IMG/VR virus record: IMGVR_UViG_3300024239_000011
Span: 434,001 to 498,000 of that record
Length of the DNA: 64,000 bases
Strand: one strand, 5' to 3'
In this document: positions 1 through 64,000 of the stretch, one piece after another
Position numbering within the stretch: the stretch's first letter is position 1
How the letters are laid out: every line of letters begins with the position of its first letter
Notes under the pieces: model-generated
The model's input: the letters and a program-made list of their open reading frames with translations, nothing else
The model's database searches: none
What the model was told of the DNA's origin: nothing
Made by a program: the position numbers and the translations under genes

Positions 1-1274
1 TTGGTAGGAGGTTTGACCCGTTCCGCCGCCCCCGCTGCATCCATCACATCAATTGCCTTGTCAGGTAAGAAGCGCCCATGGACATACCGAACCGTCAAAT
101 CTACCGCAGCCTGTAAAGCTTCATTCTGATATACAACCCCGTGATAACCCTCATAATGATCTTTTAGACCCTGAAGAATTTGTACCGCATCGGTCGAGCT
201 TGGTTCAAACACATCCACCCGATGGAAACAACGATTGAATGTTCGATCTTTCTGAAAATACTTACGATCATCCTGATAAGTCGTGCTACCGATGGTCTGA
301 ATTTCACCCCGATTCAAATACGGCGCTAGAATATTGGCAATGGATGGTCCACCCTCACCACCCGACACACTGGTCATGTGAATATTGTCGATCACAAGAA
401 CCGCATGCGGCTTAGTCAGGAGAGCATTGATCACCAACTTCAGGCGTTCTTCAAATTCACCTCGGAATTTAGCGCCTGCGATCAACGACGGAAGGTCAAG
501 CTGGTATAGCACCGCATCTTTTATGGTATCCGGAACATCCCCATTCACAATCTTCTTGGCAATACCCTCAAGGATCGCAGTCTTCCCAACACCAGCTTCC
601 CCCAACAATAATGCGCTGTTCTTGCGGCGACGCGCCAGGATGCTAATTACCGTTGCTATTTCGTTCTCACGACCAACCAACGGGTCAATTTTTCCCGCCT
701 TGGCAAGATCATTGAGATTGATACACAGCGCCTTGAGAATTTGATCAGTCTTGCTTTCTGCGGCTGGTTTTTGAGTAGGAGACGGAAGACGACCATATTC
801 CGAATTTACGGTATCAGTTGGTACCGCACTCAGCGAACTATCAGCAAGATATTGTATTAAACGAAAATGATCCAAACCGAATGCAGCACATATAGTTGTC
901 GAATGACAATCGTCTTCGGTAAGAATAGCAACCAAAATATCTTTACATCGAAGGGTATCCCGCCCAGATGACAGACATTGCACCACGGTACGATGCTTCA
1001 CCCGTTCTAGTGCGGGAGTTTGACCCGGTATATTTTTAATTACTCTTGTGGGAATAACACCAGAATTCAAATATTCATCAAGTACATCCCGCATACCATC
1101 AATATCAATTCCTAGATCATCTAAAATATCGATAATGTCGTCCTCTTCTAAAAGAGAACGGAGTACATGTTCAGTAGTAACGATTTCATGACGCAACCGC
1201 TGTGCAATATTATAAGCTCTCTGAATTGGAGCAACAACCAGTTGATGGTTTACTTCTATACTAGAAACAGACAT
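1..1274 (-). CDS. clpA: ClpA-like AAA+ chaperone, 5' part (runs off the left edge)
   Basis: Manual translation, absent from the ORF track: MSVSSIEV...AQRLRHEIVTTEHVL (Clp N domain), GKIDPLVGRENEI, ARRRKNSALLLGEAGVGKTA (Walker A), AGAKFRGEFEERLK, RFLPDKAIDVMD. Confidence 0.9.
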   Translation of the reverse strand, partial: MSVSSIEVNHQLVVAPIQRAYNIAQRLRHEIVTTEHVLRSLLEEDDIIDILDDLGIDIDGMRDVLDEYLNSGVIPTRVIKNIPGQTPALERVKHRTVVQCLSSGRDTLRCKDILVAILTEDDCHSTTICAAFGLDHFRLIQYLADSSLSAVPTDTVNSEYGRLPSPTQKPAAESKTDQILKALCINLNDLAKAGKIDPLVGRENEIATVISILARRRKNSALLLGEAGVGKTAILEGIAKKIVNGDVPDTIKDAVLYQLDLPSLIAGAKFRGEFEERLKLVINALLTKPHAVLVIDNIHMTSVSGGEGGPSIANILAPYLNRGEIQTIGSTTYQDDRKYFQKDRTFNRCFHRVDVFEPSSTDAVQILQGLKDHYEGYHGVVYQNEALQAAVDLTVRYVHGRFLPDKAIDVMDAAGAAERVKPPT

Positions 1275-1319
1275 ACCTTAACCTTTAAAGCCTAGGACTC
1301 TTAGGTTAAGGTATGTCTG
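1268..1319 (-). promoter_or_regulatory. 17 bp perfect inverted repeat covering the clpA RBS and start codon
   Basis: CAGACATACCTTAACCT (1268-1284) pairs with AGGTTAAGGTATGTCTG (1303-1319). A minus-strand TTGACA lies just upstream. Confidence 0.7.
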
Positions 1320-1341
1320 ATCTATTTGTACTGTCAATTTA

Positions 1342-1863
1342 TTAGGGCAGCGAATTCTTGATGCTATTGACATCCCGGATTGCCTGCTCCGTGATGGAGC
1401 GGCAGTCGCCCACGTTAGCGCCGTCGTAGCGCACCATTCGCACATCGCGAATGGCAACGTTGACGATCATAACGATCTCGCGCTCGATCTCATGGACAGA
1501 AGCGTGGTCGATGTAGCCGACGCCACCCGTGGGATTGTCGTAGTCCACCCCACGACCGGTCGGGGAGAAGGTTTGATGCCGGGCGTAAAGGTGCGCCAAC
1601 GCATCCTGGCTGGTGTTGTGCAAGTCCATCAACATGTCTTGACACGACCGATTATTCTCATAAAGCGCGGGTTGTCCATTCCCGCCCATGACCCCGGTGC
1701 GCTTGGCTTCCCAGCAGGCGCGGTCGTAGATATCGCAGGCAGCATGTGCCGGGCTGGTAGACAGGATCAGAGCAGATGCGGCAACCAGAGCCGTCGCCGC
1801 AGCGAGGATCACCAGACGATAGTTGGTCATGGCAGAAACGCGGGTCATGGTGTCCTCCTTCAA
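1342..1863 (-). CDS. Hypothetical exported protein
   Basis: Hydrophobic signal peptide ending PAHA; several Cys; GC-rich codon usage. Confidence 0.7.
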   Translation of the reverse strand: MKEDTMTRVSAMTNYRLVILAAATALVAASALILSTSPAHAACDIYDRACWEAKRTGVMGGNGQPALYENNRSCQDMLMDLHNTSQDALAHLYARHQTFSPTGRGVDYDNPTGGVGYIDHASVHEIEREIVMIVNVAIRDVRMVRYDGANVGDCRSITEQAIRDVNSIKNSLP

Positions 1864-1910
1864 ACCTATAATTGCATTCTACCCGTTTGAAGTGGTCATG
1901 TCAACCATGT

Positions 1911-2795
1911 CTACGAATGATTGGGACGTATAAGTTCTCGGTACTTCCTAAGAACTAACTTTTGTTCATCAGTTAGGTTGGTTGGCACTGTAATTTCAAT
2001 ACACACATATAGGTCGCCACGTTCAGTATTTTTGAATTTCGGCAAACCCCGCCCTTTTACCCGAATACGCTGACTATTTTGTGTCCCTGCCGGGATTTTT
2101 ACACGTAAAACCGCACCATCAATTGATGTGAAAGTGATTTCCGATCCGAGTACGGCATCAATTGCGTCCAACTTAGTGGTCATCAACAAGTCCGCTTTAT
2201 CGCGGGTGAACTGTGGATGGGGACTAACGCGGATTGCGACGTAGAGATCAGCCGCCTGAACGTTCGGATCGCTCGATCCGCCCGCACCGGCATACTTGAT
2301 CTTCATACCGTCTTCGATACCCACCGGTATTTTGATGTGCGCAGTCTTCTTTCCCAGCCCTGGCACAACATAAGTCAGTTCTGTCTCTTTCCCCGCAAAC
2401 ACATCTTCAAGATTGATATGGTACGGAACTTCAATATCACGCGCTTTCCGCTGCTGTTCCGCATGGAAGGGGTTCTGCATATTGCGGAACAAATCCTCAA
2501 AAGGAAAATCCTGTCCGGGAGACGCCTTAAACCCAAACGGACCACCGAAGGGATCACCGAACGGCGCCCGCTGACCGGATGCGAATGACCGCTGCTGACT
2601 ATCATAGTCACGACGACGCTGTTGGTCTTTCAGCACATCATACGCAGCATTAATCTCTTTGAATTTCCGCTCGGCATCGGCATTACCAGGGTTCACATCA
2701 GGGTGATACTGCTGCGCAAGCTTACGGAAAGCTTTCTTGATCTCGTCATCGGTCGCAGTTTCAACAACCCCAAGCGTTTTGTAATGGTTTTCCAT
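1911..2795 (-). CDS. dnaJ: DnaJ/CbpA-type co-chaperone without zinc finger
   Basis: J domain YKTLGV...FRKLAQQYHPDVN, G/F-rich linker, C-terminal domain (GDLYV). Probable start MENHY at 2795. Confidence 0.92.
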   Translation of the reverse strand: MENHYKTLGVVETATDDEIKKAFRKLAQQYHPDVNPGNADAERKFKEINAAYDVLKDQQRRRDYDSQQRSFASGQRAPFGDPFGGPFGFKASPGQDFPFEDLFRNMQNPFHAEQQRKARDIEVPYHINLEDVFAGKETELTYVVPGLGKKTAHIKIPVGIEDGMKIKYAGAGGSSDPNVQAADLYVAIRVSPHPQFTRDKADLLMTTKLDAIDAVLGSEITFTSIDGAVLRVKIPAGTQNSQRIRVKGRGLPKFKNTERGDLYVCIEITVPTNLTDEQKLVLRKYRELIRPNHS

Positions 2796-2921
2796 GTCCC
2801 TCAACCAATCAGCAACAAAATAAAAAAAACAATGATTCCAATCGCGTATTTTAACGGAATCGTCCCATGACCCATACACAAAAATTCGTCATCATGGCAT
2901 CCGGCGCACTTATATTCACAA

Positions 2922-3644
2922 TCACACATTGTTTTCTCGCCGTCGTTTAGCGCGTCGTTTAGTTTCTTCAGCAGATTTCTCGCGATGGCATGCGACACAC
3001 TTGGTACCAATATTGTTCAGGTGCCATGCTTCAATGCGCCCGCGACTTTCACTCAACGGAACCAAGTGATCCATGTCCCAATTCCCATGAAGGCGCTCAT
3101 CCACTGTTCCACAAATATGACAGACCCCGCGATCACGCGCAAAAACTGCTTTTCGCTGTTTTGTAAGGTCATAAATCAAGTTGTATTGCTTAGCGCACTC
3201 GGGATGCCAGTGCATTCTTTTATTGATAGTACCATCTTCACGAAGAATAGGCTGACCACAGAACCGGCAATATCCACGTGGGGCGGTATGATACGACGGC
3301 GGTTTTGGGGGACGCCGATGATCACGCTGGGTAATTGCCTTGATAACTTTCTCGGGGGTTTTTCCTGTTGGCCACTTCTTATACAACGCACAAGTGAACC
3401 ATTGCCAATTCTCAACTTCACCAACATCCAATATGTACACAGCATCCATAACCATACGAACTACCTGTACCATTGGTTGCCAGGAATTCTTGGTATCGAT
3501 GTTCTCTACAAAGAACTCAAGCATGTCAGCAAATCGAGAATAAAACTTAAAGCTCAGCCCGTAGCTGTTGTATGTTTCGATCACATCTTGACCGAAATTC
3601 CAGGCATTTTTTCCAAAGTCTAAATTATAGAAATCGTGATCCAT
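2922..3644 (-). CDS. HNH endonuclease domain protein
   Basis: CRFCG...HPEC; VFARDRGVCHICG...DMDHLVPL...N...CVACHREKS. Confidence 0.8.
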   Translation of the reverse strand: MDHDFYNLDFGKNAWNFGQDVIETYNSYGLSFKFYSRFADMLEFFVENIDTKNSWQPMVQVVRMVMDAVYILDVGEVENWQWFTCALYKKWPTGKTPEKVIKAITQRDHRRPPKPPSYHTAPRGYCRFCGQPILREDGTINKRMHWHPECAKQYNLIYDLTKQRKAVFARDRGVCHICGTVDERLHGNWDMDHLVPLSESRGRIEAWHLNNIGTKCVACHREKSAEETKRRAKRRRENNV

Positions 3645-3997
3645 TACTGCTGTTTCGGTTTGGGTTCACCTTCTTTTAACACAGAACGGTAGTATTTGAT
3701 AATTTCTTGTTGTTCAAGAATGTATCGCCGTAGCTCTTGAACGTTCACTGATAGGTTCTCATAACCGTTATCAGTCAATGCGAAGATAACAATTTCTTCA
3801 TCTGTACTGGATGTTTCATCAAGCAACTTGATCAGTTGCTCTCGGTTATAAACCTGCCACTTCACCTCGCGCATCTGAACTTTACTAGGAAGTGGTGGGT
3901 GAATAATTTTCACCACTTCAGTATTGGTTACGACTGGCGGTGGCACATTTGTACATGCTGCCAGCAACACGGCAATAAATGGAACGAATCTTTTCAT
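3644..3997 (-). CDS. o-spanin (Rz1-like outer membrane lipoprotein)
   Basis: Lipobox LLAAC, Pro-rich segment, C-terminal coiled coil; overlaps the i-spanin candidate. Confidence 0.75.
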   Translation of the reverse strand: MKRFVPFIAVLLAACTNVPPPVVTNTEVVKIIHPPLPSKVQMREVKWQVYNREQLIKLLDETSSTDEEIVIFALTDNGYENLSVNVQELRRYILEQQEIIKYYRSVLKEGEPKPKQQ

Positions 3998-4395
3998 TGA
4001 ACACCCCCATAAGTACGAGGATCGGTTTCAGTTTCCAGGGTATTGAAAACCCGTTGGGTACCAGCATTGACACTCTTCTCGACAAGATTTGGTTTCTTGG
4101 ATGCCAGGAACCCAAGGTCATGACGGGCAAACACCTTACTGATCTTGGTAGTTTCTTCCCGAATTTCATTGATACGGTCGGACATCATTGATAACTGTGC
4201 ATTTGCAATTGCAGTCTGCTGCTGAAGCATGTTGATACTTTGCTCCTGGGTTTTAATGGCTTGACCATATTCCCCAACACGCTGACTGAGTTCCGCTTTA
4301 GTACGTTCAGAATCCCGGTAATACAAATAACCAAGTCCAGCCATCACCGCCATTGCAATACCCATGACTACACTAAGTTTTAAGCCAAGTCCCAT
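3994..4395 (-). CDS. i-spanin (Rz-like)
   Basis: Single N-terminal TM helix followed by a long coiled coil, directly upstream of a lipoprotein. Confidence 0.75.
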   Translation of the reverse strand: MGLGLKLSVVMGIAMAVMAGLGYLYYRDSERTKAELSQRVGEYGQAIKTQEQSINMLQQQTAIANAQLSMMSDRINEIREETTKISKVFARHDLGFLASKKPNLVEKSVNAGTQRVFNTLETETDPRTYGGVQ

Positions 4396-4407
4396 GGCGT
4401 CCCTCCA

Positions 4408-4435
4408 TAAATACCCTTTGAACCTTCGCTATTTA
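4408..4435. promoter_or_regulatory. Pair of oppositely oriented TAAATA late-promoter motifs
   Basis: TAAATA at 4408-4413 (+) and 4430-4435 (-), between divergent genes. Confidence 0.6.
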
Positions 4436-4460
4436 TCAGCGGTTTTATGGACCGGAAGAA

Positions 4461-5450
4461 ATGCGCTCAAACAAATTCATAACCCCGGAAGTAATCGAGA
4501 TACCTCTTACTGCATCGTTTGGTACCATTTTGGTTGGACGCTATGCGTACTGGAATCCCCGCAAACAACACAGCTTCAAGCTTGGCGGGGTACAAGCAAC
4601 TCGGTTGATTGGGGAAGAAGTCGAAAAAGTAGCATCTCTATATCCGGGTTTTGACCGCGAAGATCGCTTTGTATGGCTCTCTAATCGCCCTGCTAAAACA
4701 GGCACCGCCTATAAAATCGATCTATCACGGCTCAATATTTTAGAATTGCGATCCCCCAAATGGACACCCGATGTCCTGTATCGAGGAAATATCCCGGCAA
4801 GCGCCATTGTTGGAACTATCCGCCCAGCGCCAATAACTGAATCCAAAGCAAACGACCACATAAAAGAAGTCGTCGGGATGATCCAGCGCGACTGCTCGGA
4901 TTTTCTTGGGGAATGGGACCATCAAACCCCACTTTTTATGGGTCTCCGTGGAGTAAAACCAAATCAACGTTTATTTCCTGACACTTCTCGTTTTATCTAT
5001 AGCTCAGTTGAACCACGAGAGCGCGGCGACGACATCACCGGTAAGCATTTTACCGCGATAATAGATGATGCGATGAAAAAAACCGGGTTTACGGCAACTC
5101 GGTTGAATTCTGTTCGGGTAACTGGCAACCTTGACTTAGCCCATATCGAAGGCGGGGTCTATGCGATCTTCCCGCTAAATGGGTATAATTTTTCATGGTC
5201 AACCATTGTTGGCGACTATGTACGGCATTTCGCGGACTCGCCCATATACCATGCCACCAGTTATCCCCGGACGAAATTCGGGCTGCAATTGAGGATCATG
5301 GATTACTGGAAGAGTATTGAAGGAAGCTACGCGACCACCGACATCAACGCAGCCATAGCGTCCGGTCATGAAATCCTGCTCGCAGGGTCCGGTTTCTATG
5401 GCATCCAGGCACACACGTTCGCTGAGATTGCCAAGAAGGGGCTTCTCTAA
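4461..5450 (+). CDS. Hypothetical two-domain protein, possible head-internal protein
   Basis: 329 aa ORF after a late motif; internal PITES protease-site-like linker; N domain weakly ART/KptA-like (FVWLS, YKIDLS, YRGNIP). Confidence 0.6.
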   Translation: MRSNKFITPEVIEIPLTASFGTILVGRYAYWNPRKQHSFKLGGVQATRLIGEEVEKVASLYPGFDREDRFVWLSNRPAKTGTAYKIDLSRLNILELRSPKWTPDVLYRGNIPASAIVGTIRPAPITESKANDHIKEVVGMIQRDCSDFLGEWDHQTPLFMGLRGVKPNQRLFPDTSRFIYSSVEPRERGDDITGKHFTAIIDDAMKKTGFTATRLNSVRVTGNLDLAHIEGGVYAIFPLNGYNFSWSTIVGDYVRHFADSPIYHATSYPRTKFGLQLRIMDYWKSIEGSYATTDINAAIASGHEILLAGSGFYGIQAHTFAEIAKKGLL

Positions 5451-6067
5451 GCGTTCTCGGAAATGCGGGGACTGTCCGGGTTCCAACTACCTGCATTGTA
5501 AACCGATTTGATGTTGCTTGGGTCAAATATCGCAACATTCATCTTTCCAACTTCGTTGGTCATGTACCCGTCGTACCCAAGGCGTTTCAACGCATTCTGG
5601 ATACGCGGTTGCTCTAATACCTTACAATTCCCTTTGGGAATGTATGTCTGGTACTCTTGAGCTTTCAACCGACCAACCATCGACCCATCGTTCATCACCC
5701 GGCGTATCGAAGGGTCACTAAAAAGTGCATTAAGGTCCGCTTCCTTGGACGGATCGAAAATACGCCCACGAAGATAGACCGGGTAGATAGCAGGCTGATT
5801 GCCCGATACGGCTTGACCGGCATAATTGGACGCATACTCAGGGTTCGTCGTGAAATAGATGGCAGGCGCTCGCTCTTTTTTCTTTAGCTCTTTACCGGTT
5901 CGAAACGCCGCAATGTCCTGCCCGGACCCGGTACCATGAAAGAATACTAGCGGTATGCCATGCTCATCCACCAGATTACTTTCACCAAACCACGCACGGA
6001 ATTTAGGGTCCGATAGGGGATTCCAATTTGCACGTTCGACTAGATTGATGAGGTGACGCATTTCCAT
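5447..6067 (-). CDS. ADP-ribosyltransferase-like protein (ART-PolyVal type)
   Basis: FRAWFGES.LVDE.G.PLVFFHGT, IYFTTNPEYASNYA, IYPVYL, GYDG, AIFDPSNIKS. TAAATA at 6073-6078. Confidence 0.75.
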   Translation of the reverse strand: MEMRHLINLVERANWNPLSDPKFRAWFGESNLVDEHGIPLVFFHGTGSGQDIAAFRTGKELKKKERAPAIYFTTNPEYASNYAGQAVSGNQPAIYPVYLRGRIFDPSKEADLNALFSDPSIRRVMNDGSMVGRLKAQEYQTYIPKGNCKVLEQPRIQNALKRLGYDGYMTNEVGKMNVAIFDPSNIKSVYNAGSWNPDSPRISENA

Positions 6068-6081
6068 GAAACTATTTAGCC

Positions 6082-6129
6082 GACAACAAGAACCCCCGCC
6101 AGTTCGCACCAGCGGGGGTTCTTGTTGTC
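6082..6129. terminator. Intrinsic terminator hairpin
   Basis: GACAACAAGAACCCCCGC...GCGGGGGTTCTTGTTGTC inverted repeat. Confidence 0.75.
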
Positions 6130-6192
6130 CCTTGGGAATGTGAAGGTGTCACCACCAACACCACGTTCACGTCCTACCCAAGGGCGCCCGTC

Positions 6193-6708
6193 TTAGAAAC
6201 TGTAACGGGTACCAACGGTCACGGCGTGGGTCTTGAAATCCCGCTCACCAGTTTCAGTACCGGTCACAGCTTCACTGTGGATGTAACGATACTCACCGAC
6301 CAATTCCCAGTTCTTAGTGAACTGATAGGAAGCACCGGTCGCCAGGATATACGCCCAATCATTCTTGTTGGAAACGCCTTCAACGGCATCATTGCTCAGC
6401 CACACATAGCCGACGCCAGCACCTACAAACGGGGTAATACCAGCAAACGTCACTGGCTCAACATAAGCCATACCCGAAACCATGTTGCCACGGAGAACAT
6501 CCGAACGCAGGTAGTCGTAGTCGCCTTCAAGACGGATCACACCGAAATCGTGACCAGCCTTCAGGTTGATATCCGACTGGTTCTTAATACCATCAAAATC
6601 ATTGAAAGCACCACCAACCGACAGACCAACGTAGTTCTTACCATCTTCAGCCAAAGCCGGGGTAGTGAACAGAAATGCAGCAGCAATAAAAGCAAGAATT
6701 TTCTTCAT
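6193..6708 (-). CDS. 8-stranded outer membrane beta-barrel protein (Omp25/RopB/OmpA-TM-like)
   Basis: Signal peptide MKKILAF...ALA, alternating beta strands, PFVGAGVG, C-terminal RYSF. Confidence 0.85.
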   Translation of the reverse strand: MKKILAFIAAAFLFTTPALAEDGKNYVGLSVGGAFNDFDGIKNQSDINLKAGHDFGVIRLEGDYDYLRSDVLRGNMVSGMAYVEPVTFAGITPFVGAGVGYVWLSNDAVEGVSNKNDWAYILATGASYQFTKNWELVGEYRYIHSEAVTGTETGERDFKTHAVTVGTRYSF

Positions 6709-6727
6709 ATGTTTCCTCATTAGAAAG

Positions 6728-6770
6728 AAAAACTGTGTGTTTATTTACCACGATAAACACACAGTTTTTT
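6728..6770. terminator. Terminator-like hairpin
   Basis: AAAAACTGTGTGTTTAT...ATAAACACACAGTTTTT. Confidence 0.65.
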
Positions 6771-6813
6771 ATTTGTAGTGGCACTAGATTACTTTAATAC
6801 CATACTGTTGTAA

Positions 6814-8457
6814 TTATATCACATACTCTACAAGCCAACGTGTTTCATCACTAGTGCCTTCGTAGGTGAATACCTTATTCCCATCCCCGCTAATGGTAAT
6901 GAATAATGCATCATCATAAGTTGCGGTGTGTTCCCACCCACTACCAGTATTTGTAAACAAATACGAGACCGGATTTGTTGGCGAACTCGTGGCTGTATAA
7001 GATTGAGATACAACCAATTTTGTACCATCGTCACTTAATTTCACATTTACACCAAACCTAGCATCTTGTACGGGAAGTGGATGCTCAATAACAATAGGCG
7101 TGCCCCACGAATTCCACCCAGTCCCTTTTTGATAAATGTACACGGCGCCAGCACTTGTAATACCACCAACCGCAGTATTACCATCGCCGACTGCCAACAC
7201 CGACCCATCCGCTGAGCATGAAATAGATGAGGCAACACGACTAATCGTCCCAACAGGGGTAGAACCGCCACCTTGCTGATAAATTTTAATTTGCGATCCA
7301 ACCAATGCAAAGAGGTACGAAATACCACCTACAAACGCCGTATCCATGTTATATGATTGCGATGTCGTATCCAACTGGTTCCACCCACTAGATGAACCAG
7401 TTGTCGTAGTAAAGGTAAGACCACCATTACATGACCCAAAAACAAAACCATCATTTTGAGAATGAACAATTGCACGATGCACTTTGTTTTGATCGGCATT
7501 ATTTGGTTGGTATACAGAACCGTCACTAGTCCGAATAACTAGATAAGATTTGTACTCCCACGTATTCAAATTTTGATATGAATAGGCATATGCGCCTAAT
7601 TCATTTCCTAACGAAAAAGCACCCAAACTTAAGTTACCAGAACTAGAGGTATACCCACCAACAACATTTGGAGTTTCAACCCAACCCGCCGATTTAACCC
7701 AATATCGCAACGAACGATAACCATTTGCATCGCTCCCAAGCTCACGATTAAACATTATCGCAGTTCCGTTGCGATTTGTCTGAATACCTTTGCCATCCGG
7801 TCCATATGTCCATGCATTAAAATTACTTTTCACAAATGTTGCAACAATAGTCGATCCATTTGTTACATCAATAGTAAACGCCTGATCTGCACTGGCAGCC
7901 TTACTATCAGTGGCTCTAATCGTAAAATTAGCCAATCCTGGCGTTGTAGGTATACCAGATAATTCACCAGTTGCAACATTAAGAGTTATCCCTGCGGGCA
8001 AACTACCGGCAGACACACTATAAGTTATAGTATCTCCATTGGGATCGATGGCAGACAATGCATAGTTAAATGTTGATCCAACAATTACCGTTCCCAAACC
8101 ACCATTGGTAGTGGTCCAAATTGGTGCATCATTCACAATAGTTAATGAAAATGCACGATCATTTGAAAACACACCGTCACTGGCTCTAACTGTAAAATTG
8201 TATACCCCAGGATTGTTTGTTGGCGTCCCAGTGATTTGATTGCTGCTAAGAGACATTCCATTGGGAAGTATACCGGAAAAAATGCTATAAGAAACCAATC
8301 CATTCTCAGGATCAATTGCATTTAACGTATATGTAAAAGGAACATTTGCAGAAATAGTCCCTAAGGAACCTGATATTGTATTCCAAATAGGTGGTAGATT
8401 ACTGGCAACTTTAAATAATCCAGTTGGATTTAAATTTCCTTTAAACAATATACCCAT
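6814..8457 (-). CDS. Virion protein with two putative Ig (He_PIG) repeats and a beta-propeller-like C terminus
   Basis: Repeats PIW.T..G.LGT....F.Y.L.AIDP...YS...G.LP.G..L...G.P; GAVYIY and FGVNVKLSDDG FG-GAP-like motifs. AT-rich; TATAAATA at 8492-8499. Confidence 0.75.
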   Translation of the reverse strand: MGILFKGNLNPTGLFKVASNLPPIWNTISGSLGTISANVPFTYTLNAIDPENGLVSYSIFSGILPNGMSLSSNQITGTPTNNPGVYNFTVRASDGVFSNDRAFSLTIVNDAPIWTTTNGGLGTVIVGSTFNYALSAIDPNGDTITYSVSAGSLPAGITLNVATGELSGIPTTPGLANFTIRATDSKAASADQAFTIDVTNGSTIVATFVKSNFNAWTYGPDGKGIQTNRNGTAIMFNRELGSDANGYRSLRYWVKSAGWVETPNVVGGYTSSSGNLSLGAFSLGNELGAYAYSYQNLNTWEYKSYLVIRTSDGSVYQPNNADQNKVHRAIVHSQNDGFVFGSCNGGLTFTTTTGSSSGWNQLDTTSQSYNMDTAFVGGISYLFALVGSQIKIYQQGGGSTPVGTISRVASSISCSADGSVLAVGDGNTAVGGITSAGAVYIYQKGTGWNSWGTPIVIEHPLPVQDARFGVNVKLSDDGTKLVVSQSYTATSSPTNPVSYLFTNTGSGWEHTATYDDALFITISGDGNKVFTYEGTSDETRWLVEYVI

Positions 8458-8502
8458 AGCACCACCTATTGTTTTGAACAGATTTATTTAGTATTTATAT
8501 CA

Positions 8503-9046
8503 GAACAACTTTAGGTTCTTGACCTAGATTGGAGGATCACCTTCCCCCTTTCGGAGGAAGAAGGTGATTGTTTTGACCTGAGTTGTCGGATTCATCAGAC
8601 GAGGAAATAGCAGTAGGCGGACTGGCGAGTTTCCTACCTTCCTCTTACCTTCCATGCCGAAATCGGCATCCAGTCGGGACCACGGGAGAACCCTGATGAT
8701 GATTCACCGTGGCTGCTCGTTGTGGTTAGTCACAGCGCGAGCATTCTTTCACCAACGCATAACGCGATCCTAAAAACGGAAATTATCGTTTCCATTTAAG
8801 CGTAAATTGACAAAGATAATGGGTATTGTATGTCAATGCGATTGGCTTACCATCAGCAGCACTGATGTGTCCTCTTTGTGGTCTGGCGGGCACCCTACTA
8901 GCCATCTGCGGCATTCGGATTTTTCCAGTCGAGCGAAGGGTGCGCTCTCATACCCCCGGTCAGTCGTCCCGGCAATTCTTGGGCGGTTTAATACAGAACC
9001 CTCTTAACGAGTCGGGACTGTATCCTTGACTACCTATACGAGTCAA
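8503..9046. ncRNA. Candidate large structured non-coding RNA (~540 nt)
   Basis: No credible ORF in a gene-dense genome; at least 12 tiled helices and a possible pseudoknot (see findings). Confidence 0.55.
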
Positions 9047-9047
9047 A

Positions 9048-9569
9048 TTACTTTCGTGCTTGTTTTGTTTCCTGTACCATTCCGGTAGGGATGCTTCCGC
9101 GTTTGATAAAGAAATCCAAGCGAGCGCCGGTTAGAGATGATGATTGATAATCAGACGAACCGGCACCGGTACGAATGTCAATGGTGATGGTCGTAAACGG
9201 CATTAATAGGACGCTATTGATTGCTCGCATCGCCTTGTGAGCATCGCGTTCTGACTTGGCTTCCAAGTTCAAGGCATGCTCGTTGTACTCGATGCGCACC
9301 CAGCCCAATTTGAGCAGTTCGAAGATTAGCTTATCGCTGTAGCCATTGAACGCGATGTCCGACACCACGTCGTCATCAACCACTTCTGGGTCGATGTCGA
9401 ACCGTTCGGCATTCTCCAACGCAAATTCTTGGTGTGATTTCTCGTCGTCTGACTTCCCAACGTAGGCAACGTCGTTGTCGTGGACGTTGAACCAATACTT
9501 CAGACCCCGACTTCCAAGAGCCGGTACGAAATCCATTAGACTTTCTGTAAGTATCTCATTAATGCGCAT
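9048..9569 (-). CDS. Hypothetical 'GWVR' family protein, putative head-internal
   Basis: MRINEILTE N terminus; paralogous to the N domain of 9608-10957. Confidence 0.75.
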   Translation of the reverse strand: MRINEILTESLMDFVPALGSRGLKYWFNVHDNDVAYVGKSDDEKSHQEFALENAERFDIDPEVVDDDVVSDIAFNGYSDKLIFELLKLGWVRIEYNEHALNLEAKSERDAHKAMRAINSVLLMPFTTITIDIRTGAGSSDYQSSSLTGARLDFFIKRGSIPTGMVQETKQARK

Positions 9570-9574
9570 ACGCT

Positions 9575-9599
9575 TATTTAGTTTGTGGATAGCTAAATA
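9575..9599. promoter_or_regulatory. Back-to-back TAAATA late promoters
   Basis: TATTTA at 9575-9580 and TAAATA at 9594-9599, each 5-8 nt from a start codon. Confidence 0.65.
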
Positions 9600-9607
9600 C
9601 CTGCATC

Positions 9608-10957
9608 ATGACCATACCCAGCCTTACCGACTATCTATGTGAGAACTCTTCGGAGCCGTTAACTGAACGGACGACTGAAATTCGTCTCTGGTACAACGTG
9701 AATACCGGGGAAGCGTTGGACACCAAGGGTAAAGATCATTTCGGGTTCGCGGCGGATAACGCCTCTTTGTTTGGTGTCGAGCATATTAATGTCGATGACG
9801 CAGACGTGGATGAAGACGGAGAAATGATCCCGCCTGACGACCGGTTGATGTCTACGGCATTTGCCAATGGCTGGGTCCGGATCAACATGAACGGTTGGGG
9901 TTTGCCCATCATCTGCACCGACCACCCCCGGAAGGCACAAAAGGCGCTCCGGTGGCTCGGGGATCGGCTTGAAGACCGGTCTGAGGTCATGATTGAACTC
10001 TACGCCGAAGGGCGGTGCCAATCGAAGACCTTGCGGGGCGAGGAAGTCTACCAGTTTGCCAAGGATGGGCGGCTATACGAAGCCGCTGCGCGGGGTCCAG
10101 AGGACTATTTCGCGGCAGGGGTGGTTGGTGATGCACGAGTCTGTGTAATCGAAGCCAGCGATCTCCGGACGCTGTGGGAGACATGTGTTCGCGCGGTTGA
10201 TCATGTGGATGAGGTTCGGTGGCACATTCCAGAGCGTGGGTTCGGAACTTTATTGGGTGATGAAATATCTCAATTCATCATGGTACCGGAGTTAGATATC
10301 CCCGCCACCCCATTCAAGTTACGTCGCTCCCTCAAGGAGAACGCGGGAAGCCCAGTAATTATTAATGCCATCAAGCAGTTGTTTGCTCAGTATATTGGGA
10401 CGACCAACCTCAATAATTTTTTTGGGAAACATCGCTGGGTAAATCTACCCGAAATGATGGGACGAAACGCAAAGGGCGGATCGACAGTGATTCGGCGGCA
10501 GCGTGTCGTTATGCAAGTTTCGCAGGAAGTTGTTGACTTCATTCATCGTTTCACTGGTCGAATTGAAGATACCGGGTGGTTTGTATCCGAAATTACCCCG
10601 AAGGATAATGGTTTCGACTTGGTACTAGATGCCACTCCTAACTTTGATGTTATGGGGACATTGTATCATCCAGTACCGTCAGAACAATTGGATGAAATCC
10701 GGCAGAGTGGTATTCAGCCTGAAGGTACCCCCGGTAAGATTTTATTGGGACGCACCCCTGCTGCTGCCCGCTTAATCGCTCTGCGCAAAGTCACACAGGG
10801 TGAATGGAGTGGTGATATCGCCATTATTGAGGTCAATACCAAGAAGGCGCACGTAAAGTTCTATCAGCACCCTGATTTTGCCAATTGTATGTTTGCGTAC
10901 CAGCCGATTTTTACCGGTGCCCTGCGCCATTCGCGAAAGAACGACTTGAAGCTATGA
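9608..10957 (+). CDS. Multidomain hypothetical protein (GWVR domain plus degenerate ART/KptA-like C domain)
   Basis: N domain aligns with 9048-9569; C terminus LYHPVP.E.LDEIRQSGIQP resembles the LYHGT...I...GL.P motif. Confidence 0.7.
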   Translation: MTIPSLTDYLCENSSEPLTERTTEIRLWYNVNTGEALDTKGKDHFGFAADNASLFGVEHINVDDADVDEDGEMIPPDDRLMSTAFANGWVRINMNGWGLPIICTDHPRKAQKALRWLGDRLEDRSEVMIELYAEGRCQSKTLRGEEVYQFAKDGRLYEAAARGPEDYFAAGVVGDARVCVIEASDLRTLWETCVRAVDHVDEVRWHIPERGFGTLLGDEISQFIMVPELDIPATPFKLRRSLKENAGSPVIINAIKQLFAQYIGTTNLNNFFGKHRWVNLPEMMGRNAKGGSTVIRRQRVVMQVSQEVVDFIHRFTGRIEDTGWFVSEITPKDNGFDLVLDATPNFDVMGTLYHPVPSEQLDEIRQSGIQPEGTPGKILLGRTPAAARLIALRKVTQGEWSGDIAIIEVNTKKAHVKFYQHPDFANCMFAYQPIFTGALRHSRKNDLKL

Positions 10958-11400
10958 CGTATCAAGTCCGGTACGGGCAATTACGTGCCCGTGATATTGT
11001 CAATCTACTGGAAATGACCCCCGCCGCCATTCAGCGTAAGGCGACTTTTTATAACAAGCTGGAACATTCAATTCTCCGTGAAGGATTTCGTAACCCCATA
11101 CTGGTGGTCGCTGGATACTGCCCGACCTTCTACGGGCATCGGTTGCCATCATCCATGCAGATGGATCGAACACAAATTTTGGTATGCTTTCGTCTTGGTG
11201 GCAGCCGTCTGTACGTTGCTCAGAAACATGACCTGATGGTTCCCTGTGTCATCAGCGATTTTGTTGGGCGGTTCCCCGATCTGGAACATCTACCTACCGT
11301 TGATGCGGTGGCGGACAAATTCAAAGAACGTCCGGATTGGATCAGGTTCCTCGGTGATGGCGTCTACACCGCTGAGTTACCCCATACTCACCTTTATTGA
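10954..11400 (+). CDS. ParB N-terminal-like protein
   Basis: LEHSILREGFRNPILV...GGSRLYVA; ATGA overlap with the upstream gene. Confidence 0.55.
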   Translation: MTYQVRYGQLRARDIVNLLEMTPAAIQRKATFYNKLEHSILREGFRNPILVVAGYCPTFYGHRLPSSMQMDRTQILVCFRLGGSRLYVAQKHDLMVPCVISDFVGRFPDLEHLPTVDAVADKFKERPDWIRFLGDGVYTAELPHTHLY

Positions 11401-11439
11401 CCCCACCTTTGCGTTAGTGATATCACGGTGCAGTTTTGA

Positions 11440-12399
11440 ATGCGAGGTTACATTATGGGCGGTGCTGCTTTCCCATCAATTGATGGATTGTCGCGGATTT
11501 TTCGCGAGCATCTTGAACCTACATTGCACTACGTCGCAGATGCTTTGGCTATCAAGGGTCTGACCTACGAGTATGTCCATGCGAATCTTGTAGGCAGCGT
11601 TGGGAAACAGCCGTCAAGTGGGGATATTGATATTGCCGTTGATGCCCGATTGTTTCCGCGCGATGTGCTGAGTGAAATTTACAAACACTCTCTGGCGCGC
11701 AACGGCGCGGGAACCGTCATTTTTCGTAACGAGGACGTGGATCATCTGGTGATGACGGCTTGGCCGATTGTCGTGGATTATTACGGCGGCGTCCCGGTGT
11801 TCCTTCATGGTAAGGATGGGCATGAACTATACGTTCAGGTTGATTTCTCCTACGGAAACGCGGATTGGTTGAAATATTCACATTGGTCGCCTGGAAAATA
11901 TCACAGTGCATATCCTGGCGTCATGATCCAGACCTTGATGATGCTGCTGGTCAAGATGAACAAAGAGTTCGTCTGGACGGACGAGCATGGTTTGCTGGCG
12001 GATGTCGGGTTGATCGTGGACGTGAACCGGGGTATGTATCGCCTGTGGCGGCTTCGCAAACGTACCGGGGATGAACCGAGCCGCGTTGATCCCGATTTCT
12101 GGGAGAGTAATTTCCGTCCGGATGGGAGGGAACCGCCGCGTTTCGCGCGTATTGGCTATATTAACGATCCTACGGAAGTCGTGCGCCTGACGTTGGGCGC
12201 GGGGGTGACGCCTGCGGATATCGACACTTTCGAGAAGCTGTGGGCGATTGTGGTTGACCGCAGCGCCAAGGGCGAGTTGCCGCCCGTCGCACAGATCAAG
12301 AGTCGGATGCTCGAAAGCCTAATCAAGCTTCCCATGAAAACGGAGTTCACCCGTGATCAGATGGAAAGCTTCCCGGTCTGGGCGGACGTTAAGGTGTAG
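11440..12399 (+). CDS. Pol-beta-type nucleotidyltransferase domain protein
   Basis: GSVGKQPSSGDIDIAVD and YVQVDF motifs; likely start MGGAAF. Confidence 0.7.
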   Translation: MRGYIMGGAAFPSIDGLSRIFREHLEPTLHYVADALAIKGLTYEYVHANLVGSVGKQPSSGDIDIAVDARLFPRDVLSEIYKHSLARNGAGTVIFRNEDVDHLVMTAWPIVVDYYGGVPVFLHGKDGHELYVQVDFSYGNADWLKYSHWSPGKYHSAYPGVMIQTLMMLLVKMNKEFVWTDEHGLLADVGLIVDVNRGMYRLWRLRKRTGDEPSRVDPDFWESNFRPDGREPPRFARIGYINDPTEVVRLTLGAGVTPADIDTFEKLWAIVVDRSAKGELPPVAQIKSRMLESLIKLPMKTEFTRDQMESFPVWADVKV

Positions 12400-13381
12400 G
12401 GCGGCTCTGGGCGAGGTGTACCATGCGTTGGTATACCCGCTTCAGATACTCTTTCCATGCCTGCTTGGTATCCACCCAGTTGTTCTGGCGAATGTGCTGA
12501 TAATAGCTATGTAGCTTATCGTCGGCAGGACTGGTCCCGTGTTTGAGGATTGACGCTAGGTGCGTTTTGGCTGCGCCGAAGTCCCAATTGTTCTTGTGCA
12601 GAAGGTCCAATGCCGCATTGTTGGCATGGGCATCTACTTCGACTTTCTTGGTCAGGTAGTCGGCATTCAAGAGCGCCGGGTCATAATGCTCATCAGGGTG
12701 TCCCATTTCATCTCGATCATTGGGAAGTCCCCAGGTTTCGTCTTCTTTGGATAGGTATCGATCATCGCTCGTCGTCGCAGACAGGGCATCGGGCCACTTT
12801 TCGGCTTTTTCTTCCGGGGTCATGGACATAAGTTGATCCCATTCAATGCCACGGCGGGACATAAAAATGTCTGCTTTTCTGGTCCACTTCAGATTGGCAC
12901 GTTTCATGCGCTTCGACTGGTGTAGATGAACCAGTTCGTGTGCCATGGTCCGCGCAATTTCGTGACAATAGCGGGCAATCATTGCTTCCCGTTCCGCCTG
13001 CTTCATTTTATATGGGACAAAATCCTTCACATCATCAGGGGACCATGCAGCCGGGATATCGAGTTTGAACATATGGCGGTTGCCACCCGATAAAAGAGTG
13101 TGTTTGCCACTGGGACGGTCAATGTCTTTTTTGGTGGATACGTTGAAGAAGACCGTTTGGAAAGCGGGATCGTGTGATATCCCGAATTCGGTCTTGAGGA
13201 TGTACCCCAAGGTACCGTCTATGCGCCCCCGAAGACGATCAAGGAAGTATCCTCGAAAATCATCTGGCTCGTGCTGGACATGCTTCAACGTGTCTTCATA
13301 GGCGTGTTGAGCATCTTTCTTGAACCAGTGGTACGGGTTCGAGATATCGATACGTTCGTTGAGAAGTTCTTGAAGTTTCAT
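12389..13381 (-). CDS. HExxH zincin-like protein, putative head-internal
   Basis: MKLQELLNE N terminus; AHELVHLHQ...YLTKKVEVDAHA. Confidence 0.7.
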   Translation of the reverse strand: MKLQELLNERIDISNPYHWFKKDAQHAYEDTLKHVQHEPDDFRGYFLDRLRGRIDGTLGYILKTEFGISHDPAFQTVFFNVSTKKDIDRPSGKHTLLSGGNRHMFKLDIPAAWSPDDVKDFVPYKMKQAEREAMIARYCHEIARTMAHELVHLHQSKRMKRANLKWTRKADIFMSRRGIEWDQLMSMTPEEKAEKWPDALSATTSDDRYLSKEDETWGLPNDRDEMGHPDEHYDPALLNADYLTKKVEVDAHANNAALDLLHKNNWDFGAAKTHLASILKHGTSPADDKLHSYYQHIRQNNWVDTKQAWKEYLKRVYQRMVHLAQSRPTP

Positions 13382-13411
13382 CCATACACCAGCTTGTTGC
13401 TGGTGTATTTA

Positions 13412-13602
13412 TCAGAAGAAACCCTTTGGCCACATGGAGTTCTCCATGCCGTGTTTCCGGATCGCATCCACACGGGTCATTACCTCATCGAACTCGTCGT
13501 CCGTGATGCCGAGTTTTTTGGCTTGACGCGCCGCCGAAGTGAATGCGAGGTACCACGAGTCATTGCTCGGGTGCTGGCGGATCGCCGCATGGATCACCGC
13601 CA
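13412..13602 (-). CDS. Small hypothetical protein (start uncertain)
   Basis: Protein-like C-terminal part of ORF 13412-13777; the upstream part overlaps a Cys-rich ORF. Confidence 0.35.
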
Positions 13603-13934
13603 CCAGTACCGCGATCACGGTCCCGGACGAGATACCGGAGAATGCGTTCTCGGTTGTCGTTGAAGAGGGACATGCAGCATCCGGCGCCGAAGGCAGGGTT
13701 CCAGTCGGAACCAGGGCTTTTGACGATTCGCTCATATTCACCACATCGGTAGATGTCGAATCCGTCATGACTTTCATCGATCTCTAAGTACGCGCATTGA
13801 TGCTTCGCCGCATCCCATACGCCAAAAACGCATGGACCCTTCTTACAACACATACCACTTCCGACACAAGGGGCGTAACCTTTCCACGCTCCGTGTTCAC
13901 GTAGGTGGACGATTTCGTCATTGATACGGTACAT
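13560..13934 (-). CDS. Cys-rich protein (YkgJ-like Zn/Fe-S cluster)
   Basis: PCVGSGMCCKKGPC...C.YL...RC..YE.I...GAGCC. Confidence 0.6.
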   Translation of the reverse strand: MYRINDEIVHLREHGAWKGYAPCVGSGMCCKKGPCVFGVWDAAKHQCAYLEIDESHDGFDIYRCGEYERIVKSPGSDWNPAFGAGCCMSLFNDNRERILRYLVRDRDRGTGGGDPCGDPPAPEQ

Positions 13935-14427
13935 GATCCAATCCCGCTGCGGAGCCGTCGCAGTGCATCGTCGCGGCGAGCCGTCCATCAATGTCGCGGT
14001 CGTCACCAGCTATGCCCGATGCCCTGATGCCATTCCAGCGTGTCGCCGTTTTTCATACGGATCAGCAGGTAGTGGTGGTGGTGTTTCGGCGGCTTGGCGG
14101 TCATTGATTTCATCCTGAACGAACATACACGTCGGCTCGTTCAGTTATAGTAATACATTTTTTGTCCAAAGTCAATGCGGGTACCGATGTCCTTTTTATT
14201 GCGCTGCACGGGGCGCAACGTATCTTTATACGCTCGTTGCGCATCCACCGTGAGCTATTCTTCATCCAATGGGTGAACAAATCGTATTTGCTTTATGTGT
14301 GTGACGATTACCTTGTATAGCGGTTTGTAGTTGGGATTGGAATGTATTTTGGTATGAAATGCGCACTTTACTTTAAGAGTAGTCATCAATGACAGCGATG
14401 CCCCACACCATCTGGTCACATGGGTGT

Positions 14428-14790
14428 TTATTTGTTCGCCACAAATTTGTGTCCTTTTGAACCATTACATGGCTGACACATGGTTTGCAGGTTGTTTAGG
14501 GCGTCGGAGCCGCCATGATGCCGGGGTTTGATATGATCAGCGGTCATCATTACCCATTCCCCATCACGCCAGCCGAATAGGTTCAGGGTGGCGACCGTGA
14601 GGGTCGGGGTTTGCTTGACGATGGTTTCTTGCCATTCGGTCCCGACACATCCGCACCGGACGCATACAGGACCGCTATGGGCGATGCAACGCAGGTTGAG
14701 GCTGATCTTGACCCGTGCGCCGCTGGGCAGGAAGAAATGGCTCTGCGCGGCACCAAAAGCGGTCTGAAGATTGGATAAAATCTGGTACAT
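14428..14790 (-). CDS. HNH endonuclease
   Basis: CVRCG...TADHIKPRHHGGSD...NLQTMCQPCNGSKG. Confidence 0.85.
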   Translation of the reverse strand: MYQILSNLQTAFGAAQSHFFLPSGARVKISLNLRCIAHSGPVCVRCGCVGTEWQETIVKQTPTLTVATLNLFGWRDGEWVMMTADHIKPRHHGGSDALNNLQTMCQPCNGSKGHKFVANK

Positions 14791-14807
14791 GTTCTATGCC
14801 ATAAACG

Positions 14808-14837
14808 AAAAAGGCGGGGCGTAACTGCCCCGCCTTT
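14808..14837 (-). terminator. Intrinsic terminator
   Basis: AAAAAGGCGGGGC...GCCCCGCCTTT. Confidence 0.75.
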
Positions 14838-14849
14838 ACGTTACCCCGC

Positions 14850-15758
14850 CTAGTAGCGGGTGTAGTTCAGGTTCTTAGACCACGCCGCGATCCACTGAGC
14901 GTAGCTCGGGTTGCGGGCGTACCAGTCGTTGTTGGCGAACAGCACCGAGGGAATGGCGATGGTGGTCACCGGCTGGTTGAAGAAGGCGTACTTCGGGTTC
15001 TGAAGGTTGCGGTAGAACCGGGGCGGGATCGACGCCATTTCGTAGATCGGCTGACCCCAGCGGTCACGCAGATTGAACAGGGCGGGATCGTTGATACCGA
15101 CCATTTCCAGGGTGGCGCCGTTGTCGTCCACGCGGTTCAGACCCTCGCTCTTCGGAGTGCTGACCACGAACAGGCAGTCCAGGCGGCTGCTGCCAGTGGA
15201 CTTGACGGTTTTCAGGGTGTTGGCGCTGGTCGGCTCGGAGGTGTTGTTCACCTGGGGACCGCCGTTGCGCGGGTCGAGATAGGGCAGCAGACCCATCATA
15301 ATGCGGTAGGTGACGTTACCGCCGCTGCCCTCGGGACCGATGGCGATGGTGTAGTTGCGCGCCTTCGGATTGCGGAAGTCCGAAATATTCATCAGACGAC
15401 CGACGACGCCCATTTCTTCCGCGACGTACTGGTTGCACACCAGATGACCGTATTCCTTGCCCACGGTGGCGACGGCACGAACATTCACGTCGTGACCGTT
15501 CATCACCTTGTAGTACAGGGCGGCGTCAGCCTGGGCAGGACCGGCGTCGCAGCCGCCGCGATCCATGATGGCGAGGTTGTCGAGGCTGCCATTGGTGACC
15601 AGCGGCGCCGGGGCATGGAAGTTGCCCGAAGCGAGAGCCGCCATATTCTGGTAGTAATTGCCCTTCGGCACACCACCACAGAAACGCTGGGCGTGCGCGT
15701 CATTATTGTACACGAACACCATCATGACCGACAGGACGGCCAAAATATAACGGTTCAT
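14850..15758 (-). CDS. TAXI-family (TRAP) solute-binding protein-like
   Basis: Signal peptide, GNYY, TNGSLDNL, AQADA, EYGHLV, IAIGPEGSGG. Confidence 0.7.
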   Translation of the reverse strand: MNRYILAVLSVMMVFVYNNDAHAQRFCGGVPKGNYYQNMAALASGNFHAPAPLVTNGSLDNLAIMDRGGCDAGPAQADAALYYKVMNGHDVNVRAVATVGKEYGHLVCNQYVAEEMGVVGRLMNISDFRNPKARNYTIAIGPEGSGGNVTYRIMMGLLPYLDPRNGGPQVNNTSEPTSANTLKTVKSTGSSRLDCLFVVSTPKSEGLNRVDDNGATLEMVGINDPALFNLRDRWGQPIYEMASIPPRFYRNLQNPKYAFFNQPVTTIAIPSVLFANNDWYARNPSYAQWIAAWSKNLNYTRY

Positions 15759-15894
15759 AAAAACCCCCAATCGAAGTTGTCTGGCGGACACCGTAGCGAT
15801 TTGATATTCATTTGTCAATCGGAGGCTGTAATAGGTTTGACAAATTCAGGAATGGTTTCTATGGTAGAGACATATTTTGCTCGGGGGAAAACCG

Positions 15895-16347
15895 ATGTCT
15901 TTGTTTGTTGATAATCGCCGCGCCCGCCATGAATATTTTCTCGAAGAGAAAATTGAGGCTGGAATCGTTCTTCAAGGTACGGAAGTGCGTGCTATCCGCG
16001 AAAAAGGTATGAATATCGCGGAGTCGTACATCGACGTGCGTGATGATGGGCTGTATCTGGTCAATGCCCATGTGGGTACCTGTAAGACGGTGGGTCCGTT
16101 CTTTCAACACGAGCCACGTCGTCCGCGCAAGCTCCTGTTGAGGGGGCGCGAAATTCGACGGCTGGCGCAGGAAGTTCAACGTAATGGCATGACCATTGTG
16201 CCTGTCAATGTTCATACCTCGGATCGGGGTTTGATCAAGGTGACTATTGCCCTGGCAAAGGGCAAGAAAAACTATGATAAGCGTCAGTCTGCCAAGGAAG
16301 CTGATTGGAAGCGCGACAAGGCACGGTTGATGCGCGAAAAGGGTTGA
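15895..16347 (+). CDS. smpB: SsrA-binding protein SmpB
   Basis: NRRARHEY..EEKIEAGIVLQGTEV, HEPRRPRKLLL, LAKGKKNYDKRQ. Confidence 0.95.
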   Translation: MSLFVDNRRARHEYFLEEKIEAGIVLQGTEVRAIREKGMNIAESYIDVRDDGLYLVNAHVGTCKTVGPFFQHEPRRPRKLLLRGREIRRLAQEVQRNGMTIVPVNVHTSDRGLIKVTIALAKGKKNYDKRQSAKEADWKRDKARLMREKG

Positions 16348-16388
16348 AACGAATAGCCATTGCCTTCGTCAACTGTGCCGATACGATA

Positions 16389-16643
16389 CTATTTAAAGCG
16401 ATACGTGATTCTACCCTTGGTCAGGTCGTATGGGGTCATGACGACCAGAACTTCGTCATCCAGTAGGACGCGAATGCGGTTCTTGCGCATGCTTCCAGCG
16501 ATGTGCGCCAGAATGCTTTGGTTGACGGTTTCGTTGGTTGCGGTTTCCATGGCAACCGAAACACGGAACATTGCGTTGGGAAGTACCTCGGTTACACGCC
16601 CGCGCACTTCGATTTCATCACCCTTGCTCACTTGACCTCCCAT
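16389..16643 (-). CDS. infA: Translation initiation factor IF-1
   Basis: [18 protein letters not shown]...[16 protein letters not shown]...[14 protein letters not shown]. Confidence 0.95.
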
Positions 16644-16700
16644 GGTTCCAAACCGAAATTGGGGAGACGGTAAAACCGCTCCCTATTTCTGGTACCTTAT

Positions 16701-18242
16701 TTAATCGTGACCCGCTTCGTAGCGATGCACCATTTGGTCGTCGGCGTCCCGGCTGTCCAAAACGACTTTGTATCCCCACAGGCGGCTTATATGCTTGAGA
16801 ACTTCCTGGGTGTTCTGTTCATCCAGTGGAATGTCGTCACACATGCGATGATGCAGAACTAGAGTACGGCTACCGCGTAGATTGGCAGCCATCACCTGAA
16901 TGTCGGGTTCCAGGCGCGACACGTTGTATTGGCGCGAGAAAGCCCGACGAATATCTCGAAAACCACTGCCATTGTGGATATGGGTAACATCATATTCATC
17001 TGCATCCTCATCGTCATGCACAAGAAACAACTTCCGCTTCCGCATGACGGTGGGTGAAAGATATTGGAGGATGAAACTTTCGTCGCGATAGTTGGTAACC
17101 GCATCCAGCAGTACCGCCCGCCAATCCAGATTGCCCGCAAAATCAAACCATTCACGGTCTTCATCGGTGGGATTTTCACAGATGCGCTTGATGTCCTGCA
17201 TCATGTCGAAGCCAATGGCATACGGGTTGAAGCCACCATAGCGCGGATCATCGAAATCGGGCTGGAAGACCACGTTGGTGTGGCTCTGGGTGAATTCCAT
17301 CCAGGCACCATCGGTGATCATGCCCTTGTCCCAGAGACGGTTCATGATGTAGTGGTGGACAAAGGTAGCGAAACCTTCATTCATCACCTTGGTCTGTTTT
17401 TGCGGGTAGAAATACTGGCTGATCTTGCGGACAATGCGGATGATCTCGCGCTGCCATGCTTTCAGGGTCGGGCTGTTCTTCTCAAGGAAGTACAGGATGT
17501 TCTCTTCCGGCAGCCGGGCACGCCCACGCAGAGTGTCAGATTCGTCTTTCTCGTCCGCCGTGTCAGCAACCGGACCTTGCGGCACGGTGCGCCACAGATC
17601 GTTGAACGACCGCTCTTCGTATTCCTGCTGCGCCTTGACCCGCTCGCGCTCGCGTTCTGCGCTCAGCTTCTCGGGGCGATGATAGCGATCAACGCCGTGT
17701 GACATCAGGGCGTGGGCAGAATCCAGCAGGGCTTCCACTTCATCAAACCCATACCGTTGTTCGCAGTGGTTGATGTAGTCCTTCGCAAATGCAAGGTAGT
17801 CGAGGATGCCATCAGCATCCGTCCACTGCTTGAACAGATAGTTGTTGGCAAAGAAGTGGTTGTGCCCGAACGCAGCGTGTGCCATCACCAGAGCTTGCAT
17901 GGTCATCGTGTTCTCTTCCATGCAGTAGCTAATGCATGGATTCGAGTTGATCACGATTTCATAAGCAAGACCTTGACGCCCCTTGCGGTAATTCGTCTCG
18001 TCTCTGGCAAAATGCTTGCCAAATGACCAGTGCTGGTACATCAGGGGCATGCCGATGGACGAATAAGCGTCCAACATTTGCTCGGCGCTGATGATCTCGA
18101 TCTGATTTCGATACGGTTTCAGCCCGAGATCATTGATGGCGATGTCTTCGATGGCGTCGTAAGTGCGTTTAAGGGTGTCAAAATCCCATTCAGCACCTTC
18201 AAACAGCGGCTTGACCAACTTACCACGAGGCTTCCGCGCCAT
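16701..18242 (-). CDS. spoVR: SpoVR family protein (YcgB)
   Basis: HWSFGK, GLAYEIVINSNPC, AHAAFGHNHFF, YFYPQKQTKVMNEG. Confidence 0.95.
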   Translation of the reverse strand: MARKPRGKLVKPLFEGAEWDFDTLKRTYDAIEDIAINDLGLKPYRNQIEIISAEQMLDAYSSIGMPLMYQHWSFGKHFARDETNYRKGRQGLAYEIVINSNPCISYCMEENTMTMQALVMAHAAFGHNHFFANNYLFKQWTDADGILDYLAFAKDYINHCEQRYGFDEVEALLDSAHALMSHGVDRYHRPEKLSAERERERVKAQQEYEERSFNDLWRTVPQGPVADTADEKDESDTLRGRARLPEENILYFLEKNSPTLKAWQREIIRIVRKISQYFYPQKQTKVMNEGFATFVHHYIMNRLWDKGMITDGAWMEFTQSHTNVVFQPDFDDPRYGGFNPYAIGFDMMQDIKRICENPTDEDREWFDFAGNLDWRAVLLDAVTNYRDESFILQYLSPTVMRKRKLFLVHDDEDADEYDVTHIHNGSGFRDIRRAFSRQYNVSRLEPDIQVMAANLRGSRTLVLHHRMCDDIPLDEQNTQEVLKHISRLWGYKVVLDSRDADDQMVHRYEAGHD

Positions 18243-18321
18243 TATTTCGCTCCATTACTAACGACCATAACTTGGTCGCAAATTACAGTCAAACGTGTGG
18301 TTTTGTCCACCCATACCGCTA

Positions 18322-19609
18322 TTATGCTTCCTTTTTAAATAGTTCCCGGAAGACAGGGAAAATTTGGTTTGCTGCTCGAATCTTGCGCATTTGGAATTTA
18401 TCCCACCGATCATTAATCGGCTTGTAGGTACGCCATAGATCGGTTTCGCTATTTCCCCAATTTTTGTATTCGTGACCCACTTCAATGAAGGCGTAATACT
18501 GGACGATTGGTAGAATTTTTTCGTTGAGCAAATTTTGGCAGTACGTATTGTCCGACGACACGTTATCGCCATCCGACGCTTGCGCGGCGTAGATGTTCCA
18601 CTGATCCAGGGGATACCGCTCGCGGATGACTTTATCCATCAATTCCAGCGAGGTGGATACCACGGTGCCGCCAGTTTCGGTGTCGTAGAAGAAGGTTTCT
18701 TCATCGACCTCCTTTGCTTCATGGGTGTGACGAATAAACACCACGTCGATACGCTGATACTGACGACGTAGGAAAAGATAGAGCAACATGAAGAACCGCT
18801 TCGCGAGGTCTTTCATGTGTTCGGTCATCGATCCCGATACGTCCATCAGACAGAACATCACCGCTTGTGTTGCCGGGAGGGGATGCTTGACATGAAGGTT
18901 GTACCGCACGTCCACCGGGTCCACAAATGGTACCGATTTCATACGACGCCGAATCGTTTGAACTTCCAAATGGAGTTCAGTCAACCGGTCGGTTTCTTCG
19001 GTAGTGCGCGGAGTTTTGGTTTCCAAGCGGAAGATTTCCGCCTCCAATTCCTTCAATTCTGCCGTCTTCGGACGGCGCAATGCAATCCGGCGACCAACCG
19101 CATTACGCATGGTCTGACGAATGTTCAAATTGCTTGGATTGCCTACGGTTGTGTAGCCACCACGTCGATACTCATATGAGATTGACTGCCGCAATTGCTT
19201 CTTGACCATATCGGGCAGTTCCAAATCCTCAAAGAAAATATCGAGGAATTCGCTGCTGTTAAGCACAAACTGAAAGTCATCCTGCCCTTCGCCGTCCGGG
19301 GAACCTTCGTTCCCTTGACCACCGCCCCGGCGGGATTTGGGGATAGTGTCGCCGGGGACATATTCCTTGTTGCCAGGAACGACGCGATCATGCCGACCAC
19401 CTTCGCCATGGACAATATGCGGCTCGCGGATGCCCTTGCTGGGGATGACAATTTTCCCCTTGGTATTGGCGATATCCTTGATATCGGTTTCGCCAATATG
19501 TTTCTTCACGGCTTCCTTGATTTGCTCTTTCGCCCGGCGAATGAAACGCTGCCGATTAACAAGGCTTTTGCCCTGCGGGTTTTTGCGGCGGTCGATAATG
19601 TCCAGCATA
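18322..19609 (-). CDS. yeaH: YeaH/YhbH (DUF444) vWA-like protein
   Basis: IIDRRKNPQGKSLVNRQRF, PGNKEY, AVMFCLMDVSGSM, ETGGTVVS, QASDGDN. Confidence 0.95.
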
Positions 19610-19891
19610 TCAAATGATCCCAATCCCAATTGTGATGGTTTTGATACCGTCGTTCTTAGCGCGGCACTGAAATTCTGCGACCAGACCACCGCGTTCTTCT
19701 CGAACAAATACCGTGTAATTGGAAATTTTGCGTTTCCACTTCAACATTTCACCCACTCGTGAAAGTCCTGCCTCAACCCCCGCCACCATTGCTAGTGATG
19801 GGGGATCGAAGCTAAAAGGCTCGACTTCTGCCCGAATTGCTTCGGTTAGGTCGAGTTCACCGATGGTGGTGGCACCGGAGAACGAGATCAC
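19610..19891 (-). CDS. Hypothetical protein
   Basis: 93 aa ORF filling the gap between the endonuclease and yeaH. Confidence 0.5.
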   Translation of the reverse strand: MISFSGATTIGELDLTEAIRAEVEPFSFDPPSLAMVAGVEAGLSRVGEMLKWKRKISNYTVFVREERGGLVAEFQCRAKNDGIKTITIGIGII

Positions 19892-19919
19892 GAGAAAAGT
19901 TCCAAACTAATATCGATCA

Positions 19920-20624
19920 TCATACACCCTTTGAAATAGTGCGCCCAGGATACCAACCTTCGCCAACCAAGTCTAACTCAGAAATATGGATTCGTTTGTT
20001 TTCGGTTCCGTTGGTTATCCATTTCCACTCACGTTTTTTCTCGGCACCTTTCTTATGACCTAACAACATTGCTTCAGTAGGTTCATTATGTCTGGCTTTT
20101 ACGGACTCCGCGATTTTCTCTCGCCATTCATCCGTCTTACCCTTGCCCTTCCGAACCTCTGACATTTTCTCCCGTACTTCATCAGGGAGGTTTTTACCGC
20201 GCCAACCTGAACCTATTCGGTGCCGCACATCATCGGCAAGGTCGTAGGTTTTACCTTTTCGCGGCGATGGGCGTCCTTTTTGTACCTTGCTTATTTTCTC
20301 TCGCGTTTCCGGTGATACGTCAGTGAGAACCGCTTGCTGAAGTATGTTATACTCTGGTTGTAATGTATCCAAGTAATGCTGTTCACGCTCAACTAATATT
20401 TTTTGATCACAGGCGGTTAATTCGGTTATTTCAAAGACAAATGCATCTTCACCATATTTGTTCCAAGCATTTTGAAGATGTTTATTGTGATGTTTACCTT
20501 TACGTAGTTCGCAGCGGTGTTCGGAAAATCGTCGTGTTATATCTTTACTTGAGCCGACATACCGTTTTCCGTTCTTTGTATTCCTAATCTGGTAAACACC
20601 TGATCGTTTTATATGCTGTGCCAT
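19920..20624 (-). mobile_element. Free-standing GIY-YIG homing endonuclease with NUMOD3 repeats
   Basis: SGVYQIRN...YVGSS, REQHYLD, ETREKIS/EVREKMS repeats; AT-rich insert within the prkA operon. Confidence 0.9.
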
Positions 20625-20749
20625 CTAGTCCCCGATGATAAACAGGTTATTACACCTATTTATCATCGGAGTTAAATGGAGTACGCGAATGCCCTTTTAT
20701 GCACACGCATATACCATTCTACTAAATGGTGAGATTGGTCGGAGTACGA

Positions 20750-22693
20750 TCAACCCGCCCGACGAACGCGCATGTACCATTCCACGAGACGGCGCACTTG
20801 GCGTTCGGTGTAGCCCTGCTCCACCATCCGGTTAAGGAAGTCGTGGTGTTTCTTCTCGGTGTCCTTGTCCTTCTTGGCACCGAACGAGATCACCGGCAGC
20901 AAATCTTCGGTGGCGCTGAACATGCGCTTTTCGATGACTTCCTTCATTTTCTCGTAGGAAGTCCACTTGGGCATTTTCCCGGCGTTGTTCGCTTTGTTGC
21001 AAAGCACCCACTGGACGATTTCCTGACGGAAATCCTTGGGATTGGCGATGCCGCACGACTTCTCGATTTTCGACAGTTCAGTGTCGAGAACCGTCATGCT
21101 GAACATCTGACCGGTATCCGGGTCTTTATAATCCACGCCCTGACACCACGCATCCGCATAAGACACGTAACGCTCGAAGATGTTCTGACCGTATTCTGAA
21201 TAGCTGTCCAGATAAGCTTTCTGAAGGGTCTTTTCCAGATGCTCGGCATACTTGGGCGCCAGGAACTCCTTGATGAATTCAATGAGTTGCTGTTCTTTTT
21301 CCTCCGGGAACTGCTCGCGTTTGATTTCCTGTTCCAGCACATACATCAGATGCACGGGATCAGCCGCAACTTCGTTCGGGTCGAAGTTGAAGACTTTGGA
21401 CAGGATTTTGAACGCGAAGCGGGTGGAGATGCCCTCCATACCCTCGTTGACGCCCGCGACATCACGATACTCTTGCATCGTCTTTGCCTTGGGGTCAACG
21501 TCCTTCAGACCTTCGCCGTTGTAGACGCGCATTTTTGAGAACAAGTTCGAGTTCTCGTGCTCCTTCAGACGCGACAGCACGCTGAATTGAGCCAGGATAT
21601 CGAGGGTTTGCGGAGCGCACGGCGATTTTCCGAGGCTACCACCATCCAGCATTTTGCGATAGATGTCCACTTCCTCGTCATAGCGCAGGCAATAGGGTAC
21701 CTTGATGACGCAGATACGGTCCAAGAACGCTTCGTTGTTCTTGTTATTGCGGAAAGTTTGCCACTCGGATTCGTTCGAGTGGGCGAGAATGATACCGTTG
21801 AACGGGATCGCGCCCAGTGACTCGGTACCGATGTAGTTGCCTTCCTGCGTGGCGGTCAGCAGCGGATGCAGCACCTTGATGGGCGCCTTGAACATTTCCA
21901 CGAATTCCATCACGCCCTGGTTTGCACGGCACAGAGCGCCGCTGAACGAGTAGCAGTCCGGGTCATTCTGGCTGTAGTGTTCCAGCTTGCGGATGTCCAC
22001 CTTGCCAACTAGGGCGGAAATGTCCTGATTGTTCTCGTCGCCCGGTTCGGTTTTGCAGATCGCAACCTGCTTAAGACGGCTCGGGATCATCTTGACGACT
22101 TTGAATTTGGAATAGTCGCCACCGACTTCCCCCAGCCGCTTGACTGCCCATGGGGAGGTCAGACCGGTGATGTAGCGGGTCGGAATGTTGTATTCCGCTT
22201 CAATTTCGTCTGCCAACGCCACCGGGAATAGGTTCAGGGGCGATTCGAAAACCGGTGACAGTTCGGAACGTTTACCGTCATCGAATTTCAGCACGTAGAT
22301 CGGGTGCTTTTCCATCAGCGCCTTCAGGCGCTCAGCCAGCGAGGACTTACCACCGCCGACCGGACCAAGCAGGTAGAGAACCTGCTTGCGTTCTTCAAGA
22401 CCCTGCGCGGCGTGGCGGAAATAACCAACGATGCGTTCCACGGTTTCTTCCATACCGAAGAAATCCGCAAAAGCCGGATACCGCTTAATCGTGCGATTCA
22501 TGAAGATACGCGACAAACGCGGATCGGTGCTGGTATCAATAACTTCCGGTTCACCAATTGCCTTAACCATGCGTTCTGACGCAGAGGCATACATCAACGG
22601 GTCGGAGGCGCACTGTTGAAGGTATTCCTCCAAAGACATTTCCTCTTCGTGATCCCGTTGGAATGTCGCCTGGAACTTACTCAAAATCGACAT
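20750..22693 (-). CDS. prkA: PrkA/YeaG family AAA+ serine kinase
   Basis: LLGPVGGGKSSLAE, EPGDENNQDIS, FVEMFKAPIKVLHPLLTATQE, AHSNESEW. Confidence 0.96.
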   Translation of the reverse strand: MSILSKFQATFQRDHEEEMSLEEYLQQCASDPLMYASASERMVKAIGEPEVIDTSTDPRLSRIFMNRTIKRYPAFADFFGMEETVERIVGYFRHAAQGLEERKQVLYLLGPVGGGKSSLAERLKALMEKHPIYVLKFDDGKRSELSPVFESPLNLFPVALADEIEAEYNIPTRYITGLTSPWAVKRLGEVGGDYSKFKVVKMIPSRLKQVAICKTEPGDENNQDISALVGKVDIRKLEHYSQNDPDCYSFSGALCRANQGVMEFVEMFKAPIKVLHPLLTATQEGNYIGTESLGAIPFNGIILAHSNESEWQTFRNNKNNEAFLDRICVIKVPYCLRYDEEVDIYRKMLDGGSLGKSPCAPQTLDILAQFSVLSRLKEHENSNLFSKMRVYNGEGLKDVDPKAKTMQEYRDVAGVNEGMEGISTRFAFKILSKVFNFDPNEVAADPVHLMYVLEQEIKREQFPEEKEQQLIEFIKEFLAPKYAEHLEKTLQKAYLDSYSEYGQNIFERYVSYADAWCQGVDYKDPDTGQMFSMTVLDTELSKIEKSCGIANPKDFRQEIVQWVLCNKANNAGKMPKWTSYEKMKEVIEKRMFSATEDLLPVISFGAKKDKDTEKKHHDFLNRMVEQGYTERQVRRLVEWYMRVRRAG

Positions 22694-22931
22694 TTCTCGA
22701 TCCTTGTCCGATTCCACCACCAAGGAACATCAATTCGATGCCCCAATACGATATAGCCACAAGAGCAATAGCCTGTCACTAAGTTTTGGGCCAAAGCGCG
22801 ATTTGATACCGCGCTCTCTGTGGCGATCCCGGTGAAAATATGCATACCCCAAGTCCATGGTGTTTGACTACGAATAAATTGAAGATTCGTTTATGGTTGT
22901 GATAGGACGTATCAAACGACAGGAGACAGTC

Positions 22932-23786
22932 ATGAAGCTTACGTTTTTGGGTTCTGGAAGCGCATTCTTTCCGCCATGGGAAGGAAATTATCAGTCTAAT
23001 ATGCTTCTCGAAACCGTAGATAAGCGACGTTTGATGATTGATTGTGGGACACACGCAGCACAATCTCTTCATGACGCTGGTTTGACGGTTTTCGACCTTG
23101 ATGCCTTTTATGTAAGTCACCAACATGCTGATCATATTGGTGGATTGGAGGAAGTTGCCTTCAAAACCTATTTTTCCCGTCTCGCCACTCTGCGCCAGAA
23201 ATACAACCTCCCCCAGGAAGACATGGTTGACCTGATGCAGATGTTTGCTGATAGTGGCGAAGTGCCCATGAAGACGCTTAAGCCGAAGCTGTTTGCGAAT
23301 GGTTCGATGCTTAACTACATCTGGGCGGAAAGCCTCAAGGGCGGGCTTGCAAGCATTCAGGGTAAAGTGGTCACGCTAGGTGACTACTTCGAATTGGTAG
23401 GTGTGCCGCGCAACGGTTCGTTTACCTGGGAAGGGGTCGAATTTCGGCTCATCCGTACCATCCATATCATGGATGGGTATGATTTTGTTCCGTCCTATGG
23501 GTTGATGTTTGAGGTGAATGGTAAGACCATTTTCATCACAACGGACTCACAACATTGTCCGAACCAGATCATGGACTTCTATCAAATGGCTGACATCATT
23601 TTTCAGGACTGTGAAACTACTCCCTTTAAGAGCGGGGTTCATGCCCATTTCTCGGATTTGTCTACCCTTCCGGCGGAAATCAAAGCCAAGATGTGGTTGT
23701 ACCACTTCAATCCGGGTGAGAAGCCGGATGCGGTGGCGGCGGGGTTCGCCGGATACGTCCAGAAGGGTCAGGTGTTCGATGTCTAA
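22932..23786 (+). CDS. MBL-fold cyclic nucleotide phosphodiesterase, Apyc1-like
   Basis: GSGSAF, IDCG...LHDAG, SHQHADHIGGLEEVA, W..SLKGGL, L.DYF, IFQDC, GVHA. Confidence 0.8.
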   Translation: MKLTFLGSGSAFFPPWEGNYQSNMLLETVDKRRLMIDCGTHAAQSLHDAGLTVFDLDAFYVSHQHADHIGGLEEVAFKTYFSRLATLRQKYNLPQEDMVDLMQMFADSGEVPMKTLKPKLFANGSMLNYIWAESLKGGLASIQGKVVTLGDYFELVGVPRNGSFTWEGVEFRLIRTIHIMDGYDFVPSYGLMFEVNGKTIFITTDSQHCPNQIMDFYQMADIIFQDCETTPFKSGVHAHFSDLSTLPAEIKAKMWLYHFNPGEKPDAVAAGFAGYVQKGQVFDV

Positions 23787-23916
23787 GGATGGATGGTTCG
23801 TAGCGTGGATACAGCGGCTATTTTGCCGTCACGAACGGGCGGGTGTCTTCCGGAACCCCGGTGGTAACAAGCTCATATACCACTGCTGGAATTGTGACAA
23901 GTATTGGACCAAATGA
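23779..23916 (+). CDS. Small Zn-ribbon-like protein
   Basis: MSKDGWF...FCRH...CWNCDKYWTK; start overlaps the upstream stop. Confidence 0.5.
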   Translation: MSKDGWFVAWIQRLFCRHERAGVFRNPGGNKLIYHCWNCDKYWTK

Positions 23917-23919
23917 GTT

Positions 23920-23941
23920 AAGGCGGGATTTCTCCCGCCTT
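23920..23941. terminator. Terminator between convergent genes
   Basis: AAGGCGGGA...TCCCGCCTT. Confidence 0.7.
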
Positions 23942-24416
23942 ATTTTTTGAGCCAAACTTGATCAGGGCGGAAGATGATGTATTCAGCTATATTGTATGAA
24001 TCGCCATCAAACACCACACCATCGTGAACCGACCGATCTACCATTTTCATTGCTTCACGCTTGGCATTTCCAAACGTCATCCCCTTACGCCGGAATTTTT
24101 TGATCAGCGGTGTGATGTTGAGCGGGTTCTGAATTTTCAGGTACGCCGATATAAGACGCTTACGCGGTCCTGATCCCCGGCGTGCAAAACTATAGGCATA
24201 CTCTGGGGATGGAGAGAAGTAAGTTCCCTCAATATCATCATTTCGATGTACCGGCGCCGCTTTGGTATCGAACGTATCAAAATCATGAGAAGTCCCATGG
24301 TAAACCAGAAGCGGTTTGCCAGTTTTCTTATCGACCACCACGCTGTTCCCAAACCATTGGGAGAACTGCGGATCGGTTGCGACTTCATCTTCTAAAAGGA
24401 TTTCGGAAAGGCGCAT
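23940..24416 (-). CDS. ADP-ribosyltransferase-like protein (ART-PolyVal type)
   Basis: MRLSEILLE; FSQWFGNSVVVD...PLLVYHGT, GTYFSPSPEYA, AYLKIQNPL, DGVV, EYIIFRPDQV. Confidence 0.78.
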   Translation of the reverse strand: MRLSEILLEDEVATDPQFSQWFGNSVVVDKKTGKPLLVYHGTSHDFDTFDTKAAPVHRNDDIEGTYFSPSPEYAYSFARRGSGPRKRLISAYLKIQNPLNITPLIKKFRRKGMTFGNAKREAMKMVDRSVHDGVVFDGDSYNIAEYIIFRPDQVWLKK

Positions 24417-24458
24417 TAATACCTCGCTACGACACGAGGTATTTAGGTAGCCACGAAC

Positions 24459-24490
24459 AAAAAAGGCGCTGGTGAAACCAGCGCCTTCTT
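24459..24490 (-). terminator. Terminator of the ancestral DUF932 gene
   Basis: AAAAAAGGCGCTGGT...ACCAGCGCCTT. Confidence 0.7.
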
Positions 24491-24504
24491 GGATGTGACG
24501 TTGA

Positions 24505-24639
24505 TTACGCCGCCATTTCCAGCGCCACCTTCATGGCGTGGTCCTTGATGGTCAGACCGCGCCCAACGGTGTTGTTGAACATGCGGGTTTCGTCATTTGA
24601 ACCCGCGACATGATCCATGAAATAAGTTACAGGATTGAA
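24505..24639 (-). pseudogene. Orphaned 3' end of the DUF932 gene
   Basis: Translates FNPVTYFMDHVAGSNDETRMFNNTVGRGLTIKDHAMKVALEMAA*, homologous to the C terminus of 25590-26684. Confidence 0.85.
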
Positions 24640-24673
24640 TAAATAAAAATATAAACGGAGGAAGGAATTATTA

Positions 24674-25567
24674 ATGTTTACAGCCGTAGATAGAACTCCA
24701 TATACATATCATATTTGTTGGACTAATTATGATGTTCATTACTATGGAATACGATGGGCCAAAGGATGTAGTCCACAAGAACTTTGGTCAAAATACTTTA
24801 CATCGTCTTCGAGCGTGCATAATTTTAGAGCAATTTATGGTGATCCTGATGTTGTTGAGGTGCGTCGAATTTTCGATGATATTACAAAAGCCCGTTTATG
24901 GGAGAATACTGTTCTGCGACGCCTGAAGGTCATCTACCGTGATAAATGGCTGAATAAAACTGACAACATATCTATTGCGCCAGAATGTTGCCGAAGTGCG
25001 TTTGGTAAACCTGCTCTTAATCGAGATACTTCAATCTACCGTTTTTTCCATCCCGAATATGGTCAGCGCGAATATACACGCCATCAATGGATGGTAGAGT
25101 TCCCCTCCTTAAATTCGACCACCGTTTGTATGTTGATACGGGGGCGAGTAAAACAACATCAGGATTGGGTTCTGGGCACCGATGAAGATTATCTTCGTGT
25201 AATGGCGGAAACGCATCAAAGTCGTAGCGCGGCTGCATCAACCCGTATACGTACTAATGAAAGTAATCGGAAACGAAGTGCTACACTAAAAGGTCGGTTA
25301 ATAACCGAAGAACATGCGCAAAAAATAAGTCAATCAAAACGTGGGATAAGGCAAAGTGATAAGACACGTATGAAGTTAAGAGATAAAAAACGCCAAGATA
25401 GTAGAATCTTTAAATTCTACTGTGATGGTCGTGAAATTTTTCATGGTACAAAATATGAATTTTTCGATCAATTCAAAAATGATTATGATTTGAAAAAAGG
25501 TGGTTTTAATTATCTTATCGCAGGGATTTGGTTGACATATAAAGGAATAACAAGCGAAGTGGTCTAG
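24674..25567 (+). mobile_element. Free-standing Seg-like (GIY-YIG variant) homing endonuclease
   Basis: PYTY....YYGIR...YFTSS, WE..VL, WLN; NUMOD3-like EEHAQKIS/KTRMKL; AT-rich. Confidence 0.8.
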
Positions 25568-25580
25568 ACCACTTCGCTTG
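25551..25580. terminator. 30 bp perfect palindrome between convergent genes
   Basis: CAAGCGAAGTGGTCTAGACCACTTCGCTTG. Confidence 0.6.
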
Positions 25581-25589
25581 TTATTGGTG

Positions 25590-26684
25590 TTATGCAGCCT
25601 TTGCAAATTCCAGGGCTACTCGTAGCCCATGTTCCTTGATGGCGACAGAACGACCGATTGTCGCATTGTACATACGACTTTCATCATTATTACCGAATAC
25701 ATGGTCAAGAACATATGTACAGCCGTTCAGCGCCGACCAAACCTTGCCACGCGAGGACGGAAGGTCAAGACCGGGCTGGTCATTGAACGCTTTAGCAGCG
25801 CGCTTGAACAGGTTTTTGCCACTGATCAGTTCACTGTTGATGTTCGCGACCGCATCCAGGGTTTTCGGCATGGTCATCTTGTATTCCTTCCCGTCCACCA
25901 CGACCAGAAGCGTTTTCTCGTTGAGAACCAGCTTGGGGGCGAACACGCGGGCGAGGTAGCGAACGATGCCCTGTTCATTGATGGCGGCAGTCGAGAGGAT
26001 TGCCGCCTGATCCTTGAACGTTGTCATGGCATGTTTCATCCCAAGGGAAACTTTCATTTCCTCGATGGCATCCGCATCGAATTCGCGAGAATGGCTCAGC
26101 CGCCATTCGCCAATTGCCCCATTTTTCCCAGCGGTCAACCCTTTTTCATTAAGACCCACCGCCATCGTATTGGCGCACACCACGCGGGTCATCAGGAACT
26201 TCCAGATCATCGACCGCCCGAACTTGTGGAAGTTGAACCCCGCGAAATAACCACGCACTTCGTCGCCGCCAGCCAGCGAGAACGCCTCGGTCGTCTTGGC
26301 GAGAAACCAGACCACGGTACCATTCTTGAGGGCACCAGCCGTTTCCATGGTCATCTGACCGTTTTCGACATATTCCGCGAAGACATTAGCGGCGTCGATA
26401 TTCTGAACGGGCTTGAACTTGTTGCCCACGATATCGAGACACACGGGATTGGTTTCGCCCTTATAAACGGGCGGACGCACCAGCATGTTGTTGCCGAGAT
26501 TGACGGAGACACCATTGATTTCGGACGGCAACGGCATGACTTCGACGTTCCAACCGAGGTTGGCGCGGTCCACCCACATACACGGCGGCAGATTCTCATC
26601 GATGGGGACGCCAAGATTGTGCCAGGGACGACCGCCCGATACCGCCCATGCCATTGACCGCGCATCAACAAGATCGTGTGCCAT
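25590..26684 (-). CDS. DUF932/DUF945 phage-plasmid family protein
   Basis: MAH, PWHNLG, ANLGWNV, FKPVQN, ETAGALKNG..VW.LA, RVVCANT. Confidence 0.85.
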   Translation of the reverse strand: MAHDLVDARSMAWAVSGGRPWHNLGVPIDENLPPCMWVDRANLGWNVEVMPLPSEINGVSVNLGNNMLVRPPVYKGETNPVCLDIVGNKFKPVQNIDAANVFAEYVENGQMTMETAGALKNGTVVWFLAKTTEAFSLAGGDEVRGYFAGFNFHKFGRSMIWKFLMTRVVCANTMAVGLNEKGLTAGKNGAIGEWRLSHSREFDADAIEEMKVSLGMKHAMTTFKDQAAILSTAAINEQGIVRYLARVFAPKLVLNEKTLLVVVDGKEYKMTMPKTLDAVANINSELISGKNLFKRAAKAFNDQPGLDLPSSRGKVWSALNGCTYVLDHVFGNNDESRMYNATIGRSVAIKEHGLRVALEFAKAA

Positions 26685-26844
26685 GATGTCCTCCTAAATT
26701 ACGTCACCAAATTTATCGTGACGCGCCTAGATTGTCAACCCATCATTTTCGTTGCCAAATTTAGACGTGTTTAACAGACAATCATCCCAAATAGCAAAGC
26801 ATAAATACCTCTAACGGCATGGTTACCTTAGAGGTTCTTTAGTC

Positions 26845-27015
26845 ATGATAGATAAAGCTGACAAGCTTGAGCAGCTTTTCGCGAGCAAAACCAAAGAGAA
26901 GGAAATCCGCGAAAAGAACCCAATAGTTAAGCAGGCGTGGGAACGCTACCAAGAGGTACTTGAGCTTTACATGAAAGCTGATACCCCTCGGCGCGCAAAG
27001 GAAGCCACTGCGTAA
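26845..27015 (+). CDS. Small hypothetical protein (56 aa)
   Basis: MIDKADKLE...REKNPIVKQAWERYQ; preceded by TAAATA and a GAGG SD. Confidence 0.65.
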   Translation: MIDKADKLEQLFASKTKEKEIREKNPIVKQAWERYQEVLELYMKADTPRRAKEATA

Positions 27016-27180
27016 TTATTGTTACGAATTTTCTTACTTTAGAAACCCGTATGGATCAACACAATAACTGGCACACCGTTTCTTGACATTATGTTGTAAA
27101 TTGATATGTCAATACTGTGGGCAGACAACCCAGATTGAGCATAGTTTACTAAACCGTCAATTGCTTTGGTGGTCTGGTTA

Positions 27181-27768
27181 TCACTCGACCCATTTCAGTT
27201 TGAAGAGGGTGGCATCCGAGGATTTTTGAAAGGCATACACGACGGAATTCAGTCCAGCAGTTGCCCAAATCGTCCAGGGCATACGTACTGTTTTCGCGAT
27301 CCATTCGTGTAAATCGTCGTTGTCCAGCGATTCCTTTGGCATTTCCACCCAGTACGGCAGCAGTTCCTTGATTGCATCCCCAAAAGAACTGGTGGTGCAA
27401 TTCTTCACGCGCTCCCACCACGGTCCATTAAAGAAAAATTCCCATTTGAGGCGTTTGTTTTTGTCAATCCACTGTGGGGTGATTTCAATGTGGTTCCCGT
27501 CCAAATACGGATTGAAGGTCGCATTGAAGGTTTCTGGCTCCCATCGGAGGACGTATTTTACAGCGTGGTTGATGTTGGGAATTACCAGCATACAAGAATC
27601 TGCTTCGCAGTAGTTATGAGCGTAGCGTTGAGCAACCGTGATTTTACCATCAGTAGAAGTAAGATGAAATTTGATTTTTTGTTTACGCAACCATAACACT
27701 ATTGTTAGTGGTAACTGCTTTTGGTAGAACTTGAATTGTATGGACATTCCTGACTCCAAAGCCTGCAT
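27181..27768 (-). CDS. ATLFxLxW family protein (two repeats)
   Basis: Ends FQKSSDATLFKLKWVE; internal HAVKYVLRW. Confidence 0.7.
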   Translation of the reverse strand: MQALESGMSIQFKFYQKQLPLTIVLWLRKQKIKFHLTSTDGKITVAQRYAHNYCEADSCMLVIPNINHAVKYVLRWEPETFNATFNPYLDGNHIEITPQWIDKNKRLKWEFFFNGPWWERVKNCTTSSFGDAIKELLPYWVEMPKESLDNDDLHEWIAKTVRMPWTIWATAGLNSVVYAFQKSSDATLFKLKWVE

Positions 27769-28073
27769 CTATCCTGTATACAGGATTGACAGGGTTCCTC
27801 GTCAATTATCGTTTTTTCTTCCCATCGCAGACGGAATAAAGTGGCATCACTTGTTTTTTGGAAATAATAACTGGTGTGTAACTTTCTATTATTGCTCGTT
27901 ATAAAAACCTCGGCAGCACAATGACCAACAATCCATAGGTCAATTTCTTTAGTATGGGATTGATCCAGTATCACGCATTGACGCATTTTAGTCGTCAATG
28001 CAATACCCCAGCGTCGGGAAATTGTTCCCACGTTATCACCGGTATTTCTGGAAAGCACTGTACCCATCAGCAC
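27705..28073 (-). CDS. ATLFxLxW family protein
   Basis: YYFQKTSDATLFRLRW. Confidence 0.65.
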   Translation of the reverse strand: MLMGTVLSRNTGDNVGTISRRWGIALTTKMRQCVILDQSHTKEIDLWIVGHCAAEVFITSNNRKLHTSYYFQKTSDATLFRLRWEEKTIIDEEPCQSCIQDRCRLWSQECPYNSSSTKSSYH

Positions 28074-28336
28074 CAGCGTATCTTAAACAGGGTCGCGTGT
28101 TGGCTCTGTTTGAAGCGGAATTGCCCTGAATTCCACGTCACGTAGCACCACAGGTTTTCGCCTGTTTTTTTGACCCGTTTCTCGGTACCAAAAATACTTC
28201 GAAGGCTTTGGGGGCATTTTGGACAATCCCCAATGGTTTCCCAAAGCCAGAATACGATAGGCTGACGGGAATTGACTGGAAATGGAATGGTTACCAAGTA
28301 GGGGTATTCAACCTCAACACCCATCATCAGCACCAT
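28067..28336 (-). CDS. ATLFxLxW family protein
   Basis: FRFKQSQHATLFKIRWC. Confidence 0.7.
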   Translation of the reverse strand: MVLMMGVEVEYPYLVTIPFPVNSRQPIVFWLWETIGDCPKCPQSLRSIFGTEKRVKKTGENLWCYVTWNSGQFRFKQSQHATLFKIRWC

Positions 28337-29085
28337 TTCATACGGAAAAGGGTTGCGTGTTTTTTTTCTTTAAACATGATTTTTCTGGGGGCGCGAATTA
28401 CCGGGAACGGGTAGCGGTCATATTCTTTCGTCATGAGGTGGGTTGGGCGGTACCCGTGTGGGGCGATGTGTTCCAACCAATCAAACAACCGCCACTCATT
28501 GAAATTGAACCGGGGACTGAAATCGTATTCCACCGCCGCTTTTGCAGTTGCCATTCCCATACCAATTTCATATTGATGCGTCGTGTATATCTGCTCATGA
28601 ACCGGACGGTCAATTTGTGCGATTAGTTGATCACGGGCAACCATTTGTGTCATTACTAGTTCAGCCATCCGACTACAAATTTGGTTGTATATCGGATCAT
28701 TGCGGCTTTCTTCATCATCAAAGCCTTTAATGTCGAATGCAATCCATCCTCCTGATCGCCAACCATCAAATTCGCTGTGAAAATTCCAGGCGCGAGCTAC
28801 GCATGCAATTTTGTTTTCATGCTGGACTACCTCGGTATCAAGATTTCGGATTGCCAGGATCGTTCCGTCTTCGAGCGTGACCGATCCCTTCTTCATTGCT
28901 GCTTGTACCCTAGGGTCGTGTTGACGCACGACATGGGCGATGCCCGCACTCCATTCGCGAAGGTATTCCTCTTCGTCACCAATACGTTGACCGTTATCAA
29001 CAATCCCATTTACCTGCTTAACAAATTCTGGGTTTTGTTCTTCTTCACCAAGCTTGGTAAGAAATTCTTGAAGTCGCTGGTTCAT
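28327..29085 (-). CDS. Hypothetical protein with C-terminal ATLFxLxW domain
   Basis: IMFKEKKHATLFRMKWC. Confidence 0.7.
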   Translation of the reverse strand: MNQRLQEFLTKLGEEEQNPEFVKQVNGIVDNGQRIGDEEEYLREWSAGIAHVVRQHDPRVQAAMKKGSVTLEDGTILAIRNLDTEVVQHENKIACVARAWNFHSEFDGWRSGGWIAFDIKGFDDEESRNDPIYNQICSRMAELVMTQMVARDQLIAQIDRPVHEQIYTTHQYEIGMGMATAKAAVEYDFSPRFNFNEWRLFDWLEHIAPHGYRPTHLMTKEYDRYPFPVIRAPRKIMFKEKKHATLFRMKWC

Positions 29086-30125
29086 GCGACATTCCAATCG
29101 GTAAATTGTCGCACGATGAATTGCCCACATGCTGCACGAACCTCGCTGCCAACGCTGATCTGAACCTTTAAGAACGGGATTTCAGCAGCAAGACGATCCA
29201 AAATCGTTTCGAACCGGTCGCTTTCGGACAACGGGGTGTTATCGCAATGATTGTAGCGCAGGATGCGGAATTCGTATTTTTCCAGACCGTGCTTTTTATG
29301 GAAGTTGATTAAAGCGTCGATTTCCCGGTCACTATCGTTCACGCCATGGATGAACATGTGGTGGAAAATGACGTTATGCTGGTTTCCCTCCGCATACTCT
29401 TTCAATGTCACCACGGACTCGTCTAGGGGCGTGGCACCAGGGATGATTTCGTTTCGAGTTTCTTGAATTGCCGAGTGCAAAGAGTAAAAAACTCGAAAAC
29501 GGCTGCGGTTGATATATTCCTGGGGACCAGTTGCGTCTTGGGCATGAACCATCAGTTTGTTGTTGGGGTTGGTTGGAAACTGCTTTAGCTGATAGTCCAA
29601 CTCGTGAAATACATCCATCCAGCGTCGGTGAATGTGGGGCGGAAGTACCGTCGCTAGATCGACGCCATCCACACCAGCCGCTAATTTATTATCCATCACA
29701 TGAGTGAGGAAATCCATCGTCAGTCGGGCGGTGCGATCTGGGCGAATCATTTGATCTTCGCCCATACCCATCCAACACAGCTTCACGTAACGATCAGCAA
29801 TGCCAGGATCATGGTCGGCTTGTACCGCAAGCGCAGATTTAAGGTTTTCCAGAATCGCGCTTTCATCCAGTTTTGCGTATTTCATCCCCTTCATAGTGAG
29901 ATAACAAAACTTACATTTCATGAAGCATCCAGCCGATGCCGAGGCAAACACGCTGTACTTATTGCGGTCAATGGAATTATGTTCAAGCTTGCCAGTCACC
30001 GGATTGCGAATAGTATCGCACGAACTAACCATTTTCACGGCGGTTTCACTGTTATCCGCGTGAATAATTTTGGTAGTTAACGAATCATCACTGACAAATA
30101 CTTCCTGCTCATCTAGCATGGACAT
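29082..30125 (-). CDS. RlmN/Cfr-like radical SAM enzyme
   Basis: GCFMKCKFC, MGMGE, YSLHS, GVNDS, G.EVRAACGQ. Confidence 0.85.
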   Translation of the reverse strand: MSMLDEQEVFVSDDSLTTKIIHADNSETAVKMVSSCDTIRNPVTGKLEHNSIDRNKYSVFASASAGCFMKCKFCYLTMKGMKYAKLDESAILENLKSALAVQADHDPGIADRYVKLCWMGMGEDQMIRPDRTARLTMDFLTHVMDNKLAAGVDGVDLATVLPPHIHRRWMDVFHELDYQLKQFPTNPNNKLMVHAQDATGPQEYINRSRFRVFYSLHSAIQETRNEIIPGATPLDESVVTLKEYAEGNQHNVIFHHMFIHGVNDSDREIDALINFHKKHGLEKYEFRILRYNHCDNTPLSESDRFETILDRLAAEIPFLKVQISVGSEVRAACGQFIVRQFTDWNVA

Positions 30126-30173
30126 TTCCCTCTCTTTTGAAGAGGGAATTATATCGAAGCTAGACCATTAAGG

Positions 30174-30641
30174 TCAATTTTTCGACTTACGTTCTGGACC
30201 AAAGTATTTCTCAGATTTAATGAAGTTTGTTGGTTGAAAAAGGCAGGCATTAACCCGTTCTTCTAATTGAGAAATGGTTGTCCCAGCGGTGATAATCGCG
30301 TTTGCCCCGTACTGTGCTGCTTGGTTTACTCGGTTTTTGTCTGGGTCATCAAATAAGATGATTACCGGGACATATGGATTGGAGCCATATGCTCCATGCC
30401 GTACATCGTCCAAAAGGGACAGTCCCGATATACCGGGGAGGTCAGCCGATAAAATTAGAAGATCATGAGGCTGTCGCATCGCATTCAAGGTTTCGACCCC
30501 ATCATTCACCTGAATTACCCAGAACCCCAAATTGAACAGTGACATTCCAAGCTGGGTACCTTTACTGGTGTCAGCAATAGCCACAATAATGACGATTTGT
30601 GATCGAGTTTTGGTATTGGGGTTGATTTTAATTAATTGCAT
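30174..30641 (-). CDS. Single-domain pseudo-receiver (response regulator-like)
   Basis: DLLILSADLPGISGLSLL..VR...NPYVPVIIL...GAN...YFGPERK. Confidence 0.75.
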   Translation of the reverse strand: MQLIKINPNTKTRSQIVIIVAIADTSKGTQLGMSLFNLGFWVIQVNDGVETLNAMRQPHDLLILSADLPGISGLSLLDDVRHGAYGSNPYVPVIILFDDPDKNRVNQAAQYGANAIITAGTTISQLEERVNACLFQPTNFIKSEKYFGPERKSKN

Positions 30642-30962
30642 CTATGCCCATCGCAAGCGGAATAAGGTAGCCTCTTGTGAAAGAGAGAATCTGGCAAAGT
30701 ACCATGCCCCATTCATGGAAAAATAATTGGTTTTCAGATTATACACGAAAATGATTTTCGTTAAAAAATTGACGGTACCCTGACAGGTTTCCTGGCACCA
30801 TTCCTTCATACGCGGATAGTCGTAATCATTAGTGAAAAGAATATCCAAACGGGTCTTTTTGTATGGCAGCGATTGTTCAAAAAGAAGATGCATTGGAATC
30901 CGCGTGGGGTCAATACTATCCTCATATGGGCATAATCGAGTTGCTTGTTTTCTCATGCCCAC
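30642..30962 (-). CDS. ATLFxLxW family protein
   Basis: MKEWCQE...FSLSQEATLFRLRWA. Confidence 0.7.
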   Translation of the reverse strand: MGMRKQATRLCPYEDSIDPTRIPMHLLFEQSLPYKKTRLDILFTNDYDYPRMKEWCQETCQGTVNFLTKIIFVYNLKTNYFSMNGAWYFARFSLSQEATLFRLRWA

Positions 30963-31174
30963 TTCAGTCTGAACATGGTTGCTTGCCGCCGGTCTTCAAA
31001 CCGAAAGGTTCGGGAAACTTTCGAGTCCGGACACACCGCCCCAAAAAAAGCAACCAACCCCGATGTTTCTTCTTGATCCACGTCTACAATACCGAAACCG
31101 ATGTCTTTACACCACGAGAGCATCTGAAATACCTGCTCTTGTGTCGCATCAATATTCACGCATACGGAATTCAT
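30953..31174 (-). CDS. ATLFxLxW family protein
   Basis: MLSWCKD...FRFEDRRQATMFRLKWA. Confidence 0.7.
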   Translation of the reverse strand: MNSVCVNIDATQEQVFQMLSWCKDIGFGIVDVDQEETSGLVAFFGAVCPDSKVSRTFRFEDRRQATMFRLKWA

Positions 31175-31479
31175 TTAAGCCTCGCAAAGGGTGCGGTAAA
31201 TTTGTTTTGATCCTCGCATGCCTTCATTTTAGCAAGCGTCGCAAATTGGGGATCATCAAATGCAATGATTATCTCCAACGCGGACCCGACCGTAGAGAAA
31301 ACCGGCTTTAAATCAATGCGATATTGTCCTGCGCAAAAACTGTCCAACCACGTGAATGTATCAGGGTATTCTTCTCTCGCTTCACCCATCATAAATTGGA
31401 TGTCTTCGGCGGTTGCCCCTCGGCGCCCGGCGTGTCGAACTCGTGTGCCCATACGGCCAATGGATACAGCTACAGTCAT
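31171..31479 (-). CDS. ATLFxLxW family protein (divergent)
   Basis: TWLDSFC...IAFDDPQFATLAKMK. Confidence 0.6.
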   Translation of the reverse strand: MTVAVSIGRMGTRVRHAGRRGATAEDIQFMMGEAREEYPDTFTWLDSFCAGQYRIDLKPVFSTVGSALEIIIAFDDPQFATLAKMKACEDQNKFTAPFARLK

Positions 31480-31620
31480 TTTGTACCTCTTTGATTCGTA
31501 AGATAATGTTCACGTTATGTTCCGTCGATTTATTTTTCATTGCTATCGAGAAAAATTCACACAGCGGTAACATAGTATGGTGATACAAGTCGGTAAATAA
31601 CCTCAACTAGGAGGCAAATA

Positions 31621-32379
31621 ATGAAGGCTTATCGTACTATTTGGATTAGTGATACGCATTTAGGGACTAAAGGTTGTAAAGCATCATTTTTAGTCGATTT
31701 CTTAAAACACAATACTTGCGATACACTTTATCTTGTTGGCGACATCATCGATGGATGGCGCATGAAAAGTGGCATGTTTTGGCCGCAAGAACATACAAAT
31801 GTAGTCCGTCGAATATTGACCAAGGCAAAACGCGGTACGAGCGTTGTTTATATTCCAGGGAACCATGACGATTTTCTTCGGGCGTGGTTGGAGTATCATC
31901 CTCAATTCGGGAACATAGTAATACAGAACGAAGCGATTCATACCTTGAGTGATGGACGTAAGGTGTTGGTAACTCATGGCGATCTTTTTGATGGCATCAC
32001 GTGTTATGCGCCGTGGCTTTCAAAACTAGGTGATCACGGATATGGTTTTTTGCTAACATTCAATCATTTGTTCAATAAGGTTAGGAGTAAATTAGGGTAC
32101 AAATATTGGTCCTTGAGTTCTTTTGTAAAAGGAAAGGTCAAATCCGCTGTGAACTTTATTACCAGTTTCGAGCAATCACTTGCACGTGAGGCAAAAACAC
32201 GGGGACTGGATGGGGTGATTTGTGGACATATTCACCATGCGGAGATACGCGAGATTGACGGAATACTCTATGCCAATGATGGTGATTGGGTAGAAAGTTG
32301 TACCGCACTAGTCGAACATCATGACGGGCGTCTTGAGATCGTCAAATGGGTTGAAATTTCACATGAGCAAGAAATATGA
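31621..32379 (+). CDS. PlcP/LpxH2-like metallophosphoesterase (putative phospholipase C)
   Basis: ISDTHLG, LVGDIIDGW, PGNHD, HGDLFD, ICGHIH, NDGDWVESCTALVE. Confidence 0.85.
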   Translation: MKAYRTIWISDTHLGTKGCKASFLVDFLKHNTCDTLYLVGDIIDGWRMKSGMFWPQEHTNVVRRILTKAKRGTSVVYIPGNHDDFLRAWLEYHPQFGNIVIQNEAIHTLSDGRKVLVTHGDLFDGITCYAPWLSKLGDHGYGFLLTFNHLFNKVRSKLGYKYWSLSSFVKGKVKSAVNFITSFEQSLAREAKTRGLDGVICGHIHHAEIREIDGILYANDGDWVESCTALVEHHDGRLEIVKWVEISHEQEI

Positions 32380-33383
32380 AGATAGTAATTTGCACAGATG
32401 CCTCCCGTCCACAGATCAACGGGGTCGTAACTACTCTGGAACATACAAAAACAGAGCTTGAAAACCTTGGTCATGAAGTCATTATGATCGAGCCATCGTT
32501 ATTCGCAACGATACCTTGTCCAAGTTATTCGGAAATTCGCTTAGCGTATAATGCTTTTTGGCATCTACCCCGCCTTATAAATGAAATTGACCCGGATTCC
32601 ATACATATAGCAACGGAAGGTCCGATTGGCGCTGCGGCGCGGTTATACTGTGCGTTAAAACAGATACCATATTCAACATCTTACCATACAAAATTTCCAG
32701 AATATGTTCGCAAACGTTGGCCGATACCGTTATGGGTTACGTATGGTTACCTTCGCTTGATACACGGCAGCGCCAAGGCAATATTGGTTACGACTGGATC
32801 AATGGCTACCGAATTACATGAGCGTGGATTTAAAAACCTAGTCGTATGGTCTAGAGGCGTGGATTCGGATTTGTTTTCACCATCGCGTGCGACTGATCTC
32901 GGGTTGCCACGCCCAATTCATCTGTCGGTAGGGCGTATATCAATAGAGAAAGGTTTGGATGATTTTCTCGCCCTACAAATACCCGGCACCAAATTGGTAG
33001 TTGGGGATGGTCCACAATTGAAGGATATGAAGAGCCGATATCCTGATGCGATTTTTGTAGGAGCAAAGCGTGGAACCGATCTGGCGACATATTACGCCTC
33101 TGCTGACGTTTTTGTATTTCCGAGTAAGACCGACACATTTGGGGTGGTAATGCTTGAAGCAATGGCGTCCGGTACCCCCGTCGCGGCTTATCCGGTTACC
33201 GGACCAAAAGATGTGATCACCAATGGGAGCGGTAAGCTGGATACCGATCTCAAAAGGGCAATTGAACATTGTTATACGATTGACCGGCGTCAATGCGCTG
33301 AGTTGGGGCGCACATTCACCTGGGAGTCATGCGCCCGCACTTTCCTCAATTCATTGGCGATCATCCCCAAATTTACGCGCTAA
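32376..33383 (+). CDS. GT4 glycosyltransferase, Agt-like
   Basis: TDA..PQINGVV.TL, HIATEGPIG, SYHTKFPEY, FPSKTDTFGVVMLEAMASGTPVAAYPV. Confidence 0.88.
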   Translation: MKIVICTDASRPQINGVVTTLEHTKTELENLGHEVIMIEPSLFATIPCPSYSEIRLAYNAFWHLPRLINEIDPDSIHIATEGPIGAAARLYCALKQIPYSTSYHTKFPEYVRKRWPIPLWVTYGYLRLIHGSAKAILVTTGSMATELHERGFKNLVVWSRGVDSDLFSPSRATDLGLPRPIHLSVGRISIEKGLDDFLALQIPGTKLVVGDGPQLKDMKSRYPDAIFVGAKRGTDLATYYASADVFVFPSKTDTFGVVMLEAMASGTPVAAYPVTGPKDVITNGSGKLDTDLKRAIEHCYTIDRRQCAELGRTFTWESCARTFLNSLAIIPKFTR

Positions 33384-33411
33384 ATAGAAAAACCGATGTT
33401 ATTTGGAGTAG

Positions 33412-33909
33412 GTGATGAGGTTGATTGAGGTGCTGGAAGAGAGCGCAACCGATAGCCTTCAGCGCAGAATTGCAAGTCTCGAAGCCATTATGAACGATCC
33501 TGCTGCAACAGCCGGGGAACGGGAGAATGCTCGTCTCTTGAAGGACAATTTGGAGCGGAAACGCGCATCAAGCATACCTACGGTGGAAACCGTTCTTATT
33601 CAAGTCCTTCAGAACATGAACGCTTATTGCGAACCGCCTTATTACGGGGCGCAACTTTGGGGTTTGAACTGGATACGTTTCATCGAATTTCTAACATCTG
33701 CGTTGCGTCCGTACTGCACCATCGTTGGGCGTAGTCCAACAAGTGGCGACTATTCCATCAGTATGGACTACTCCCGGCGTATAATCACAATTAGTTATAA
33801 CAGCAGTTATATGAAAGTCGCCAGCCCCCAACATTTCATTGGGAAGTTGCTATTTGCAGACCTAAAGCCAATCGTTGAACGGATGGTCGCGACGAGTAGA
33901 GCCGCTTAA
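33412..33909 (+). CDS. Hypothetical protein, putative head-internal
   Basis: MRLIEVLEE N terminus; DPAATAGERENA; TAAATA at 33381-33386. Confidence 0.65.
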   Translation: MMRLIEVLEESATDSLQRRIASLEAIMNDPAATAGERENARLLKDNLERKRASSIPTVETVLIQVLQNMNAYCEPPYYGAQLWGLNWIRFIEFLTSALRPYCTIVGRSPTSGDYSISMDYSRRIITISYNSSYMKVASPQHFIGKLLFADLKPIVERMVATSRAA

Positions 33910-34667
33910 CCATTTTGTAGGATAAGCGCCCGATCATCTAGTGCATGGGTGAGGATGATCGTCTCCCCTACCATGGCGGCGGACCACGCCGCACCAAGTA
34001 TACCTTCAAGCGTATTGCATTGCCAACGGGCAGATTCGTCCAGTCGGAATGGACTGTTTAGGTTGTGACGGCGCATTGTGCGATCTGCGGTACCGAAGTC
34101 AATCACATTGAACCGGTATTTTTGGGTCGGTGTCTCGATCACCAGCTTTTCGTCAATAATGCCAACGCGATCTGCAAATGAATTCATAAGGAAAGCTGTC
34201 GCCGCCTCATTGGTGTTACGTTTTTTCTTGCCAGTGGATTCGTGACCATCGTCCCCAATATTAATATACTTTTCAACATTCTCTTTGGTCAGGTTTTCGA
34301 CCTTCTTGTGCTTATACGGTTTAAATTTCCATATATCGACATCCACCAAAACTTTTATTTCGCCTATGAGTTCCATAAGCTCTTCGGGGAATTTGTCCCC
34401 ACGGGGGTATTCCACAAATACGAGGTAGTACCCATCTTCATTGGGTGCCGGTGATGGTTCCGTATCCAGTATCTTGTTCGCCCCTTTTTCGATAAACCGA
34501 GACAAATCGTTCGCGGGGTCTTCGTCCTCAACGAAGAAGGCGACGACGATCACCTCCTTGTCGTTACCGAGTTTGCTCTTATATTCATCGATAGAGATGA
34601 GAGGTAGCACAAGCTCCTTGAGATCGCCAGCGCGTAAACCTTCATAGATGTTATATCGCATAGGCAA
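33906..34667 (-). CDS. Hypothetical phage protein
   Basis: 253 aa acidic ORF, EGLRAGDLKELV...ISIDEYKSKLG; operonic with the upstream gene. Confidence 0.75.
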   Translation of the reverse strand: MPMRYNIYEGLRAGDLKELVLPLISIDEYKSKLGNDKEVIVVAFFVEDEDPANDLSRFIEKGANKILDTEPSPAPNEDGYYLVFVEYPRGDKFPEELMELIGEIKVLVDVDIWKFKPYKHKKVENLTKENVEKYINIGDDGHESTGKKKRNTNEAATAFLMNSFADRVGIIDEKLVIETPTQKYRFNVIDFGTADRTMRRHNLNSPFRLDESARWQCNTLEGILGAAWSAAMVGETIILTHALDDRALILQNG

Positions 34668-34673
34668 ACTCCC

Positions 34674-35249
34674 TTATAGGTTTAGGTCTAATTGGTCATC
34701 GCCTTGGGCGGGTTGACTATCTGGGTTATCCGCGCCGCCCTGGGCATCGGTATCGGCATTGTTAAGACCCATGTCCAAACCTTCATCTTCGGCGGATTCA
34801 ACATCTTCAATTTCCACCTCGTCATCATACATTTCGATGGATTGATCAATAATTTCATCAATAAAACGGCGTGGTATTCGCATACTCACTAGCCAAATTT
34901 TGGTATGTTCCAATTTTGGTTTACGGGTGCCATCGCGGAAGTCGTTGGGTGTTTCTACTTTGATTGGATTAAGTTCAGTGCTTTCTTTAAAAGAAACTCG
35001 CACGTCATGCTCGACCAACCGCATCCCTCCTTTTGGATCAGGCATCTTGCTGTAAGGATATTTGAGAGTCATTTCACACCAATACCGACTAACCACCGGA
35101 CCTTCGACTACCTCGCCATCTATCCAATTCTTAAAGGCATACAGGTCGAGGCTGTCGAGGAAGTCTTCCATCTCAATAAGGATATCAAGCAAGCTTTCAT
35201 TCTCGTTTAAACGCTTGATCACTTCTGCGGGGTTCAGTTCTCTCGGCAT
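34674..35249 (-). CDS. Hypothetical phage protein
   Basis: LYAFKNW..GEVVEGP...RYW...MPDPKGG.RL; acidic tail; late motif upstream. Confidence 0.75.
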   Translation of the reverse strand: MPRELNPAEVIKRLNENESLLDILIEMEDFLDSLDLYAFKNWIDGEVVEGPVVSRYWCEMTLKYPYSKMPDPKGGMRLVEHDVRVSFKESTELNPIKVETPNDFRDGTRKPKLEHTKIWLVSMRIPRRFIDEIIDQSIEMYDDEVEIEDVESAEDEGLDMGLNNADTDAQGGADNPDSQPAQGDDQLDLNL

Positions 35250-35429
35250 TGGAAATCCTCGGTTTTCATGCCTTCATCCATAGGCACCGAGGTATTTATC
35301 ATCGCTCTTCGAAAAAATTTTGAAAATAGTGTTGACAACCTGAAGCTGGGTAAGTAAATTGATCTTCAGACGGGGAGCCGAACCCAGTCGAAGACAACAG
35401 ATCGGCACATGGACTACGGAGAACAAAAT

Positions 35430-35906
35430 ATGTCTGCCCAAAACACCGAACGTAATGCCTTCATCACCCAGGGCGTCAACGCCTTCCTCAACGGCGCTGG
35501 TGCCGGTGTCACCCGCGAGAAGATCGCTGAAGTCACCGCCGCGCTGGGCGATGCCTTCGACAGCATGAACAAGCCCGCCGAAGTCGTCGCCGAGAAGCCG
35601 GTGCCCGCCATCGCGGTCAAGAAGTCGATCAACCCCGATTTCATCGTCTGCCTGGAAGACGGCAAGAAGCTGAAGATGCTGAAGCGCCATCTGCGCACCA
35701 CCTACAACCTGTCCCCCGAGGAATATCGGGAAAAGTGGGGTCTGCCCGCCGACTACCCGATGGTCGCCCCGAACTACGCCGCTCAGCGTTCGTCGCTGGC
35801 GAAGGAACACGGTCTGGGTCGCAAGCCCGCCGCTGCCGCCCCGGCTGCCCAGCCCGCCGACGCCAAGCCGCGCCATCGCCGCAAGAGTGCCGACAAGGCG
35901 GCGTAA
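35430..35906 (+). CDS. mucR: MucR/Ros family transcriptional regulator
   Basis: PAIAVKKSI.PDFIVCLEDGKKLKMLKRHL...YREKWGLPADYPMVAPNY...RS.LAK..GLG. Confidence 0.95.
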   Translation: MSAQNTERNAFITQGVNAFLNGAGAGVTREKIAEVTAALGDAFDSMNKPAEVVAEKPVPAIAVKKSINPDFIVCLEDGKKLKMLKRHLRTTYNLSPEEYREKWGLPADYPMVAPNYAAQRSSLAKEHGLGRKPAAAAPAAQPADAKPRHRRKSADKAA

Positions 35907-35967
35907 CAGCCGCCTACCCCTCCCCAATGTCACTAACTAGGGGAGGCGGCAATGCCCGAAAGCTAAG

Positions 35968-35994
35968 AGGGGTCGTCTTAACGGGCGACCCCTT
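35968..35994 (+). terminator. Hairpin terminator after mucR
   Basis: AGGGGTCGTC...GGCGACCCCT. Confidence 0.6.
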
Positions 35995-36018
35995 ATGCAT
36001 TTTCTTCGGAGTATTTAA

Positions 36019-36322
36019 TATGCAAACATTTCACTTAAAGAATATACAAATCCTTATTCCGCTTCCGGGATTGGATTCAACAAATGAGGCTCATCAAGAA
36101 ATTTTGAGTGACCTCTGTTACAATATGCACCAAGCAACATATCCATGCACATTCGTCAAGTGGTGTTATCTGGGACGAGATGAGGCGTCTGGATACGGCA
36201 TTGTGATGTTGATGCATTGTAATGAACAGGATACTCTTGAAACATTAGCAACGCGCTTTACCAAGATGGATGAGGCTATTAAGAAATTACTAGCCCAGTA
36301 TATTCCATCCAGTGTTGAGTGA
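36019..36322 (+). CDS. Hypothetical protein
   Basis: MQTFHLKN..., preceded by a GGAG SD. Confidence 0.55.
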
Positions 36323-36394
36323 TCGCTAGTCGCTAGTAGCGATCATCTTATAGTATTTTGGTAGGGATGAGTTGCCTCATCCCTACCAATATGC

Positions 36395-37135
36395 TTATTC
36401 TTCGCCGTAGAGTTCGAGGACTTCTTTCACCACTGGGTGACGCTTCACATCTTCGCGGCTGAATTCCACCACCGTGATGTGGCTGGATTTCTTGATGCGA
36501 CCCAGGAAATCCTTCAGACCGTTGGCTTCGTAACCACGGTCGTGCTGCTGAAGGTCGCCAGTAATGAAAATGCGGCTACCATCACCGATACGAGTTAGGA
36601 TCATCTTGGTCTGTGACGGAGTGGAGTTCTGCATTTCGTCAGCGATGACGTAGGCGTTCTTGAAGGTACGCCCGCGCATATAAGCGAGCGGGGCGATTTC
36701 AAGGATTCCTTCTTGGAGCATGTTGGCGATCTCTTTAACCGAGTAATGCTCCTTGAACACGTCCAGAATGGGCAGAACCCATGGTTCCATTTTCTGGTTG
36801 ATGTCACCGGGCAGGAAGCCATGTTGCTCGTCGGTTGAAACCGCCGGGCGAGTAATCACGATTCTTTCAATTTTTCCCTCTTGGAGGTCTTGAATTGCCT
36901 TCATGGTTGCCAAGAGCGTCTTACCACAGCCCGCAGGACCAACCGCTGCGACGATGTACATTTCATCATCGTCCAGTGCGAGGACATATTCTTCTTGGTT
37001 GATGGAACGGGGAACTATTTCGATGCGTTTCTTGCGCTGGTGCGGACGGTAATTATCGAGATCAATAAGCGTGGCAGTGGGCTGGTAGTCTGTAGCGAGT
37101 TTGCGATTAACTCGACGCTGCTGCTTTTTAGCCAA
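36395..37135 (-). CDS. phoH: PhoH family ATPase
   Basis: GPAGCGKT, ITRPAV, GFLPGD, LAYMRGRTF, ADEMQN, TGDLQQHD. Probable TTG start at 37135 after GGAGG. Confidence 0.95.
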   Translation of the reverse strand: MAKKQQRRVNRKLATDYQPTATLIDLDNYRPHQRKKRIEIVPRSINQEEYVLALDDDEMYIVAAVGPAGCGKTLLATMKAIQDLQEGKIERIVITRPAVSTDEQHGFLPGDINQKMEPWVLPILDVFKEHYSVKEIANMLQEGILEIAPLAYMRGRTFKNAYVIADEMQNSTPSQTKMILTRIGDGSRIFITGDLQQHDRGYEANGLKDFLGRIKKSSHITVVEFSREDVKRHPVVKEVLELYGEE

Positions 37136-37267
37136 TGGAAACCTCCGTAATAGGGCACCCGACACCGCGTGGGTGCAAAAGTATTTACGGAGGCAGAAAT
37201 GATTAAGAGTGGTGTTTTATCCATACTGCGTGCGCAGCTAAATACTCTACTGTTGACGTGTGATCTG

Positions 37268-37304
37268 AAAAAACCCACCCGGTGTTAACACCGGGTGGGT
37301 TTTT
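37268..37304. terminator. Bidirectional intrinsic terminator
   Basis: AAAAAACCCACCCGGTG TTAA CACCGGGTGGGTTTTT. Confidence 0.8.
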
Positions 37305-37331
37305 ATTTTTTGGAAACGGTATTTGCAGGTG

Positions 37332-37643
37332 TTACGCTGCATTTACCTTCTTGCGACCACGCCCGCTGCGGGTGTTGTACACCGCGTGAAATTCGCGGAA
37401 GGTATCCGGCAGCGCGTCAAAAGCAGCCATTCCTTCCGGAGACACTTCAAAACCATAACGCTTGATGGCGCGCATCAGACCACTCTTGTGTTGCGCAATG
37501 AAATGTTGACTGACCCACACGGTCTTGCCGCCGGTCACGACACGTTTCTGAAGCATCCACTGAAGGCTATCGGCGCCGATACGCCAATCGTTGTTGAGTG
37601 CCAGGGCGAAATCATCGTTGATGGGAGCAGTTTCGGCAGTCAT
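37332..37643 (-). CDS. Hypothetical protein
   Basis: WRIGADSLQWMLQKR; GAGG SD upstream and terminator downstream. Confidence 0.65.
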   Translation of the reverse strand: MTAETAPINDDFALALNNDWRIGADSLQWMLQKRVVTGGKTVWVSQHFIAQHKSGLMRAIKRYGFEVSPEGMAAFDALPDTFREFHAVYNTRSGRGRKKVNAA

Positions 37644-37697
37644 GGCATACCCTCGATCTCGTTTATGTGAGTATACTACCTTACCATGTATTACATG

Positions 37698-38288
37698 TCA
37701 AGCAACCGGCCAAATATTTTTGCTGTATTCGTATATTTCTTTCCAGCCAGTTACAACGGTTGGACCCTCATGGGCTTCCATTGTATTGTATTCACGGTCA
37801 ATAAGGAATGCTTTATGCCCTAGCCGATGCCCTGCGTTCGCATGGCGCCACGTGTCTTCTACCCAGATTGTGGGGTCGTATTTAGACAACCAGTGTTCCT
37901 TGCTGTCATGTACACCAACCGTGTGGATATGATCGAAGATCGGACCAAAGCACGTTTCGAGGTTCTGCTTCCGCATCCGGTAGGTGATGTCAGCAGGACC
38001 GCAGGCAGTGATGGCGACAAATCGCCATCCATCCTCCACAAATTTCGGGATGTATTCCAGTGCATCGTCAAAGGGCGGTAGCGTGGAAAGTGCATCCCCG
38101 TCGTGAAATTCACTGATTATACGGGTGGCTTCGTCCGGATGAATGTCAAGCCAATCCTCGACGTGGTAATGGCTCGCCCAATCCTTGGTGATTGGGAGCT
38201 TGAGGACGTTTCGTACATAATCCTCAAAGGCTTTCTTCCAGTATAAAAGTACACCGTCTACATCCGTGAGAATAGTTCTCATTTGCAT
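37698..38288 (-). CDS. HAD-family 5'-nucleotidase-like hydrolase
   Basis: ILTDVDGVLL, FVAITA, WVED...A..G..LG. Confidence 0.85.
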   Translation of the reverse strand: MQMRTILTDVDGVLLYWKKAFEDYVRNVLKLPITKDWASHYHVEDWLDIHPDEATRIISEFHDGDALSTLPPFDDALEYIPKFVEDGWRFVAITACGPADITYRMRKQNLETCFGPIFDHIHTVGVHDSKEHWLSKYDPTIWVEDTWRHANAGHRLGHKAFLIDREYNTMEAHEGPTVVTGWKEIYEYSKNIWPVA

Positions 38289-38821
38289 TTCTTTGACGCC
38301 TGCGGGAGATCGTTGTATTCGCTCGTCCAATACGAGCCAAGTTGTTTTCGTGCCCAATCCATGACTTTGTGGCTATAATTCCATACGTAACCATGCTCAT
38401 ACGCCAACCCGAAGCCAACTTCCCACGCGGTGCCTTCTGCGGACATAGTAGACATGGTGTAGCCACGACCACGGAGAACGGTTGTAGACATGACATGATG
38501 CCCAAGTTCATGGAAGAATGCGGCTATTTCAATCTCTGGGTCGTCAAACTCACCCATGAAGATTTCGTTCCCTGCGCATGCAGCATGATTACGACCGCAA
38601 TTCTCGGTATCGCGATAAACGGTGACCTTGTAAAGCTTTGCAATCCGATTGATTTCTGGTGACAAATCGTTGGATACGGGTCCACGATATTTCTCACGAA
38701 ATCGCCATATTCCGGTCAGCCGGGTATGTACCATCGCCATTTTGTGATGGTATTCGCGCATCATATAACATAATGCCCGCAAATAATCAAAACCCGTTTT
38801 GTGATCTTCAGTTTTACTCAT
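38279..38821 (-). CDS. HExxH metallopeptidase-like protein
   Basis: FFHELGHH...E..AW. Confidence 0.6.
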   Translation of the reverse strand: MSKTEDHKTGFDYLRALCYMMREYHHKMAMVHTRLTGIWRFREKYRGPVSNDLSPEINRIAKLYKVTVYRDTENCGRNHAACAGNEIFMGEFDDPEIEIAAFFHELGHHVMSTTVLRGRGYTMSTMSAEGTAWEVGFGLAYEHGYVWNYSHKVMDWARKQLGSYWTSEYNDLPQASKKCK

Positions 38822-39314
38822 CCCATTTCAACCTATAAAGGGTGGCGTATTTTTTCTCTTTAAAAATGTAAAACTGCCGTTGTGGTTTATCGGCTTTGAA
38901 TTGATAGCGAATGTATTCAGTTTCGTTTAATGTCTCACGTTGCCAAGCCCATTCTTCATCAGTACATGGACCTGTGACTATGGCACACCCCGTCATATCG
39001 ATGATTTCTTCAATAACTTGAGCAAGGAATTCAGCTTGGCGTTGCCAATACCCGGCTAGTTCTTCATACTCTTCAGCTTTTTTAATAAATGTTTCCGCGT
39101 AATCGAGATCACCAGATTCGCTTTCCGCTTCTTTTATAAACCGATACAACGTCGCTTGGTCATCATCTGCATCGGCTTTGCAAACGGCGTTCTGGATGGT
39201 TCTAATCGCCCCCAGAAGGCGTCGTTTCTCGTAATCGGATGATGAAGGCTCCGCTGGTGCTTCAGCGGCAAATCCCGCCAAGACCTCTTTCAGCGAAGCC
39301 CCCATAATCTTCAC
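38814..39314 (-). CDS. Hypothetical protein with C-terminal ATLFxLxW domain
   Basis: YIFKEKKYATLYRLKWDE. Confidence 0.7.
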   Translation of the reverse strand: MKIMGASLKEVLAGFAAEAPAEPSSSDYEKRRLLGAIRTIQNAVCKADADDDQATLYRFIKEAESESGDLDYAETFIKKAEEYEELAGYWQRQAEFLAQVIEEIIDMTGCAIVTGPCTDEEWAWQRETLNETEYIRYQFKADKPQRQFYIFKEKKYATLYRLKWDE

Positions 39315-39724
39315 TCCGCAGCGACAACAGTTGCGCTGATGTCAGGCGATTGCTCGGACGACTCAAGCTCAATTCCATTGATCTTAATATCGTCTTCAAC
39401 AACATCCGGGACGCGACCATGCAGCATCATATACTGCATTACGACCTTTGATACCTGTTCCTTGTACTTGTCGATGTAGAAATCAACCAAATCCTTTTCC
39501 GGGACGGTATCGCCAACGCGGTTGCGCACCAGTTTCTTGCTCAGCAAGTCGATGATGAAGGTCGCGCTGATCATGACCTTGGATTTGATCTGAAGGTCGA
39601 ACGAAACCTGTTCGTTAACATTCATTTCACCCTTTTGCATCCAGTTCTTTTCCGCAGTGTTGGAGCCGGGTACCGGCGTGCGGGTGTGATGGACGATCAT
39701 ATATGGGCGCTTCTTGACGGTCAT
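39311..39724 (-). CDS. Hypothetical phage protein
   Basis: 137 aa operonic ORF. Confidence 0.7.
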   Translation of the reverse strand: MTVKKRPYMIVHHTRTPVPGSNTAEKNWMQKGEMNVNEQVSFDLQIKSKVMISATFIIDLLSKKLVRNRVGDTVPEKDLVDFYIDKYKEQVSKVVMQYMMLHGRVPDVVEDDIKINGIELESSEQSPDISATVVAAE

Positions 39725-39726
39725 TC

Positions 39727-40167
39727 TCAGTTCTCTCCAATGTCATGAAAAATCGTAGGACCGGCGATGTCGGGGTCCAGGGCAAAAGGAATCAACCACC
39801 GGAGGTTCGGTATCACCGGAGTTGACCATAGCGCCGTTACATCGATTATCGCAATTTCTTCGTCAGTTTTGTTTTCGAAGTCTTCGTAGATTGCGCTTAC
39901 AGTGCTAAAGCAGTGAACGCGGTACATTCGTTCTTCGCTCACAATCACCGCAAAGTGCTTCCAGTTCATCGGCTGGATATATAGCCCAGATTCCTCATTA
40001 CATTCTCGTACCATTGCTTCGATAGGTTCTTCGCCCTCTTCGATCTTCCCACCTATACCGTTGTAATGGTTTCGCTGCCACGCTGGTCGGTTTTTCTGTA
40101 TCAATAGCACTTTGGTGTGGTCTGGTGAAAAAACAAATCCCACCACGTATTGCTGTATATAAGACAT
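39727..40167 (-). CDS. NUDIX hydrolase
   Basis: GGKIEEGEEPIEAMVRECNEESGL Nudix box. Confidence 0.92.
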   Translation of the reverse strand: MSYIQQYVVGFVFSPDHTKVLLIQKNRPAWQRNHYNGIGGKIEEGEEPIEAMVRECNEESGLYIQPMNWKHFAVIVSEERMYRVHCFSTVSAIYEDFENKTDEEIAIIDVTALWSTPVIPNLRWLIPFALDPDIAGPTIFHDIGEN

Positions 40168-40234
40168 TGTTCACCTTCTATGTTATTTTTACTTCGCTAA
40201 ATACCACCGCTTCATGAATAATAGGTGGTGTTAA

Positions 40235-40786
40235 ATGGGAAAGAGGTCTGATTTTGAACGAGTTGAACGCGATTTCTATCCAAGCCCCTATGCTGCTGTT
40301 ATCCCGTTATTTCCGCACCTTGCTGCCGGTACTCACTTTGACGAGCCGTGTTGCGGCGATGGGGCACTAATCAAGCATCTTGAAAAGAACGGGCACGTTT
40401 GTTCGTTTTTCTCGGACATCGAGCCACAAATCGACGCGCCGCGCCTGGATGTATTTTCGCTGACCGAATGTCGCGGCGATGTGTTCATTACCAATCCCCC
40501 ATGGGATCGCAAAATTCTTCACCCTCTCATCGATCACCTGACCAATTTGGCCCCAACTTGGCTCTTGTTTGATGCGGATTGGGCACATACCGTTCAGTCT
40601 GGTCCCTACATGCAATATTGCCGTAAGATCGTAAGTATCGGTCGCGTCAAGTGGATTGAAGACTCAAAGATGACCGGAAAGGATAATGCCTGTTGGTACC
40701 TCTTCGATAAGAAAGCAGACGGACCAACTGTGTTTTACGGTCGAAAAACCGACCAGTCCTTGAATTCAGCGTTGTTTCAGTTTTGA
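40235..40786 (+). CDS. Amino-DNA methyltransferase (probably N6-adenine)
   Basis: DFYPSP, EPCCGDG (motif I), ITNPPW (motif IV). Confidence 0.85.
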   Translation: MGKRSDFERVERDFYPSPYAAVIPLFPHLAAGTHFDEPCCGDGALIKHLEKNGHVCSFFSDIEPQIDAPRLDVFSLTECRGDVFITNPPWDRKILHPLIDHLTNLAPTWLLFDADWAHTVQSGPYMQYCRKIVSIGRVKWIEDSKMTGKDNACWYLFDKKADGPTVFYGRKTDQSLNSALFQF

Positions 40787-41763
40787 TAGCGCCACCCATA
40801 GCCTCCGGTGGATTTGCGTTTGCCTTTGCATACTGCGGCGATGTTCGCTCCATTGAGCATGTTCATCGCCGCTGCCGCCGACGCAATGCATTCAAAGGAT
40901 TCTAGAACTTCGCCGGTCACCAAATCAATTTTCTCCACCGGGCGCATCTGATCGCGGTTTCCTTCACGGATTCGCTGTTTGTGATCGTCAGACAATTGGC
41001 GGGCATCTTTAGTTGGTTCGGTGACATATCGCCAGCCGAAACCTCCGTGAGTCTTAGATGGTCCCCCTTTGCACACTCGACTAATGCTTGCTGCTTGCAA
41101 ATCTAACGTTTTTGCTGCCTCGCTAATCGACTGAAATACCCGAATAAGCGTTCTATAGTCCGGGGTAAATTGTTGAACAGCAAGCCATTGATGGGAATTT
41201 GCAAGCCTTCTCTTTTCAACCACGTCTTGCGGTTGTTTCTTTCCCCAACGATGACTTTCTTGCCCTCGTTTATGGGGGTTATTTTGCTTCCAAAACTCAG
41301 ACCGAGTTTCTTTTTGTTCATCCGACATTTGCTTACCAAACATTGGGTTTTTGTCCCCAAGTTTCGCTTGGCGAATGTGGTCGGCGTGCGTGTCAGATTT
41401 TTTCTTCCCTTTAAGGGATTTGCTGAGATTTTGACGGTGTAGGGCGGTGGCAATGTACCCATAGGTACCTTCACCACCGTCCGTCATATTCATCCCGATA
41501 CCAGTTGGATACCGAACCATGTTGGTTTGGTATTCTTCTATAAGCATGATCTCTTTCATCATTGCTTCTTCTGGCGACCCATACGAGGCAACTTCGACCA
41601 TGACAAAGTTCTCTCTGCCGTATTTCTGGATGCAATTTTGGAGATAGCAGTTTTTCTTGTCACCACGACAGTGACGTTCAAACCGCTTCTCCAAAGGTTG
41701 CCGTGTCCAGCCAAAGTATACTTTGCCGGTTATTGTGCATGTGATCTTGTAGACTGTGTTCAT
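40777..41763 (-). mobile_element. Free-standing GIY-YIG homing endonuclease (NUMOD3 plus two NUMOD1)
   Basis: VYKITC...VYFG.T, GMNMTDGGEG, KNPMFGK; two F.SI.EAA...I..VCKG....GG.GWRY repeats. Confidence 0.9.
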
Positions 41764-41811
41764 AGTGATGTCTCTGACTTTGGTTACTCCATCACTATTT
41801 ATAAAACAGCC

Positions 41812-42972
41812 TTAATATGCCCGACATATGGTCAATTTCTTTGCTGCGCGGGTTATAGCAGTGTATGCCCATTCGGCTCTTATGGACGAATCCCACATAC
41901 CAAATCCGTCGTCGTAGATGAATACTTCCTCCCATTGTGATCCCTGCGATTTGTGACAAGTTACGGCAAAACCGTAATCGAACAGTTGTATTGTCCGACT
42001 TCTTAACTCGTCCATCACTTCTTTGTCTGTTCGCTTACGCGAATAGTCAATGAAAGCGCCGGTACCGATCTCCAAGTCCTCAAGTACGGTTTGGTCTTCA
42101 TCCACCACGGACTGAAGGATGAATTTGCCATTCTTGCTGATGTAGGGTTTCTCACCAGCAGTCCAGAAAGTCATACCGTTGAGAAGACCTAAATTGTGTC
42201 GATTGCGAAGGCATATGAGCTTGATCCCCTGTTTAAGAGGATAAGCATCCGTGAAACCATGGGCATCCTTGATTTCTTTGTTGAGCATGCGCCGGGTGTC
42301 GTTCTTACCCGTGATGATCTGCTCGGCATTCAGGAGGTGATTGAAATCCAGCGTGGTGCTGTTGATATCGACCACCCGTACACCATCGCCGTAGTCGCCC
42401 AGCGGGATCGTCTTCTTCTCTCGCGCCCACGTTGCCAGTTTGATAATTGGCGAATCCGCAGCTTGACGATGCACTTCGGTGAGGAAGTGATCAGGGGTTT
42501 GGCGCGTGAAGGCGCCCTCGCCCTTGATGGGACGAATCTGCCCCGGATCACCCAGGACAAGAATTTTGACTCCAAACGACTTCAAGTCGTTCGCCATGTT
42601 GTCATCAATCATCGAGCATTCGTCCAGCACCACCAGCTTGGTGCTACGAAGCATGCTATCCTTGTTCAGGCGAAACTTGATATGCCCATGTTCGTCCTCA
42701 TACGGCTGGTAGATCATGCGGTGAATGGTCGTGCTGGTAATCAATCCGTTCTTTCGCATGACCAGCGCCGCTTTGCCGGTATACGCACCGAACATCACAT
42801 CCAGATCGCTTGCAATTGACAGTCCGAGAGCGTCAATGGCGTACTGGGTGATCGTGGTTTTACCGGTACCAGCATAGCCCGCCAGATAGAAAACCTGATT
42901 ATCACCTTGCCTGAACCACTGGATGATCTTGCGGATACCTTCGTTCTGTTGTTCTGTAGGTTTGAAATCCAC
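41812..42972 (-). CDS. Dda/RecD-like SF1B DNA helicase
   Basis: GYAGTGKT, AYTGKAA, LDECSM, GDPGQI, LTEVHRQ, TCHKSQGSQW, YTAITRA. Confidence 0.92.
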   Translation of the reverse strand: MDFKPTEQQNEGIRKIIQWFRQGDNQVFYLAGYAGTGKTTITQYAIDALGLSIASDLDVMFGAYTGKAALVMRKNGLITSTTIHRMIYQPYEDEHGHIKFRLNKDSMLRSTKLVVLDECSMIDDNMANDLKSFGVKILVLGDPGQIRPIKGEGAFTRQTPDHFLTEVHRQAADSPIIKLATWAREKKTIPLGDYGDGVRVVDINSTTLDFNHLLNAEQIITGKNDTRRMLNKEIKDAHGFTDAYPLKQGIKLICLRNRHNLGLLNGMTFWTAGEKPYISKNGKFILQSVVDEDQTVLEDLEIGTGAFIDYSRKRTDKEVMDELRSRTIQLFDYGFAVTCHKSQGSQWEEVFIYDDGFGMWDSSIRAEWAYTAITRAAKKLTICRAY

Positions 42973-43320
42973 TTAGGTAATCCTTTGTCCGGTGACGATT
43001 CGCTCCCGTGGGGGGAGCGAATCGACGTGCGCTTCAAAAAGGCGCATTTGTTCTTCTGTCGGGAAATAGATTTCGATGAACCACTTATGCTCGAAGCACT
43101 TGATCCAACCTGGGCAATGTTCATCGAGCCATGGATGTAGTTCATCACGAACATTTTTTTCCGGTAGCCGCCAATGAAGACCCCAAGATAAACCCACCAC
43201 TTTATCAAAAAACGACGGGTCGTCTTGTACATCCACGCGAATGACAAAGCCATCCGTTTTGCCTTCAAGTGCGACGTATCGCAGTTCTGGAAACCATACT
43301 GGTCCAAACCGCATTCTCAT
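42973..43320 (-). CDS. Hypothetical protein
   Basis: Probable start MRMRFG overlapping the upstream stop; WLDEHC...IYFPTEEQMRLF distantly resembles the ATLF family. Confidence 0.55.
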   Translation of the reverse strand: MRMRFGPVWFPELRYVALEGKTDGFVIRVDVQDDPSFFDKVVGLSWGLHWRLPEKNVRDELHPWLDEHCPGWIKCFEHKWFIEIYFPTEEQMRLFEAHVDSLPPRERIVTGQRIT

Positions 43321-43625
43321 CCTCGACACCTTTCCATGTATTTCCACATGGTACGGACACGAACGTTTCGTAGGAAGCTCTCGATGACTTCCGGTTCCCC
43401 GTCCATTGTGGTTTTGATTTTTTCTTTCTTGAACATGCGGTCGATTACGTCTTCGGGACACCGAAGACGTATCATCCAGTCTTCGATTTTGACTGGCTCC
43501 CCTGCTTGCTGTTTTCGTTTATTCACGCAAAGATCGGCAATCTGATCGGAAAAACGCTCTACTTCTTGAGCGAGATTTACTTCTCGATCACCGATTTTTG
43601 TATTGATGGTAGTAAGATCGATCAT
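43317..43625 (-). CDS. Hypothetical protein
   Basis: Operonic ORF after the clamp loader. Confidence 0.6.
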   Translation of the reverse strand: MIDLTTINTKIGDREVNLAQEVERFSDQIADLCVNKRKQQAGEPVKIEDWMIRLRCPEDVIDRMFKKEKIKTTMDGEPEVIESFLRNVRVRTMWKYMERCRG

Positions 43626-43627
43626 GC

Positions 43628-44578
43628 TTACCCCCGACGAATTTTTGCCAAAGATACAATCGTGGCGCTCAAATTTATTTCTGGATCGCAGACCAATGCA
43701 TGTTTATAAAGCCCGTCACGGATCACCAGAATTGCTTCATCCTGCTGTTCCAGTTTGTCGCCCCACCAATCTAGATTACGGTAGAACATGGTGTATAGTT
43801 CCTCGTATTCATCGGCTTTGGCCTGCTCCACAATCATCTTGCGGGCTTCCGTGATCTTCCCCTTCTTGAAGAGATCAATAGCGGCAACTTTGTAATCTTG
43901 TGATCCAGAAGTATCACTGGAATTGGGCTTGACGAGTCTGCCATCAATGACATTGTTTTGAACATCGTTGATGCATTTGCGCAGATCGGGATACGCCGCT
44001 TGAACAAAGGTGTTCAAGATGTCCACGTCTTCAGCCGTCGCAATAGCGACACCTTCAGCCTGAAGAATGGTAATCATACGCATAAGGAATTCTTCGAAAT
44101 CCAACTTCTCGATATGGAATCGTTGACAACGGCTATTTGAAAGTGCCGGAATGATTTTTTGGGGATAATTACACGTGAGAATGAAGCGGCAATTGTTGTG
44201 ATATTGCTCGGTGACACCACGTAGTACCGCCTGGGCGCTCAGCGACAGGTAATCCGCTTCGTCCAGCACGACGTACTTGAAGTCGTAATCACCAAACGGC
44301 ATTGTCGAGGCAAAGTTCACGACTTTTTCGCGGATGGTATCGACATTGTTTTCCTGAGATGCATTGATCTTCAGAATGTCGCCATTTTTGACGCCCAATT
44401 CATTGAGCAGCACATAAGCAAGGCTGGTTTTTCCGACGCCTTGAGTGCCCGACAAGAGCAAATGGGGTAGGGCGCCATCTTTGACCCAATCAAAGCACTT
44501 ACGTTTCTGATCGCTATCACGGAATACATATTCGGACAGTTTCTTCGGGCGGTATTTTTCAGTCCAAAGTTCGCGCAT
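43628..44578 (-). CDS. Clamp loader AAA+ subunit (T4 gp44/RFC-small-like)
   Basis: WTEKYRP, PHLLLSG..GVGKTS, INAS, VVLDEADYL..AQ..LR, FILTCNYP.KII, SRC. Confidence 0.93.
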   Translation of the reverse strand: MRELWTEKYRPKKLSEYVFRDSDQKRKCFDWVKDGALPHLLLSGTQGVGKTSLAYVLLNELGVKNGDILKINASQENNVDTIREKVVNFASTMPFGDYDFKYVVLDEADYLSLSAQAVLRGVTEQYHNNCRFILTCNYPQKIIPALSNSRCQRFHIEKLDFEEFLMRMITILQAEGVAIATAEDVDILNTFVQAAYPDLRKCINDVQNNVIDGRLVKPNSSDTSGSQDYKVAAIDLFKKGKITEARKMIVEQAKADEYEELYTMFYRNLDWWGDKLEQQDEAILVIRDGLYKHALVCDPEINLSATIVSLAKIRRG

Positions 44579-44717
44579 AACCCAAATTTCTCCTTCTGTT
44601 CTGCCAGGACGATAGCAGAACGCCTCGATAGGGGTCAATTTACGGCGTCGAGGGGAGAATGGTCAATTTAAGAGAAATAAAGCCGCCAGCGAAGTAATCG
44701 TGGCGGCTTTACATGGA

Positions 44718-45324
44718 TTAAGCAGTAATGGGACGCGGTGTTCGCGCTCGTACTATATGAGCGGTGACAATTCCCGCTAACATACCACAAAGATGACCTT
44801 CCCATGAGATACCGGGTTGACCCGGTAGGACACCGAAGATGATCGTTCCGTAGTAAAATACAACACCAATGGTGGTTATTATGGCAAGGGCAGATCGTTC
44901 CGTAGTAAAATACAACACCAATGGTGGTTATTATGGCAAGGGCAGATCGTTCCGTGAAAGCCAGCGCCAGTACGTAGCCGAACAGTCCGAAAATTAAGCC
45001 ACTGGCGCCGATGTGGACGCTATGGGGGTTTCCCAAGACCCACGTTCCCAATCCACCCATGAAGATAACCAGCATAGATACCATCAAGAACCGGAACATC
45101 CCGCGAGCAGCGACCAGACACCCAAGGATGAACATAGGACCGGTATTACTGATTAAATGTCCACGCCCGCCGTGCAGGAAAGGTGAAGCGAAGATTCCCG
45201 GAAAAGGATTTGAAGAACCCGGTTTGATACCATATTGGTCAAGCCGGTGTCCCATGCCCTGGTTAATGAACTCGATTATCCATATCGCGGCAATGAACAG
45301 GACAACCGGCGCAAAACGTTTCAT
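44718..45324 (-). pseudogene. Rhomboid intramembrane protease, frameshifted
   Basis: PFLHGG..HL.SN and HIGASG in one frame, ISWEGHL.G in another, separated by a 52 bp tandem duplication. Confidence 0.85.
44841..44955. repeat. 52 bp perfect tandem duplication plus 11 bp terminal microhomology
   Basis: 44841-44892 equals 44893-44944; GATCGTTCCGT recurs at 44945-44955. Confidence 0.95.
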
Positions 45325-45369
45325 TCTTTGTCCTCGACTTGAATTTACACCAGTTTCGGTTTAAGCCTT

Positions 45370-45843
45370 TTAGGGAAGGATGTAAACCACTGGCTGAATG
45401 TCAGTGAACGAAGTTTCGATGATCTCAGCGATCACTTCCCATTTCCCGCCCCCTCGGTCGGCACCAATAAGGGGCATGCCGACGCGGGTTCCCATGGTAC
45501 CTCCGGTTGCGGTATTGACCGCTACCATGTCAGCGTTAATTTTTGCAAAGCAGTCTGCCAGGGCGTCATAGCTGACGTATCGCTTCCCATCATACCCATA
45601 GAATTGCTGGGTAATGCAATTTGCAATCATCTTCGAACCGCAATCTGCCCATATTACTTGTCCGAGGTGCAGAACATTACCTTGATCAATGTACGTTTTG
45701 CGGTATTCGGTGAAAGCTGGGGGAAAATGGTTTTTAATAGCTAAAGCGACCCCTGACCCTTGCACCCCCATGGAATTGCAACCATGTAAAATGCAATATT
45801 CCTCTGCGCGTAACAAATCACCTTCAATATATTCGATTTTCAT
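45370..45843 (-). CDS. Macro domain protein (ADP-ribose processing)
   Basis: IEYIEGDLL, HGCN..G..GSGVA.AI, MPLIGA..GGG.W. Confidence 0.88.
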   Translation of the reverse strand: MKIEYIEGDLLRAEEYCILHGCNSMGVQGSGVALAIKNHFPPAFTEYRKTYIDQGNVLHLGQVIWADCGSKMIANCITQQFYGYDGKRYVSYDALADCFAKINADMVAVNTATGGTMGTRVGMPLIGADRGGGKWEVIAEIIETSFTDIQPVVYILP

Positions 45844-46259
45844 GCCCATAACCTGAATAGAGTGGCATCGCGTTTGTTGTCGAATGCCACTATGGTGTGC
45901 CGTGTCATGGGACCGCCGGTCGCCGGGGCATAGGCGACAACGGCAATTTCGGCAGTGCCGGTGATTCGTACATCCAACCATGCCCTGAAAGCGTCGGTGC
46001 GGTCTTCCATGCCGTCAACTGTAACATAGGTGGATGGTTCAAACGAAAAAAGAAATGGGGTGATCCGGGCAAGCATAACTTTGACCGTATCAATGTTAGG
46101 GAAGTATTTGTATGTATAGGATGTTGTACTGATGTCTGGTACAAGACCAGTCAAGCCGAGGTCGCGTAGCAAAATACGACGACACTCGGCTTGAAAATCT
46201 AGAGCTTGCTGGGGAACCCAAGCAGGATTTCTTGGGAGATACAGGCGGTACTCAGTCAC
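45840..46259 (-). CDS. ATLFxLxW family protein
   Basis: FRAWLD...VAFDNKRDATLFRLWA. Confidence 0.65.
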   Translation of the reverse strand: MTEYRLYLPRNPAWVPQQALDFQAECRRILLRDLGLTGLVPDISTTSYTYKYFPNIDTVKVMLARITPFLFSFEPSTYVTVDGMEDRTDAFRAWLDVRITGTAEIAVVAYAPATGGPMTRHTIVAFDNKRDATLFRLWA

Positions 46260-46579
46260 ACACCCTCGGGATTTTCGTCCGCCACAACCAATACGCCTTC
46301 CGGATACTTGATGCGTTGGATGTCTTTTTCACCCTCGGAAGTCTGAACTTTGACCCGGTAGGTCCACTGACCATGTTCAACCAAAACCCAGTTACCGGGA
46401 TGAATATCTGTTATATTCGCCCCTACCGCATAGACCTTGGCCCAACGTGGTCTAACACCCGTATCACGACCATTATCATCCAAACGGATAATGCCATTGA
46501 CCAGTTTTTCACCCACATCCATATTCTCGACTAGAACATGGTTGCGCAGTGGGGTAACGTCACCAGAAATGGTTTGCAT
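46256..46579 (-). CDS. GroES-like co-chaperonin
   Basis: PLRNHVLV...GII...AKVYAVG...I.PG.WVLV. Confidence 0.85.
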   Translation of the reverse strand: MQTISGDVTPLRNHVLVENMDVGEKLVNGIIRLDDNGRDTGVRPRWAKVYAVGANITDIHPGNWVLVEHGQWTYRVKVQTSEGEKDIQRIKYPEGVLVVADENPEGV

Positions 46580-47103
46580 TAGTCCTTCTCCACTATTTTT
46601 CTAGTGCGAGCAGGTTTACGCACGGTTTCCTGCTCGTCAAACTCATCCTCTATATCAGAGGTCAGGGGGTCGCGTGCAATTTTATTCTGCTGGGCAAATT
46701 GTTCAACAAGTTCTGCTTGCCGTGCGAGTTGAGCCGCACGGGTTTCTGCGAAGATTTGTTCAGGTGTTTTGAATTCAATATCCGGTGCATTCTGTTGTTG
46801 ATTACGAAAGAAATTTGGATCAGCCGCATAAACACGCGATCCATCGGCAACCAATGGGGCATCCGGAATTGCAAGCATCTGCTCACGTTCGCGCAAATTA
46901 ACATGGCGAACAGACCGGGCATTACTTCGATGATATTCTTCCGCAATTTGCTCACGAGAATGGACAACCTCACCGCCACGCCCGATAATATCACCGCGTG
47001 CATTCATCCGAGCATTGCCGAGCGCAGGTTCCTTTGCGTTCTGGGTACGTAACGTATCTATGTCAATCGGAATACCGCGCATGGTACGATGAACAATTTT
47101 CAT
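46579..47103 (-). CDS. Hypothetical phage protein
   Basis: RTMRG..ID...L...N....ALGN..MNARGD.IG.GG; TATAAATA upstream. Confidence 0.75.
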   Translation of the reverse strand: MKIVHRTMRGIPIDIDTLRTQNAKEPALGNARMNARGDIIGRGGEVVHSREQIAEEYHRSNARSVRHVNLREREQMLAIPDAPLVADGSRVYAADPNFFRNQQQNAPDIEFKTPEQIFAETRAAQLARQAELVEQFAQQNKIARDPLTSDIEDEFDEQETVRKPARTRKIVEKD

Positions 47104-47175
47104 TCTATAACTCCCGCTAATCTGATACCAGATGTCCTTATTTATATTCTGGAAATAGCAGGTTTTATACTTATA

Positions 47176-47733
47176 CTACTTAAGGAATTCGTGGATATCT
47201 AAATCATAGCGGAGTGAGTTGATTTTATGCACGCCGATGAGAAATAGAACATACGATGCAACCGAACTACCACGACCAACACCCCAAACTATGTTGTTCT
47301 TGCGCAAGGTATCCACAAGATAGATCATGAGGCGCAGAAGATCAGTTAAGTCGCGTTCCTCATACATAGTCATTTCTTCGTGAACACGAATACGTTCACT
47401 ATCAGTTTTGCACCGTGACAAAACATACTCGCGGACATTGATGCTGCGGTAAGGTTCTGGGGTAAACCATTCAAGCCGCTCGATGGGTTTATCCATCGAC
47501 GGATCGTAGATATTCAATGGACGATAAACATTGTTATGAAGTCGTGCGAACTGATTGAATAATTCCGCATCGCTGGAATGTTCAACGGTCAGCCCTTCGA
47601 TATTTGCATTCCCTGAGTACATCAGATCGAAAAGACCGGAACCGTCAAAAACAACGGTTCCGGTATCGGTTACGTGGCGACCTTTAAGTGTCAGCATTGT
47701 TCTCAGATCAGTCGTCTTTTTTCGTCCCGTCAA
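47176..47733 (-). CDS. DNA polymerase III alpha (DnaE)-like fragment
   Basis: R...EM...VD.LR...IVWGVGRGSSVASYVLFLIGVHKINSLRYDL...F. Confidence 0.8.
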   Translation of the reverse strand: MTGRKKTTDLRTMLTLKGRHVTDTGTVVFDGSGLFDLMYSGNANIEGLTVEHSSDAELFNQFARLHNNVYRPLNIYDPSMDKPIERLEWFTPEPYRSINVREYVLSRCKTDSERIRVHEEMTMYEERDLTDLLRLMIYLVDTLRKNNIVWGVGRGSSVASYVLFLIGVHKINSLRYDLDIHEFLK

Positions 47734-48352
47734 TAACGGTGGGGCGAAATGTGGGGCGAATCACTTCTGCTTTTTTTGGTGCAGCAGGCTCATGGAATTC
47801 GAATTGTACGAACCAGTGCGGGCGTTGGTCAATTTTATCCTTGTTACGTGGACGCACATCACGGGTGGTCGCATCAGGACGCATCCACCATGAATGTTCA
47901 AAGTACCGACGCGGACCAAGCCACTCTTCTGCCGTGGGAAGGTAGGCAACCGCGTCACCACCGAAGGTGAATTCCAGACCACCCGTATCGCTAGTCATTT
48001 GGACAATACCAAAGTGAACTCCCCGCTCTGATATCGCATTCATTTTCGCCTGGAATACCATTGTCAGCCATTCTTCAGACGGCTCGAACGGACAAACGAC
48101 GAGGTTATTTGCAGACTGACGGAACGCTTTGTCTGCCCATTTGTTATCAACAAAATAGAAGACGCTGTTACCAATAATATAGTCGAAGAAATAATCCACT
48201 TTGGCGAACGCAAGGTTCACGTCATTATCCCCTGCTTCCTCAGTCACGATGACTTCAGCTTTCAGGGTCCACAAGGTCGGGAAAATGTTGCGTCCAATCA
48301 CCTTAATGCCGCGAAATTCGGTCTTATACGTAATGGAGAAATCGTCGCTCAT
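47708..48352 (-). CDS. Hypothetical phage protein
   Basis: Long operonic ORF, WW.RPD..T motif. Confidence 0.7.
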   Translation of the reverse strand: MSDDFSITYKTEFRGIKVIGRNIFPTLWTLKAEVIVTEEAGDNDVNLAFAKVDYFFDYIIGNSVFYFVDNKWADKAFRQSANNLVVCPFEPSEEWLTMVFQAKMNAISERGVHFGIVQMTSDTGGLEFTFGGDAVAYLPTAEEWLGPRRYFEHSWWMRPDATTRDVRPRNKDKIDQRPHWFVQFEFHEPAAPKKAEVIRPTFRPTVIDGTKKDD

Positions 48353-48545
48353 ATGTTGTCTTTCTTTCGATAGTACCATGGCGTGTAGCTCAAGGGACAG
48401 ATGTCGTCATGATCAAACCGCGTGTCGAAATCGACGGCTGGTGAACGGGGAAAGACCCATACAGATTAGCTGGACACAAAATGGTAGTTTTGCGTAACCC
48501 ATTGCCTATTATCTGTATTTATAGGGTGTTTGTCCTGTCACTATA

Positions 48546-48828
48546 TCAGCCTTTAATCTCGAAATCCTTGCGGGCTTTCTCCATCTTCAACGCACGCTCT
48601 TTTTCTTGACGTTCCATTTCCTTACGGAGACGGTCGTTCGCTAAATCATAGAGTTCATTGGCCAGCATTCGAAGCTGGTTAATCATTTGCGTGTTCCCTG
48701 TCCCTTGAGCATACACCATACGCTTGTTTAGTTCAGAGATTTTTTCATGGATTTTGTCGATACTGAGGTTAGTCAAGTCCTCATTATGTTCTGCCATCCA
48801 AATCTCTGCCAAAAACGGATGCAGCATT
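48546..48828 (-). CDS. Hypothetical coiled-coil protein
   Basis: MLHPF...DLTNLS...I.EL.KR; GAGG SD upstream. Confidence 0.65.
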
Positions 48829-48946
48829 TTGCACCTCCCCGTCAACTTAAAACCACTAAATAAGAACGGTAATCGAATCGGACCAACGATTCGAAACCTT
48901 CGCGGAGACAAAGGCTGTCCCGTTCTCTATTTAGCGGAGAAAAATC

Positions 48947-49870
48947 ATGCCTAAGGGCAATCCCTTTACAACAGAAATGTTCATCGAGAAATGTCGCCAT
49001 ATTCATGGTGATCGTTATGATTATTCTCTAGTAGAGTATAAGAACGCACAGGAGAAGGTCAAAATTATTTGCCTCGCCCATGGTGTGTTTGTGATGTACG
49101 CGAAACATCATACACGTGGGCATGGATGTCCTGAATGTGGTAAAATTTCTACAGGAAAGAAGAAAAGACTTGATTTGCCGGAATTTCTAACGAAAGCCAA
49201 ATCAATTCACGGTGATCGGTATGATTATTCATTAGTCGTCTACGAGACTGCTAAAGTACCCGTTGAAATTATTTGTCCGATCCATGGAAGTTTCTGGCAA
49301 ACCCCTGATTGTCACATTGGTTTAAAAGAATCAGGTTGTAGCAAATGCAGCGGTATGTTCAAAAAAGATACACAGTATTTTATCGAACAAGCTAAATTGA
49401 TACATGGTGATACTTACGATTATTCAAAAGTTGTTTATCAAACCGTAAAAGATCAAGTAGAAATTATTTGTCGAATGCATGGAAGTTTTTTACAAACCCC
49501 GGATAGTCATCTAAATACAAAAAGTGGATGTCCGCGATGCGTTTCTCTAATATCTGATCAAGAAACTGCATGGTTAAATCATCTTGGAATCCCCAATGAT
49601 CCCACTCATAGGCAGGTATATCTCAGGCTAGATGATGGGTCGCGAATCCACGCAGACGGGTATGTTGCGTCAACTAATACCATTTATGAATATTATGGTG
49701 ACTATTACCACGGGAACCCAAATGTGTATGATCATCGAAAAATGAATACGACGTGTAAAAAGACCTTTGGTGAATTACACGAGCGTACCATAAAACGAGA
49801 AGAACGGATATTACGCTCCGGGTACAAGCTTGTAACTATGTGGGAAGCACAATGGAAGAGTGGCGGCTAA
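48947..49870 (+). mobile_element. Putative homing endonuclease (three Zn-binding repeats plus C-terminal nuclease)
   Basis: Three FI.KA..IHGD.YDYS.V.Y......V.IIC..HG.F...P..H....GC..C repeats; ADGY...IYEYYGDYYHGNP...WE. Opposite strand to its neighbours. Confidence 0.8.
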
Positions 49871-49887
49871 ACGCCGCCACTTTCTAT

Positions 49888-50307
49888 TTAAATATCTCCT
49901 TCGGCACGATTCTCCGAACGTTCAATAGAAAATCCACCCGGATACCGAGCCGAGAGTTTATTGACGTTCTTTATTATTACGTCTTCCATTGAAATGCCCA
50001 GAGCGATACATCCATTCATTGCATACCATAGAACGTCACTTAATTCACTACAAAGATGGGCATGAAGGTCGGCGGTCATGGGCTTGCCATGAAAAAAAAC
50101 CTTTTTCATGATGCCCAAAAATTCACCACTTTCATCATTCAACCCGATTGCAGCAGTGGTGAGACGGGAAATCTGCCCGCCCATACCAACGGCGGCAAAT
50201 TCGGTTTTGAGGGCAGCAAGGCGCTCGAACCAAGCGTCATCGTTCTTGCTGGCTTCGCTGGTTACACCGTCAACAAATGTGGCGTACTGAGTAAGGATAT
50301 CGGACAA
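49888..50307 (-). CDS. MazG-like nucleotide pyrophosphohydrolase
   Basis: GL..ESGE....KK..FHG...ELSDVLWY...NV.KL..RYP. Confidence 0.88.
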   Translation of the reverse strand: MSDILTQYATFVDGVTSEASKNDDAWFERLAALKTEFAAVGMGGQISRLTTAAIGLNDESGEFLGIMKKVFFHGKPMTADLHAHLCSELSDVLWYAMNGCIALGISMEDVIIKNVNKLSARYPGGFSIERSENRAEGDI

Positions 50308-50374
50308 GGAAGCTTCTCCTGTTCATGGAATGTTCTCATGAGAAACTACCGCCGGGTTCTCGGTGTGGTCAATT

Positions 50375-50617
50375 TTATTTGTTCTTTGTGAATGCCGGAT
50401 TACCAACTTTATGAAGATGACCACAGTTTGCACAATAGAACTCAATCGTGCGGAAGATCATGTTCGATAAATTGAAATTTGCTTTGGTGAGGCAATGTGG
50501 GCAGGTAAATTGGAGTTCACCCATCAAGATATCGAGACCTTGTGGTGGCTTGATATACTTAGGCTTTGTGCCCTTTTTTCCCAATTCCGATGTACCCGGA
50601 AACTGGATCACCTTCAT
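50375..50617 (-). CDS. Small Zn-ribbon protein
   Basis: CPHC...CANCG. Confidence 0.65.
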   Translation of the reverse strand: MKVIQFPGTSELGKKGTKPKYIKPPQGLDILMGELQFTCPHCLTKANFNLSNMIFRTIEFYCANCGHLHKVGNPAFTKNK

Positions 50618-50728
50618 GGCATCCTCCTATGTTCCGGTTACGCAAAAACTACCGTACATATTTAGTGTCCGGGTACTTGACTTATCAGCGGTTATCTCTA
50701 ATATAGGCAGACGGATGGAGGAAATCAG

Positions 50729-51121
50729 ATGGGTGATTCGGTTCAGGCTGTTCCTCTGGACGCGCTCAAGGAATTGTGCAATCCATTCGATGGCATCTGT
50801 TGGCGGGGTCTGGAAAAACCGGTCACCCGACAGGAAATCGCCGCTGCGCTGGCATCTAATACGCTGTTAGCCCCGGATGGTTCTTCGACGTTGACCCTGG
50901 ACCGTGCTGGGCATATTGCTCGCATTGCGTGGTTCGTCGTTCATGGATGGACCGACCATATCGAAATCGATGTTGGGGTTCCATCTATGGGCTGTTACGT
51001 TCAATGGCCGGTCGAAGACGGCAACCACCGATATGCAGCGGCAATCTATCGTGATGATGCGACGATTGCTGCTGAAATCTCGGGGTCACTGAACTATGCT
51101 GAAGAGATCGGTTTGTTTTAA
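50729..51121 (+). CDS. ParB-like nuclease domain protein
   Basis: VEDGNHRYAAA; GGAGG SD. Confidence 0.65.
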   Translation: MGDSVQAVPLDALKELCNPFDGICWRGLEKPVTRQEIAAALASNTLLAPDGSSTLTLDRAGHIARIAWFVVHGWTDHIEIDVGVPSMGCYVQWPVEDGNHRYAAAIYRDDATIAAEISGSLNYAEEIGLF

Positions 51122-51732
51122 AGCTTGCGCCCGCTGAAATAATGCGTCAAGTGGCTCTTGCAATACGGCAAGATTGCCTTGATGCGGATATTATGGGTGC
51201 CTTCCGACGCCAGTTTCAATTCAATGGTTGAATTGTTTTCCACGATCACTTTACGGATAGAAGAGTCGTGTCCATTAATTTCCATGGTTGACGGGTCGGT
51301 TTCGCTAAAGCGAGGACGCATATTTTTTACTGACAATTCACTGACATCGGAAACCAATTTCTTTTGATCGTCAACCACCGCAACTTTGAATTTGAGAACG
51401 TTTGTGTGGCTGTAGTAGCTTTCGCTGGCTTCATCATAAAACGTACCATCCTCGGGAATCAGTGATATCCCCTCATATCGAATTGCGTTGTTCCCTTCAT
51501 CAAGGAACGCGAACATTGACCAATTCGAGCAAACCACCTTCAGTGACTTGTACAAATCTTTGTGAATGCGTCCGAGCAGTTTCACCTTCAGCCGAGGGTC
51601 TGGAAAATTAATGTTCTCAATCGGAAGTAGAAACCCAAAGAGCATGGTTATCCGGTTTCTCTCGGTTGGGTCGTATACCACCCAATAGAAACTGTCAGGG
51701 TTGTATTTCGGGTTGGAGGTGAATTCAACCAT
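51118..51732 (-). CDS. Hypothetical protein coupled to the U32 gene
   Basis: Start overlaps the U32 stop. Confidence 0.65.
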   Translation of the reverse strand: MVEFTSNPKYNPDSFYWVVYDPTERNRITMLFGFLLPIENINFPDPRLKVKLLGRIHKDLYKSLKVVCSNWSMFAFLDEGNNAIRYEGISLIPEDGTFYDEASESYYSHTNVLKFKVAVVDDQKKLVSDVSELSVKNMRPRFSETDPSTMEINGHDSSIRKVIVENNSTIELKLASEGTHNIRIKAILPYCKSHLTHYFSGRKL

Positions 51733-52738
51733 TCCCTTTCTCCTTCAGAATGGTTTCGAAGACCTTATCACAAAAATTGCAAGTGACGCACTGATTTCGA
51801 CATGTTGAAACCTTCTCGGAATACCCAAGGGTTTCAAGATCGCTGAAGTAAATCGTCCGGTAGCCCACGTGATGGGTGGTGGCGAAAAAATCGTACAAGC
51901 TGAACGAAGAGTTTCCATACATGTACGCGGTTACCAGTGTTTTCAGGCGTTTCTTGTCGATCATACGTCCGACAATCTTTACGCTGTCGGCATATGGCTC
52001 AAACAATTTCAGCCCAGCAGGCGTGATAAAGGGGCTTTTGAGGGTGTCAGCCGGGTTACGTTGGTAGTGCATCGTACAGAGGTGGTTCTTGTGCCACATC
52101 TGAAGTTCCTGTACTTCGGCTGGCTGTTGTTTCGGATACTGGCTGATCAAATTGTCGCAGTGCTGTTTCCACACACAGGACGGTAAGCAACCTTCATTTG
52201 CCATCACCGTCAGGGTGATGTTGCGTTCCTTGGTCCACTCATGGACACGCTGAAGTTCTTCGAGGTTGCGGTTGATCGCCCTGTCGAGGATAAAATGCCG
52301 CAGACCAATGTTCTCGAAGCAGAACTTGACGCTTTCAAGCGTGCCTATCTTGTTGTTGGTGCTGGTTTTCACAACCATCGGCGGGAGGTTGCCAAAGAAC
52401 GTCTCGTCGCGCAACAGAACGGTGTTGTTAAACGTGATGACTTCACATCCTTCGCGCCAGACTGAATAGAACAGGCGCAACATATGATCCACGCCCGAAG
52501 CACTGTAGATGTCGTTATCATAAACAGCGGAATTGACAACATAATTCAATTTGATACCAAAATCATCTTTGATCCGCTTTATCTCATCCCAGTATTCGGG
52601 GGAGAATTTGATGTCGCGGTTGCTGATCGATTTTGAAGGATCGCTGAAATAGATATCGTCTATTTTTAGACGAGTGTCGTCGGGAAGCTCCGTAATTATA
52701 TCATATAACCCCGGTGCGTAAGGAAGTGAATACTTCAT
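51725..52738 (-). CDS. Peptidase U32-like (Fe-S) protein
   Basis: LNYVVN, ILDRAINRN, ANEGCLPSC, VKIVGR, CRNQCVTCNFC. Confidence 0.75.
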   Translation of the reverse strand: MKYSLPYAPGLYDIITELPDDTRLKIDDIYFSDPSKSISNRDIKFSPEYWDEIKRIKDDFGIKLNYVVNSAVYDNDIYSASGVDHMLRLFYSVWREGCEVITFNNTVLLRDETFFGNLPPMVVKTSTNNKIGTLESVKFCFENIGLRHFILDRAINRNLEELQRVHEWTKERNITLTVMANEGCLPSCVWKQHCDNLISQYPKQQPAEVQELQMWHKNHLCTMHYQRNPADTLKSPFITPAGLKLFEPYADSVKIVGRMIDKKRLKTLVTAYMYGNSSFSLYDFFATTHHVGYRTIYFSDLETLGYSEKVSTCRNQCVTCNFCDKVFETILKEKGNG

Positions 52739-52746
52739 AATTGCCT

Positions 52747-55098
52747 TTACTGTTGTATACCTTGGATGTCACCTTTGTTCGTCGTCACAACACCGGTCGA
52801 ATCAATCCATGTGATCTTATTCAGTCCTGATATTGCCGCCCCTGGCGCTCCACCAATGGCACCATTGACTACATTGTTACCACCGAATAACGTTGGCTGC
52901 AATTTTTGAACAGATACACTTAGTCCATTACCGCCTGATATTGAAAAGTCTTGTGTAATATCAGGAAGATCAATGACGCGATATTCTAGCCACATTCCGC
53001 GATTACCAGAGACAGTATACGTTTTATAGAACCCAAAACTGTTAAGCGGGTTGTTTGATCCGTTCAATTCTTGAACAAGATTACTGATTGTCGTCAGTAT
53101 GTCATGAGTGTCGATATGTACTTCGTTGACCCCAGGTACCGATTCGACAAACGTATAGGTGACATTATTCACGGTGATGGTTTGACCATTTGTTATTGTT
53201 GCCGGGAACAGTACGAGATAAGATTCGTAAAGAAAACGACAGCCGCTTCCCGTGCCCGGTTCAACAATAAATGTATTTCCGATATCACTCACGGTTTTAT
53301 GCTCGATGAATAACCCTTGCGTGCTTTCTTGATTTCCATTTTTTGTATACATAATAGTTGGGGCATTTTGTACCGTATAGGATGCAGTGTTAATATTCGC
53401 GTGTAGGGTCATGCGTAAATTTTCCAATGTGTCCGCAATTGATGTGCCAATGGCAATTTGCGAACCGAATGTAAAGGGTGTTCCCCCGACCCGGATAGTA
53501 GACCCCAAGGTTGGCTGGTCATACATGACCACATAGCCACGTGCCGGTTCCGCCGGTAGCGGTTGGGATGCACCACCGGAAACATTGGTGTCACCTCCAT
53601 AGCCGCCTGCTCGCCCAAGTGCCCTTGCGGTACCACCAGCACCACCCGTAACGATATTCCCCGATTGACCATTATTACCATGGCGTTCGTTAGTGCGTTC
53701 CACCAGACGATTTTCAGTTTTGCTGAATTTGGAACTCACCGTGCCACCAATACCAGCATTGAAATCTGATCCGCCAGCACCACCGCCGCCGCCACTACCA
53801 CCGACGTAAATTTTCATGAGGTTTACGTCATCCCAAATGATATTGGATGGCGCACCACCACCACCACCGCCGGTTCCAAAAATATGACCTTCGATGTTGC
53901 AGATGGAAATTGGATACGATAGCATCATGGATACACCACCGGTCTTACCAGGGGCACCAATTTGCGGTGTGCGCGGGATATCATCGGTAGTGATATCACC
54001 ACCATCACCACCCGCCCCACCGGCTCCAACAATATAGCCTTTGTTAATGAGTTTAACCGTGGTAGCGGTATTCGTGAAATTACCAAGCATGAAAGCCGGT
54101 ACGCTTTCGTCCATGCTACTGATCAATACCGACCGCCCAACACGTACCGTAATATTCAGCGGTTGCGTTGCTTCATTCCACAAAGGGTATTTTGTTAGAA
54201 TGTAGTTTTTCAAACTGAAATTGTATGTGTTGCTATCAAGGTTGATCGTGATATTGCTTGGTACGGTCGAATCAGGGACCGCCGCAGGCGGTATATAAAC
54301 GTTGTTGCCTGTCTGAAAACCTTTGATCTTGAACAGGTTACAGAACCATCGAATGCCCACGGTTGCAGTTGAACTGTCTGAATGCAGCACCGCCTTAAGG
54401 ACGAATTTACCGTACTTTGCGGTTCCTTCCTCACCGTCAGCCCAATAGGGGCTGAACGTCGTAAAGCCTGCTGGAATACCATAGTTGTTGTATGGTATGT
54501 AGAAATCATACTTGTAGAGAACTGAAAATCCTTTGAATGCGTAGTTGGCGCGCTCAGTTCCATCCAGTCCTGAGAATAGGAATGGGTCAATAATTGCTTC
54601 AAACACTACGGGGGCAGTGGAACCGTAACCACTACTGTATGTTTGCTGACCGGTGTTTACTTTACCATTTGCGACGTATGAATTGCCACCGAACGCAGGT
54701 AATGTATCAGTCAATTTACCACGTATTACGTCAAATCCCAGGACGGTTGATCCATTAATCGTTTGAACCCCAGGGGTATCATTGTTGATGTATTGCAACT
54801 CGATTGCACCAGTCACATTTCGTTGTATCTTGTTCAATACTTGTGACATTGCTTCAATCGTCGGGTTACTGCTCGTACCAGTGTTTGTAGTTGTACCGGT
54901 TACAAGGTCACGGTCGGTGACCAAGTTGGTCCACGTGTCTCGTATGTATGCTTCGATCCGATTATTCGAATAGCGCACCATTCCGTTGATCGAATCCGCC
55001 GGTAGCGGGCGTTGAACTGTTGTTCCCTCGGGAATACCTAAGTGGCTGGTATCGGTCTGGGCTATGTTACCCTTTTGTATGGACTTACCTACGCGCAT
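52747..55098 (-). CDS. Tail fibre-like protein with Gly-rich region
   Basis: GMVRYSNNRIEAY, GAGGAGGDGG, GGGGGG; N domain paralogous to adjacent genes. Confidence 0.75.
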   Translation of the reverse strand: MRVGKSIQKGNIAQTDTSHLGIPEGTTVQRPLPADSINGMVRYSNNRIEAYIRDTWTNLVTDRDLVTGTTTNTGTSSNPTIEAMSQVLNKIQRNVTGAIELQYINNDTPGVQTINGSTVLGFDVIRGKLTDTLPAFGGNSYVANGKVNTGQQTYSSGYGSTAPVVFEAIIDPFLFSGLDGTERANYAFKGFSVLYKYDFYIPYNNYGIPAGFTTFSPYWADGEEGTAKYGKFVLKAVLHSDSSTATVGIRWFCNLFKIKGFQTGNNVYIPPAAVPDSTVPSNITINLDSNTYNFSLKNYILTKYPLWNEATQPLNITVRVGRSVLISSMDESVPAFMLGNFTNTATTVKLINKGYIVGAGGAGGDGGDITTDDIPRTPQIGAPGKTGGVSMMLSYPISICNIEGHIFGTGGGGGGAPSNIIWDDVNLMKIYVGGSGGGGGAGGSDFNAGIGGTVSSKFSKTENRLVERTNERHGNNGQSGNIVTGGAGGTARALGRAGGYGGDTNVSGGASQPLPAEPARGYVVMYDQPTLGSTIRVGGTPFTFGSQIAIGTSIADTLENLRMTLHANINTASYTVQNAPTIMYTKNGNQESTQGLFIEHKTVSDIGNTFIVEPGTGSGCRFLYESYLVLFPATITNGQTITVNNVTYTFVESVPGVNEVHIDTHDILTTISNLVQELNGSNNPLNSFGFYKTYTVSGNRGMWLEYRVIDLPDITQDFSISGGNGLSVSVQKLQPTLFGGNNVVNGAIGGAPGAAISGLNKITWIDSTGVVTTNKGDIQGIQQ

Positions 55099-55108
55099 AT
55101 ACCCACCT

Positions 55109-55909
55109 TTAGAATTGATCGAAATTGCGGAATTTATAAAGCATTACCATCCAGCGAACGCCAATTTGGGTGTAGTCATTGCTGTTGAAGAAACTTTGTA
55201 GTCGCATAGTAAGACGGAACTTTCCGTAATCCTGGGAGGCAGTGTCGGTTGTTATTGGCAGCATCGTAGTTGAGTTGTGCCAATATTTGTTACCGCTGTT
55301 CATGCCATCCATGATTTCGAACAAACAACTGAATGCATCGTATTTGTAGTTTCCACGATTTGACTGATCAAAACCAACCAACGCCGCAATATCGATTATG
55401 AAACGCGCTTCAAACCAACCATTTTGTACCGAATTCGACCCAGCGTTGGGAATATTTCCCACGATGAAGTTTGATTCCGCGTCGTATAGTCCGATGGTAA
55501 TATTGTCAGATGACGGGTTTTCTACGGTAATCCATGATGGTTGAATAGTTGGTTGTCCTACCCCATAACTGTACCCAATCGTAGGATATTTACCAACCCC
55601 AAGTACCACACTTCCGGTTCGTGTTTCATTCAGGCGTTTGAGAATTTCCGAAATAACCCCACGGGTCAGATTACTCGAAGTATCTGTCGTGTCGGGCGTA
55701 TACCCTTCTGGGGTTAAGTCTTTAGTTGTGATCAAGTTGACCCAATGACCATTAATGTAGGCTTCATAGCGACTACTATTATTGTTGAAGCGAACTTCAC
55801 CACCCCCTGCATTTGCCGGTTGTTCAGAAGTTCTCCCACGTGGAAACTGGTAGTAGTTTTTCGCAGTAACAGACACATCAGTTGTGAAATCAATCTTTCC
55901 CGTGCGCAT
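55109..55909 (-). CDS. Tail/baseplate-associated protein
   Basis: P.G.T..QP....GEVRFN....YEAY..G.W. Confidence 0.7.
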   Translation of the reverse strand: MRTGKIDFTTDVSVTAKNYYQFPRGRTSEQPANAGGGEVRFNNNSSRYEAYINGHWVNLITTKDLTPEGYTPDTTDTSSNLTRGVISEILKRLNETRTGSVVLGVGKYPTIGYSYGVGQPTIQPSWITVENPSSDNITIGLYDAESNFIVGNIPNAGSNSVQNGWFEARFIIDIAALVGFDQSNRGNYKYDAFSCLFEIMDGMNSGNKYWHNSTTMLPITTDTASQDYGKFRLTMRLQSFFNSNDYTQIGVRWMVMLYKFRNFDQF

Positions 55910-57279
55910 CAGAAATTCCTATACTTGGTTAGCTGCCCAACCCACGAAATACCAACCGCATTTGCATAGTATCCAGCAGCACCGTATAATCCGATGTGGA
56001 CGTTGAAGATGCCATAGTTGGTATCGTTAACACTGGTCCATGCAGGGGTCATATTAACGGTATAGCGAAGAGGAACGCCCGCATATCCCGAGTTGCCTGA
56101 CGCGGTGTAATACCAGTCGAAAATTTTGGTCAAACCCGTGAAGATGTTGATTTTATAGTCTTTGACCTTGGATGCAGGGACACCACAGGCTTTGAATATA
56201 TCAAACTGAAAATCCAGCGAGAAACTGGTGCCGTGAACTGACGCATAGAAATAGGTTTCGAGACGAACATACGATCCGTTTTTCGGAAGCGTTATATAGG
56301 CATCGGTAGTATACCCGGCACCTTTATCGACAACCGAGAATGCTTTGATGGCGCCATTATCTACGATAGGCTGAAATACTGCTGGGGTTGTATGGGTACC
56401 GTGAATGGTAATTGGACCGAGATTGGAGGCATATCCGGCGCCGGAATCGATCACGCGCACAGCAAGTATTTTACCGTTACCCAGCGTGACAGAGATCGCC
56501 CCGCCGGTTCCTGAAGTATCTTCGATGACGACGGTTGGGTTGGTATAATCGCGCCCGCGCGTAATCATTCGCGCTCCCGTGATCACACCATTGGTGACAT
56601 CAAGCGCCATTTCCGCGCCATATCCAGTTGGATCGGTAATGCGGGCAGTCGGTTCGGTGTATCCATGACCGCCAGCAGTTACCGTAACAGTGTCAATCAA
56701 CCCATCACCGAGAATCGGTACCGCGTATGCACGCATGTAGTTTAGGTTTTCATTGACGAATGGATTGAGAGTAATCCCGCCGGTACTCGTACCGGAGTAC
56801 GTGAAACCCTCATTAGCCGCACTACCATTGACGATGTACAGAGGCATTGCACTGTTCGAGTCGTCTGGCATGTAGTCTTCTACCGATGGTGGGAAGAAAC
56901 TTCCACCGGTTCCGGTATGGCTGGTGTTGTGCCAAATATCGAACGACCCCACCGACATCTTGAAGAAGTCGGAGATCATCCCGGCCAACATTTCCACGGT
57001 CATGTTGGCGTTTGGGTCCACAAATTCCAGATCACTGCTATTAGTGACCAGATCGAGCAACGATACCAGCGGGGTCCATTCTCCATCCTGATACACTTCA
57101 AGAGCGCCAGTTGAACCACCACCAACGTTGATGTCGGTGTTATAGCGGATTTGCCCAGAAGTGGGGCTACGATCACCAACTACAGTGCTTTCACGGTCAT
57201 CGGTAGACCCGGATGGCATCGCAATAAAGCCATGTCCATTCACTTCTACGGTTGATGGTTCCAGTCTACCAAATTTCAT
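55909..57279 (-). CDS. Tail/baseplate-associated protein
   Basis: PSGSTDDR, GQIRYNTD; repeated V...G.GYT.P beta repeats. Confidence 0.72.
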   Translation of the reverse strand: MKFGRLEPSTVEVNGHGFIAMPSGSTDDRESTVVGDRSPTSGQIRYNTDINVGGGSTGALEVYQDGEWTPLVSLLDLVTNSSDLEFVDPNANMTVEMLAGMISDFFKMSVGSFDIWHNTSHTGTGGSFFPPSVEDYMPDDSNSAMPLYIVNGSAANEGFTYSGTSTGGITLNPFVNENLNYMRAYAVPILGDGLIDTVTVTAGGHGYTEPTARITDPTGYGAEMALDVTNGVITGARMITRGRDYTNPTVVIEDTSGTGGAISVTLGNGKILAVRVIDSGAGYASNLGPITIHGTHTTPAVFQPIVDNGAIKAFSVVDKGAGYTTDAYITLPKNGSYVRLETYFYASVHGTSFSLDFQFDIFKACGVPASKVKDYKINIFTGLTKIFDWYYTASGNSGYAGVPLRYTVNMTPAWTSVNDTNYGIFNVHIGLYGAAGYYANAVGISWVGQLTKYRNF

Positions 57280-58019
57280 CGGGTCACCTTTATGCACCAC
57301 ATATTAGTTGGATTATCAACATGTCCCGGTCCCGTTAAAGGCAATGTGCCATTAACGAGGAAAGATGACACGTCGAGATATAGTCGATTGGTATTATACA
57401 AATATATTTCATCAGGAATTACCATGCGTCCCTGATTGTCGTAAACTAATGCCATGACAACGCGCTTATTCAATCCATGATCAATTGGAATTAAGCGCGA
57501 CCCAGCCGTAATACCCATTGCCAGCATAGTGGCATCCAATAGAATTTGCCCACCAACCGGATTGTTCAATACTACGGTAACGATGTTGCTGTGGTCAAAA
57601 AAAACGTCATTTGTTTGGGCATCTGGGGGTCCAACAAGTTCCCAATGTGGTGTAGGTTGAAATGTCCACGCATAAAGCTTACGCCGGTCAGTATCCCAAA
57701 ATAATTGCCCTTCAATAAGACCATTGGGTAGGGTATTCCCAACTTGTACGCCGGTAGCAATAACCCAATGCGTTCCGTCGTACACATACAACTTGAAATC
57801 AGTTGTATTGAACCAGATTTGCCCAGTTAACGGATTGCCTTCAGGTGCGGTCGGATTGGCAAAATTTTCAAGTAAGTGAACAAGGTTTTCTGCCCAAATT
57901 TCACCATAGTTGACGAAATTACGCCCAAGTAGTTTCAATGAAGTGTGGGTGGAATCAACAACACCATCTTCGAGGGTAACTACGGCTTCACCGTTGTATT
58001 TGTTAATCAAATAGGACAT
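57276..58019 (-). CDS. Baseplate/tail fibre connector-like protein
   Basis: MSY.IN..NG...L.L.GRN...YGE...EN...LLENFA...P..P..GQIWF. Confidence 0.75.
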   Translation of the reverse strand: MSYLINKYNGEAVVTLEDGVVDSTHTSLKLLGRNFVNYGEIWAENLVHLLENFANPTAPEGNPLTGQIWFNTTDFKLYVYDGTHWVIATGVQVGNTLPNGLIEGQLFWDTDRRKLYAWTFQPTPHWELVGPPDAQTNDVFFDHSNIVTVVLNNPVGGQILLDATMLAMGITAGSRLIPIDHGLNKRVVMALVYDNQGRMVIPDEIYLYNTNRLYLDVSSFLVNGTLPLTGPGHVDNPTNMWCIKVTR

Positions 58020-58037
58020 TATTCACCATCCACGTAT

Positions 58038-59108
58038 TTATCGGCTAATTTTTACACACCATTTATTCGTGCTGTTGTCCGGAAGACTTGGCCCGTTATT
58101 TGGCAGTATCCCAGAAAACAAGAAAGACGACACATCAATCAATGCGACTGTGGTAGAATACAAATACACTTCGTCGGGAATGACCATCTTCCCCTGGTTG
58201 TCGAATACCTGAACAATGTTGTAGCGGTTATCGAGGTCATGGAAGACACGAAGCAATTTCATCCCTGGCTCAATACCCATAGACATCATGGTAGAATCGA
58301 TCTGTATTTGTCCTGCCCCTGCCGTACCAGTTACTACGGTTAGGAAGTTGGTGTGGTCGAACAATTCCGTATGAGTATTTGCCCCGGTTAATGGCACCCA
58401 CCCTTTTTTGGCATTGAAATATTCAGGGCAGTCATAATCAGTATTGAAACGAAAATCACCGGGTACCGCTACACCTGGGCGATCTACTGTCGTACTGGAA
58501 GGTAGCTTTAAGCTTCCCTTTCGATCCATGATGAAACGGGCATTGGTATCTGAATAGAAGTCGTCCAGTTTGAAAATATCATCGGTGATTTTTAGTCGTT
58601 CAACGGCATTTACAACTACACGGAATCGGGGATTTCCTGCCGACGTACCGTGCTGGGTAAATTCCGTCTTGGTTTGATTGACATATTGGTAGGTATTTCC
58701 ATTGATTCCGACCGAATAATCGTCGTCGGTCACGATCAGACGATCACGATTGTCCACGATTACGTGGAACCGCGAGTTCCCAGGTGAAGTGCCATACTTG
58801 CGAAAAATTGTGCGCGTCTCGGTGATATTCAAATGGGTATTCCCATTGATATCAAGGTTGAGATCGCCCCCGGACGGAAGTTGTCCATCAATCCGGGTCT
58901 GTGTAACGATTACTTTATCTGTACCAGCCACCGAGAGCTTAAGCGAACCTGTCGTGGGGGCGATATTCAGCCGGGCATACGTATCGGCAGCAACAAGGTA
59001 ATCCTTGGTGTCGTCGGTGGTGATCTTGAAACGAACGTTATCACTCCCGGTGAAATGAGGGATGTTCGTAACAAGGATTTGGTTTTTGTCTTTTATGACA
59101 CCAGTCAT
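58038..59108 (-). CDS. Tail fibre-like protein
   Basis: LKLPS.TT..RP....G.FRFNTD; C domain paralogous to 57276-58019. Confidence 0.72.
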   Translation of the reverse strand: MTGVIKDKNQILVTNIPHFTGSDNVRFKITTDDTKDYLVAADTYARLNIAPTTGSLKLSVAGTDKVIVTQTRIDGQLPSGGDLNLDINGNTHLNITETRTIFRKYGTSPGNSRFHVIVDNRDRLIVTDDDYSVGINGNTYQYVNQTKTEFTQHGTSAGNPRFRVVVNAVERLKITDDIFKLDDFYSDTNARFIMDRKGSLKLPSSTTVDRPGVAVPGDFRFNTDYDCPEYFNAKKGWVPLTGANTHTELFDHTNFLTVVTGTAGAGQIQIDSTMMSMGIEPGMKLLRVFHDLDNRYNIVQVFDNQGKMVIPDEVYLYSTTVALIDVSSFLFSGILPNNGPSLPDNSTNKWCVKISR

Positions 59109-59119
59109 GTATTCACCAC

Positions 59120-60916
59120 TTAACAGAAGTTGTGCCGGATAAAGCCGTAAAGGTATTTACCGTCGCAATGAAACTCGATAACGTCGGTTGCGTTCGGTAC
59201 AGTAGTCAGACGTGGTTTCCCGCCGGGGAACTTAATCATGTCTGCAAATTTGATGTCGTGACCACCAACATCGTCTTGATGGATGAAGAGGACATAGGTG
59301 TGACCCGCCACGCACCCATCCACCGACAGTTCGATAGGTTTGTCCAAGAAAAGGGTCATGGTCCGCGAGCGATTCATCAACCAAACCGTTTTTGCATCAC
59401 ACGGAAGTTCACCATGTGAGACGGTCATTACTTCGTTCCAGCCGGTTACCTCGCAGACTTCAAAGCTGGTCGTCTCTTCGTTGTAGCGAATCAGCCCGGT
59501 TTCATGCTCGCCTCGGTCATAGGTTCGGCCACATGGAACTTTCAAACCGCGCCGCCCACCAACACGTAGATTGGACGCCAGAGAAATGACCGGATTACCA
59601 AGGGCACCGTCTCCATTTACTATGTCGATTTGATCTGGTTGACCAACCAGGGTACGACCAACCAGATTATCACCCACCTTGATCATCACCCCACCGAGGA
59701 CACCCGTAACCTTATCAACTACGGCACCGTCTTGCTTCAGGTCGCGCCCATCAATCACTCCACCATCTGGGAATACGATACTGCCACGGATGTACAGATC
59801 GCCTTTGATTGCATCACCCGTTTTGGTAATGAAACGGTCGTCCGCCTCTGACTTGGTGTAGTGGTTCGGAAGCTGGGTCTGAATGATTGCGTTCGACAAA
59901 CCCTTGACCACGCCAGAACCGCGCACGTCGCCCTGGAAGGTTAGTTTGAAATCGGAGGCACCGATCTCTGGGTTCCCATCGAAACCGTCTCCATGGCGTA
60001 CCGTAATACCACTGACACCCTTAATTTCACGCGGGGCAGTCTCGGTACCGGGACGACGTTGAACCACGAAGCCTGCGGCGTTGCCCAAGGTGGAACGCAA
60101 ATATCGAGTATCATTGTAATCGCGGTCGCCAATATGAGTACCATAGATGGGTTCCTTGACGCCCTTCAGGTAATTACCATTGAGATCAAGGGTTCCCATC
60201 ATCTTCCCACCGGTCGTGGAAAGCACTTCATTGGTGTCAAGACGGAGGTTCAGAACTATGTCCTCAAGGTTTTTAACCTTCACCGAGCCTTTGACATCGC
60301 CCCGCACCACCAGATTGAAGCCCTTAATACCCACGGTCGGCGGACCCTGTACACCGTCATGATTTAGGACGCGCAAGCCATCAATGGCTTCAAGATGACG
60401 CCCAGTGAATACGCCATCTGCTTGCCGCACCAGAATACCACTTTTGGTATTTATGCGGTCTAGCAGCAGTCCATCCTTGGTTAAATCACGACCAGCAACC
60501 GTGAAACCGTCATCAACATGAATGTTGGCGTTCTTCATGACCAGATCACCTGTCATGGTATCGCCGGTTTGGTTGACGTAGGTGTTTGAGCCATCTTCGA
60601 CTGAAACAATACGTCCTTTTATATCCACTGTGATTTTAGCTGCATCGTATGTACCGGCAACAACACCGGTTTCTGTCAGGCACAACTTGATTTTGAGGGG
60701 GTCGCTGCCTTCAGCAATGTATGAGGAAACGCCAACAACATCACCCTCTACCTTGATGAACTTGTTCTGGATGCGACTAATTTCATCTGCCGCCTGTCCT
60801 AGATTATCTGCGATAGAGGCAAAGTTGTCCCGAAAACCCTGTGTTGAATTTGCCTGCTTGGCCTTCGGAAAGTCTTTGTCAATGCCGGTAATGTCTATTT
60901 TTGACCCAAATGCCAT
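59120..60916 (-). CDS. Tail fibre protein
   Basis: FP...Q.N..QGFRDNF, GV.AGTY...TVD.KGR, GD.M.GDL and NGDG..GNP repeats, L.I.QD..GG. Confidence 0.8.
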   Translation of the reverse strand: MAFGSKIDITGIDKDFPKAKQANSTQGFRDNFASIADNLGQAADEISRIQNKFIKVEGDVVGVSSYIAEGSDPLKIKLCLTETGVVAGTYDAAKITVDIKGRIVSVEDGSNTYVNQTGDTMTGDLVMKNANIHVDDGFTVAGRDLTKDGLLLDRINTKSGILVRQADGVFTGRHLEAIDGLRVLNHDGVQGPPTVGIKGFNLVVRGDVKGSVKVKNLEDIVLNLRLDTNEVLSTTGGKMMGTLDLNGNYLKGVKEPIYGTHIGDRDYNDTRYLRSTLGNAAGFVVQRRPGTETAPREIKGVSGITVRHGDGFDGNPEIGASDFKLTFQGDVRGSGVVKGLSNAIIQTQLPNHYTKSEADDRFITKTGDAIKGDLYIRGSIVFPDGGVIDGRDLKQDGAVVDKVTGVLGGVMIKVGDNLVGRTLVGQPDQIDIVNGDGALGNPVISLASNLRVGGRRGLKVPCGRTYDRGEHETGLIRYNEETTSFEVCEVTGWNEVMTVSHGELPCDAKTVWLMNRSRTMTLFLDKPIELSVDGCVAGHTYVLFIHQDDVGGHDIKFADMIKFPGGKPRLTTVPNATDVIEFHCDGKYLYGFIRHNFC

Positions 60917-60976
60917 ATTCCCGCCCTCGTGCTGTTCTGAATATTTATCCAGAGAGAGGGTTGCCTAAATACTGGC

Positions 60977-61495
60977 ATGAAGATGATCGAGCTATTCGAG
61001 TATACAGTTGATGGTTTCGTGATCCAAAATAGCGCGAGCATGATCACACCGGCTGGTGAAGTCATACCGTGTGATTTCGCTGGGCACAGTGATACCGTGG
61101 TACATTGGATGGAAGTTAATGATCCAGACACTCTAGCACAGTGGATCAACGATGGGATTGTTGGCTGGACTGCCGTTAATGGGCACAAAACTGTAAGTGA
61201 TGAGCAAAAAGTGATGGAAGCAGCCATTCTACATGGGTGGGTACGGTATTACTTTAGCGGCAAGGTCAATGATTGGGACGAATTTATTCTTCGTTATGTC
61301 AGAAATGCTCGTTATCTGGTAGGTTTTACATGTTCCCCCTCCCACCTCAATGGGAATACTGCTACTGCTTGCTTTCGATTATTAACAAATTTGCAGAAGA
61401 TGCAGCCGATTGCAGTGGAATTGGGCGGATATACAGAGTCGTCATATTCGGTGGTACCGTACCGGAAGGCGGTGGAATTCTTCCGATCAATATGA
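60977..61495 (+). CDS. Hypothetical 'GWVR' family protein, putative head-internal
   Basis: MKMIELFE; ITPAGE...H...AILHGWVR; TAAATA shortly before the ATG. Confidence 0.7.
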   Translation: MKMIELFEYTVDGFVIQNSASMITPAGEVIPCDFAGHSDTVVHWMEVNDPDTLAQWINDGIVGWTAVNGHKTVSDEQKVMEAAILHGWVRYYFSGKVNDWDEFILRYVRNARYLVGFTCSPSHLNGNTATACFRLLTNLQKMQPIAVELGGYTESSYSVVPYRKAVEFFRSI

Positions 61496-61561
61496 CTTTT
61501 ATGCGGTTATAAATACCTCCACACACAGGGAGTAATTCCACACACATCACCGGAGGTAATT

Positions 61562-62566
61562 ATGACGGATAACCCGTTTTCGATTCGTTTTTCCTGTCTT
61601 GAACTTGCTCTAAAGTCGTCCATCGACCCAGAGAATGTGCTTCTCACCGCCACCAAATACTACAATTTCGTCAATGGTGATTTTACTTCCATTCCTGAAT
61701 TGTCAGACAAAGTGAAGTTAGTTCAGCGCGAAAACTCTCCCAACCTTTCCAAGGTGTCGGTCCAAATCCGTGACACTGGTTACGAAACCACAGTGCTTGA
61801 GCGTATTCGCAAGGCACCGGAGCGCAAGATTTTTGCCATCGATTTGGAAGACAAGTCTCCTGAAGACATTGTTGAAGCTCTTGAGGAATACAAATCCAAG
61901 TTCGAAACGTTGATTGAACTCAAGGCCATGAAGAAGCTTGCTGGTGTTAGCGAAGACATCGACCTAGATGCGCTCTCGCCAACAGATGATAGTCCAACCC
62001 TTTGTGAGTTTAATCGTGCAGAAGTTCTCGAAATGAAGAACCTACGCAACCTTGTTGCCGATGAGTCAACGGCGGAAAATGAAGAACTTGCCAACGCGAT
62101 CACCAAACTGAAAGCGTCGATCAATTACAAACCGAAATTTGGTGGTAAGATCACCAATCCCATCGAAACTTTGTTCCGCGCTGCTGATACCAAGATCGCT
62201 GAAGTAGCAGAAGATGGCGAAAGCATCAATGCCACCCTACAGTACGCAGTGGATAAAGCGATCAATGAAGCTGCTCGTGTATTGATCGTGGCTAAGGTAG
62301 ATCAAATCATGGTGCCAATGTCGGTTATTCTAGCACTAGATCACGCAGCATTGGGTACCAAGAGCATCAATCCGGATAATGGCATGGCAATGTTCTCGTT
62401 CTTGTCAGGTGGGTATGTGGAGATTCGTGAAAGCGTTGATCCGGAAACTGAAAATCTTGCACCGTATGATTATTTGGTTATGCGGGGGACGATGGGTAGT
62501 CAGTCACCGAAAGATTATAATGGGCGTACCATATATTTGGTACGGGATGCTTCTCCACGAGCATAA
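61562..62566 (+). CDS. Hypothetical acidic protein
   Basis: TATAAATA and GGAGG upstream; IR..CLELAL...VL.TA.KYY.FV; MKKLAG. Confidence 0.75.
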   Translation: MTDNPFSIRFSCLELALKSSIDPENVLLTATKYYNFVNGDFTSIPELSDKVKLVQRENSPNLSKVSVQIRDTGYETTVLERIRKAPERKIFAIDLEDKSPEDIVEALEEYKSKFETLIELKAMKKLAGVSEDIDLDALSPTDDSPTLCEFNRAEVLEMKNLRNLVADESTAENEELANAITKLKASINYKPKFGGKITNPIETLFRAADTKIAEVAEDGESINATLQYAVDKAINEAARVLIVAKVDQIMVPMSVILALDHAALGTKSINPDNGMAMFSFLSGGYVEIRESVDPETENLAPYDYLVMRGTMGSQSPKDYNGRTIYLVRDASPRA

Positions 62567-62572
62567 ACCAAC

Positions 62573-62594
62573 GGGGCGGGAGAACTCTCGCCCC
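62573..62594 (+). terminator. Intrinsic terminator
   Basis: GGGGCGGGAG...CTCTCGCCCC followed by TTCTTCTTT. Confidence 0.7.
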
Positions 62595-62638
62595 TTCTTC
62601 TTTCCGCTAAATACCCTGGAATCAAACCAGGGGGCAGC

Positions 62639-63532
62639 ATGGCTTTGCAAAATATTGTTGGGGAGTTGAACCCCTATATCGAAAATGGTGTGCAAATCGA
62701 AGAAACGTTTGGTAAGTACAAAACAAAATTACTTCGTTCCGATAATGACCATTTTACGTTTGATTTTTATCCATCATTTGATGAATTATCAGTATATTAC
62801 GATCAGGTTTACCCGAATACTGGGGGTCGCCCATTCTGGTATAATGCCGATAACAATTATGCAGATGAACGATGGGTTGGGGTGGTTCCAGCAATTGAAC
62901 AATGGATTGAACACCACTTCGGTCGCCGCGATATCACGATCCATGAGGTTGGGTGCGGTTTTGGTGGGCTTGTCGCCAAGCTTCGATCTTTAGGACTGGA
63001 TGCTTCCGGTACCGATCTCAACACAAAAGCTATCAGCGATGGACGCACCCGGAAGGGTAATCAACACATCCATGGTCGAAGTGTATATGAGTTCCTTGCG
63101 GAGTATGGCAGTCAGGATATGATCTTGATGCAACATTTCCTTGAGCATGTGACTGATCCAGTAGAAATTCTCAAAAATATGAAGGATCATATCAATCCCG
63201 GTGGATTGATATTCGGGCGCGTTCCAAATAGCCAATTCTACCTAGCGAAACATCGCACTATTCGCTCGCACTGGTATGGATACCCACACCATCTACATTA
63301 TTTTTCCGCAGCGTCCATTGAGAAAATCCTGACTCATTGTGGATATACGGTATTGATGGTTGGCGCGACCGACGCGGAAATGTTTGGTGATCGTCAATGG
63401 AAGAAATTCGATGAAATCGAAGAGGTTGCTCGTGAACGCGGAGACTGGAATGGGTCATGGGATGATTTGGTAAACCTGCTCATTACGCGAAATGAAGCGA
63501 AAGAAGTTCAATTTGTAGCGCGAGTGGACTAA
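62639..63532 (+). CDS. Class I SAM-dependent methyltransferase
   Basis: EVGCGFG, GTDLN, HFLEHVTDP, PGG....VPN, PHHLHYFS. Confidence 0.88.
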   Translation: MALQNIVGELNPYIENGVQIEETFGKYKTKLLRSDNDHFTFDFYPSFDELSVYYDQVYPNTGGRPFWYNADNNYADERWVGVVPAIEQWIEHHFGRRDITIHEVGCGFGGLVAKLRSLGLDASGTDLNTKAISDGRTRKGNQHIHGRSVYEFLAEYGSQDMILMQHFLEHVTDPVEILKNMKDHINPGGLIFGRVPNSQFYLAKHRTIRSHWYGYPHHLHYFSAASIEKILTHCGYTVLMVGATDAEMFGDRQWKKFDEIEEVARERGDWNGSWDDLVNLLITRNEAKEVQFVARVD

Positions 63533-64000
63533 TGCCAAAAGGATTAATTCAGCCTAAAGACTATGGCGACATCATTGCCTTGCAAGGTATTGCCAATTTT
63601 CACGGGGTAACGGCTTGGCCGGTATGTCCTCATGTAATTGAAGTCTTCCGGCACTTCCCCGATATCGAACCAATCCTATTAGATGGATGTACTGATCTGG
63701 CACAACATTACTATCACCAAGCTTATGATGTACTCGTAAGGCGTGGATTTGATGTGGTTGATACTATGTGGCATGGACGGGCAAATGGGTGGGAACGACA
63801 ACGTACCGTGGAAGGTCTTAAGAGGTGGCCGCAGCAAGTTCGCGAGACGCTGTTCGTAGACGAACTCAAGTACCTGATGGCGGAAGTACCGATTGAAGAG
63901 AAACATCGGGGTTTCCGGTGGAAGCGTTTCCCAGACAAAGAAAATACTTTGCTTGACCATGCTCGACAAATAGCGGGTGGGTCGCGGTATGTAGTGGTTC
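63532..64000 (+). CDS. Partial ORF, possibly glycosyltransferase-like (runs off the right edge)
   Basis: Manual translation MPKGLIQPKDYGDIIALQGIANF..., open to the window end; N-terminal GD motif as in GT9-like proteins. Confidence 0.5.
   Translation, partial: MPKGLIQPKDYGDIIALQGIANFHGVTAWPVCPHVIEVFRHFPDIEPILLDGCTDLAQHYYHQAYDVLVRRGFDVVDTMWHGRANGWERQRTVEGLKRWPQQVRETLFVDELKYLMAEVPIEEKHRGFRWKRFPDKENTLLDHARQIAGGSRYVVV

Follow-up and report, generated by a model that had tools for sequence, protein, structure and literature searches.

A nine-residue N-terminus, M-(K/R)-Phi-x-E-Phi-Phi-x-E, recurs far above chance in the genome of an uncultured 543-kb T4-related huge phage, where it heads about 15 (strict motif) to about 35 (loose motif) otherwise mostly unrelated late genes. 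By analogy with T4, we consider it likely, with a probability of about two in three, that this shared start is a T4-type capsid targeting sequence (CTS) and propeptide, and that the enzymatic proteins bearing it are ejected from the head. Six of these genes lie in the window, i.e., the 64,000-nucleotide stretch analyzed here (positions 434,001 to 498,000 of virus record IMGVR_UViG_3300024239_000011), and are listed with their promoter elements in Table 1. A preliminary description had quoted their N-termini, and all six translate as quoted and at the places given. MRHLINLVE, reported near 6067, is present, but the gene probably starts at the ATG at 6067, so that the N-terminus reads MEMRHLINLVE. 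The set of six is real but was an underestimate, as the tag is found genome-wide.

Table 1. Tagged genes of the window and the TAAATA elements preceding them (a slash follows the last residue of each tag; SD, Shine-Dalgarno sequence)
Feature	Window coordinates	Strand	Remarks
ART-PolyVal gene (P0006)	5447..6067	-	Tag MEMRHLINLVE/R, longer flavour; Pfam PF18760, 65 bits; looks leaderless, TAAATA-N5-ATG, without SD
TAAATA late-type -10 element	6073..6078	-	5 nt before ATG at 6067; terminator-like hairpin just upstream
173-aa protein (P0001), contains GWVR	9048..9569	-	Tag MRINEILTE/S; looks leaderless, TAAATA-N5-ATG
TAAATA element	9575..9580	-	5 nt before ATG at 9569
330-aa HExxH protein, possible zincin	12389..13381	-	Tag MKLQELLNE/R
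TAAATA element	13406..13411	-	30 nt before ATG at 13381
158-aa stand-alone ART-PolyVal (P0003)	23940..24416	-	Tag MRLSEILLE/D; Pfam match
TAAATA element	24440..24445	-	29 nt before ATG at 24416; preceded by a T-run terminator-like site
164-aa protein	33415..33909	+	Tag MRLIEVLEE/S
TAAATA element	33381..33386	+	34 nt before ATG at 33415; within 3' end of GT4 glycosyltransferase gene
172-aa protein	60977..61495	+	8-residue tag variant MKMIELFE/Y; looks leaderless
TAAATA element	60966..60971	+	5 nt before ATG at 60977, TAAATA-N5-ATG; divergent from TAAATA 60942-60947 (-), head of tail-fibre/baseplate operon

Recurrence of the tag and its tie to TAAATA promoters

The genome-wide N-terminal motif search that the preliminary description had suggested as a check came out in its favor, with the strict motif M[KR][LIMV]x[EQD][LIV][LFI]xE at the start of 13 genes in the whole 543-kb genome, against a column-shuffle expectation of 0.025 on average and 1 at maximum. 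Additionally, a degenerate DNA pattern of the tag had 15 matches genome-wide and its reversed control 0, and a looser core motif was found at 35 of 669 N-termini compared with 5 of 2770 internal methionines. The 8-residue variant was also seen at genome position 243479, where MRYQELFE heads an ART-like gene. The loose set of 35 genes probably includes false positives, such as an SspB-like gene; 35 packaged species would be a high number, and this was counted against the packaging reading. The tags use different codons for the same residue (CGG, CGT, CGC or AGG for Arg; AAA or AAG for Lys), and selection therefore acts on the tag peptide. As had been proposed for the six genes, the proteins under the tag are for the most part mutually unrelated past the first 12 residues, as judged by blastp among the trimmed proteins.

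TAAATA was located within 70 nt of 28 of the 35 tagged genes, compared with 106 of the 634 others (odds ratio 20, p = 5e-15). Read from gene order, six of the remaining seven directly follow a same-strand, TAAATA-headed gene, so that all but one of the 35 fall within a TAAATA-headed unit; for the six window genes, the element precedes each on its own strand, starting 11, 11, 30, 29, 34 and 11 nt before the ATG in the order of Table 1, in agreement with the earlier observation. The promoter logo lacks a -35 element, and purines peak 6 nt downstream, at the expected +1. The promoter to which the tag is tied appears to resemble the T4 late type, and the element also heads the core-protease-scaffold-capsid operon (genome 205994-210338) and the fibre/baseplate operon of the window. 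A gp55-type late sigma factor was not detected in the genome, and the designation "late" therefore rests on the promoter shape and on the operons carrying TAAATA.

Three of the six window genes appear to have neither leader nor SD (Table 1), which the preliminary description had missed. Genome-wide, 29 ORFs have the arrangement TAAATA-N4-6-ATG, 13 with a tag-like start and 16 with none. Leaders of 24-34 nt precede about 20 of the tagged genes, and most of them include an SD-like match. These apparent leaderless late mRNAs constitute a separate point of interest for T4-type late transcription and translation.

Head machinery, cargo and related phages

Comparison with T4 leaders translated from NC_000866 (IPII/IPIII MKTYQEFIAE/A, gp24 MAKINELLRE/S, gp22 MLKEQLIAE and gp21 MNEPQLLIE) showed that the tag lines up with those of IPII/IPIII and gp24 in a near-identical pattern. 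In T4, CTS residues 4 and 7 are reported to matter most for targeting, and residues 8 and 10 for processing (PMC9026906); with a one-residue shift, these are the conserved tag positions 3, 6, 7 and 9. The genome encodes a gp21-type prohead protease (Peptidase_S77, PF03420, 82.7 bits), which shares His77 and Ser130/131 with T4 gp21 in the alignment, and a gp23-type capsid protein (PF07068, 270 bits); a separate gp24 homolog was not found in the genome. The capsid protein itself contains PILE/NATVG, with FLVE/NASAG at the matching N-terminal place in phage PA5oct, and the alignment of the block that follows with T4 gp23 begins at residue 78, which is twelve residues past the FLTE/A site of T4. 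Among the hallmarks of the T4-type CTS class, this genome has the prohead protease within a gp23-type head module and the short leader with its (I/L)-x-E end, carried by otherwise unrelated, non-conserved accessory proteins. Altogether, the preliminary description was partly supported. Its core idea, a T4-style targeting sequence on unrelated late genes that would be removed after (I/L)xE, was upheld by sequence, head genes, promoter association, orthologs and the PA5oct virion data, and the tag probably destines its bearers for loading into the head. Where the protease would cut is uncertain because two Phi-x-E sites overlap within the tag (residues 3-5 and 7-9) and Glu9 is absent from about 20 of the loose set.

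The enzyme-type bearers span 150-514 aa. All six ART-PolyVal matches of the genome, four above and two below the cut-off, are in tag-bearing genes, one of them a GNAT-ART fusion. A glucosaminidase, an amidoligase-like protein and the HExxH protein are tagged as well. Pfam confirmed the two ART-like assignments made earlier in the window (P0003, 63 bits; P0006, 65 bits; cut-off 31.2), and by eye both proteins appear to have the His (VYHGT), Tyr/Phe (YF[ST]) and late Glu. In P0003 the domain match begins at about residue 14-31, and the tag thus lies outside the ART domain. A length of 1000 aa or more was found for 118 of the best 149 relatives of the window ART domain. The tagged ARTs have a parallel in Alt, the ADP-ribosyltransferase of T4 that is packaged and injected (PMC9026906).

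The remaining window proteins are less well defined. The HELVH motif behind the earlier zincin assignment is present and is kept in an ortholog (P0011, 66% identity, starting MKLNEILNE), but the zincin fold was not established: the AlphaFold model is poor (pLDDT 51; strands, then a long helix over the motif), searches of Pfam and the PDB gave no sequence match, and the Atlas neighbours are weak (M48, SprT-like, IrrE and LPD23, the first three at TM 0.27-0.56). The pairing of two GWVR proteins was weak, P0001 and P0005 sharing just that short motif (BLASTP E 1.4); P0001 had no relatives in Pfam or the Atlas, and its paralog at genome 534400 (E 0.001) lies beyond the window. The 164-aa protein at 33415..33909 had no Pfam match.

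Evidence from related phages was provided by PA5oct, in which six of nine core-motif starts belong to virion proteins identified by mass spectrometry, compared with 93 of 461 overall (Fisher p = 0.003; PMC7318152). EST35_0150, 0205, 0230, 0238, 0380 and 0381 are annotated "structural protein, ESI-MS/MS", and the three bearers without virion detection (EST35_0075, 0271 and 0382) are all small. The tag is kept in two orthologs, that of the HExxH protein and the L167 homolog (38% identity, starting MRVYEFLIE) of a 514-aa tagged protein. The tagged proteins had no homologs in Phosso, the nearest isolate (capsid protein 81% identical), and this turnover resembles that of the hypervariable T-even Ip genes (PMC12373910). 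In IMG/VR, the leaderless promoter-tag cassette occurred at least 119 times, compared with 3 for a control, and 116 tagged ORFs formed 50 unrelated clusters, so that the tag is portable; it co-occurs in IMG/VR contigs with gp21/gp23-type head genes. The cassette was also observed there on ligase-like and HAD nucleotidase-like families, read from motifs; these count against the packaging reading because they are unexpected inside the head.

Proposed mechanism and alternative explanations

We infer that the tagged genes would be transcribed late, from TAAATA promoters, and that, as the prohead assembles, the tag would direct each newly made protein to its scaffolding core. Cleavage by the gp21-type protease after the Glu of Phi-x-E, most likely Glu9, would then leave the mature protein inside the head. 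The tagged proteins would possibly be injected along with the DNA; by analogy with T4 Alt and IPI-III, this may apply at least to the enzymatic cargo, namely the six ART-PolyVal-type proteins (one a GNAT-ART fusion), the glucosaminidase, the amidoligase-like protein and the HExxH protein, which would exert their effect on the host as the next infection begins. The analogy with Alt and the IPs, together with the domain content, suggests a possible role in counter-defence or takeover, as the preliminary description had proposed.

The strongest alternative, which we nevertheless regard as unlikely, is that the tag is indeed a propeptide of the gp21 type, with most bearers being assembly-phase accessories of the prohead core or scaffold, degraded or expelled at maturation or kept in the head, rather than injected effectors. 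T4 gp22, gp67, gp68, gp21 and gp24, all of the core or shell, begin with similar sequences (PMC9026906), a small tagged protein occupies the gp67 slot beside portal or protease genes in PA5oct and several IMG/VR contigs, and many IMG/VR bearers are just 67-80 aa long. However, the same signal serves injected proteins in T4 (Alt and the IPs), the enzymatic bearers described above have plausible substrates only in the host cell, and the tagged set, unlike assembly genes, is not kept in the nearest relative.

Two further explanations, both improbable, deny the tag a role in the capsid. A preference of late mRNAs, above all of leaderless ones starting at or close to the AUG, for certain codons or peptides in translation would fit the tag-like starts of 13 of the 29 TAAATA-N4-6-ATG ORFs and the three window genes lacking leader and SD. 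However, it is amino acids that are conserved while codons vary, the other 16 leaderless ORFs have no tag, about 20 tagged genes have leaders, and the like-patterned T4 leaders are SD-led, with targeting and cleavage demonstrated (PMC9026906); the virion enrichment of the PA5oct bearers also argues against it. Equally doubtful is a non-capsid N-terminal signal, such as a degron, a tag recognised by an adaptor, or a helix for targeting to the membrane or pole, for which the short amphipathic acidic-hydrophobic character of the tag and the presence in the genome of an SspB-like adaptor gene and other proteostasis genes could speak. Against this reading stand the near identity to T4 leaders of known function, the co-occurrence, here as in IMG/VR contigs, with head genes of the gp21/gp23 type, and, again, the PA5oct virion data. 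Lastly, chance or descent from a single paralogous family, despite the paralogy of the ART genes and of P0001 with the gene at 534400, was refuted by the shuffle control (13 observed, 0.025 expected), the reversed DNA-pattern control, the internal-Met control, the trimmed blastp, in which most pairs lacked similarity past the tag, and the 50 unrelated IMG/VR clusters.

Within the capsid-targeting reading, a more tentative proposal is that a cassette of ~45 bp, consisting of TAAATA, five bases, a leaderless ATG and the nine-codon tag, is a T4-superfamily-wide device by which any gene acquired could yield a head-packaged, co-injected protein. By this proposal, the phage would load roughly 30 proteins by means of the cassette and its SD-led copies, including every ART of the genome, and the arsenal would amount to an "unbundled polyvalent protein" set. 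To our knowledge, it is very difficult to identify injected proteins from their sequence outside the T-even phages. Since such proteins are active before any phage gene expression, they rank among the foremost candidates for counter-defence. If the capsid-targeting reading is true, the tag would offer an easy way to list, from sequence, what uncultured T4-related and huge phages inject (its strictest, leaderless form is already matched by at least 119 IMG/VR contigs), as well as a second delivery route for the effector domains of polyvalent proteins (ART, GNAT and others). A short targeting tag is also suggested for loading foreign proteins into very large capsids, and, if the cassette proposal is true, the tag could predict the injected proteins of uncultured phages from sequence alone.

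Comparison with known systems

The tag is of a known kind, that of the T4 CTS and the T-even internal proteins; its scale, cargo and leaderless promoter-tag cassette look new. The T4 CTS has been described on IPI, IPII, IPIII and Alt and on the T-even Ip family (Mullaney and Black 1996, Repoila et al. 1994, via PMC9026906, PMC12373910). As in T4, a leader of roughly 10 residues with the pattern M-K-x-Phi-x-E-Phi-Phi-x-E, ending in (I/L)-x-E, heads otherwise unrelated, non-essential, hypervariable late proteins in the presence of a gp21-type protease, and one cargo class is an ADP-ribosyltransferase, as is Alt. In contrast to T4, the leader has nine residues rather than ten, the phage is 543 kb in size with a capsid protein 36% identical to gp23 over the main aligned block, and about 15-35 bearers, known here from sequence alone, compare with 4-5. 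Many bearers look leaderless, and the cargo consists mostly of larger enzyme domains (ART-PolyVal, GNAT, glucosaminidase, HExxH) rather than small GmrSD inhibitors. The closest sequence match is the propeptide of T4 gp24, MAKINELLRE/S (compare MRINEILTE/S at 9569); gp21 removes gp24 N-terminal propeptides (PMC9026906). However, gp24 is a shell protein, whereas the tag is carried by accessory proteins in a genome with no separate gp24 homolog.

In the giant phages phiKZ and SPN3US, head-internal ejection proteins are likewise processed after Glu by a gp21-related protease, but these phages lie outside the gp23 lineage and their propeptides are long (80-130 residues) with an A/S/G-x-E motif (PMC5694885), whereas the tag is short and T4-like. 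The PeSLs of T4-type genomes, which are mobile regulatory cassettes (PMC2839356, PMC4122927), are described as short conserved terminator-promoter units beside variable genes that could mediate modular shuffling; terminator-like sites directly preceding TAAATA at two window genes are similar, but PeSLs are described without a coding part, whereas a late-type promoter is combined here with a coding tag. Finally, the ART-PolyVal, GNAT and LPD-like/zincin-like repertoire is shared with the polyvalent proteins of phages and conjugative elements, for which delivery with the DNA has been proposed (Iyer et al. 2017, PMC5512222; PMC7824862). Rather than being joined in one giant polypeptide, the domains occur here as individual small proteins, every one of them under a tag and promoter of its own, an "unbundled" arrangement with a different loading route.

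The N-terminal tag in the genome

The tag, a nine-residue start M-(K/R)-Phi-x-E-Phi-Phi-x-E on otherwise unrelated genes, is read here as a predicted T4-type head-targeting or processing leader, with a probability of roughly two in three. All six N-termini quoted in the preliminary description were found in the translation of the window, each with TAAATA upstream on its own strand. The genome-wide motif search that the description had proposed was run on a roughly called set of 669 genes. In its strict form, M[KR][LIMV]x[EQD][LIV][LFI]xE, the motif makes up the first residues of 13 genes, compared with a mean of 0.025 and a maximum of 1 under per-column shuffling of the N-termini. A six-frame scan of ORFs of at least 60 aa also gave 13 occurrences, each no more than 38 codons from the preceding stop, and a degenerate DNA version of the tag matched the genome 15 times, versus 0 for the reversed pattern. 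Codon choice varies among the tags; thus, the conserved entity is the peptide and not the DNA. The looser core M[KR][ILVM]x[EDQ][ILVF] was found at 35 gene starts versus 5 of 2770 internal methionines, and this loose set surely includes some false positives. Trimmed of their first 12 residues, the tagged proteins mostly have no mutual similarity, apart from the ART paralogs and a single GWVR pair.

The genome also has two operons in which three tagged genes follow one another, and PA5oct holds a comparable trio (EST35_0382-0380).

TAAATA promoters and a predicted leaderless cassette

TAAATA is located 8-70 nt upstream of 130 of the 669 genes, versus 46 for its reverse complement, with a peak at 25-40 nt. 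The aligned sites gave the consensus G(A/C)TAAATA(C), lacking a -35 element and having a purine (76%) at the sixth base past the motif. The T4 late promoter is TATAAATA, with the transcript starting about six bases on, and the sites found here share its layout. TAAATA stands at the head of the prohead core-protease-scaffold-capsid operon and of the window's tail-fibre/baseplate operon. It occurs within 70 nt of 28 of the 35 tagged genes versus 106 of the 634 others (odds ratio 20, p = 5e-15), so that the motif is not equally common in early genes, the outcome that the preliminary description had named as refuting its reading. By our reading of gene order, six of the remaining seven tagged genes lie directly behind a TAAATA-headed gene on the same strand, and the one tagged ORF outside TAAATA units (79 aa) is doubtful. 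Since neither a search of the genome sequence nor phmmer found a homolog of T4 gp55, the late timing of the TAAATA units is one that we infer from sequence. A PF04542 search of the genome identified only an ordinary sigma70-family factor, which we do not equate with gp55.

The spacing from TAAATA to ATG is exactly five bases in 25 ORFs, versus four bases in three ORFs and six in one, and a Shine-Dalgarno sequence is absent from three window genes (6067(-), 9569(-) and 60977(+)) and from the other TAAATA-N5-ATG genes checked. Because the predicted +1 coincides with the A of the start codon, the TAAATA-N5-ATG genes are predicted to produce leaderless late mRNAs. Tag-like starts are present in 13 of the 29 TAAATA-N4-6-ATG ORFs, including those at 6067, 9569 and 60977 in the window. 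In IMG/VR, this cassette fused to the strict tag was detected on at least 119 contigs, versus 3 for the reversed pattern. Among the matches listed, 116 of 121 lie at the start of ORFs of at least 60 aa, these ORFs form 50 unrelated clusters, and T4-type gp18, gp20, gp21 or gp23 genes were found no more than 5 kb away at 13 loci. A narrow literature search found no published description of the leaderless promoter-tag arrangement.

Terminator-like elements were observed directly before the TAAATA of the ART genes at 6067 (a GC-rich hairpin) and 24416 (a GC-rich stretch ending in a T-run). These compact terminator-promoter-tag units recall the mobile regulatory cassettes described for T4-type phages.

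The phage and its relatives

The source record (543,035 bp, GC 0.49) is rated complete by CheckV. The DNA sequencing runs that contain the window are subsurface metagenomes; the only other run found is of wastewater RNA, stored as contigs, with a 7% share, and no run of these kinds can locate transcript starts. PF07068 (270 bits) places the major capsid protein in the T4 gp23 type, and by its identity the closest isolates are Sinorhizobium phage Phosso (81%), Agrobacterium phage Atu_ph07 (69%), Pseudomonas phage PA5oct (69%) and the Rak2/GAP32 group (67%); on the basis of this protein's type and relatives, the phage is placed in the T4 superfamily, in the branch with huge genomes. The prohead protease (genome 208647-209276) is of the gp21 type (PF03420, 82.7 bits), with His77 and the GVSSRG serines invariant in alignment with T4 gp21; its operon also encodes a core protein, the capsid protein and a scaffold-like protein. 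No match was found when 8 kb from the window were compared by megablast with the phage collection. Huge phage LR756502, reached via the PrkA gene, has a single match to the tag pattern and was set aside as a relative, since the link is a shared accessory gene. Identical copies of proteins of the window, in the same gene neighbourhood, are encoded on ENA contig k141_178484 (L071, 869,618 bp), whose length far exceeds that of the 543-kb record; this contig may represent a concatemer, a misassembly or a larger genome.

Phosso, Atu_ph07, PA5oct and GAP32 each have just one or two matches to the strict DNA pattern, and no homolog of any tagged protein of this phage was found in Phosso. Based on these comparisons, the large tagged set is judged lineage-specific with fast turnover, like the T-even Ip genes, for which rapid turnover has been described (PMC12373910). 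The virion proteome of PA5oct comprises 93 of 461 proteins (PMC7318152), flagged in its GenBank record as 'structural protein, ESI-MS/MS'. Six of the nine annotated PA5oct genes starting with the core motif carry this flag (6/9 versus 93/461, Fisher's exact p = 0.003). One of the six is a small gene directly after the portal, in the gp67 slot, and the three proteins outside the virion proteome are of 64-128 aa.

Tag-like starts were also found on other contigs. The 66%-identical ortholog of the window's HExxH protein starts with MKLNEILNE, on a contig whose 22 genes include four with a tag-like start and TAAATA, and a 38%-identical homolog of a 514-aa tagged protein, on an unrelated low-GC contig, starts with MRVYEFLIE. 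On the unrelated 82-kb viral contig L078, adjacent ART-PolyVal and 563-aa genes have the identical 12-residue start MTDIRRFMNLVE, both with (A/G)ATAAATATCGC directly before the ATG. The contig with the ART homolog and the MTDIRRFMNLVE pair has the further starts MRDLINLVE and MRDFMRLIE, in the flavour of the window gene at 6067.

Several other genes were noticed in the window. A complete prkA/yeaG, yeaH (DUF444) and spoVR/ycgB triad in a phage was recognized by Pfam (550 and 560 bits) and, for PrkA, by tblastn together with the Pfam-based annotation of the L071 copy. The PrkA kinase shares 59-65% identity with copies from huge uncultured phages (~640 kb) and from the 30.8-kb record "Enterobacter phage LAU1", and 54% with that of Ralstonia phage RsoM2USA. 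An Apyc1-like anti-Pycsar gene of the metallo-beta-lactamase fold (PF23023, 82.9 bits, cut-off 50) is located between PrkA and the tagged ART gene, with neither TAAATA nor tag. Replication genes are interspersed among the late and tagged genes.

Features in the window, in the source record (genome) and on contig L078
Feature	Coordinates	Strand	Remark
Window	genome 434001-498000		
Terminator-like hairpin	window ~6080-6125	-	
Tagged ART-PolyVal gene	window 5447-6067	-	
He_PIG/Ig-domain protein	window 6814-8457	-	547 aa; two upstream TAAATA sites
Tagged gene	window 9048-9569	-	
Tagged HExxH gene	window 12389-13381	-	
prkA-yeaH-spoVR triad	window 16701-18242, 18322-19707, 20750-22723	-, -, -	
Apyc1-like gene	window 22893-23786	+	
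Tagged ART-PolyVal gene	window 23940-24416	-	
Terminator-like stretch	window ~24446-24470	-	
DUF932 protein	window 25590-26684	-	
GT4 glycosyltransferase	window 32376-33383	+	sub-threshold 'GT4-conflict' match; directly upstream of tagged gene at 33415
Tagged gene	window 33415-33909	+	
Dda-like helicase	window 41812-42972	-	
gp44-type clamp-loader subunit	window 43628-44638	-	
Tagged gene	window 60977-61495	+	
Operon of three tagged genes	genome 39564-41791	-	MRIIEITGAR, MRIDEIINAP, MRIDEIDIGG
Operon of three tagged genes	genome 56553-58563	+	MKIREILRE, MRIQEILTE, MKIQEILQE
Full sigma70-family factor	genome 223099-223887	+	regions 2 and 4
ART-PolyVal gene	L078 8811-9539		
563-aa gene	L078 9611-11302		

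Cargo of the tag and likeness to T4 leaders

Both genes described earlier as ART-like were matched by Pfam ART-PolyVal. Genome-wide there are six such matches, four scoring over the cut-off, and all six are in tag-bearing genes (the weakest at genome 243479, with the start MRYQELFE). The tagged genes include a GNAT-ART fusion and genes for Glucosaminidase, Amidoligase_2, weakly matching GNAT and SspB-like proteins, and the remaining tagged proteins are mostly without a known family. For the proposed zincin, the HExxH motif is present and is kept in the ortholog; the fold was not confirmed by a PDB sequence search (no match), by weak structural neighbours or by an AlphaFold model from a two-sequence alignment (pLDDT 51, too poor for fold search), and no relatives of this protein were found in IMG/VR. 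For the genes at 9569 and 60977, the suggested GWVR link was not significant, and GWVR as a family motif across these two and the gene at 33415 was rejected after sequence comparison.

The ART-domain match begins at about residue 14, and the tag therefore lies outside the domain. Searched against a library of 1.8 billion proteins, this domain has as its best relatives giant polyvalent proteins (118 of 149 of at least 1000 aa, median 2002 aa), for which entry into the host with the DNA has been proposed (PMC5512222, PMC7824862). Whereas polyvalent proteins join such domains in giant chains, in this phage such domains occur in separate small proteins that each carry a tag of their own. The direct precedent is T4 Alt, an ART that is packaged, processed and injected (PMC9026906), and by analogy we give about even odds that the enzymatic tag-bearers would be injected into the host. 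Some IMG/VR bearers among the matches listed appear ligase-like or nucleotidase-like in our motif reading, and caution is therefore needed, as not every bearer need be an injected effector.

In the T4 record (slash, cut or candidate cut), IPII and IPIII start with MKTYQEFIAE/A, gp24 with MAKINELLRE/S, gp22 with MLKEQLIAE, gp21 with MNEPQLLIE and gp67 with MEGLIE; the window's MRINEILTE/S is nearly the gp24 propeptide. The N-terminal region of the capsid protein contains PILE/NATVG in this phage and FLVE/NASAG at the matching place in PA5oct, and the block after PILE/NATVG lines up with T4 gp23 starting at its residue 78, which is twelve residues past the T4 FLTE/A site. These candidate cleavage sites fit the same protease specificity as in T4. 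Because the tag has two Phi-x-E sites and many loose-set members lack Glu9, assignment of the cut site is uncertain. The complex predicted for the prohead protease and the tagged ART protein at 24416 (median score 0.01, one run 0.42) favours neither binding nor non-binding.

The first 10 residues of T4 IPIII are enough for packaging; in the T4 capsid targeting sequence, residues 4 and 7 are the main determinants of targeting and 8 and 10 of processing, and Asp at position 10 blocks cleavage with targeting intact (PMC9026906). Shifted by one residue, these positions are the tag's four conserved positions 3, 6, 7 and 9. Altogether, this kind of system is already known from T4 and the T-even phages, and what looks new is its scale, its cargo and the predicted leaderless cassette.

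What the first reader, a model, noticed from the sequence alone, without database searches (positions are those of the whole stretch)
8503..9046. ~540 nt non-coding block tiled with helices: candidate novel large structured RNA
Seen: one of the largest gene-free stretches in the window, more GC-rich than the gene on its left, with consecutive pairings. These are 8505-8515/8576-8586 (one bulge), 8536-8544/8560-8568 (CC-GAAA-GG tetraloop on the minus strand), 8601-8606/8639-8644 with inner 8613-8617/8633-8637, 8654-8659/8664-8669, 8680-8685/8707-8712, 8714-8719/8738-8743, 8778-8782/8789-8793, 8806-8812/8831-8837, 8851-8856/8862-8867, 8890-8896/8937-8943, 8966-8971/9013-9018 and 9026-9031/9041-9046. 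Loop GACTGG (8620-8625) can pseudoknot with CCAGTC (8670-8675 or 8925-8930), and AGTCGGGAC occurs twice (8672, 9010), allowing alternative folds. The block starts at the stop of late gene 9048-9569 and ends at the next TATAAATA. I recognise no tRNA, tmRNA, RNase P or intron core. Inference: a late-expressed multi-domain RNA (ribozyme, packaging or anti-defence RNA), or a structured ssDNA origin. G-U evidence is mixed, so the strand is unresolved.
Basis: partly seen in the sequence, partly recalled or inferred. Interest (0 to 1): 0.85.

Follow-up and report, generated by a model that had tools for sequence, protein, structure and literature searches.

The report
New pseudoknotted RNA-like element, huge phage
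The 540-base gene-free block is one of two diverged copies, in a roughly 870-kb phage genome, of a non-coding element matching no described RNA family, and its helices and two pseudoknots are kept by matching double mutations, so it is very probably a folded functional RNA of unknown job.

Summary
The block 8503-9046 is real, non-coding and has no Rfam match. Judged on its own it looks ordinary. Its folding z-scores (-1.8 and -2.5) lie within the genome background (-0.9 +/- 1.4), and only one hairpin stands out.

The decisive evidence came from a second copy. An exact-pattern scan found a paralogue (Y, locus L019) on the other contig of the same ~870-kb phage genome. X and Y share conserved blocks, an 83-nt stretch that is 100% identical (8923-9005), and copy-specific insertions.

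In the 5' part (8535-8743), eight helices are kept by 16 double (compensatory) substitutions and no one-sided ones:
- Slid-partner controls give 0-1 double changes; column-permuted alignments give 0.15 covarying stems against 5 found.
- Between samples, the element varies about eight times less than the spacer next to it.
- All five variants avoid breaking pairs. One (A-U to G-U) favours the window + strand.

The right half (8750-9046) has no comparative support for structure.

Both copies sit just upstream of the late promoter of an Ig-like virion gene, but in opposite orientation. They are inverted relative to each other and lie ~444 kb apart. Function, transcription and strand remain unproven.

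Verdict: a new structured nucleic-acid element, most likely an RNA. The family so far has two members in one genome.

The parts
8503..9046 (+). Whole element X, one of two paralogous copies. The other copy is Y, at L019 11806-11300 on the L019 minus strand.
   Evidence: Colinear homology blocks with Y. The left limit abuts the late-promoter unit of the Ig-like gene. The right limit abuts the stop codon of gene 9048-9569. The strand is tentative: it rests on one invariant U.G pair and one population A-U to G-U change.
8535..8569 (+). P1 hairpin, with outer stem 8537-8544/8560-8567. Y carries a 33-nt insertion at the tip.
   Evidence: This is the only locally significant fold (z -4.1). Eight bp are shared with Y, with two C-G to U-A double changes. 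The Y population SNP 11795 A>G gives a G-U pair. The U-tract after the stem is present in X only, so this is not a conserved terminator.
8592..8598 (+). PK2 5' strand (UCAUCAG). It pairs with 8693-8699, which lies in the loop of P5.
   Evidence: Seven bp are paired in both copies with three double changes; Y reads UCUACAC/GUGUAGA.
8601..8644 (+). P2 (8601-8606/8639-8644), enclosing P3 (8613-8617/8633-8637).
   Evidence: P3 reads GUAGG/CCUAC in X and AUGGG/CCCAU in Y, which is two double changes. P2 is present in independent folds of both copies, but the alignment register is ambiguous: one double change and two broken cells.
8620..8625 (+). PK1 5' strand (GACUGG, in the loop of P3). It pairs with 8670-8675 (CCAGUC).
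Evidence: Y reads GAUGAU/AUCAUC, so four of six pairs changed on both sides and all remain paired.
8654..8669 (+). P4 hairpin (AUGCCG AAAU CGGCAU).
   Evidence: The hairpin is shorter in Y. Three bp are shared, with one double change.
8670..8681 (+). PK1 3' strand (8670-8675) followed by the invariant junction UCGGGACC (8674-8681).
   Evidence: The invariant CGGGAC could pair with GUCCCG of the core (8966-8971). Both sides are invariant, so this cannot be tested.
8680..8712 (+). P5 hairpin (8680-8684/8708-8712). Its loop holds the PK2 3' strand, 8693-8699.
   Evidence: CCACG/CGUGG in X and CCGCA/UGCGG in Y, which is two double changes.
8714..8743 (+). P6 hairpin (8714-8720/8737-8743 and 8721-8724/8731-8734).
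   Evidence: 92% identical to Y, with one C-G to U-A double change and an invariant U.G pair. The Y SNP 11566 lies in its apical loop.
8750..8922 (+). Variable region with copy-specific hairpins (8778-8793, 8806-8837, 8851-8867).
Evidence: It aligns poorly with Y and is about 80 nt shorter there; Y has its own 9-bp hairpin. Folding z-scores range from about -1.5 to +1.1, positive only from about 8800.
8923..9005 (+). Invariant 83-nt core, 100% identical in X and Y.
   Evidence: Alone it folds no better than shuffles (z +0.7 and +0.95). It explains why the k=31 Logan contigs end at 8952 and start at 8976.
9026..9046 (+). 3' hairpin (UUGACU...AGUCAA).
   Evidence: Y has a hairpin at the aligned place (ACUCG UCAUG CGAGU), but the register differs, so the support is weak.
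8492..8499 (-). Flanking feature, not part of the element: the late promoter TATAAATA of gene 6814-8457.
   Evidence: Four of the five exact TATAAATA copies in the window lie 33-47 nt upstream of a gene start in the right orientation, and the fifth about 137 nt upstream. All four Ig-like paralogues carry (TA/C)TAAATA before the ATG.
6814..8457 (-). Flanking gene: a 547-aa protein with He_PIG Ig domains and FG-GAP-like repeats. Its start lies 45 nt from the left end of X.
   Evidence: Pfam match. Homologues carry FG-GAP_2. Its N-terminal 199 aa are 49% identical to the gene next to Y.
9048..9569 (-). Flanking gene: a 173-aa protein. It corresponds to the C-terminal half of a gene that is fused in a relative.

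Best explanation
Window 8503-9046 (X) is one of two paralogous copies of a non-coding element of about 0.5 kb that matches no described RNA family, in a phage genome of about 870 kb. It most likely acts as a folded RNA, tentatively the window + strand.

Shown:
- A second copy, Y, lies ~444 kb away in the same genome, inverted relative to X.
- The 5' ~210 nt of X form a terminal hairpin (P1) followed by a compact ~150-nt domain (8592-8743) of five helices and two pseudoknots.
- All of these helices are kept between X and Y by double substitutions, while the junction sequences (GGCGGA, CGAGUUUCC, UCGGGACC) stay invariant.
- A variable region follows, then an 83-nt stretch identical in both copies, then a weak 3' hairpin.
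- Within the phage population the element varies far less than the neighbouring spacer, and no variant breaks a pair.

Inferred:
- The element is transcribed on its own rather than serving the neighbouring gene. It lies next to the late promoter of an Ig-like virion gene in both loci, but in opposite orientation, and two further paralogues of that gene lack it.
- It therefore acts in trans as a self-folding RNA. It could be a scaffold, a ribozyme or a partner of a protein, in the manner of the large 'ornate' RNAs of phages and bacteria.
- The poorly structured invariant core would be the part that contacts a partner. Alternatively it was recently homogenised by gene conversion.

What the RNA does is not known.
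For: 1. Non-coding and unmatched. There is no coding signal and no ORF with a ribosome-binding site. Ten stop-free pieces have no Pfam or PHROG match. There is no Rfam match for X or Y and no tRNA or tmRNA.

2. Paralogue Y. It was found by a pattern scan and its blocks are colinear with X.

3. Folds. Independent MFE folds of X and Y give the same hairpin layout.

4. Covariation.
- On alignment A7, 44 pairs show 14 double changes, no one-sided changes, and 96.5% of cells paired.
- Partners slid by 1-3 columns give 0-1 double changes, and 0 of 500 shuffles reach the observed values.
- P1 adds two more double changes.
- An unbiased scan for stems paired in both copies with at least two double changes finds 5, against 0.15 expected (maximum 2 in 200 column permutations).
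- If the sites changed independently, 4.5 double and 19 one-sided changes would be expected.

5. Population data. Y has 4 SNPs in 507 nt, against about 15 events in the adjacent 228-nt spacer (Fisher p = 2e-5). The SNPs fall in loops or a bulge, or turn A-U into G-U. The single variable site in X, 8745, is unpaired.

6. Independence from neighbours. X and Y have opposite orientation relative to the Ig-like genes. The Ig-like paralogues at L023 and L024 have no element beside them.
Against: - There are only two copies, both in one genome. No third copy turned up in 139 kb searched with a covariance model, nor in exact-pattern scans of IMG/VR and GTDB genomes. Standard covariation statistics such as R-scape therefore cannot be applied.
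- There are no expression data, and no recognisable promoter or conserved terminator for either strand.
- Single-sequence thermodynamics are unremarkable.
- Every X-Y double change is Watson-Crick to Watson-Crick, and the consensus energies of the two strands are equal (-33.0 against -32.85). The strand, and even the choice between RNA and DNA, rests on one U.G pair and one SNP.
- The 83-nt identity may be mere gene conversion.
- The right half has no structural support.
- PK2 was found by a scan that looked for covariation, so it carries a selection bias.
Confidence: 0.57

Rival explanations
1. The element works at the DNA level. Its hairpins would form in single-stranded or cruciform DNA, or the two copies would act as inverted repeats for recombination. 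Possible roles are a replication origin, a packaging or recombination site, or a means of flipping the genome between two isomers.
For: - All 16 double changes go from one Watson-Crick pair to another, with no G-U intermediates between X and Y.
- Both strands fold equally well.
- Placement does not depend on the orientation of neighbouring genes.
- X and Y are inverted relative to each other and ~444 kb apart on an 869.6-kb genome, about 51% of the circle.
- An 83-nt perfect repeat is a good substrate for homologous recombination.
Against: - Two loop-to-strand pseudoknots and invariant junctions are typical of RNA tertiary folds, not of known DNA sites.
- One population variant gives G-U, which is tolerated in RNA on the + strand.
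- GC skew shows no origin-like turn beyond what the switch in gene strand explains.
- There are no iterons and no AT-rich unwinding block inside the element.
- Six assemblies all show one orientation and no isomer junctions.
Confidence: 0.15
2. The element is a cis-acting leader or regulatory region for the adjacent late Ig-like virion genes.
For: Both copies lie within 45-70 nt of the start of a paralogous He_PIG gene, right next to its late promoter. In the Y locus the + orientation runs the same way as all neighbouring genes.
Against: - Orientation relative to the gene is opposite in the two loci.
- The promoter lies between the element and the gene.
- Two other paralogues, with the same promoter type, have no such element.
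- X and Y are far more alike than the adjacent genes, which are 49% identical at the protein level. The two copies therefore did not simply arise as part of a duplication of the genes.
Confidence: 0.1
3. The element is a non-autonomous mobile or copied module. It might descend from an insertion sequence or an intron, with a hairpin at each end, and it landed twice in opposite orientations.
For: - There are two copies with unrelated outer flanks and opposite orientation.
- Each copy has a hairpin at both ends.
- The locus around X was rearranged: a gene that is fused in a relative is split here, with its halves on opposite strands flanking 5447-9569.
- The closest relative found has no counterpart of X downstream of the fused gene.
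Against: - No transposase, TnpB or IscB, reverse transcriptase or recombinase lies nearby.
- There are no terminal inverted repeats and no target duplication shared by both copies.
- Rfam intron, HEARO and IS605 models do not match.
- There are only two copies.
- Mobility would not by itself explain selection for the internal pseudoknotted fold.
Confidence: 0.1
4. The block is an ordinary spacer or 3' UTR with one terminator-like hairpin, and the other helices arise by chance.
For: Its z-scores lie within the genome background, and other gaps fold better: 35934-36394 has z -5.7 and 26685-27180 has z -4.3. The phage places strong hairpins between transcription units.
Against: The covariation with Y, the invariant blocks, and an eight-fold lower polymorphism than the neighbouring spacer all argue against it.
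Confidence: 0.04
5. The block is a decayed gene, or it encodes a small protein across the invariant core.
For: One reading frame is open through the core in both copies. Four codons just upstream (CGIR) differ only by three synonymous changes, and each copy has a CPxC motif. The locus is rearranged.
Against: - The coding score is negative and there is no ribosome-binding site.
- Y has no ATG in that frame.
- Stops occur in all frames across the covarying 5' domain.
- The pieces have no Pfam or PHROG hits.
- There is no match to neighbouring paralogues by tblastn or HMM.
- The stop codons are of mixed type, so recoding is excluded.
Confidence: 0.04

Closest known systems
Large 'ornate' non-coding RNAs of bacteria and phages (GOLLD, ROOL, also OLE and raiA)
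   Same: It is several hundred nucleotides long and non-coding, with many helices and pseudoknots, conserved junctions and variable inserts. It is carried by a phage and its function is unknown. GOLLD and ROOL occur in phages and prophages and fold without protein (bioRxiv 10.1101/2024.12.08.627333; PMC5737381).
   Different: - It does not match the Rfam models of these families.
- It is not next to tRNA genes.
- Only two copies are known, in one genome.
- Multimer formation is untested.
- Only ~210 nt are shown to be structured.
phi29 packaging RNA (pRNA)
   Same: It is a phage-encoded structured RNA whose loop-loop pairs covary. In phi29 these pairs hold a ring of RNAs together (from my own knowledge). 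Here PK1 and PK2 have entirely different sequences in X and Y, as if each copy had its own pairing code. Y lies 3-4 kb from the terminase genes.
   Different: There is no sequence or model match. The element is about three times longer. Here the pairs can form within one molecule. X is not near packaging genes. No experiment has been done.
ColE1 RNA II and T4 origin transcripts
   Same: RNA II is a transcript of ~550 nt whose fold decides whether it primes DNA synthesis (from my own knowledge). Here there are two copies, about half a genome apart.
   Different: There is no promoter or unwinding element, no antisense partner and no GC-skew signal. Nothing here tests R-loop formation.
Guide RNAs of transposon nucleases (omega RNA, HEARO, IS605-orfB) and IS110 bridge RNA
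   Same: These are structured non-coding RNAs of 150-400 nt that sit at the edge of a mobile unit, with an exposed sequence segment.
   Different: They always adjoin their nuclease or recombinase gene. None is present within several kb of X or Y, and the Rfam models do not match.

Membership tests
GOLLD (Rfam) / ROOL (Rfam) | Match to the family covariance model at or near the gathering score | tested here: not met
   The whole window at the gathering threshold gave 0 hits. X and Y with permissive filters at E<=10 gave only chance-level hits to unrelated families.
GOLLD (Rfam) / ROOL (Rfam) | Frequent location beside tRNA genes in phage or prophage DNA | tested here: not met
   There are no tRNA or tmRNA genes in the 64-kb window.
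Intrinsic (rho-independent) terminator, considered for hairpin 8535-8568 | A G+C-rich stem followed directly by a U-tract on the transcribed strand, conserved in homologues | tested here: not met
   X has UUGUUUUG after the stem on the + strand only. Y keeps the stem, with two compensatory changes, but has no U-tract on either strand.
Group I / group II introns | Match to the intron core models, with flanking exons of an interrupted gene | tested here: not met
   There is no Rfam hit. The flanking genes are complete and lie in different arrangements at the two loci.
Omega RNA / HEARO / IS605-orfB / IS110 bridge RNA | An adjacent gene for TnpB, IscB or an IS110 recombinase | tested here: not met
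   Pfam, NCBIfam and PHROG scans of the neighbours of X and Y show none. The rest of the 870-kb genome could not be scanned.
Diversity-generating retroelement (template/variable repeat pair) | Two near-identical repeats that differ at adenines, one inside the 3' end of a target gene, with a reverse transcriptase nearby | tested here: not met
   The 83-nt repeats are 100% identical, and both lie in non-coding DNA upstream of genes. No reverse transcriptase is among the neighbours.
Invertible DNA switch (inverton) | Flanking inverted repeats, and both orientations present in the population | tested here: not met
   No flanking inverted repeats were found. Six independent assemblies all carry X in one orientation. 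Raw reads were not examined.
Riboswitch / cis-regulatory leader | Lies in the 5' UTR, in sense orientation, of the gene it controls | tested here: not met
   The late promoter sits between the element and the gene, and the element is antisense to the gene in the window locus.
Conserved structured RNA (general criterion) | Helices kept by compensatory substitutions beyond chance | tested here: met
   There are 16 double changes in 8 helices and no one-sided changes. Controls give 0-1 double changes (slid partners) and 0.15 covarying stems (permuted columns). Only two sequences are available, so R-scape-type statistics cannot be applied.
Conserved structured RNA (general criterion) | A discrete transcript of the predicted strand | not testable with these tools

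The most novel reading that the evidence does not exclude
X and Y are the founding members of a new class of large self-folding RNA in huge phages. Each would have a double-pseudoknot 5' domain whose two pseudoknots carry copy-specific 'codes', plus an exposed 83-nt segment that is identical in both copies and engages a common partner. They would be made independently of the neighbouring late virion genes and act in trans, as a ribozyme, an assembly or packaging scaffold, or a decoy against host defence. Their inverted placement about half a genome apart could additionally tie them to replication or to genome isomerisation.
Probability: 0.35. Interest if true: 0.85.

Novelty: categorically new. 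Interest (0 to 1): 0.72.

Why it matters
Large, intricately folded RNAs are rare, and each new class (RNase P, group I and II introns, OLE, GOLLD, ROOL) has opened new biochemistry. Huge phages are almost unexplored for non-coding RNA.

Here a ~150-nt double-pseudoknot domain with invariant junctions is backed by 14 compensatory changes, plus two more in the hairpin P1 beside it. It sits in a phage genome of ~870 kb. That is larger than any published phage genome that I recall, and I did not check this.

The element is small enough to transcribe, probe and image directly, so the question 'what do big phages use structured RNAs for?' becomes testable.

The caveat is that the family has only two members, in one genome. 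Its reach and function are unknown.

Tried and rejected
- **Known RNA families.** Rfam at the gathering threshold and at E<=10 found nothing for X or Y. ARAGORN found nothing.
- **Hidden gene.** I checked six-frame translation and stop types; the stops are of mixed type, so no recoding. The codon and 3-periodic Markov models showed no coding signal. Pfam and PHROGs on ten stop-free pieces gave nothing.
- **Decayed paralogue of the neighbouring 173-aa/449-aa family.** A weak tblastn hit (E 0.63) was not confirmed by BLASTP (E 0.09) or by an HMM.
- **Repeats in the window.** There is no second copy within the 64 kb.
- **Origin of replication.** GC skew turns only where the gene strand switches.
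- **Synteny route.** The flanking proteins have no close relatives in 5.8 billion proteins or in IMG/VR. Remote homologues of the 173-aa protein led to loci L014-L017, none of which has anything like X.
- **Other assemblies of the same phage.** They are at least 99.9% identical and gave only one variable site in X.
- **DNA similarity searches.** blastn against GenBank phages and PLSDB plasmids found nothing.
- **More copies.** Three exact or degenerate pattern scans of IMG/VR and two of GTDB genomes returned only X and Y. Covariance model R1 found no third copy in 139 kb. Two further Ig-like paralogues lack the element.
- **Strand.** Consensus folding energy gave no difference between the strands.
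Full report
**1. What is at 8503-9046**

The window is part of IMG/VR contig UViG_3300024239_000011, which is 543 kb long; window position 1 is about contig position 434,001.

The stretch 8458-9047 lies between two minus-strand genes:
- Gene 6814-8457 encodes a 547-aa protein with He_PIG Ig domains and FG-GAP-like repeats.
- Gene 9048-9569 encodes a 173-aa protein.

An exact TATAAATA lies at 8492-8499 on the minus strand, 35 nt before the 547-aa gene. All five exact copies of this motif in the window lie upstream of a gene start in the right orientation, four of them within 33-47 nt.

No ORF in the gap looks coding:
- The best of six frames scores -0.098 per codon in a 3-periodic Markov model trained on 46 genes of the window. 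Shuffled sequence gives -0.11 +/- 0.03 and real genes give +0.127 +/- 0.055.
- No ORF has a ribosome-binding site.
- The stop codons are of mixed type in every frame, so stop-codon recoding is excluded.
- Ten pieces of 34-77 aa have no Pfam or PHROG match even at E<=10, apart from one chance-level hit.
- Three gene callers also left the gap empty.

**2.

The statistics are weak, however:
- The MFE z-score is -1.8 on the + strand and -2.5 on the - strand.
- Twenty-four random 544-nt windows of the same genome average -0.87 +/- 1.4.
- Other true gaps fold better: 35934-36394 has z about -5.7 and 26685-27180 has z -4.3.
- In a 100-nt sliding scan only the hairpin at 8535-8568 stands out (z -4.1), and 8800-9000 folds worse than shuffles.

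Rfam has no match at the gathering threshold or at E<=10, and there is no tRNA or tmRNA. At this point the finding looked like a long spacer with one hairpin.

**3. Looking for relatives**

- The flanking proteins have no close relatives in IMG/VR or in the 5.8-billion-protein collection.
- Six other assemblies of the same phage are at least 99.9% identical. They show a single variable site in the block, 8745 T/C.
- Two contigs from the Logan collection (assemblies of public sequencing runs, built with k=31) end at 8952, and another starts at 8976.

To look for alleles across that break, I scanned the metagenome contigs for the two flanks of the break joined by a gap of 0-30 nt. The scan hit a second contig of the same metagenome, Ga0247724_1000002, which is 326,607 nt long.

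The lengths 543,035 and 326,607 add up to the 869,618-nt ENA contig that carries both loci. Both pieces therefore belong to one genome of about 870 kb. The shared piece is an 83-nt perfect repeat (window 8923-9005), and this explains the breaks in the k=31 contigs.

**4. A paralogous copy (Y)**

L019 11806-11300, read on its minus strand, is colinear with window 8528-9047 read on its plus strand. The matching blocks are:

| Window (X) | L019 (Y) | Identity |
|---|---|---|
| 8535-8549 | 11799-11785 | 87% (15 nt) |
| 8626-8640 | 11667-11653 | 87% (15 nt) |
| 8711-8749 | 11583-11545 | 92% |
| 8923-9005 | 11453-11371 | 100% |

Between the blocks lie indels and copy-specific sequence. Homology starts at about 8503, directly after the promoter unit of the Ig-like gene, and ends at about 9046.

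**5. Covariation**

X and Y were folded separately, and the 5' domain gives the same layout of hairpins in both.

I first mapped the single-sequence MFE structure of X onto the X/Y alignment. Of 48 pairs, 25 were unchanged, 7 were changed on both sides and still paired, 3 showed wobble-compatible one-sided changes, and 11 were broken. The broken pairs were almost all in two places where the alignment is ambiguous.

I then scanned the whole alignment, without using any prior model, for stems of at least 5 bp that pair in both copies and carry at least two double changes. This found five, against 0.15 expected (maximum 2 in 200 column permutations):

| Stem | Window coordinates | X | Y | Double changes |
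|---|---|---|---|---|
| P3 | 8613-8617/8633-8637 | GUAGG/CCUAC | AUGGG/CCCAU | 2 |
| P5 | 8680-8684/8708-8712 | CCACG/CGUGG | CCGCA/UGCGG | 2 |
| PK2 (new long-range pairing) | 8592-8598/8693-8699 | UCAUCAG/CUGAUGA | UCUACAC/GUGUAGA | 3 |
| Doubtful | 8788-8792/9014-9018 | GUUUC/GGGAC | GGAAC/GUUCC | 3 |

The last stem lies in badly aligned sequence and I do not rely on it.

With P2, P4 and P6 added, the model for 8592-8743 has 44 pairs. Fourteen carry double changes, none carries a one-sided change, and 96.5% of cells are paired. Partners slid by 1-3 columns give 0-1 double changes, and 0 of 500 shuffles reach the observed values. If the sites changed independently at the observed rate, 4.5 double and 19 one-sided changes would be expected.

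P1 (8537-8544/8560-8567) adds two more C-G to U-A changes, and Y carries a 33-nt insertion at its tip.

Between the helices, GGCGGA, CGAGUUUCC, UCGGGACC and most of P6 are invariant. Covarying stems combined with fixed junctions are the usual signature of a functional fold.

Two caveats apply. Only two sequences are available, and PK2 was found by a search that rewards covariation.

**6. Variation within the population**

I compared Y between two samples (L019 and L027). The AT-rich spacer upstream of the element (228 nt) has about 15 substitutions and indels. The 507-nt element has four SNPs (Fisher p = 2e-5).

The four SNPs fall as follows:
- one in the apical loop of P6;
- one in the loop of a Y-specific hairpin;
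- one in a bulge;
- one in P1, where A-U becomes G-U.

The P1 change keeps a pair only if the RNA is the window + strand. The one variable site in X (8745) is unpaired.

**7. The right half**

- 8750-8922 aligns poorly with Y and is about 80 nt shorter there. Each copy has its own hairpins.
- The 83-nt identical core folds no better than shuffles on either strand (z +0.7 and +0.95).
- One reading frame is open through the core in both copies. Four codons just upstream differ only by synonymous changes. However, Y has no ATG in that frame and the coding score is negative, so I rate a peptide as unlikely.
- The perfect identity may reflect strong constraint or a recent gene-conversion tract. I cannot tell which.

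**8. Context**

Y lies between a 132-aa gene and a 439-aa gene (He_PIG plus a LamG-type lectin domain). The first 199 residues of the 439-aa protein are 49% identical to the 547-aa protein next to X. The genome has at least four such paralogues. Each has a (TA/C)TAAATA late promoter about 35 nt before the ATG, but only two have the element.

In both loci the element abuts that promoter, but in opposite orientation. In Y the window-plus sense reads towards the gene. In X it reads away from the gene.

On the ENA contig both genes are on the same strand, at 346.1 kb and 790.8 kb. X and Y are therefore inverted relative to each other and ~444 kb apart, about 51% of the genome.

No reverse transcriptase, TnpB or IscB, recombinase or other obvious RNA partner is encoded next to either copy. 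No promoter or conserved terminator for the element itself was recognised.

The locus around X is rearranged. In a distant relative (L014), one 471-aa gene follows the spanin pair. Here its N-terminal part is gene 4461-5450 on the + strand (40% identity, E 2e-85), and its C-terminal part is gene 9048-9569 on the - strand (41% identity, E 2e-33). The two parts flank 5447-9569, which fits an inversion of that segment. The relative has only a 60-nt spacer where X would be.

**9. Interpretation**

I conclude that the block is a real, conserved, folded non-coding element. I judge that about 85% likely.

That it acts as RNA rests on the pseudoknots, the fixed junctions and one G-U variant; I put this at about 65-70%. 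The strand is tentative (+, about 60%). Because the element's orientation relative to its neighbours differs between the loci, and two paralogous genes do without it, I favour an independently made, trans-acting RNA over a leader for the Ig-like genes.

The rivals are a DNA-level role, a copied or mobile module, a small peptide, and a chance spacer. Each is weighed in its own section of this report. What the element does is unknown.

**10. Comparison with known families**

By size, complexity, phage carriage and lack of known function, the element resembles the large ornate RNAs GOLLD and ROOL (bioRxiv 10.1101/2024.12.08.627333; PMC5737381). It fails their membership tests: there is no model match and no tRNA neighbourhood.

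It also fails the tests for introns, transposon guide RNAs, diversity-generating retroelements, invertons, terminators and riboswitch-type leaders (see the membership table).

I therefore file it as a new family. Its kind cannot be named until its function is known, and for now the family has two members in a single genome.

Noticed in passing
whole contig; L008, L019, L026: The phage genome appears to be about 870 kb. One ENA contig of 869,618 nt carries both loci. The two JGI contigs (543,035 and 326,607 nt) add up to that length within 24 nt. It has a T4-type terminase, spanins and TATAAATA late promoters. I recall no published phage genome this large, but I did not check.
   Followed up: partly
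window 4461-5450 (+) and 9048-9569 (-); L014 1216-2631: A gene that is a single 471-aa ORF in a distant relative is split here into a 329-aa ORF and a 173-aa ORF on opposite strands. The two ORFs flank 5447-9569, which fits a ~4.1-kb inversion carrying the ART-PolyVal, OMP and Ig-like genes and element X. Both halves keep the junction motif (EIAKKGLL and EILTESLM).
   Followed up: partly
window 9048-9569 (-) and 9608-9990 (+); proteins P0033-P0045: The 173-aa protein defines a domain family not found in Pfam. Its conserved motifs are W.NV, H, GWVR, DA.KA, IDIR and YF.KRG. A paralogue forms the N-terminus of the divergent 449-aa neighbour. Elsewhere the domain stands alone or is fused to cytidylyltransferase-like or SAM-lyase-like domains.
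   Followed up: partly
window 6814-8457; L019 9915-11234; L023 2501-3724; L024 2501-4444: There are at least four paralogous late genes. They share an N-terminal pair of He_PIG Ig domains (49-54% identity) but have different C-terminal binding domains, including FG-GAP-like repeats and a LamG lectin. Each has a (TA/C)TAAATA promoter. This looks like a family of exchangeable virion adhesins.
   Followed up: partly
window 35934-36394 and 26685-27180: These gene-free gaps fold much better than shuffles (z about -5.7 to -6.3, and -4.3). The first contains several perfect hairpins. Neither has an Rfam match at the gathering threshold.
   Followed up: partly
window 25546-25585, 37269-37304, 6082-6129, 6728-6769, 24460-24490: Perfect or near-perfect hairpins of 14-20 bp lie between genes. 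Some carry A and T runs on both sides, so they are probably bidirectional terminators bracketing single-gene units.
   Followed up: no
L019 2610-7613: The large terminase gene appears to be split. An N-terminal ATPase ORF (6702-7613) and a C-terminal nuclease ORF with weak intein-like signal (2610-3722) are separated by two DUF7487 ORFs, one of which has a Mom-like region. This may be an intein, an intron or a homing insertion.
   Followed up: no
L019 12029-11807 compared with L027: The AT-rich spacer upstream of copy Y is hypervariable between samples (about 15 substitutions or indels in 228 nt). The rest of the genome differs by less than 0.1%.
   Followed up: partly
window 16701-22723: The phage carries a PrkA-type kinase gene (20750-22723) and a SpoVR-like gene (16701-18242), with a 461-aa ORF between them. 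In bacteria this set of genes is linked to stress and sporulation.
   Followed up: no
window 6600-8530: The 547-aa gene and its promoter region have a GC content of 0.31-0.42, against about 0.50 on both sides. This suggests a cassette of different origin.
   Followed up: no
window 9047-9060; L019 about 11286-11275: The sequence ATTAC(T/C)TTCG occurs just past the 3' end of the element in both copies. In X it lies inside the end of the 173-aa gene; in Y it lies directly before the late promoter. It could be chance or the true end of the element.
   Followed up: no

What the first reader, a model, noticed from the sequence alone, without database searches (positions are those of the whole stretch)
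13384..62632. Recurrent promoter-in-hairpin architecture: TAAATA in the 5' arm, RBS in the 3' arm
Seen at about ten genes, the late motif overlaps or abuts one arm of a stem whose other arm covers the SD or start region. Sites: 13384-13393/13399-13408; 20632-20646/20655-20669 (G-U only on the coding strand); 24418-24426/24435-24443; 26807-26814/26828-26835; 35257-35263/35286-35292; 37142-37150/37185-37193 (phoH); 40200-40208/40224-40232; 41762-41770/41790-41798; 61514-61520/61552-61558; 62614-62619/62627-62632. The arm sequences differ, so the structure rather than the sequence is shared. Known: T4 uses this device at a few genes (e, soc, 49, I-TevI) so that early read-through RNA is not translated. 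Inference: here it is a systematic timing gate also applied to phoH, a DNA methylase, an ART and endonucleases.
Basis: partly seen in the sequence, partly recalled or inferred. Interest (0 to 1): 0.72.

Follow-up and report, generated by a model that had tools for sequence, protein, structure and literature searches.

The report
T4-style promoter-in-hairpin translation gates
In this 543-kb uncultured phage, about a quarter of the T4-like late promoters (TAAATA) sit in the 5' arm of a hairpin that hides the ribosome-binding site. This is the device known from T4 lysozyme, soc and homing-endonuclease genes, used here about 38 times and mostly on mobile or accessory genes.

Summary
All ten stems exist as written, and the pattern is far above chance.

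- **Setting:** The window belongs to a 543,035-bp virus record that encodes a gp55-like late sigma factor.
- **Promoter motif:** TAAATA is the top upstream motif (167 sense copies vs 14.7 expected). It lies 20-34 nt before start codons, with a purine at the sixth base after it, the predicted +1.
- **Frequency:** 38 of 137 TAAATA-led genes (27.7%) carry a strong promoter-to-RBS stem. This compares with 4.3% in promoter/RBS chimeras, 11.8% in non-TAAATA genes and 0.6-12% at non-promoter TAAATA copies. In the window it is 11 of 21.
- **Geometry:** 34 stems cover the SD or the start codon. 28 lose all but 2 bp or fewer if RNA starts at the predicted +1. Predicted RBS opening cost then falls from about 12 to about 5 kcal/mol.
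- **Gene classes:** Gated genes match T4's classes: 9 homing endonucleases (64% of TAAATA-led ones), an endolysin, virion proteins, plus ART, PhoH and methyltransferases.

The mechanism is the known T4 one, and "systematic" overstates it, because 72% of late promoters are ungated. Relatives show 10-15%, no higher than their own non-TAAATA control genes at the main cut-off. Individual gates are evolutionarily labile. No transcription start data could be obtained.

The parts
13379..13411 (-). Gate 1. TAAATA 13406-13411; 10-bp stem 13399-13408 (5' arm on the - strand) / 13384-13393 (3' arm); ATG at 13381. Gene 12389-13381 (330 aa, no family hit).
20622..20670 (-). Gate 2. TAAATA 20657-20662 lies inside a 15-17-bp stem (20654-20670 / 20631-20647; one G.U on the coding strand only); ATG at 20624. 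Gene 19920-20624 is a GIY-YIG homing endonuclease, absent from the syntenic relative L171.
24414..24445 (-). Gate 3. TAAATA 24440-24445; 10-bp stem 24434-24443 / 24418-24427 covering GAGGT; ATG at 24416. Gene 23940-24416 is an ART-PolyVal ADP-ribosyltransferase domain protein.
24458..24484 (-). Intrinsic terminator-like hairpin (GGCGCTGG-TTTCA-CCAGCGCC plus a T run) on the - strand, just upstream of gate 3 and after a 36-codon - strand ORF. It suggests that sense transcription reaches the ART gate from upstream.
26802..26847 (+). Gate 4. TAAATA 26802-26807; 8-bp stem 26807-26814 / 26828-26835 covering AGAGGT; ATG at 26845. Gene 26845-27015 (56 aa, unknown).
35247..35298 (-). Gate 5. TAAATA 35293-35298; 7-bp stem 35286-35292 / 35257-35263 covering GAGG; ATG at 35249. 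Gene 34674-35249 is a virion structural protein (phrog_12928). The stem is identical in the 98%-identical L173 and absent in the 69% and 64% relatives, which keep TAAATA.
37133..37194 (-). Gate 6 (phoH). TAAATA 37182-37187; outer 10-bp stem 37185-37194 / 37141-37150 covering GGAGG, enclosing an inner leader hairpin; TTG start at 37135. The outer stem is conserved in L171 with one G-C to G.U change.
40198..40237 (+). Gate 7. TAAATA 40198-40203; 9-bp stem 40200-40208 / 40224-40232 (one G.U); ATG at 40235. Gene 40235-40786 is DNA-methyltransferase-like (phrog_799), in a G000-specific insertion.
41761..41803 (-). Gate 8. TATAAATA 41796-41803; 9-bp stem 41790-41798 / 41762-41770 covering the ATG (41763). 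Gene 40777-41763 is a GIY-YIG/NUMOD homing endonuclease, in a G000-specific insertion.
61508..61564 (+). Gate 9. TATAAATA 61508-61515; 7-bp stem 61514-61520 / 61552-61558 covering GGAGG; ATG at 61562. Gene 61562-62566 (334 aa, unknown).
62608..62641 (+). Gate 10. TAAATA 62608-62613; 6-bp G+C stem 62614-62619 / 62627-62632 abutting the SD; ATG at 62639. Gene 62639-63532 is a SAM-dependent methyltransferase.
4404..4463 (+). TAAATA 4408-4413; 8-bp stem 4404-4411 / 4444-4451. The stem arises from two overlapping opposite-strand TAAATA boxes (the - strand box is 4430-4435). Gene 4461-5450 (phrog_11975, unknown).

Best explanation
These are T4-type translational timing gates.

**Shown**
- TAAATA, usually preceded by A or C, is the dominant upstream motif of a giant phage that encodes a gp55-family late sigma factor.
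- At about 38 genes, the DNA from roughly base 2 of the box to about 6 nt past it also encodes the 5' arm of a hairpin. The 3' arm of that hairpin is the Shine-Dalgarno sequence or the start codon.

**Inferred**
- RNA polymerase with the late sigma starts about 6 nt after the box, at the conserved purine. Late mRNA therefore lacks the 5' arm and has an open ribosome-binding site.
- Any longer RNA that enters from upstream (early or middle read-through, or leaky termination) contains both arms, folds, and is poorly translated.
- The result is that the gene is translated only from its own late promoter, whatever transcription unit it sits in.

**Where it is used**
The device is concentrated on homing endonucleases and other lineage-specific accessory genes (ART, methyltransferases, PhoH). 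It also occurs on an endolysin and some virion genes. It behaves like an insulation module on inserted genes, not like a genome-wide rule.
For: **Late-promoter identity**
- gp55-like ORF at G000:C1:258632-259477: phrog_12791 E 4e-83, phrog_234 E 1e-20. It is 47% identical to the PA5oct sigma.
- TAAATA occurs 167 times sense-oriented in -80..-8 versus 14.7 expected.
- The spacing to the start codon peaks at 20-34 nt.
- Index 11 is purine in 79% of sites and C in 6%. This matches the T4 geometry of a TATA box about one helical turn upstream of +1 (PMC2988020).

**Stems**
- 27.7% of TAAATA-led genes, versus 4.3% in chimeras and 11.8% / 7.6% in control genes.
- The start-codon-independent test gives p 5e-7.
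- MFE is -10.8 kcal/mol for native sites versus -8.1 for chimeras.

**Geometry**
- 5' arm ends peak at index 11-12.
- 26 stems cover the SD, 8 cover the start codon, and 28 keep 2 bp or fewer after the predicted +1.

**Energetics**
- The RBS opening energy in long RNA minus late RNA is 3.99 kcal/mol, versus 1.91 in controls (p 1.5e-6).
- In the gated subset it falls from 11.9 to 5.3 kcal/mol as the 5' end moves from -10 to +11.

**Gene classes**
- 9 of 14 TAAATA-led homing endonucleases are gated, versus 29 of 123 other TAAATA-led genes (OR 5.8, p 0.003).
- An endolysin is gated, paralleling T4 gene e.
- T4 soc is recovered by the same pipeline as a positive control.

**Comparative**
- The phoH outer stem is kept in a relative whose PhoH is 75% identical, with a G-C to G.U change that is tolerated only in sense RNA.
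- A terminator plus a gate precedes the ART gene.

**Literature**
- The same device is documented for T4 e, soc, 49, I-TevI/II/III, segB and Aeh1 mobE (PMC3014915, PMC2988022).
Against: - No TSS or expression data. The public RNA runs hold only a few read-sized contigs.
- The +1 position is inferred from T4 and from a purine peak.
- Stems are as common where the called upstream neighbour is divergent (27%) as where it is co-directional (29%). A source of read-through RNA is therefore not evident for half the cases. At least one 'divergent' call hides a small sense ORF and a terminator.
- Only 2 TAAATA genes also have a sigma-70-like promoter upstream.
- Sense-strand stems are better than antisense stems 16 to 8, which is not significant (p 0.15).
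- No gp33 or gp45 homologues were found.
- Gated promoters have a G+C-richer segment just after the box (56% versus 45% in ungated). T4 late promoters are A+T-rich there (PMC2988020).
- 4 stems cover neither the SD nor the start codon, and 3 keep 5 bp or more after the predicted +1.
- The relatives G001 and G002 show no excess over their own control genes at the main cut-off.
Confidence: 0.72

Rival explanations
1. The hairpins are RNA elements with another role. Candidates are 3'-end or stabilising hairpins of upstream transcripts, processing sites, or 5' stabilisers of the late mRNA. On this view the overlap with the promoter and the RBS simply follows from very short leaders.
For: - Leaders are only 20-34 nt long, so any leader hairpin must lie near both elements.
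- A few stems sit wholly or largely downstream of the predicted +1 and leave the SD free: 174250+, 372241-, 345815+.
- phoH relatives widely carry an inner leader hairpin that does not touch the SD.
- Non-TAAATA control genes also show some excess over chimeras: 11.8% versus 7.2%.
Against: - 34 of 38 stems include the SD or start codon, and 28 of 38 are destroyed by a start at index 11.
- The excess is specific to TAAATA in promoter position.
- The stems are followed by the start codon within a few nt, not by a U tract.
- Stems of 6-17 bp are shorter than RNase III substrates (established knowledge, not tested here).
Confidence: 0.12
2. The inverted repeats act at the DNA level. They could be operators for dimeric regulators (including autorepression by the endonucleases, as with I-TevI) or extruded hairpins that modulate promoter use. 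On this view they do not act as RNA.
For: - The repeats overlap the promoter itself.
- I-TevI is known to bind an operator overlapping its late promoter (PMC2988022).
- 16 of 40 stems are equally good on both strands, and the sense preference is not significant.
- Some cases are simply two overlapping opposite-strand TAAATA boxes: 22039+/22058- and W4408+/W4435-, as at T4 genes 4/53.
Against: - Arm sequences differ from gene to gene, so each would need its own binding protein.
- Loops range from 3 to 47 nt, which is unfavourable for cruciform extrusion.
- The 3' arm is consistently the SD or start codon, which a DNA operator has no reason to be.
- G.U positions are tolerated on the coding strand only at gate 2 and in the L171 phoH variant.
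Confidence: 0.08
3. The stems are a by-product of composition. The promoter context TAAATA-CCTC is anti-SD-like and the spacer after GGAGG is often TATT, so promoter and RBS pair without any selection for structure.
For: - C is favoured right after the box (41%), and TAAATACC occurs 40 times.
- By inspection of the list, about a quarter of the gated 5' arms contain CCTC or CTCC.
- Chimeras still show 4.7 cross pairs on average.
Against: - Chimeras that preserve exactly these position-specific compositions give only 4.3% strong stems, against 27.7% for native sites.
- Most arms have unrelated sequences, such as CACCAGC, GTGATG, CCCTGG, TCCACAC and CGCATGT.
Confidence: 0.03

Closest known systems
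T4 RBS-sequestering hairpins relieved by an internal late promoter (genes e, soc, 49, I-TevI, I-TevII, I-TevIII, segB; mobE of Aeromonas phage Aeh1)
   Same: - A T4-type late box lies in or next to the DNA that encodes the 5' strand of a helix whose 3' strand is the SD or AUG.
- Late RNA lacks the 5' strand; longer RNA is translationally silent (PMC3014915, PMC2988022).
- The same gene classes are involved here: homing endonucleases, lysozyme/endolysin and capsid or virion proteins.
- T4 soc scores as a gate in the same pipeline.
   Different: - About 38 instances in one genome, versus about ten described in T4.
- The phage is a 543-kb, 48% G+C member of the PA5oct/Rak2-like jumbo group, not Straboviridae. 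Its sigma is 282-292 aa against 185 aa for gp55, and no gp33 or gp45 homologue was detected.
- The core box is TAAATA; the full TATAAATA occurs only 33 times in the genome.
- The device also covers PhoH, ART and methyltransferases.
- None of the function has been tested experimentally here.
ATAAATA late-promoter-like motif of Rak2-like jumbo phages (for example vB_PcaM_CBB, GAP32)
   Same: - An ATAAATA-type motif precedes structural genes.
- A gp55-like sigma is present, and gp33 and gp45 homologues are not detectable (PMC5259590). The same was found here.
   Different: No hairpin gating is mentioned in the passages of that paper that I retrieved by term search. In the two related uncultured genomes examined here, stems are no more frequent than in control genes at the main cut-off.
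Generic RBS-occluding leader structures (for example the MS2 coat cistron and type I toxin mRNAs)
   Same: Translation is controlled by intramolecular pairing of the SD or start codon.
   Different: Here the relief is proposed to come from the choice of transcription start site within the 5' arm. It does not come from processing, ribosome standby or a trans-acting factor.

Membership tests
T4-type (gp55-dependent) late promoter | A TATAAATA-like box as the only conserved element, located upstream of late genes | tested here: met
   TAAATA is the most enriched upstream hexamer (167 vs 14.7 expected; [A/C]TAAATA[C]). It lies 20-34 nt before start codons, and no -35-like partner emerged among the top enriched k-mers. 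The full 8-mer is present at only 33 sites.
T4-type (gp55-dependent) late promoter | A phage-encoded gp55-family sigma factor | tested here: met
   phrog_12791 E 3.9e-83 and phrog_234 E 1.1e-20 at G000:C1:258632-259477. A direct search with T4 gp55 found nothing.
T4-type (gp55-dependent) late promoter | gp33 co-activator and gp45 sliding-clamp activator | tested here: inconclusive
   No hit to phrog_254 (gp33), phrog_223 or the T4 gp45 sequence. The same absence is reported for Rak2-like phages (PMC5259590). These are small or divergent proteins, so absence is not proven.
T4-type (gp55-dependent) late promoter | Transcription start about one helical turn downstream of the start of the box (about 6 nt after it) | not testable with these tools
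   There is only indirect support: purine 79% and C 6% at the sixth base after TAAATA. The RNA runs were uninformative.
T4-type late-promoter/RBS-hairpin translational gate | A helix sequesters the SD and/or the start codon | tested here: met
   26 of 38 stems cover 3 nt or more of the SD, 8 cover the start codon and 4 cover neither. All ten reader sites qualify.
T4-type late-promoter/RBS-hairpin translational gate | The late promoter is placed so that late RNA lacks the 5' strand of the helix | tested here: met
   This holds with the predicted +1 at index 11: 28 of 38 stems retain 2 bp or fewer, and 5' arm ends peak at index 11-12. RBS opening energy in the gated subset falls from 11.9 to 5.3 kcal/mol. 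The result depends on an inferred TSS.
T4-type late-promoter/RBS-hairpin translational gate | Longer early or middle transcripts read into the gene and are not translated | not testable with these tools
   Context is ambiguous: 19 gated genes have co-directional and 19 have divergent called neighbours. There is a sense terminator before the ART gate. No time-resolved RNA or ribosome data exist.
T4-type late-promoter/RBS-hairpin translational gate | Preferential use on homing endonuclease and lysis genes | tested here: met
   9 of 14 TAAATA-led homing endonuclease genes are gated, versus 29 of 123 others (p 0.003). The endolysin 229100-229666 is gated.
Intrinsic (rho-independent) terminator | A G+C-rich stem followed immediately by a U tract | tested here: not met
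   The 3' arms are followed by spacer and start codon (for example ...GAGGTATT-AATG), not by T runs. True terminators in the region look different.
N4-type DNA-hairpin promoter | A short stem with a 3-nt loop lying wholly upstream of +1 (recalled from knowledge of N4 early promoters) | tested here: not met
   Loops range from 3 to 47 nt, and the 3' arm lies downstream of the predicted +1, at the RBS.

The most novel reading that the evidence does not exclude
The promoter-in-hairpin unit may be a portable, self-insulating late-expression cassette. On this reading it travels with, or is quickly acquired by, genes newly inserted into giant-phage genomes (homing endonucleases, ART, methyltransferases), so that potentially harmful cargo is silent on any read-through RNA. 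Three observations would then be explained: why gates are gained and lost between relatives while the promoters persist, why they cluster in insertion-rich regions such as this window, and why their number tracks the homing-endonuclease load of the genome.
Probability: 0.35. Interest if true: 0.55.

Novelty: new member of a known kind. Interest (0 to 1): 0.4.

Why it matters
- It extends a textbook T4 post-transcriptional device to a distant, uncultured 543-kb phage lineage.
- It gives what appears to be the first genome-scale, control-calibrated count of how often the device is used: about 22-32 stems above background in one genome.
- It provides an annotation rule. TAAATA, then an arm ending about 6 nt downstream, then an SD-complementary partner, marks genes translated only late.
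- It flags lineage-specific accessory genes (ART, PhoH, methyltransferases, homing endonucleases) as strictly late-translated.
- It suggests that insulation from read-through transcription is a cost of gene insertion that such phages solve repeatedly.

Tried and rejected
**Searches that found nothing useful**
- Megablast of 6 kb against cultured phages gave no hit.
- Direct searches of the genome with T4 gp55 and gp45 gave nothing. The gp55 homologue was found only with PHROG profiles. gp33 and gp45 profiles found nothing.
- An Rfam scan of the window gave no family.

**RNA evidence**
- The window is held by subsurface and soil DNA runs. Four wastewater RNA-type runs hold only a few 150-190-nt contigs identical to the virion gene 34674-35249. 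There are no 5' ends or joints, so there is no TSS evidence.

**Tests that were not decisive**
- Pair-probability meta-profile with long flanks: only a modest bump (0.41-0.46 versus 0.31-0.35 at index 6-12). I replaced it with the ungapped-stem statistic.
- Co-directional versus divergent upstream neighbour: no difference. The classification proved unreliable for small ORFs.
- Upstream sense terminators: 5 of 38 gated versus 5 of 99 ungated, p 0.14. The first version of the terminator scan missed stems that run into the T tract.
- Sense versus antisense stem quality: 16 versus 8, p 0.15.
- Tandem sigma-70-like plus TAAATA promoters: only 2 genes, neither gated.

**Comparators**
- T4 baseline used the first 150 kb only. 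It gave 17 TATAAATA-led genes and 3 strong stems: soc and the gene 4/53 overlapping pair. My crude gene calls missed e and the intron endonucleases, so the T4 fraction is only indicative.
- Covariation via phoH relatives: most are too distant. One informative relative was found (L171). P0123 and P0124 have no outer stem.


Full report
**What the window is.**
The window is bases 434001-498000 of a 543,035-bp IMG/VR virus record with 48% G+C. It has no close relative among cultured phages. DNA runs from subsurface and soil metagenomes hold it. I laid the whole genome in the Python box and called 728 genes with a simple hexamer/SD-based caller. Start positions are therefore approximate. One key test below does not use them.

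**The motif is a real, T4-like late-promoter signal.**
- TAAATA occurs 314 times on both strands, about the chance number.
- However, 167 copies lie sense-oriented in -80..-8 of called starts, against 14.7 expected. This makes it by far the most enriched upstream hexamer. TTGACA is also enriched, as expected for host-type early promoters.
- The distance from the box to the start codon peaks sharply at 20-34 nt.
- Among 137 promoter-position sites, the base before the box is A or C (86%) and the base after it is often C (41%).
- The sixth base after the box (index 11, counting the T of TAAATA as 0) is a purine in 79% and C in 6%. T4 late promoters are an 8-bp TATA box about one helical turn upstream of the start site (PMC2988020), which puts +1 at exactly that index.
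- The genome encodes a gp55-family sigma at G000:C1:258632-259477 (phrog_12791 E 3.9e-83; phrog_234 E 1.1e-20).
- That sigma is 47% identical to those of Pseudomonas phage PA5oct and Sinorhizobium phage Phosso, and about 40% identical to Rak2/121Q-like jumbo phages.
- gp33 and gp45 homologues were not found. The same absence is reported for the Rak2-like phage CBB, which also has an ATAAATA late motif (PMC5259590).

**The observation.**
All ten arm pairs are reverse complements at the stated coordinates. On the coding strand, TAAATA overlaps or abuts the 5' arm, and the 3' arm covers the SD or the start codon. An eleventh gate in the window (4404-4411/4444-4451) meets the same criteria.

**Is it more than chance?**
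I scored, for every TAAATA-led gene, the best ungapped stem whose 5' arm overlaps box-2..box+12 and whose 3' arm overlaps start-16..start+2.
- Strong stems (score 8 or more) occur at 38 of 137 genes (27.7%).
- Chimeras that join each promoter half to another gene's RBS half give 4.3%. This null keeps all position-specific composition, including the anti-SD-like TAAATA-CCTC.
- Non-TAAATA genes with intergenic upstream regions give 11.8%, and all non-TAAATA genes give 7.6%.
- At the stricter cut-off the figures are 13.9% versus 1.1%, 4.6% and 2.9%.
- Fisher against control genes gives 8.6e-5. A binomial test against the chimera rate gives 2e-20.
- Mean MFE is -10.8 versus -8.1 kcal/mol.
- Without using start codons at all, TAAATA in promoter position has such a stem in 31% / 14.5% of cases. 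Other TAAATA copies give 11.8% / 0.6%, and shuffles give 5-7% / 0.4-1.2%.
- The excess is therefore about 22-32 stems genome-wide. The window holds 11 of its 21 TAAATA-led genes gated, against 27 of 116 elsewhere (p 0.015).

**Geometry and energetics fit the T4 mechanism.**
- 5' arms start mostly at index 2-7 and end at index 11-12 in 16 of 38 cases, that is, at the predicted +1.
- 26 stems cover 3 nt or more of the SD, 8 cover the start codon and 4 cover neither.
- If RNA starts at index 11, 28 stems keep 2 bp or fewer, 7 keep 3-4 bp and 3 keep 5 bp or more.
- The predicted cost of opening the RBS is 9.55 kcal/mol in a long RNA and 5.56 in the late RNA. The difference is 3.99, against 1.91 for control genes with pseudo-sites (p 1.5e-6).
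- In the gated subset the cost falls stepwise from 11.9 (5' end at -10) to 5.3 (5' end at index 11).

**Which genes are gated.**
- In the window: two GIY-YIG homing endonucleases, an ART-PolyVal ADP-ribosyltransferase, PhoH (TTG start), a virion structural protein, a DNA-methyltransferase-like protein, a SAM methyltransferase and unknowns.
- Elsewhere in the genome: three HNH endonucleases, three phrog_3339 homing endonucleases (one weak hit), one weak phrog_4645 endonuclease hit, an endolysin (the counterpart of T4 gene e), a gp4-like head-closure protein, and virion or tail-fibre proteins.
- Of 19 homing-endonuclease-like genes, 14 have TAAATA (OR 13, p 2e-7). Of those 14, 9 are gated, against 29 of 123 other TAAATA-led genes (OR 5.8, p 0.003).
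- These are the gene classes for which T4 is known to use the device: e, soc, 49, I-TevI/II/III, segB and Aeh1 mobE (PMC3014915, PMC2988022).

**Comparison with other genomes.**
- T4 (first 150 kb, same pipeline): 3 strong stems among 17 TATAAATA-led genes. These include soc, a positive control, and the overlapping divergent promoters of genes 4 and 53. Controls give about 4%.
- G001 (517 kb), an uncultured giant phage with the same sigma family and TAAATA enrichment: 14.7% versus 12.4% in its control genes.
- G002 (352 kb), likewise: 10.5% versus 11.1%, with a few very strong stems (8.8% versus 1.6% at the strict cut-off).
- G001 and G002 each have only one homing-endonuclease-like gene.
- The high frequency is therefore a property of this genome, not of the clade. 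Even without endonucleases the rate here is 23.6%.

**Evolution of individual gates.**
Syntenic relatives were found through the virion protein.
- A 98%-identical contig (L173) has identical hairpins.
- In the relative L171 (251.7-kb contig; virion protein 69% identical), the phoH gate is kept with one G-C to G.U change in the 3' arm (TTACGGAGG to TTATGGAGG). Only sense RNA tolerates that change. The virion-gene stem is absent in L171, although TAAATA is kept at the same distance.
- In the 64% relative (L174), neither gate is present, but the orthologue of gene 33421-33909 has one.
- Among 80 more distant phoH loci, 45 keep TAAATA 38-61 nt upstream. Most have only an inner leader hairpin. Only one, the phoH of G001 (L013), scores as a strong stem, and its 3' arm only abuts the SD instead of covering it.
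- Promoters are therefore conserved while gates are labile.
- Five of the window's gated genes (both GIY-YIG genes, the ART, the methyltransferase-like gene and the 56-aa ORF) lie in segments absent from the L171 synteny.

**What remains unproven.**
- No TSS or expression data exist. The RNA-type runs contain only a few read-sized contigs.
- Gated genes are equally often preceded by a divergent called neighbour. At the ART gene, however, a 36-codon sense ORF and an intrinsic terminator sit just upstream of the gate, and sigma-70-like promoters lie further upstream on the same strand.
- Upstream terminators and sense-strand preference trend the right way but are not significant.
- Gated promoters are G+C-richer just after the box, unlike T4 late promoters. 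This may cost promoter strength.

**Verdict.**
It applies to about a quarter of late promoters, not systematically, and it is concentrated on homing endonucleases and other inserted accessory genes. Rival readings are another RNA role, DNA-level operators, and composition. They are less well supported for the reasons given under each.

Noticed in passing
genome-wide; window TAAATA sites: There is a second conserved position: A in 47% and C in 9% at index 17 (12 nt after the box, predicted +7). This is in addition to the purine at index 11. It is unexplained.
   Followed up: no
window 4404-4451; also G000:C1:22039-22063: Pairs of TAAATA boxes on opposite strands overlap face to face, so the two divergent genes' promoters form a palindrome and their RNAs would overlap at the 5' ends. 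The genome copy at about 22 kb precedes a gp4-like head-closure gene. T4 genes 4 and 53 show the same arrangement.
   Followed up: partly
window 24458-24617 (- strand): An unannotated 36-codon ORF is followed by a strong intrinsic terminator immediately upstream of the ART gene's promoter and hairpin. With the terminator at 25546-25585, the ART gene sits behind two terminators and a translational gate.
   Followed up: partly
window 37133-37194 and 80 phoH loci (L013-L092): phoH starts with TTG after a strong GGAGG in this phage and in many relatives. 45 of 80 related loci keep TAAATA 38-61 nt upstream, and most of those have a leader hairpin of variable sequence downstream of the predicted +1. 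The public gene call for this phoH (256 aa, GTG at 37165) starts inside the leader hairpin and is probably 10 codons too long.
   Followed up: partly
window 18322-22693 (- strand): The orthologues in L171 carry the Pfam families PrkA/AAA_PrkA and DUF444, so this giant phage carries a PrkA-YeaH-like gene pair. In this genome a GIY-YIG endonuclease is inserted between them.
   Followed up: no
L174 10722-11515 (a relative whose virion protein is 64% identical): The relative encodes eIF-1a-like (PF01176) and SmpB (PF01668) proteins. These are translation-related genes typical of huge phages.
   Followed up: no
G000:C1:258632-260507: The gp55-like sigma gene is flanked by a 582-aa homing endonuclease (256841-258556). 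On the other side, divergently, lies a gated virion structural gene (259614-260507, phrog_12050).
   Followed up: no
window 34674-35268: Wastewater RNA-type runs (2024-2025) contain contigs 100% identical to the virion gene. The phage or a near-identical strain therefore occurs outside the subsurface site. The identical protein is also recorded on an 869,618-bp contig, longer than this record.
   Followed up: no
G000:C1:102811-103186: An HNH endonuclease-like reading frame is interrupted by a TAA stop. It is probably a decayed homing endonuclease gene.
   Followed up: no
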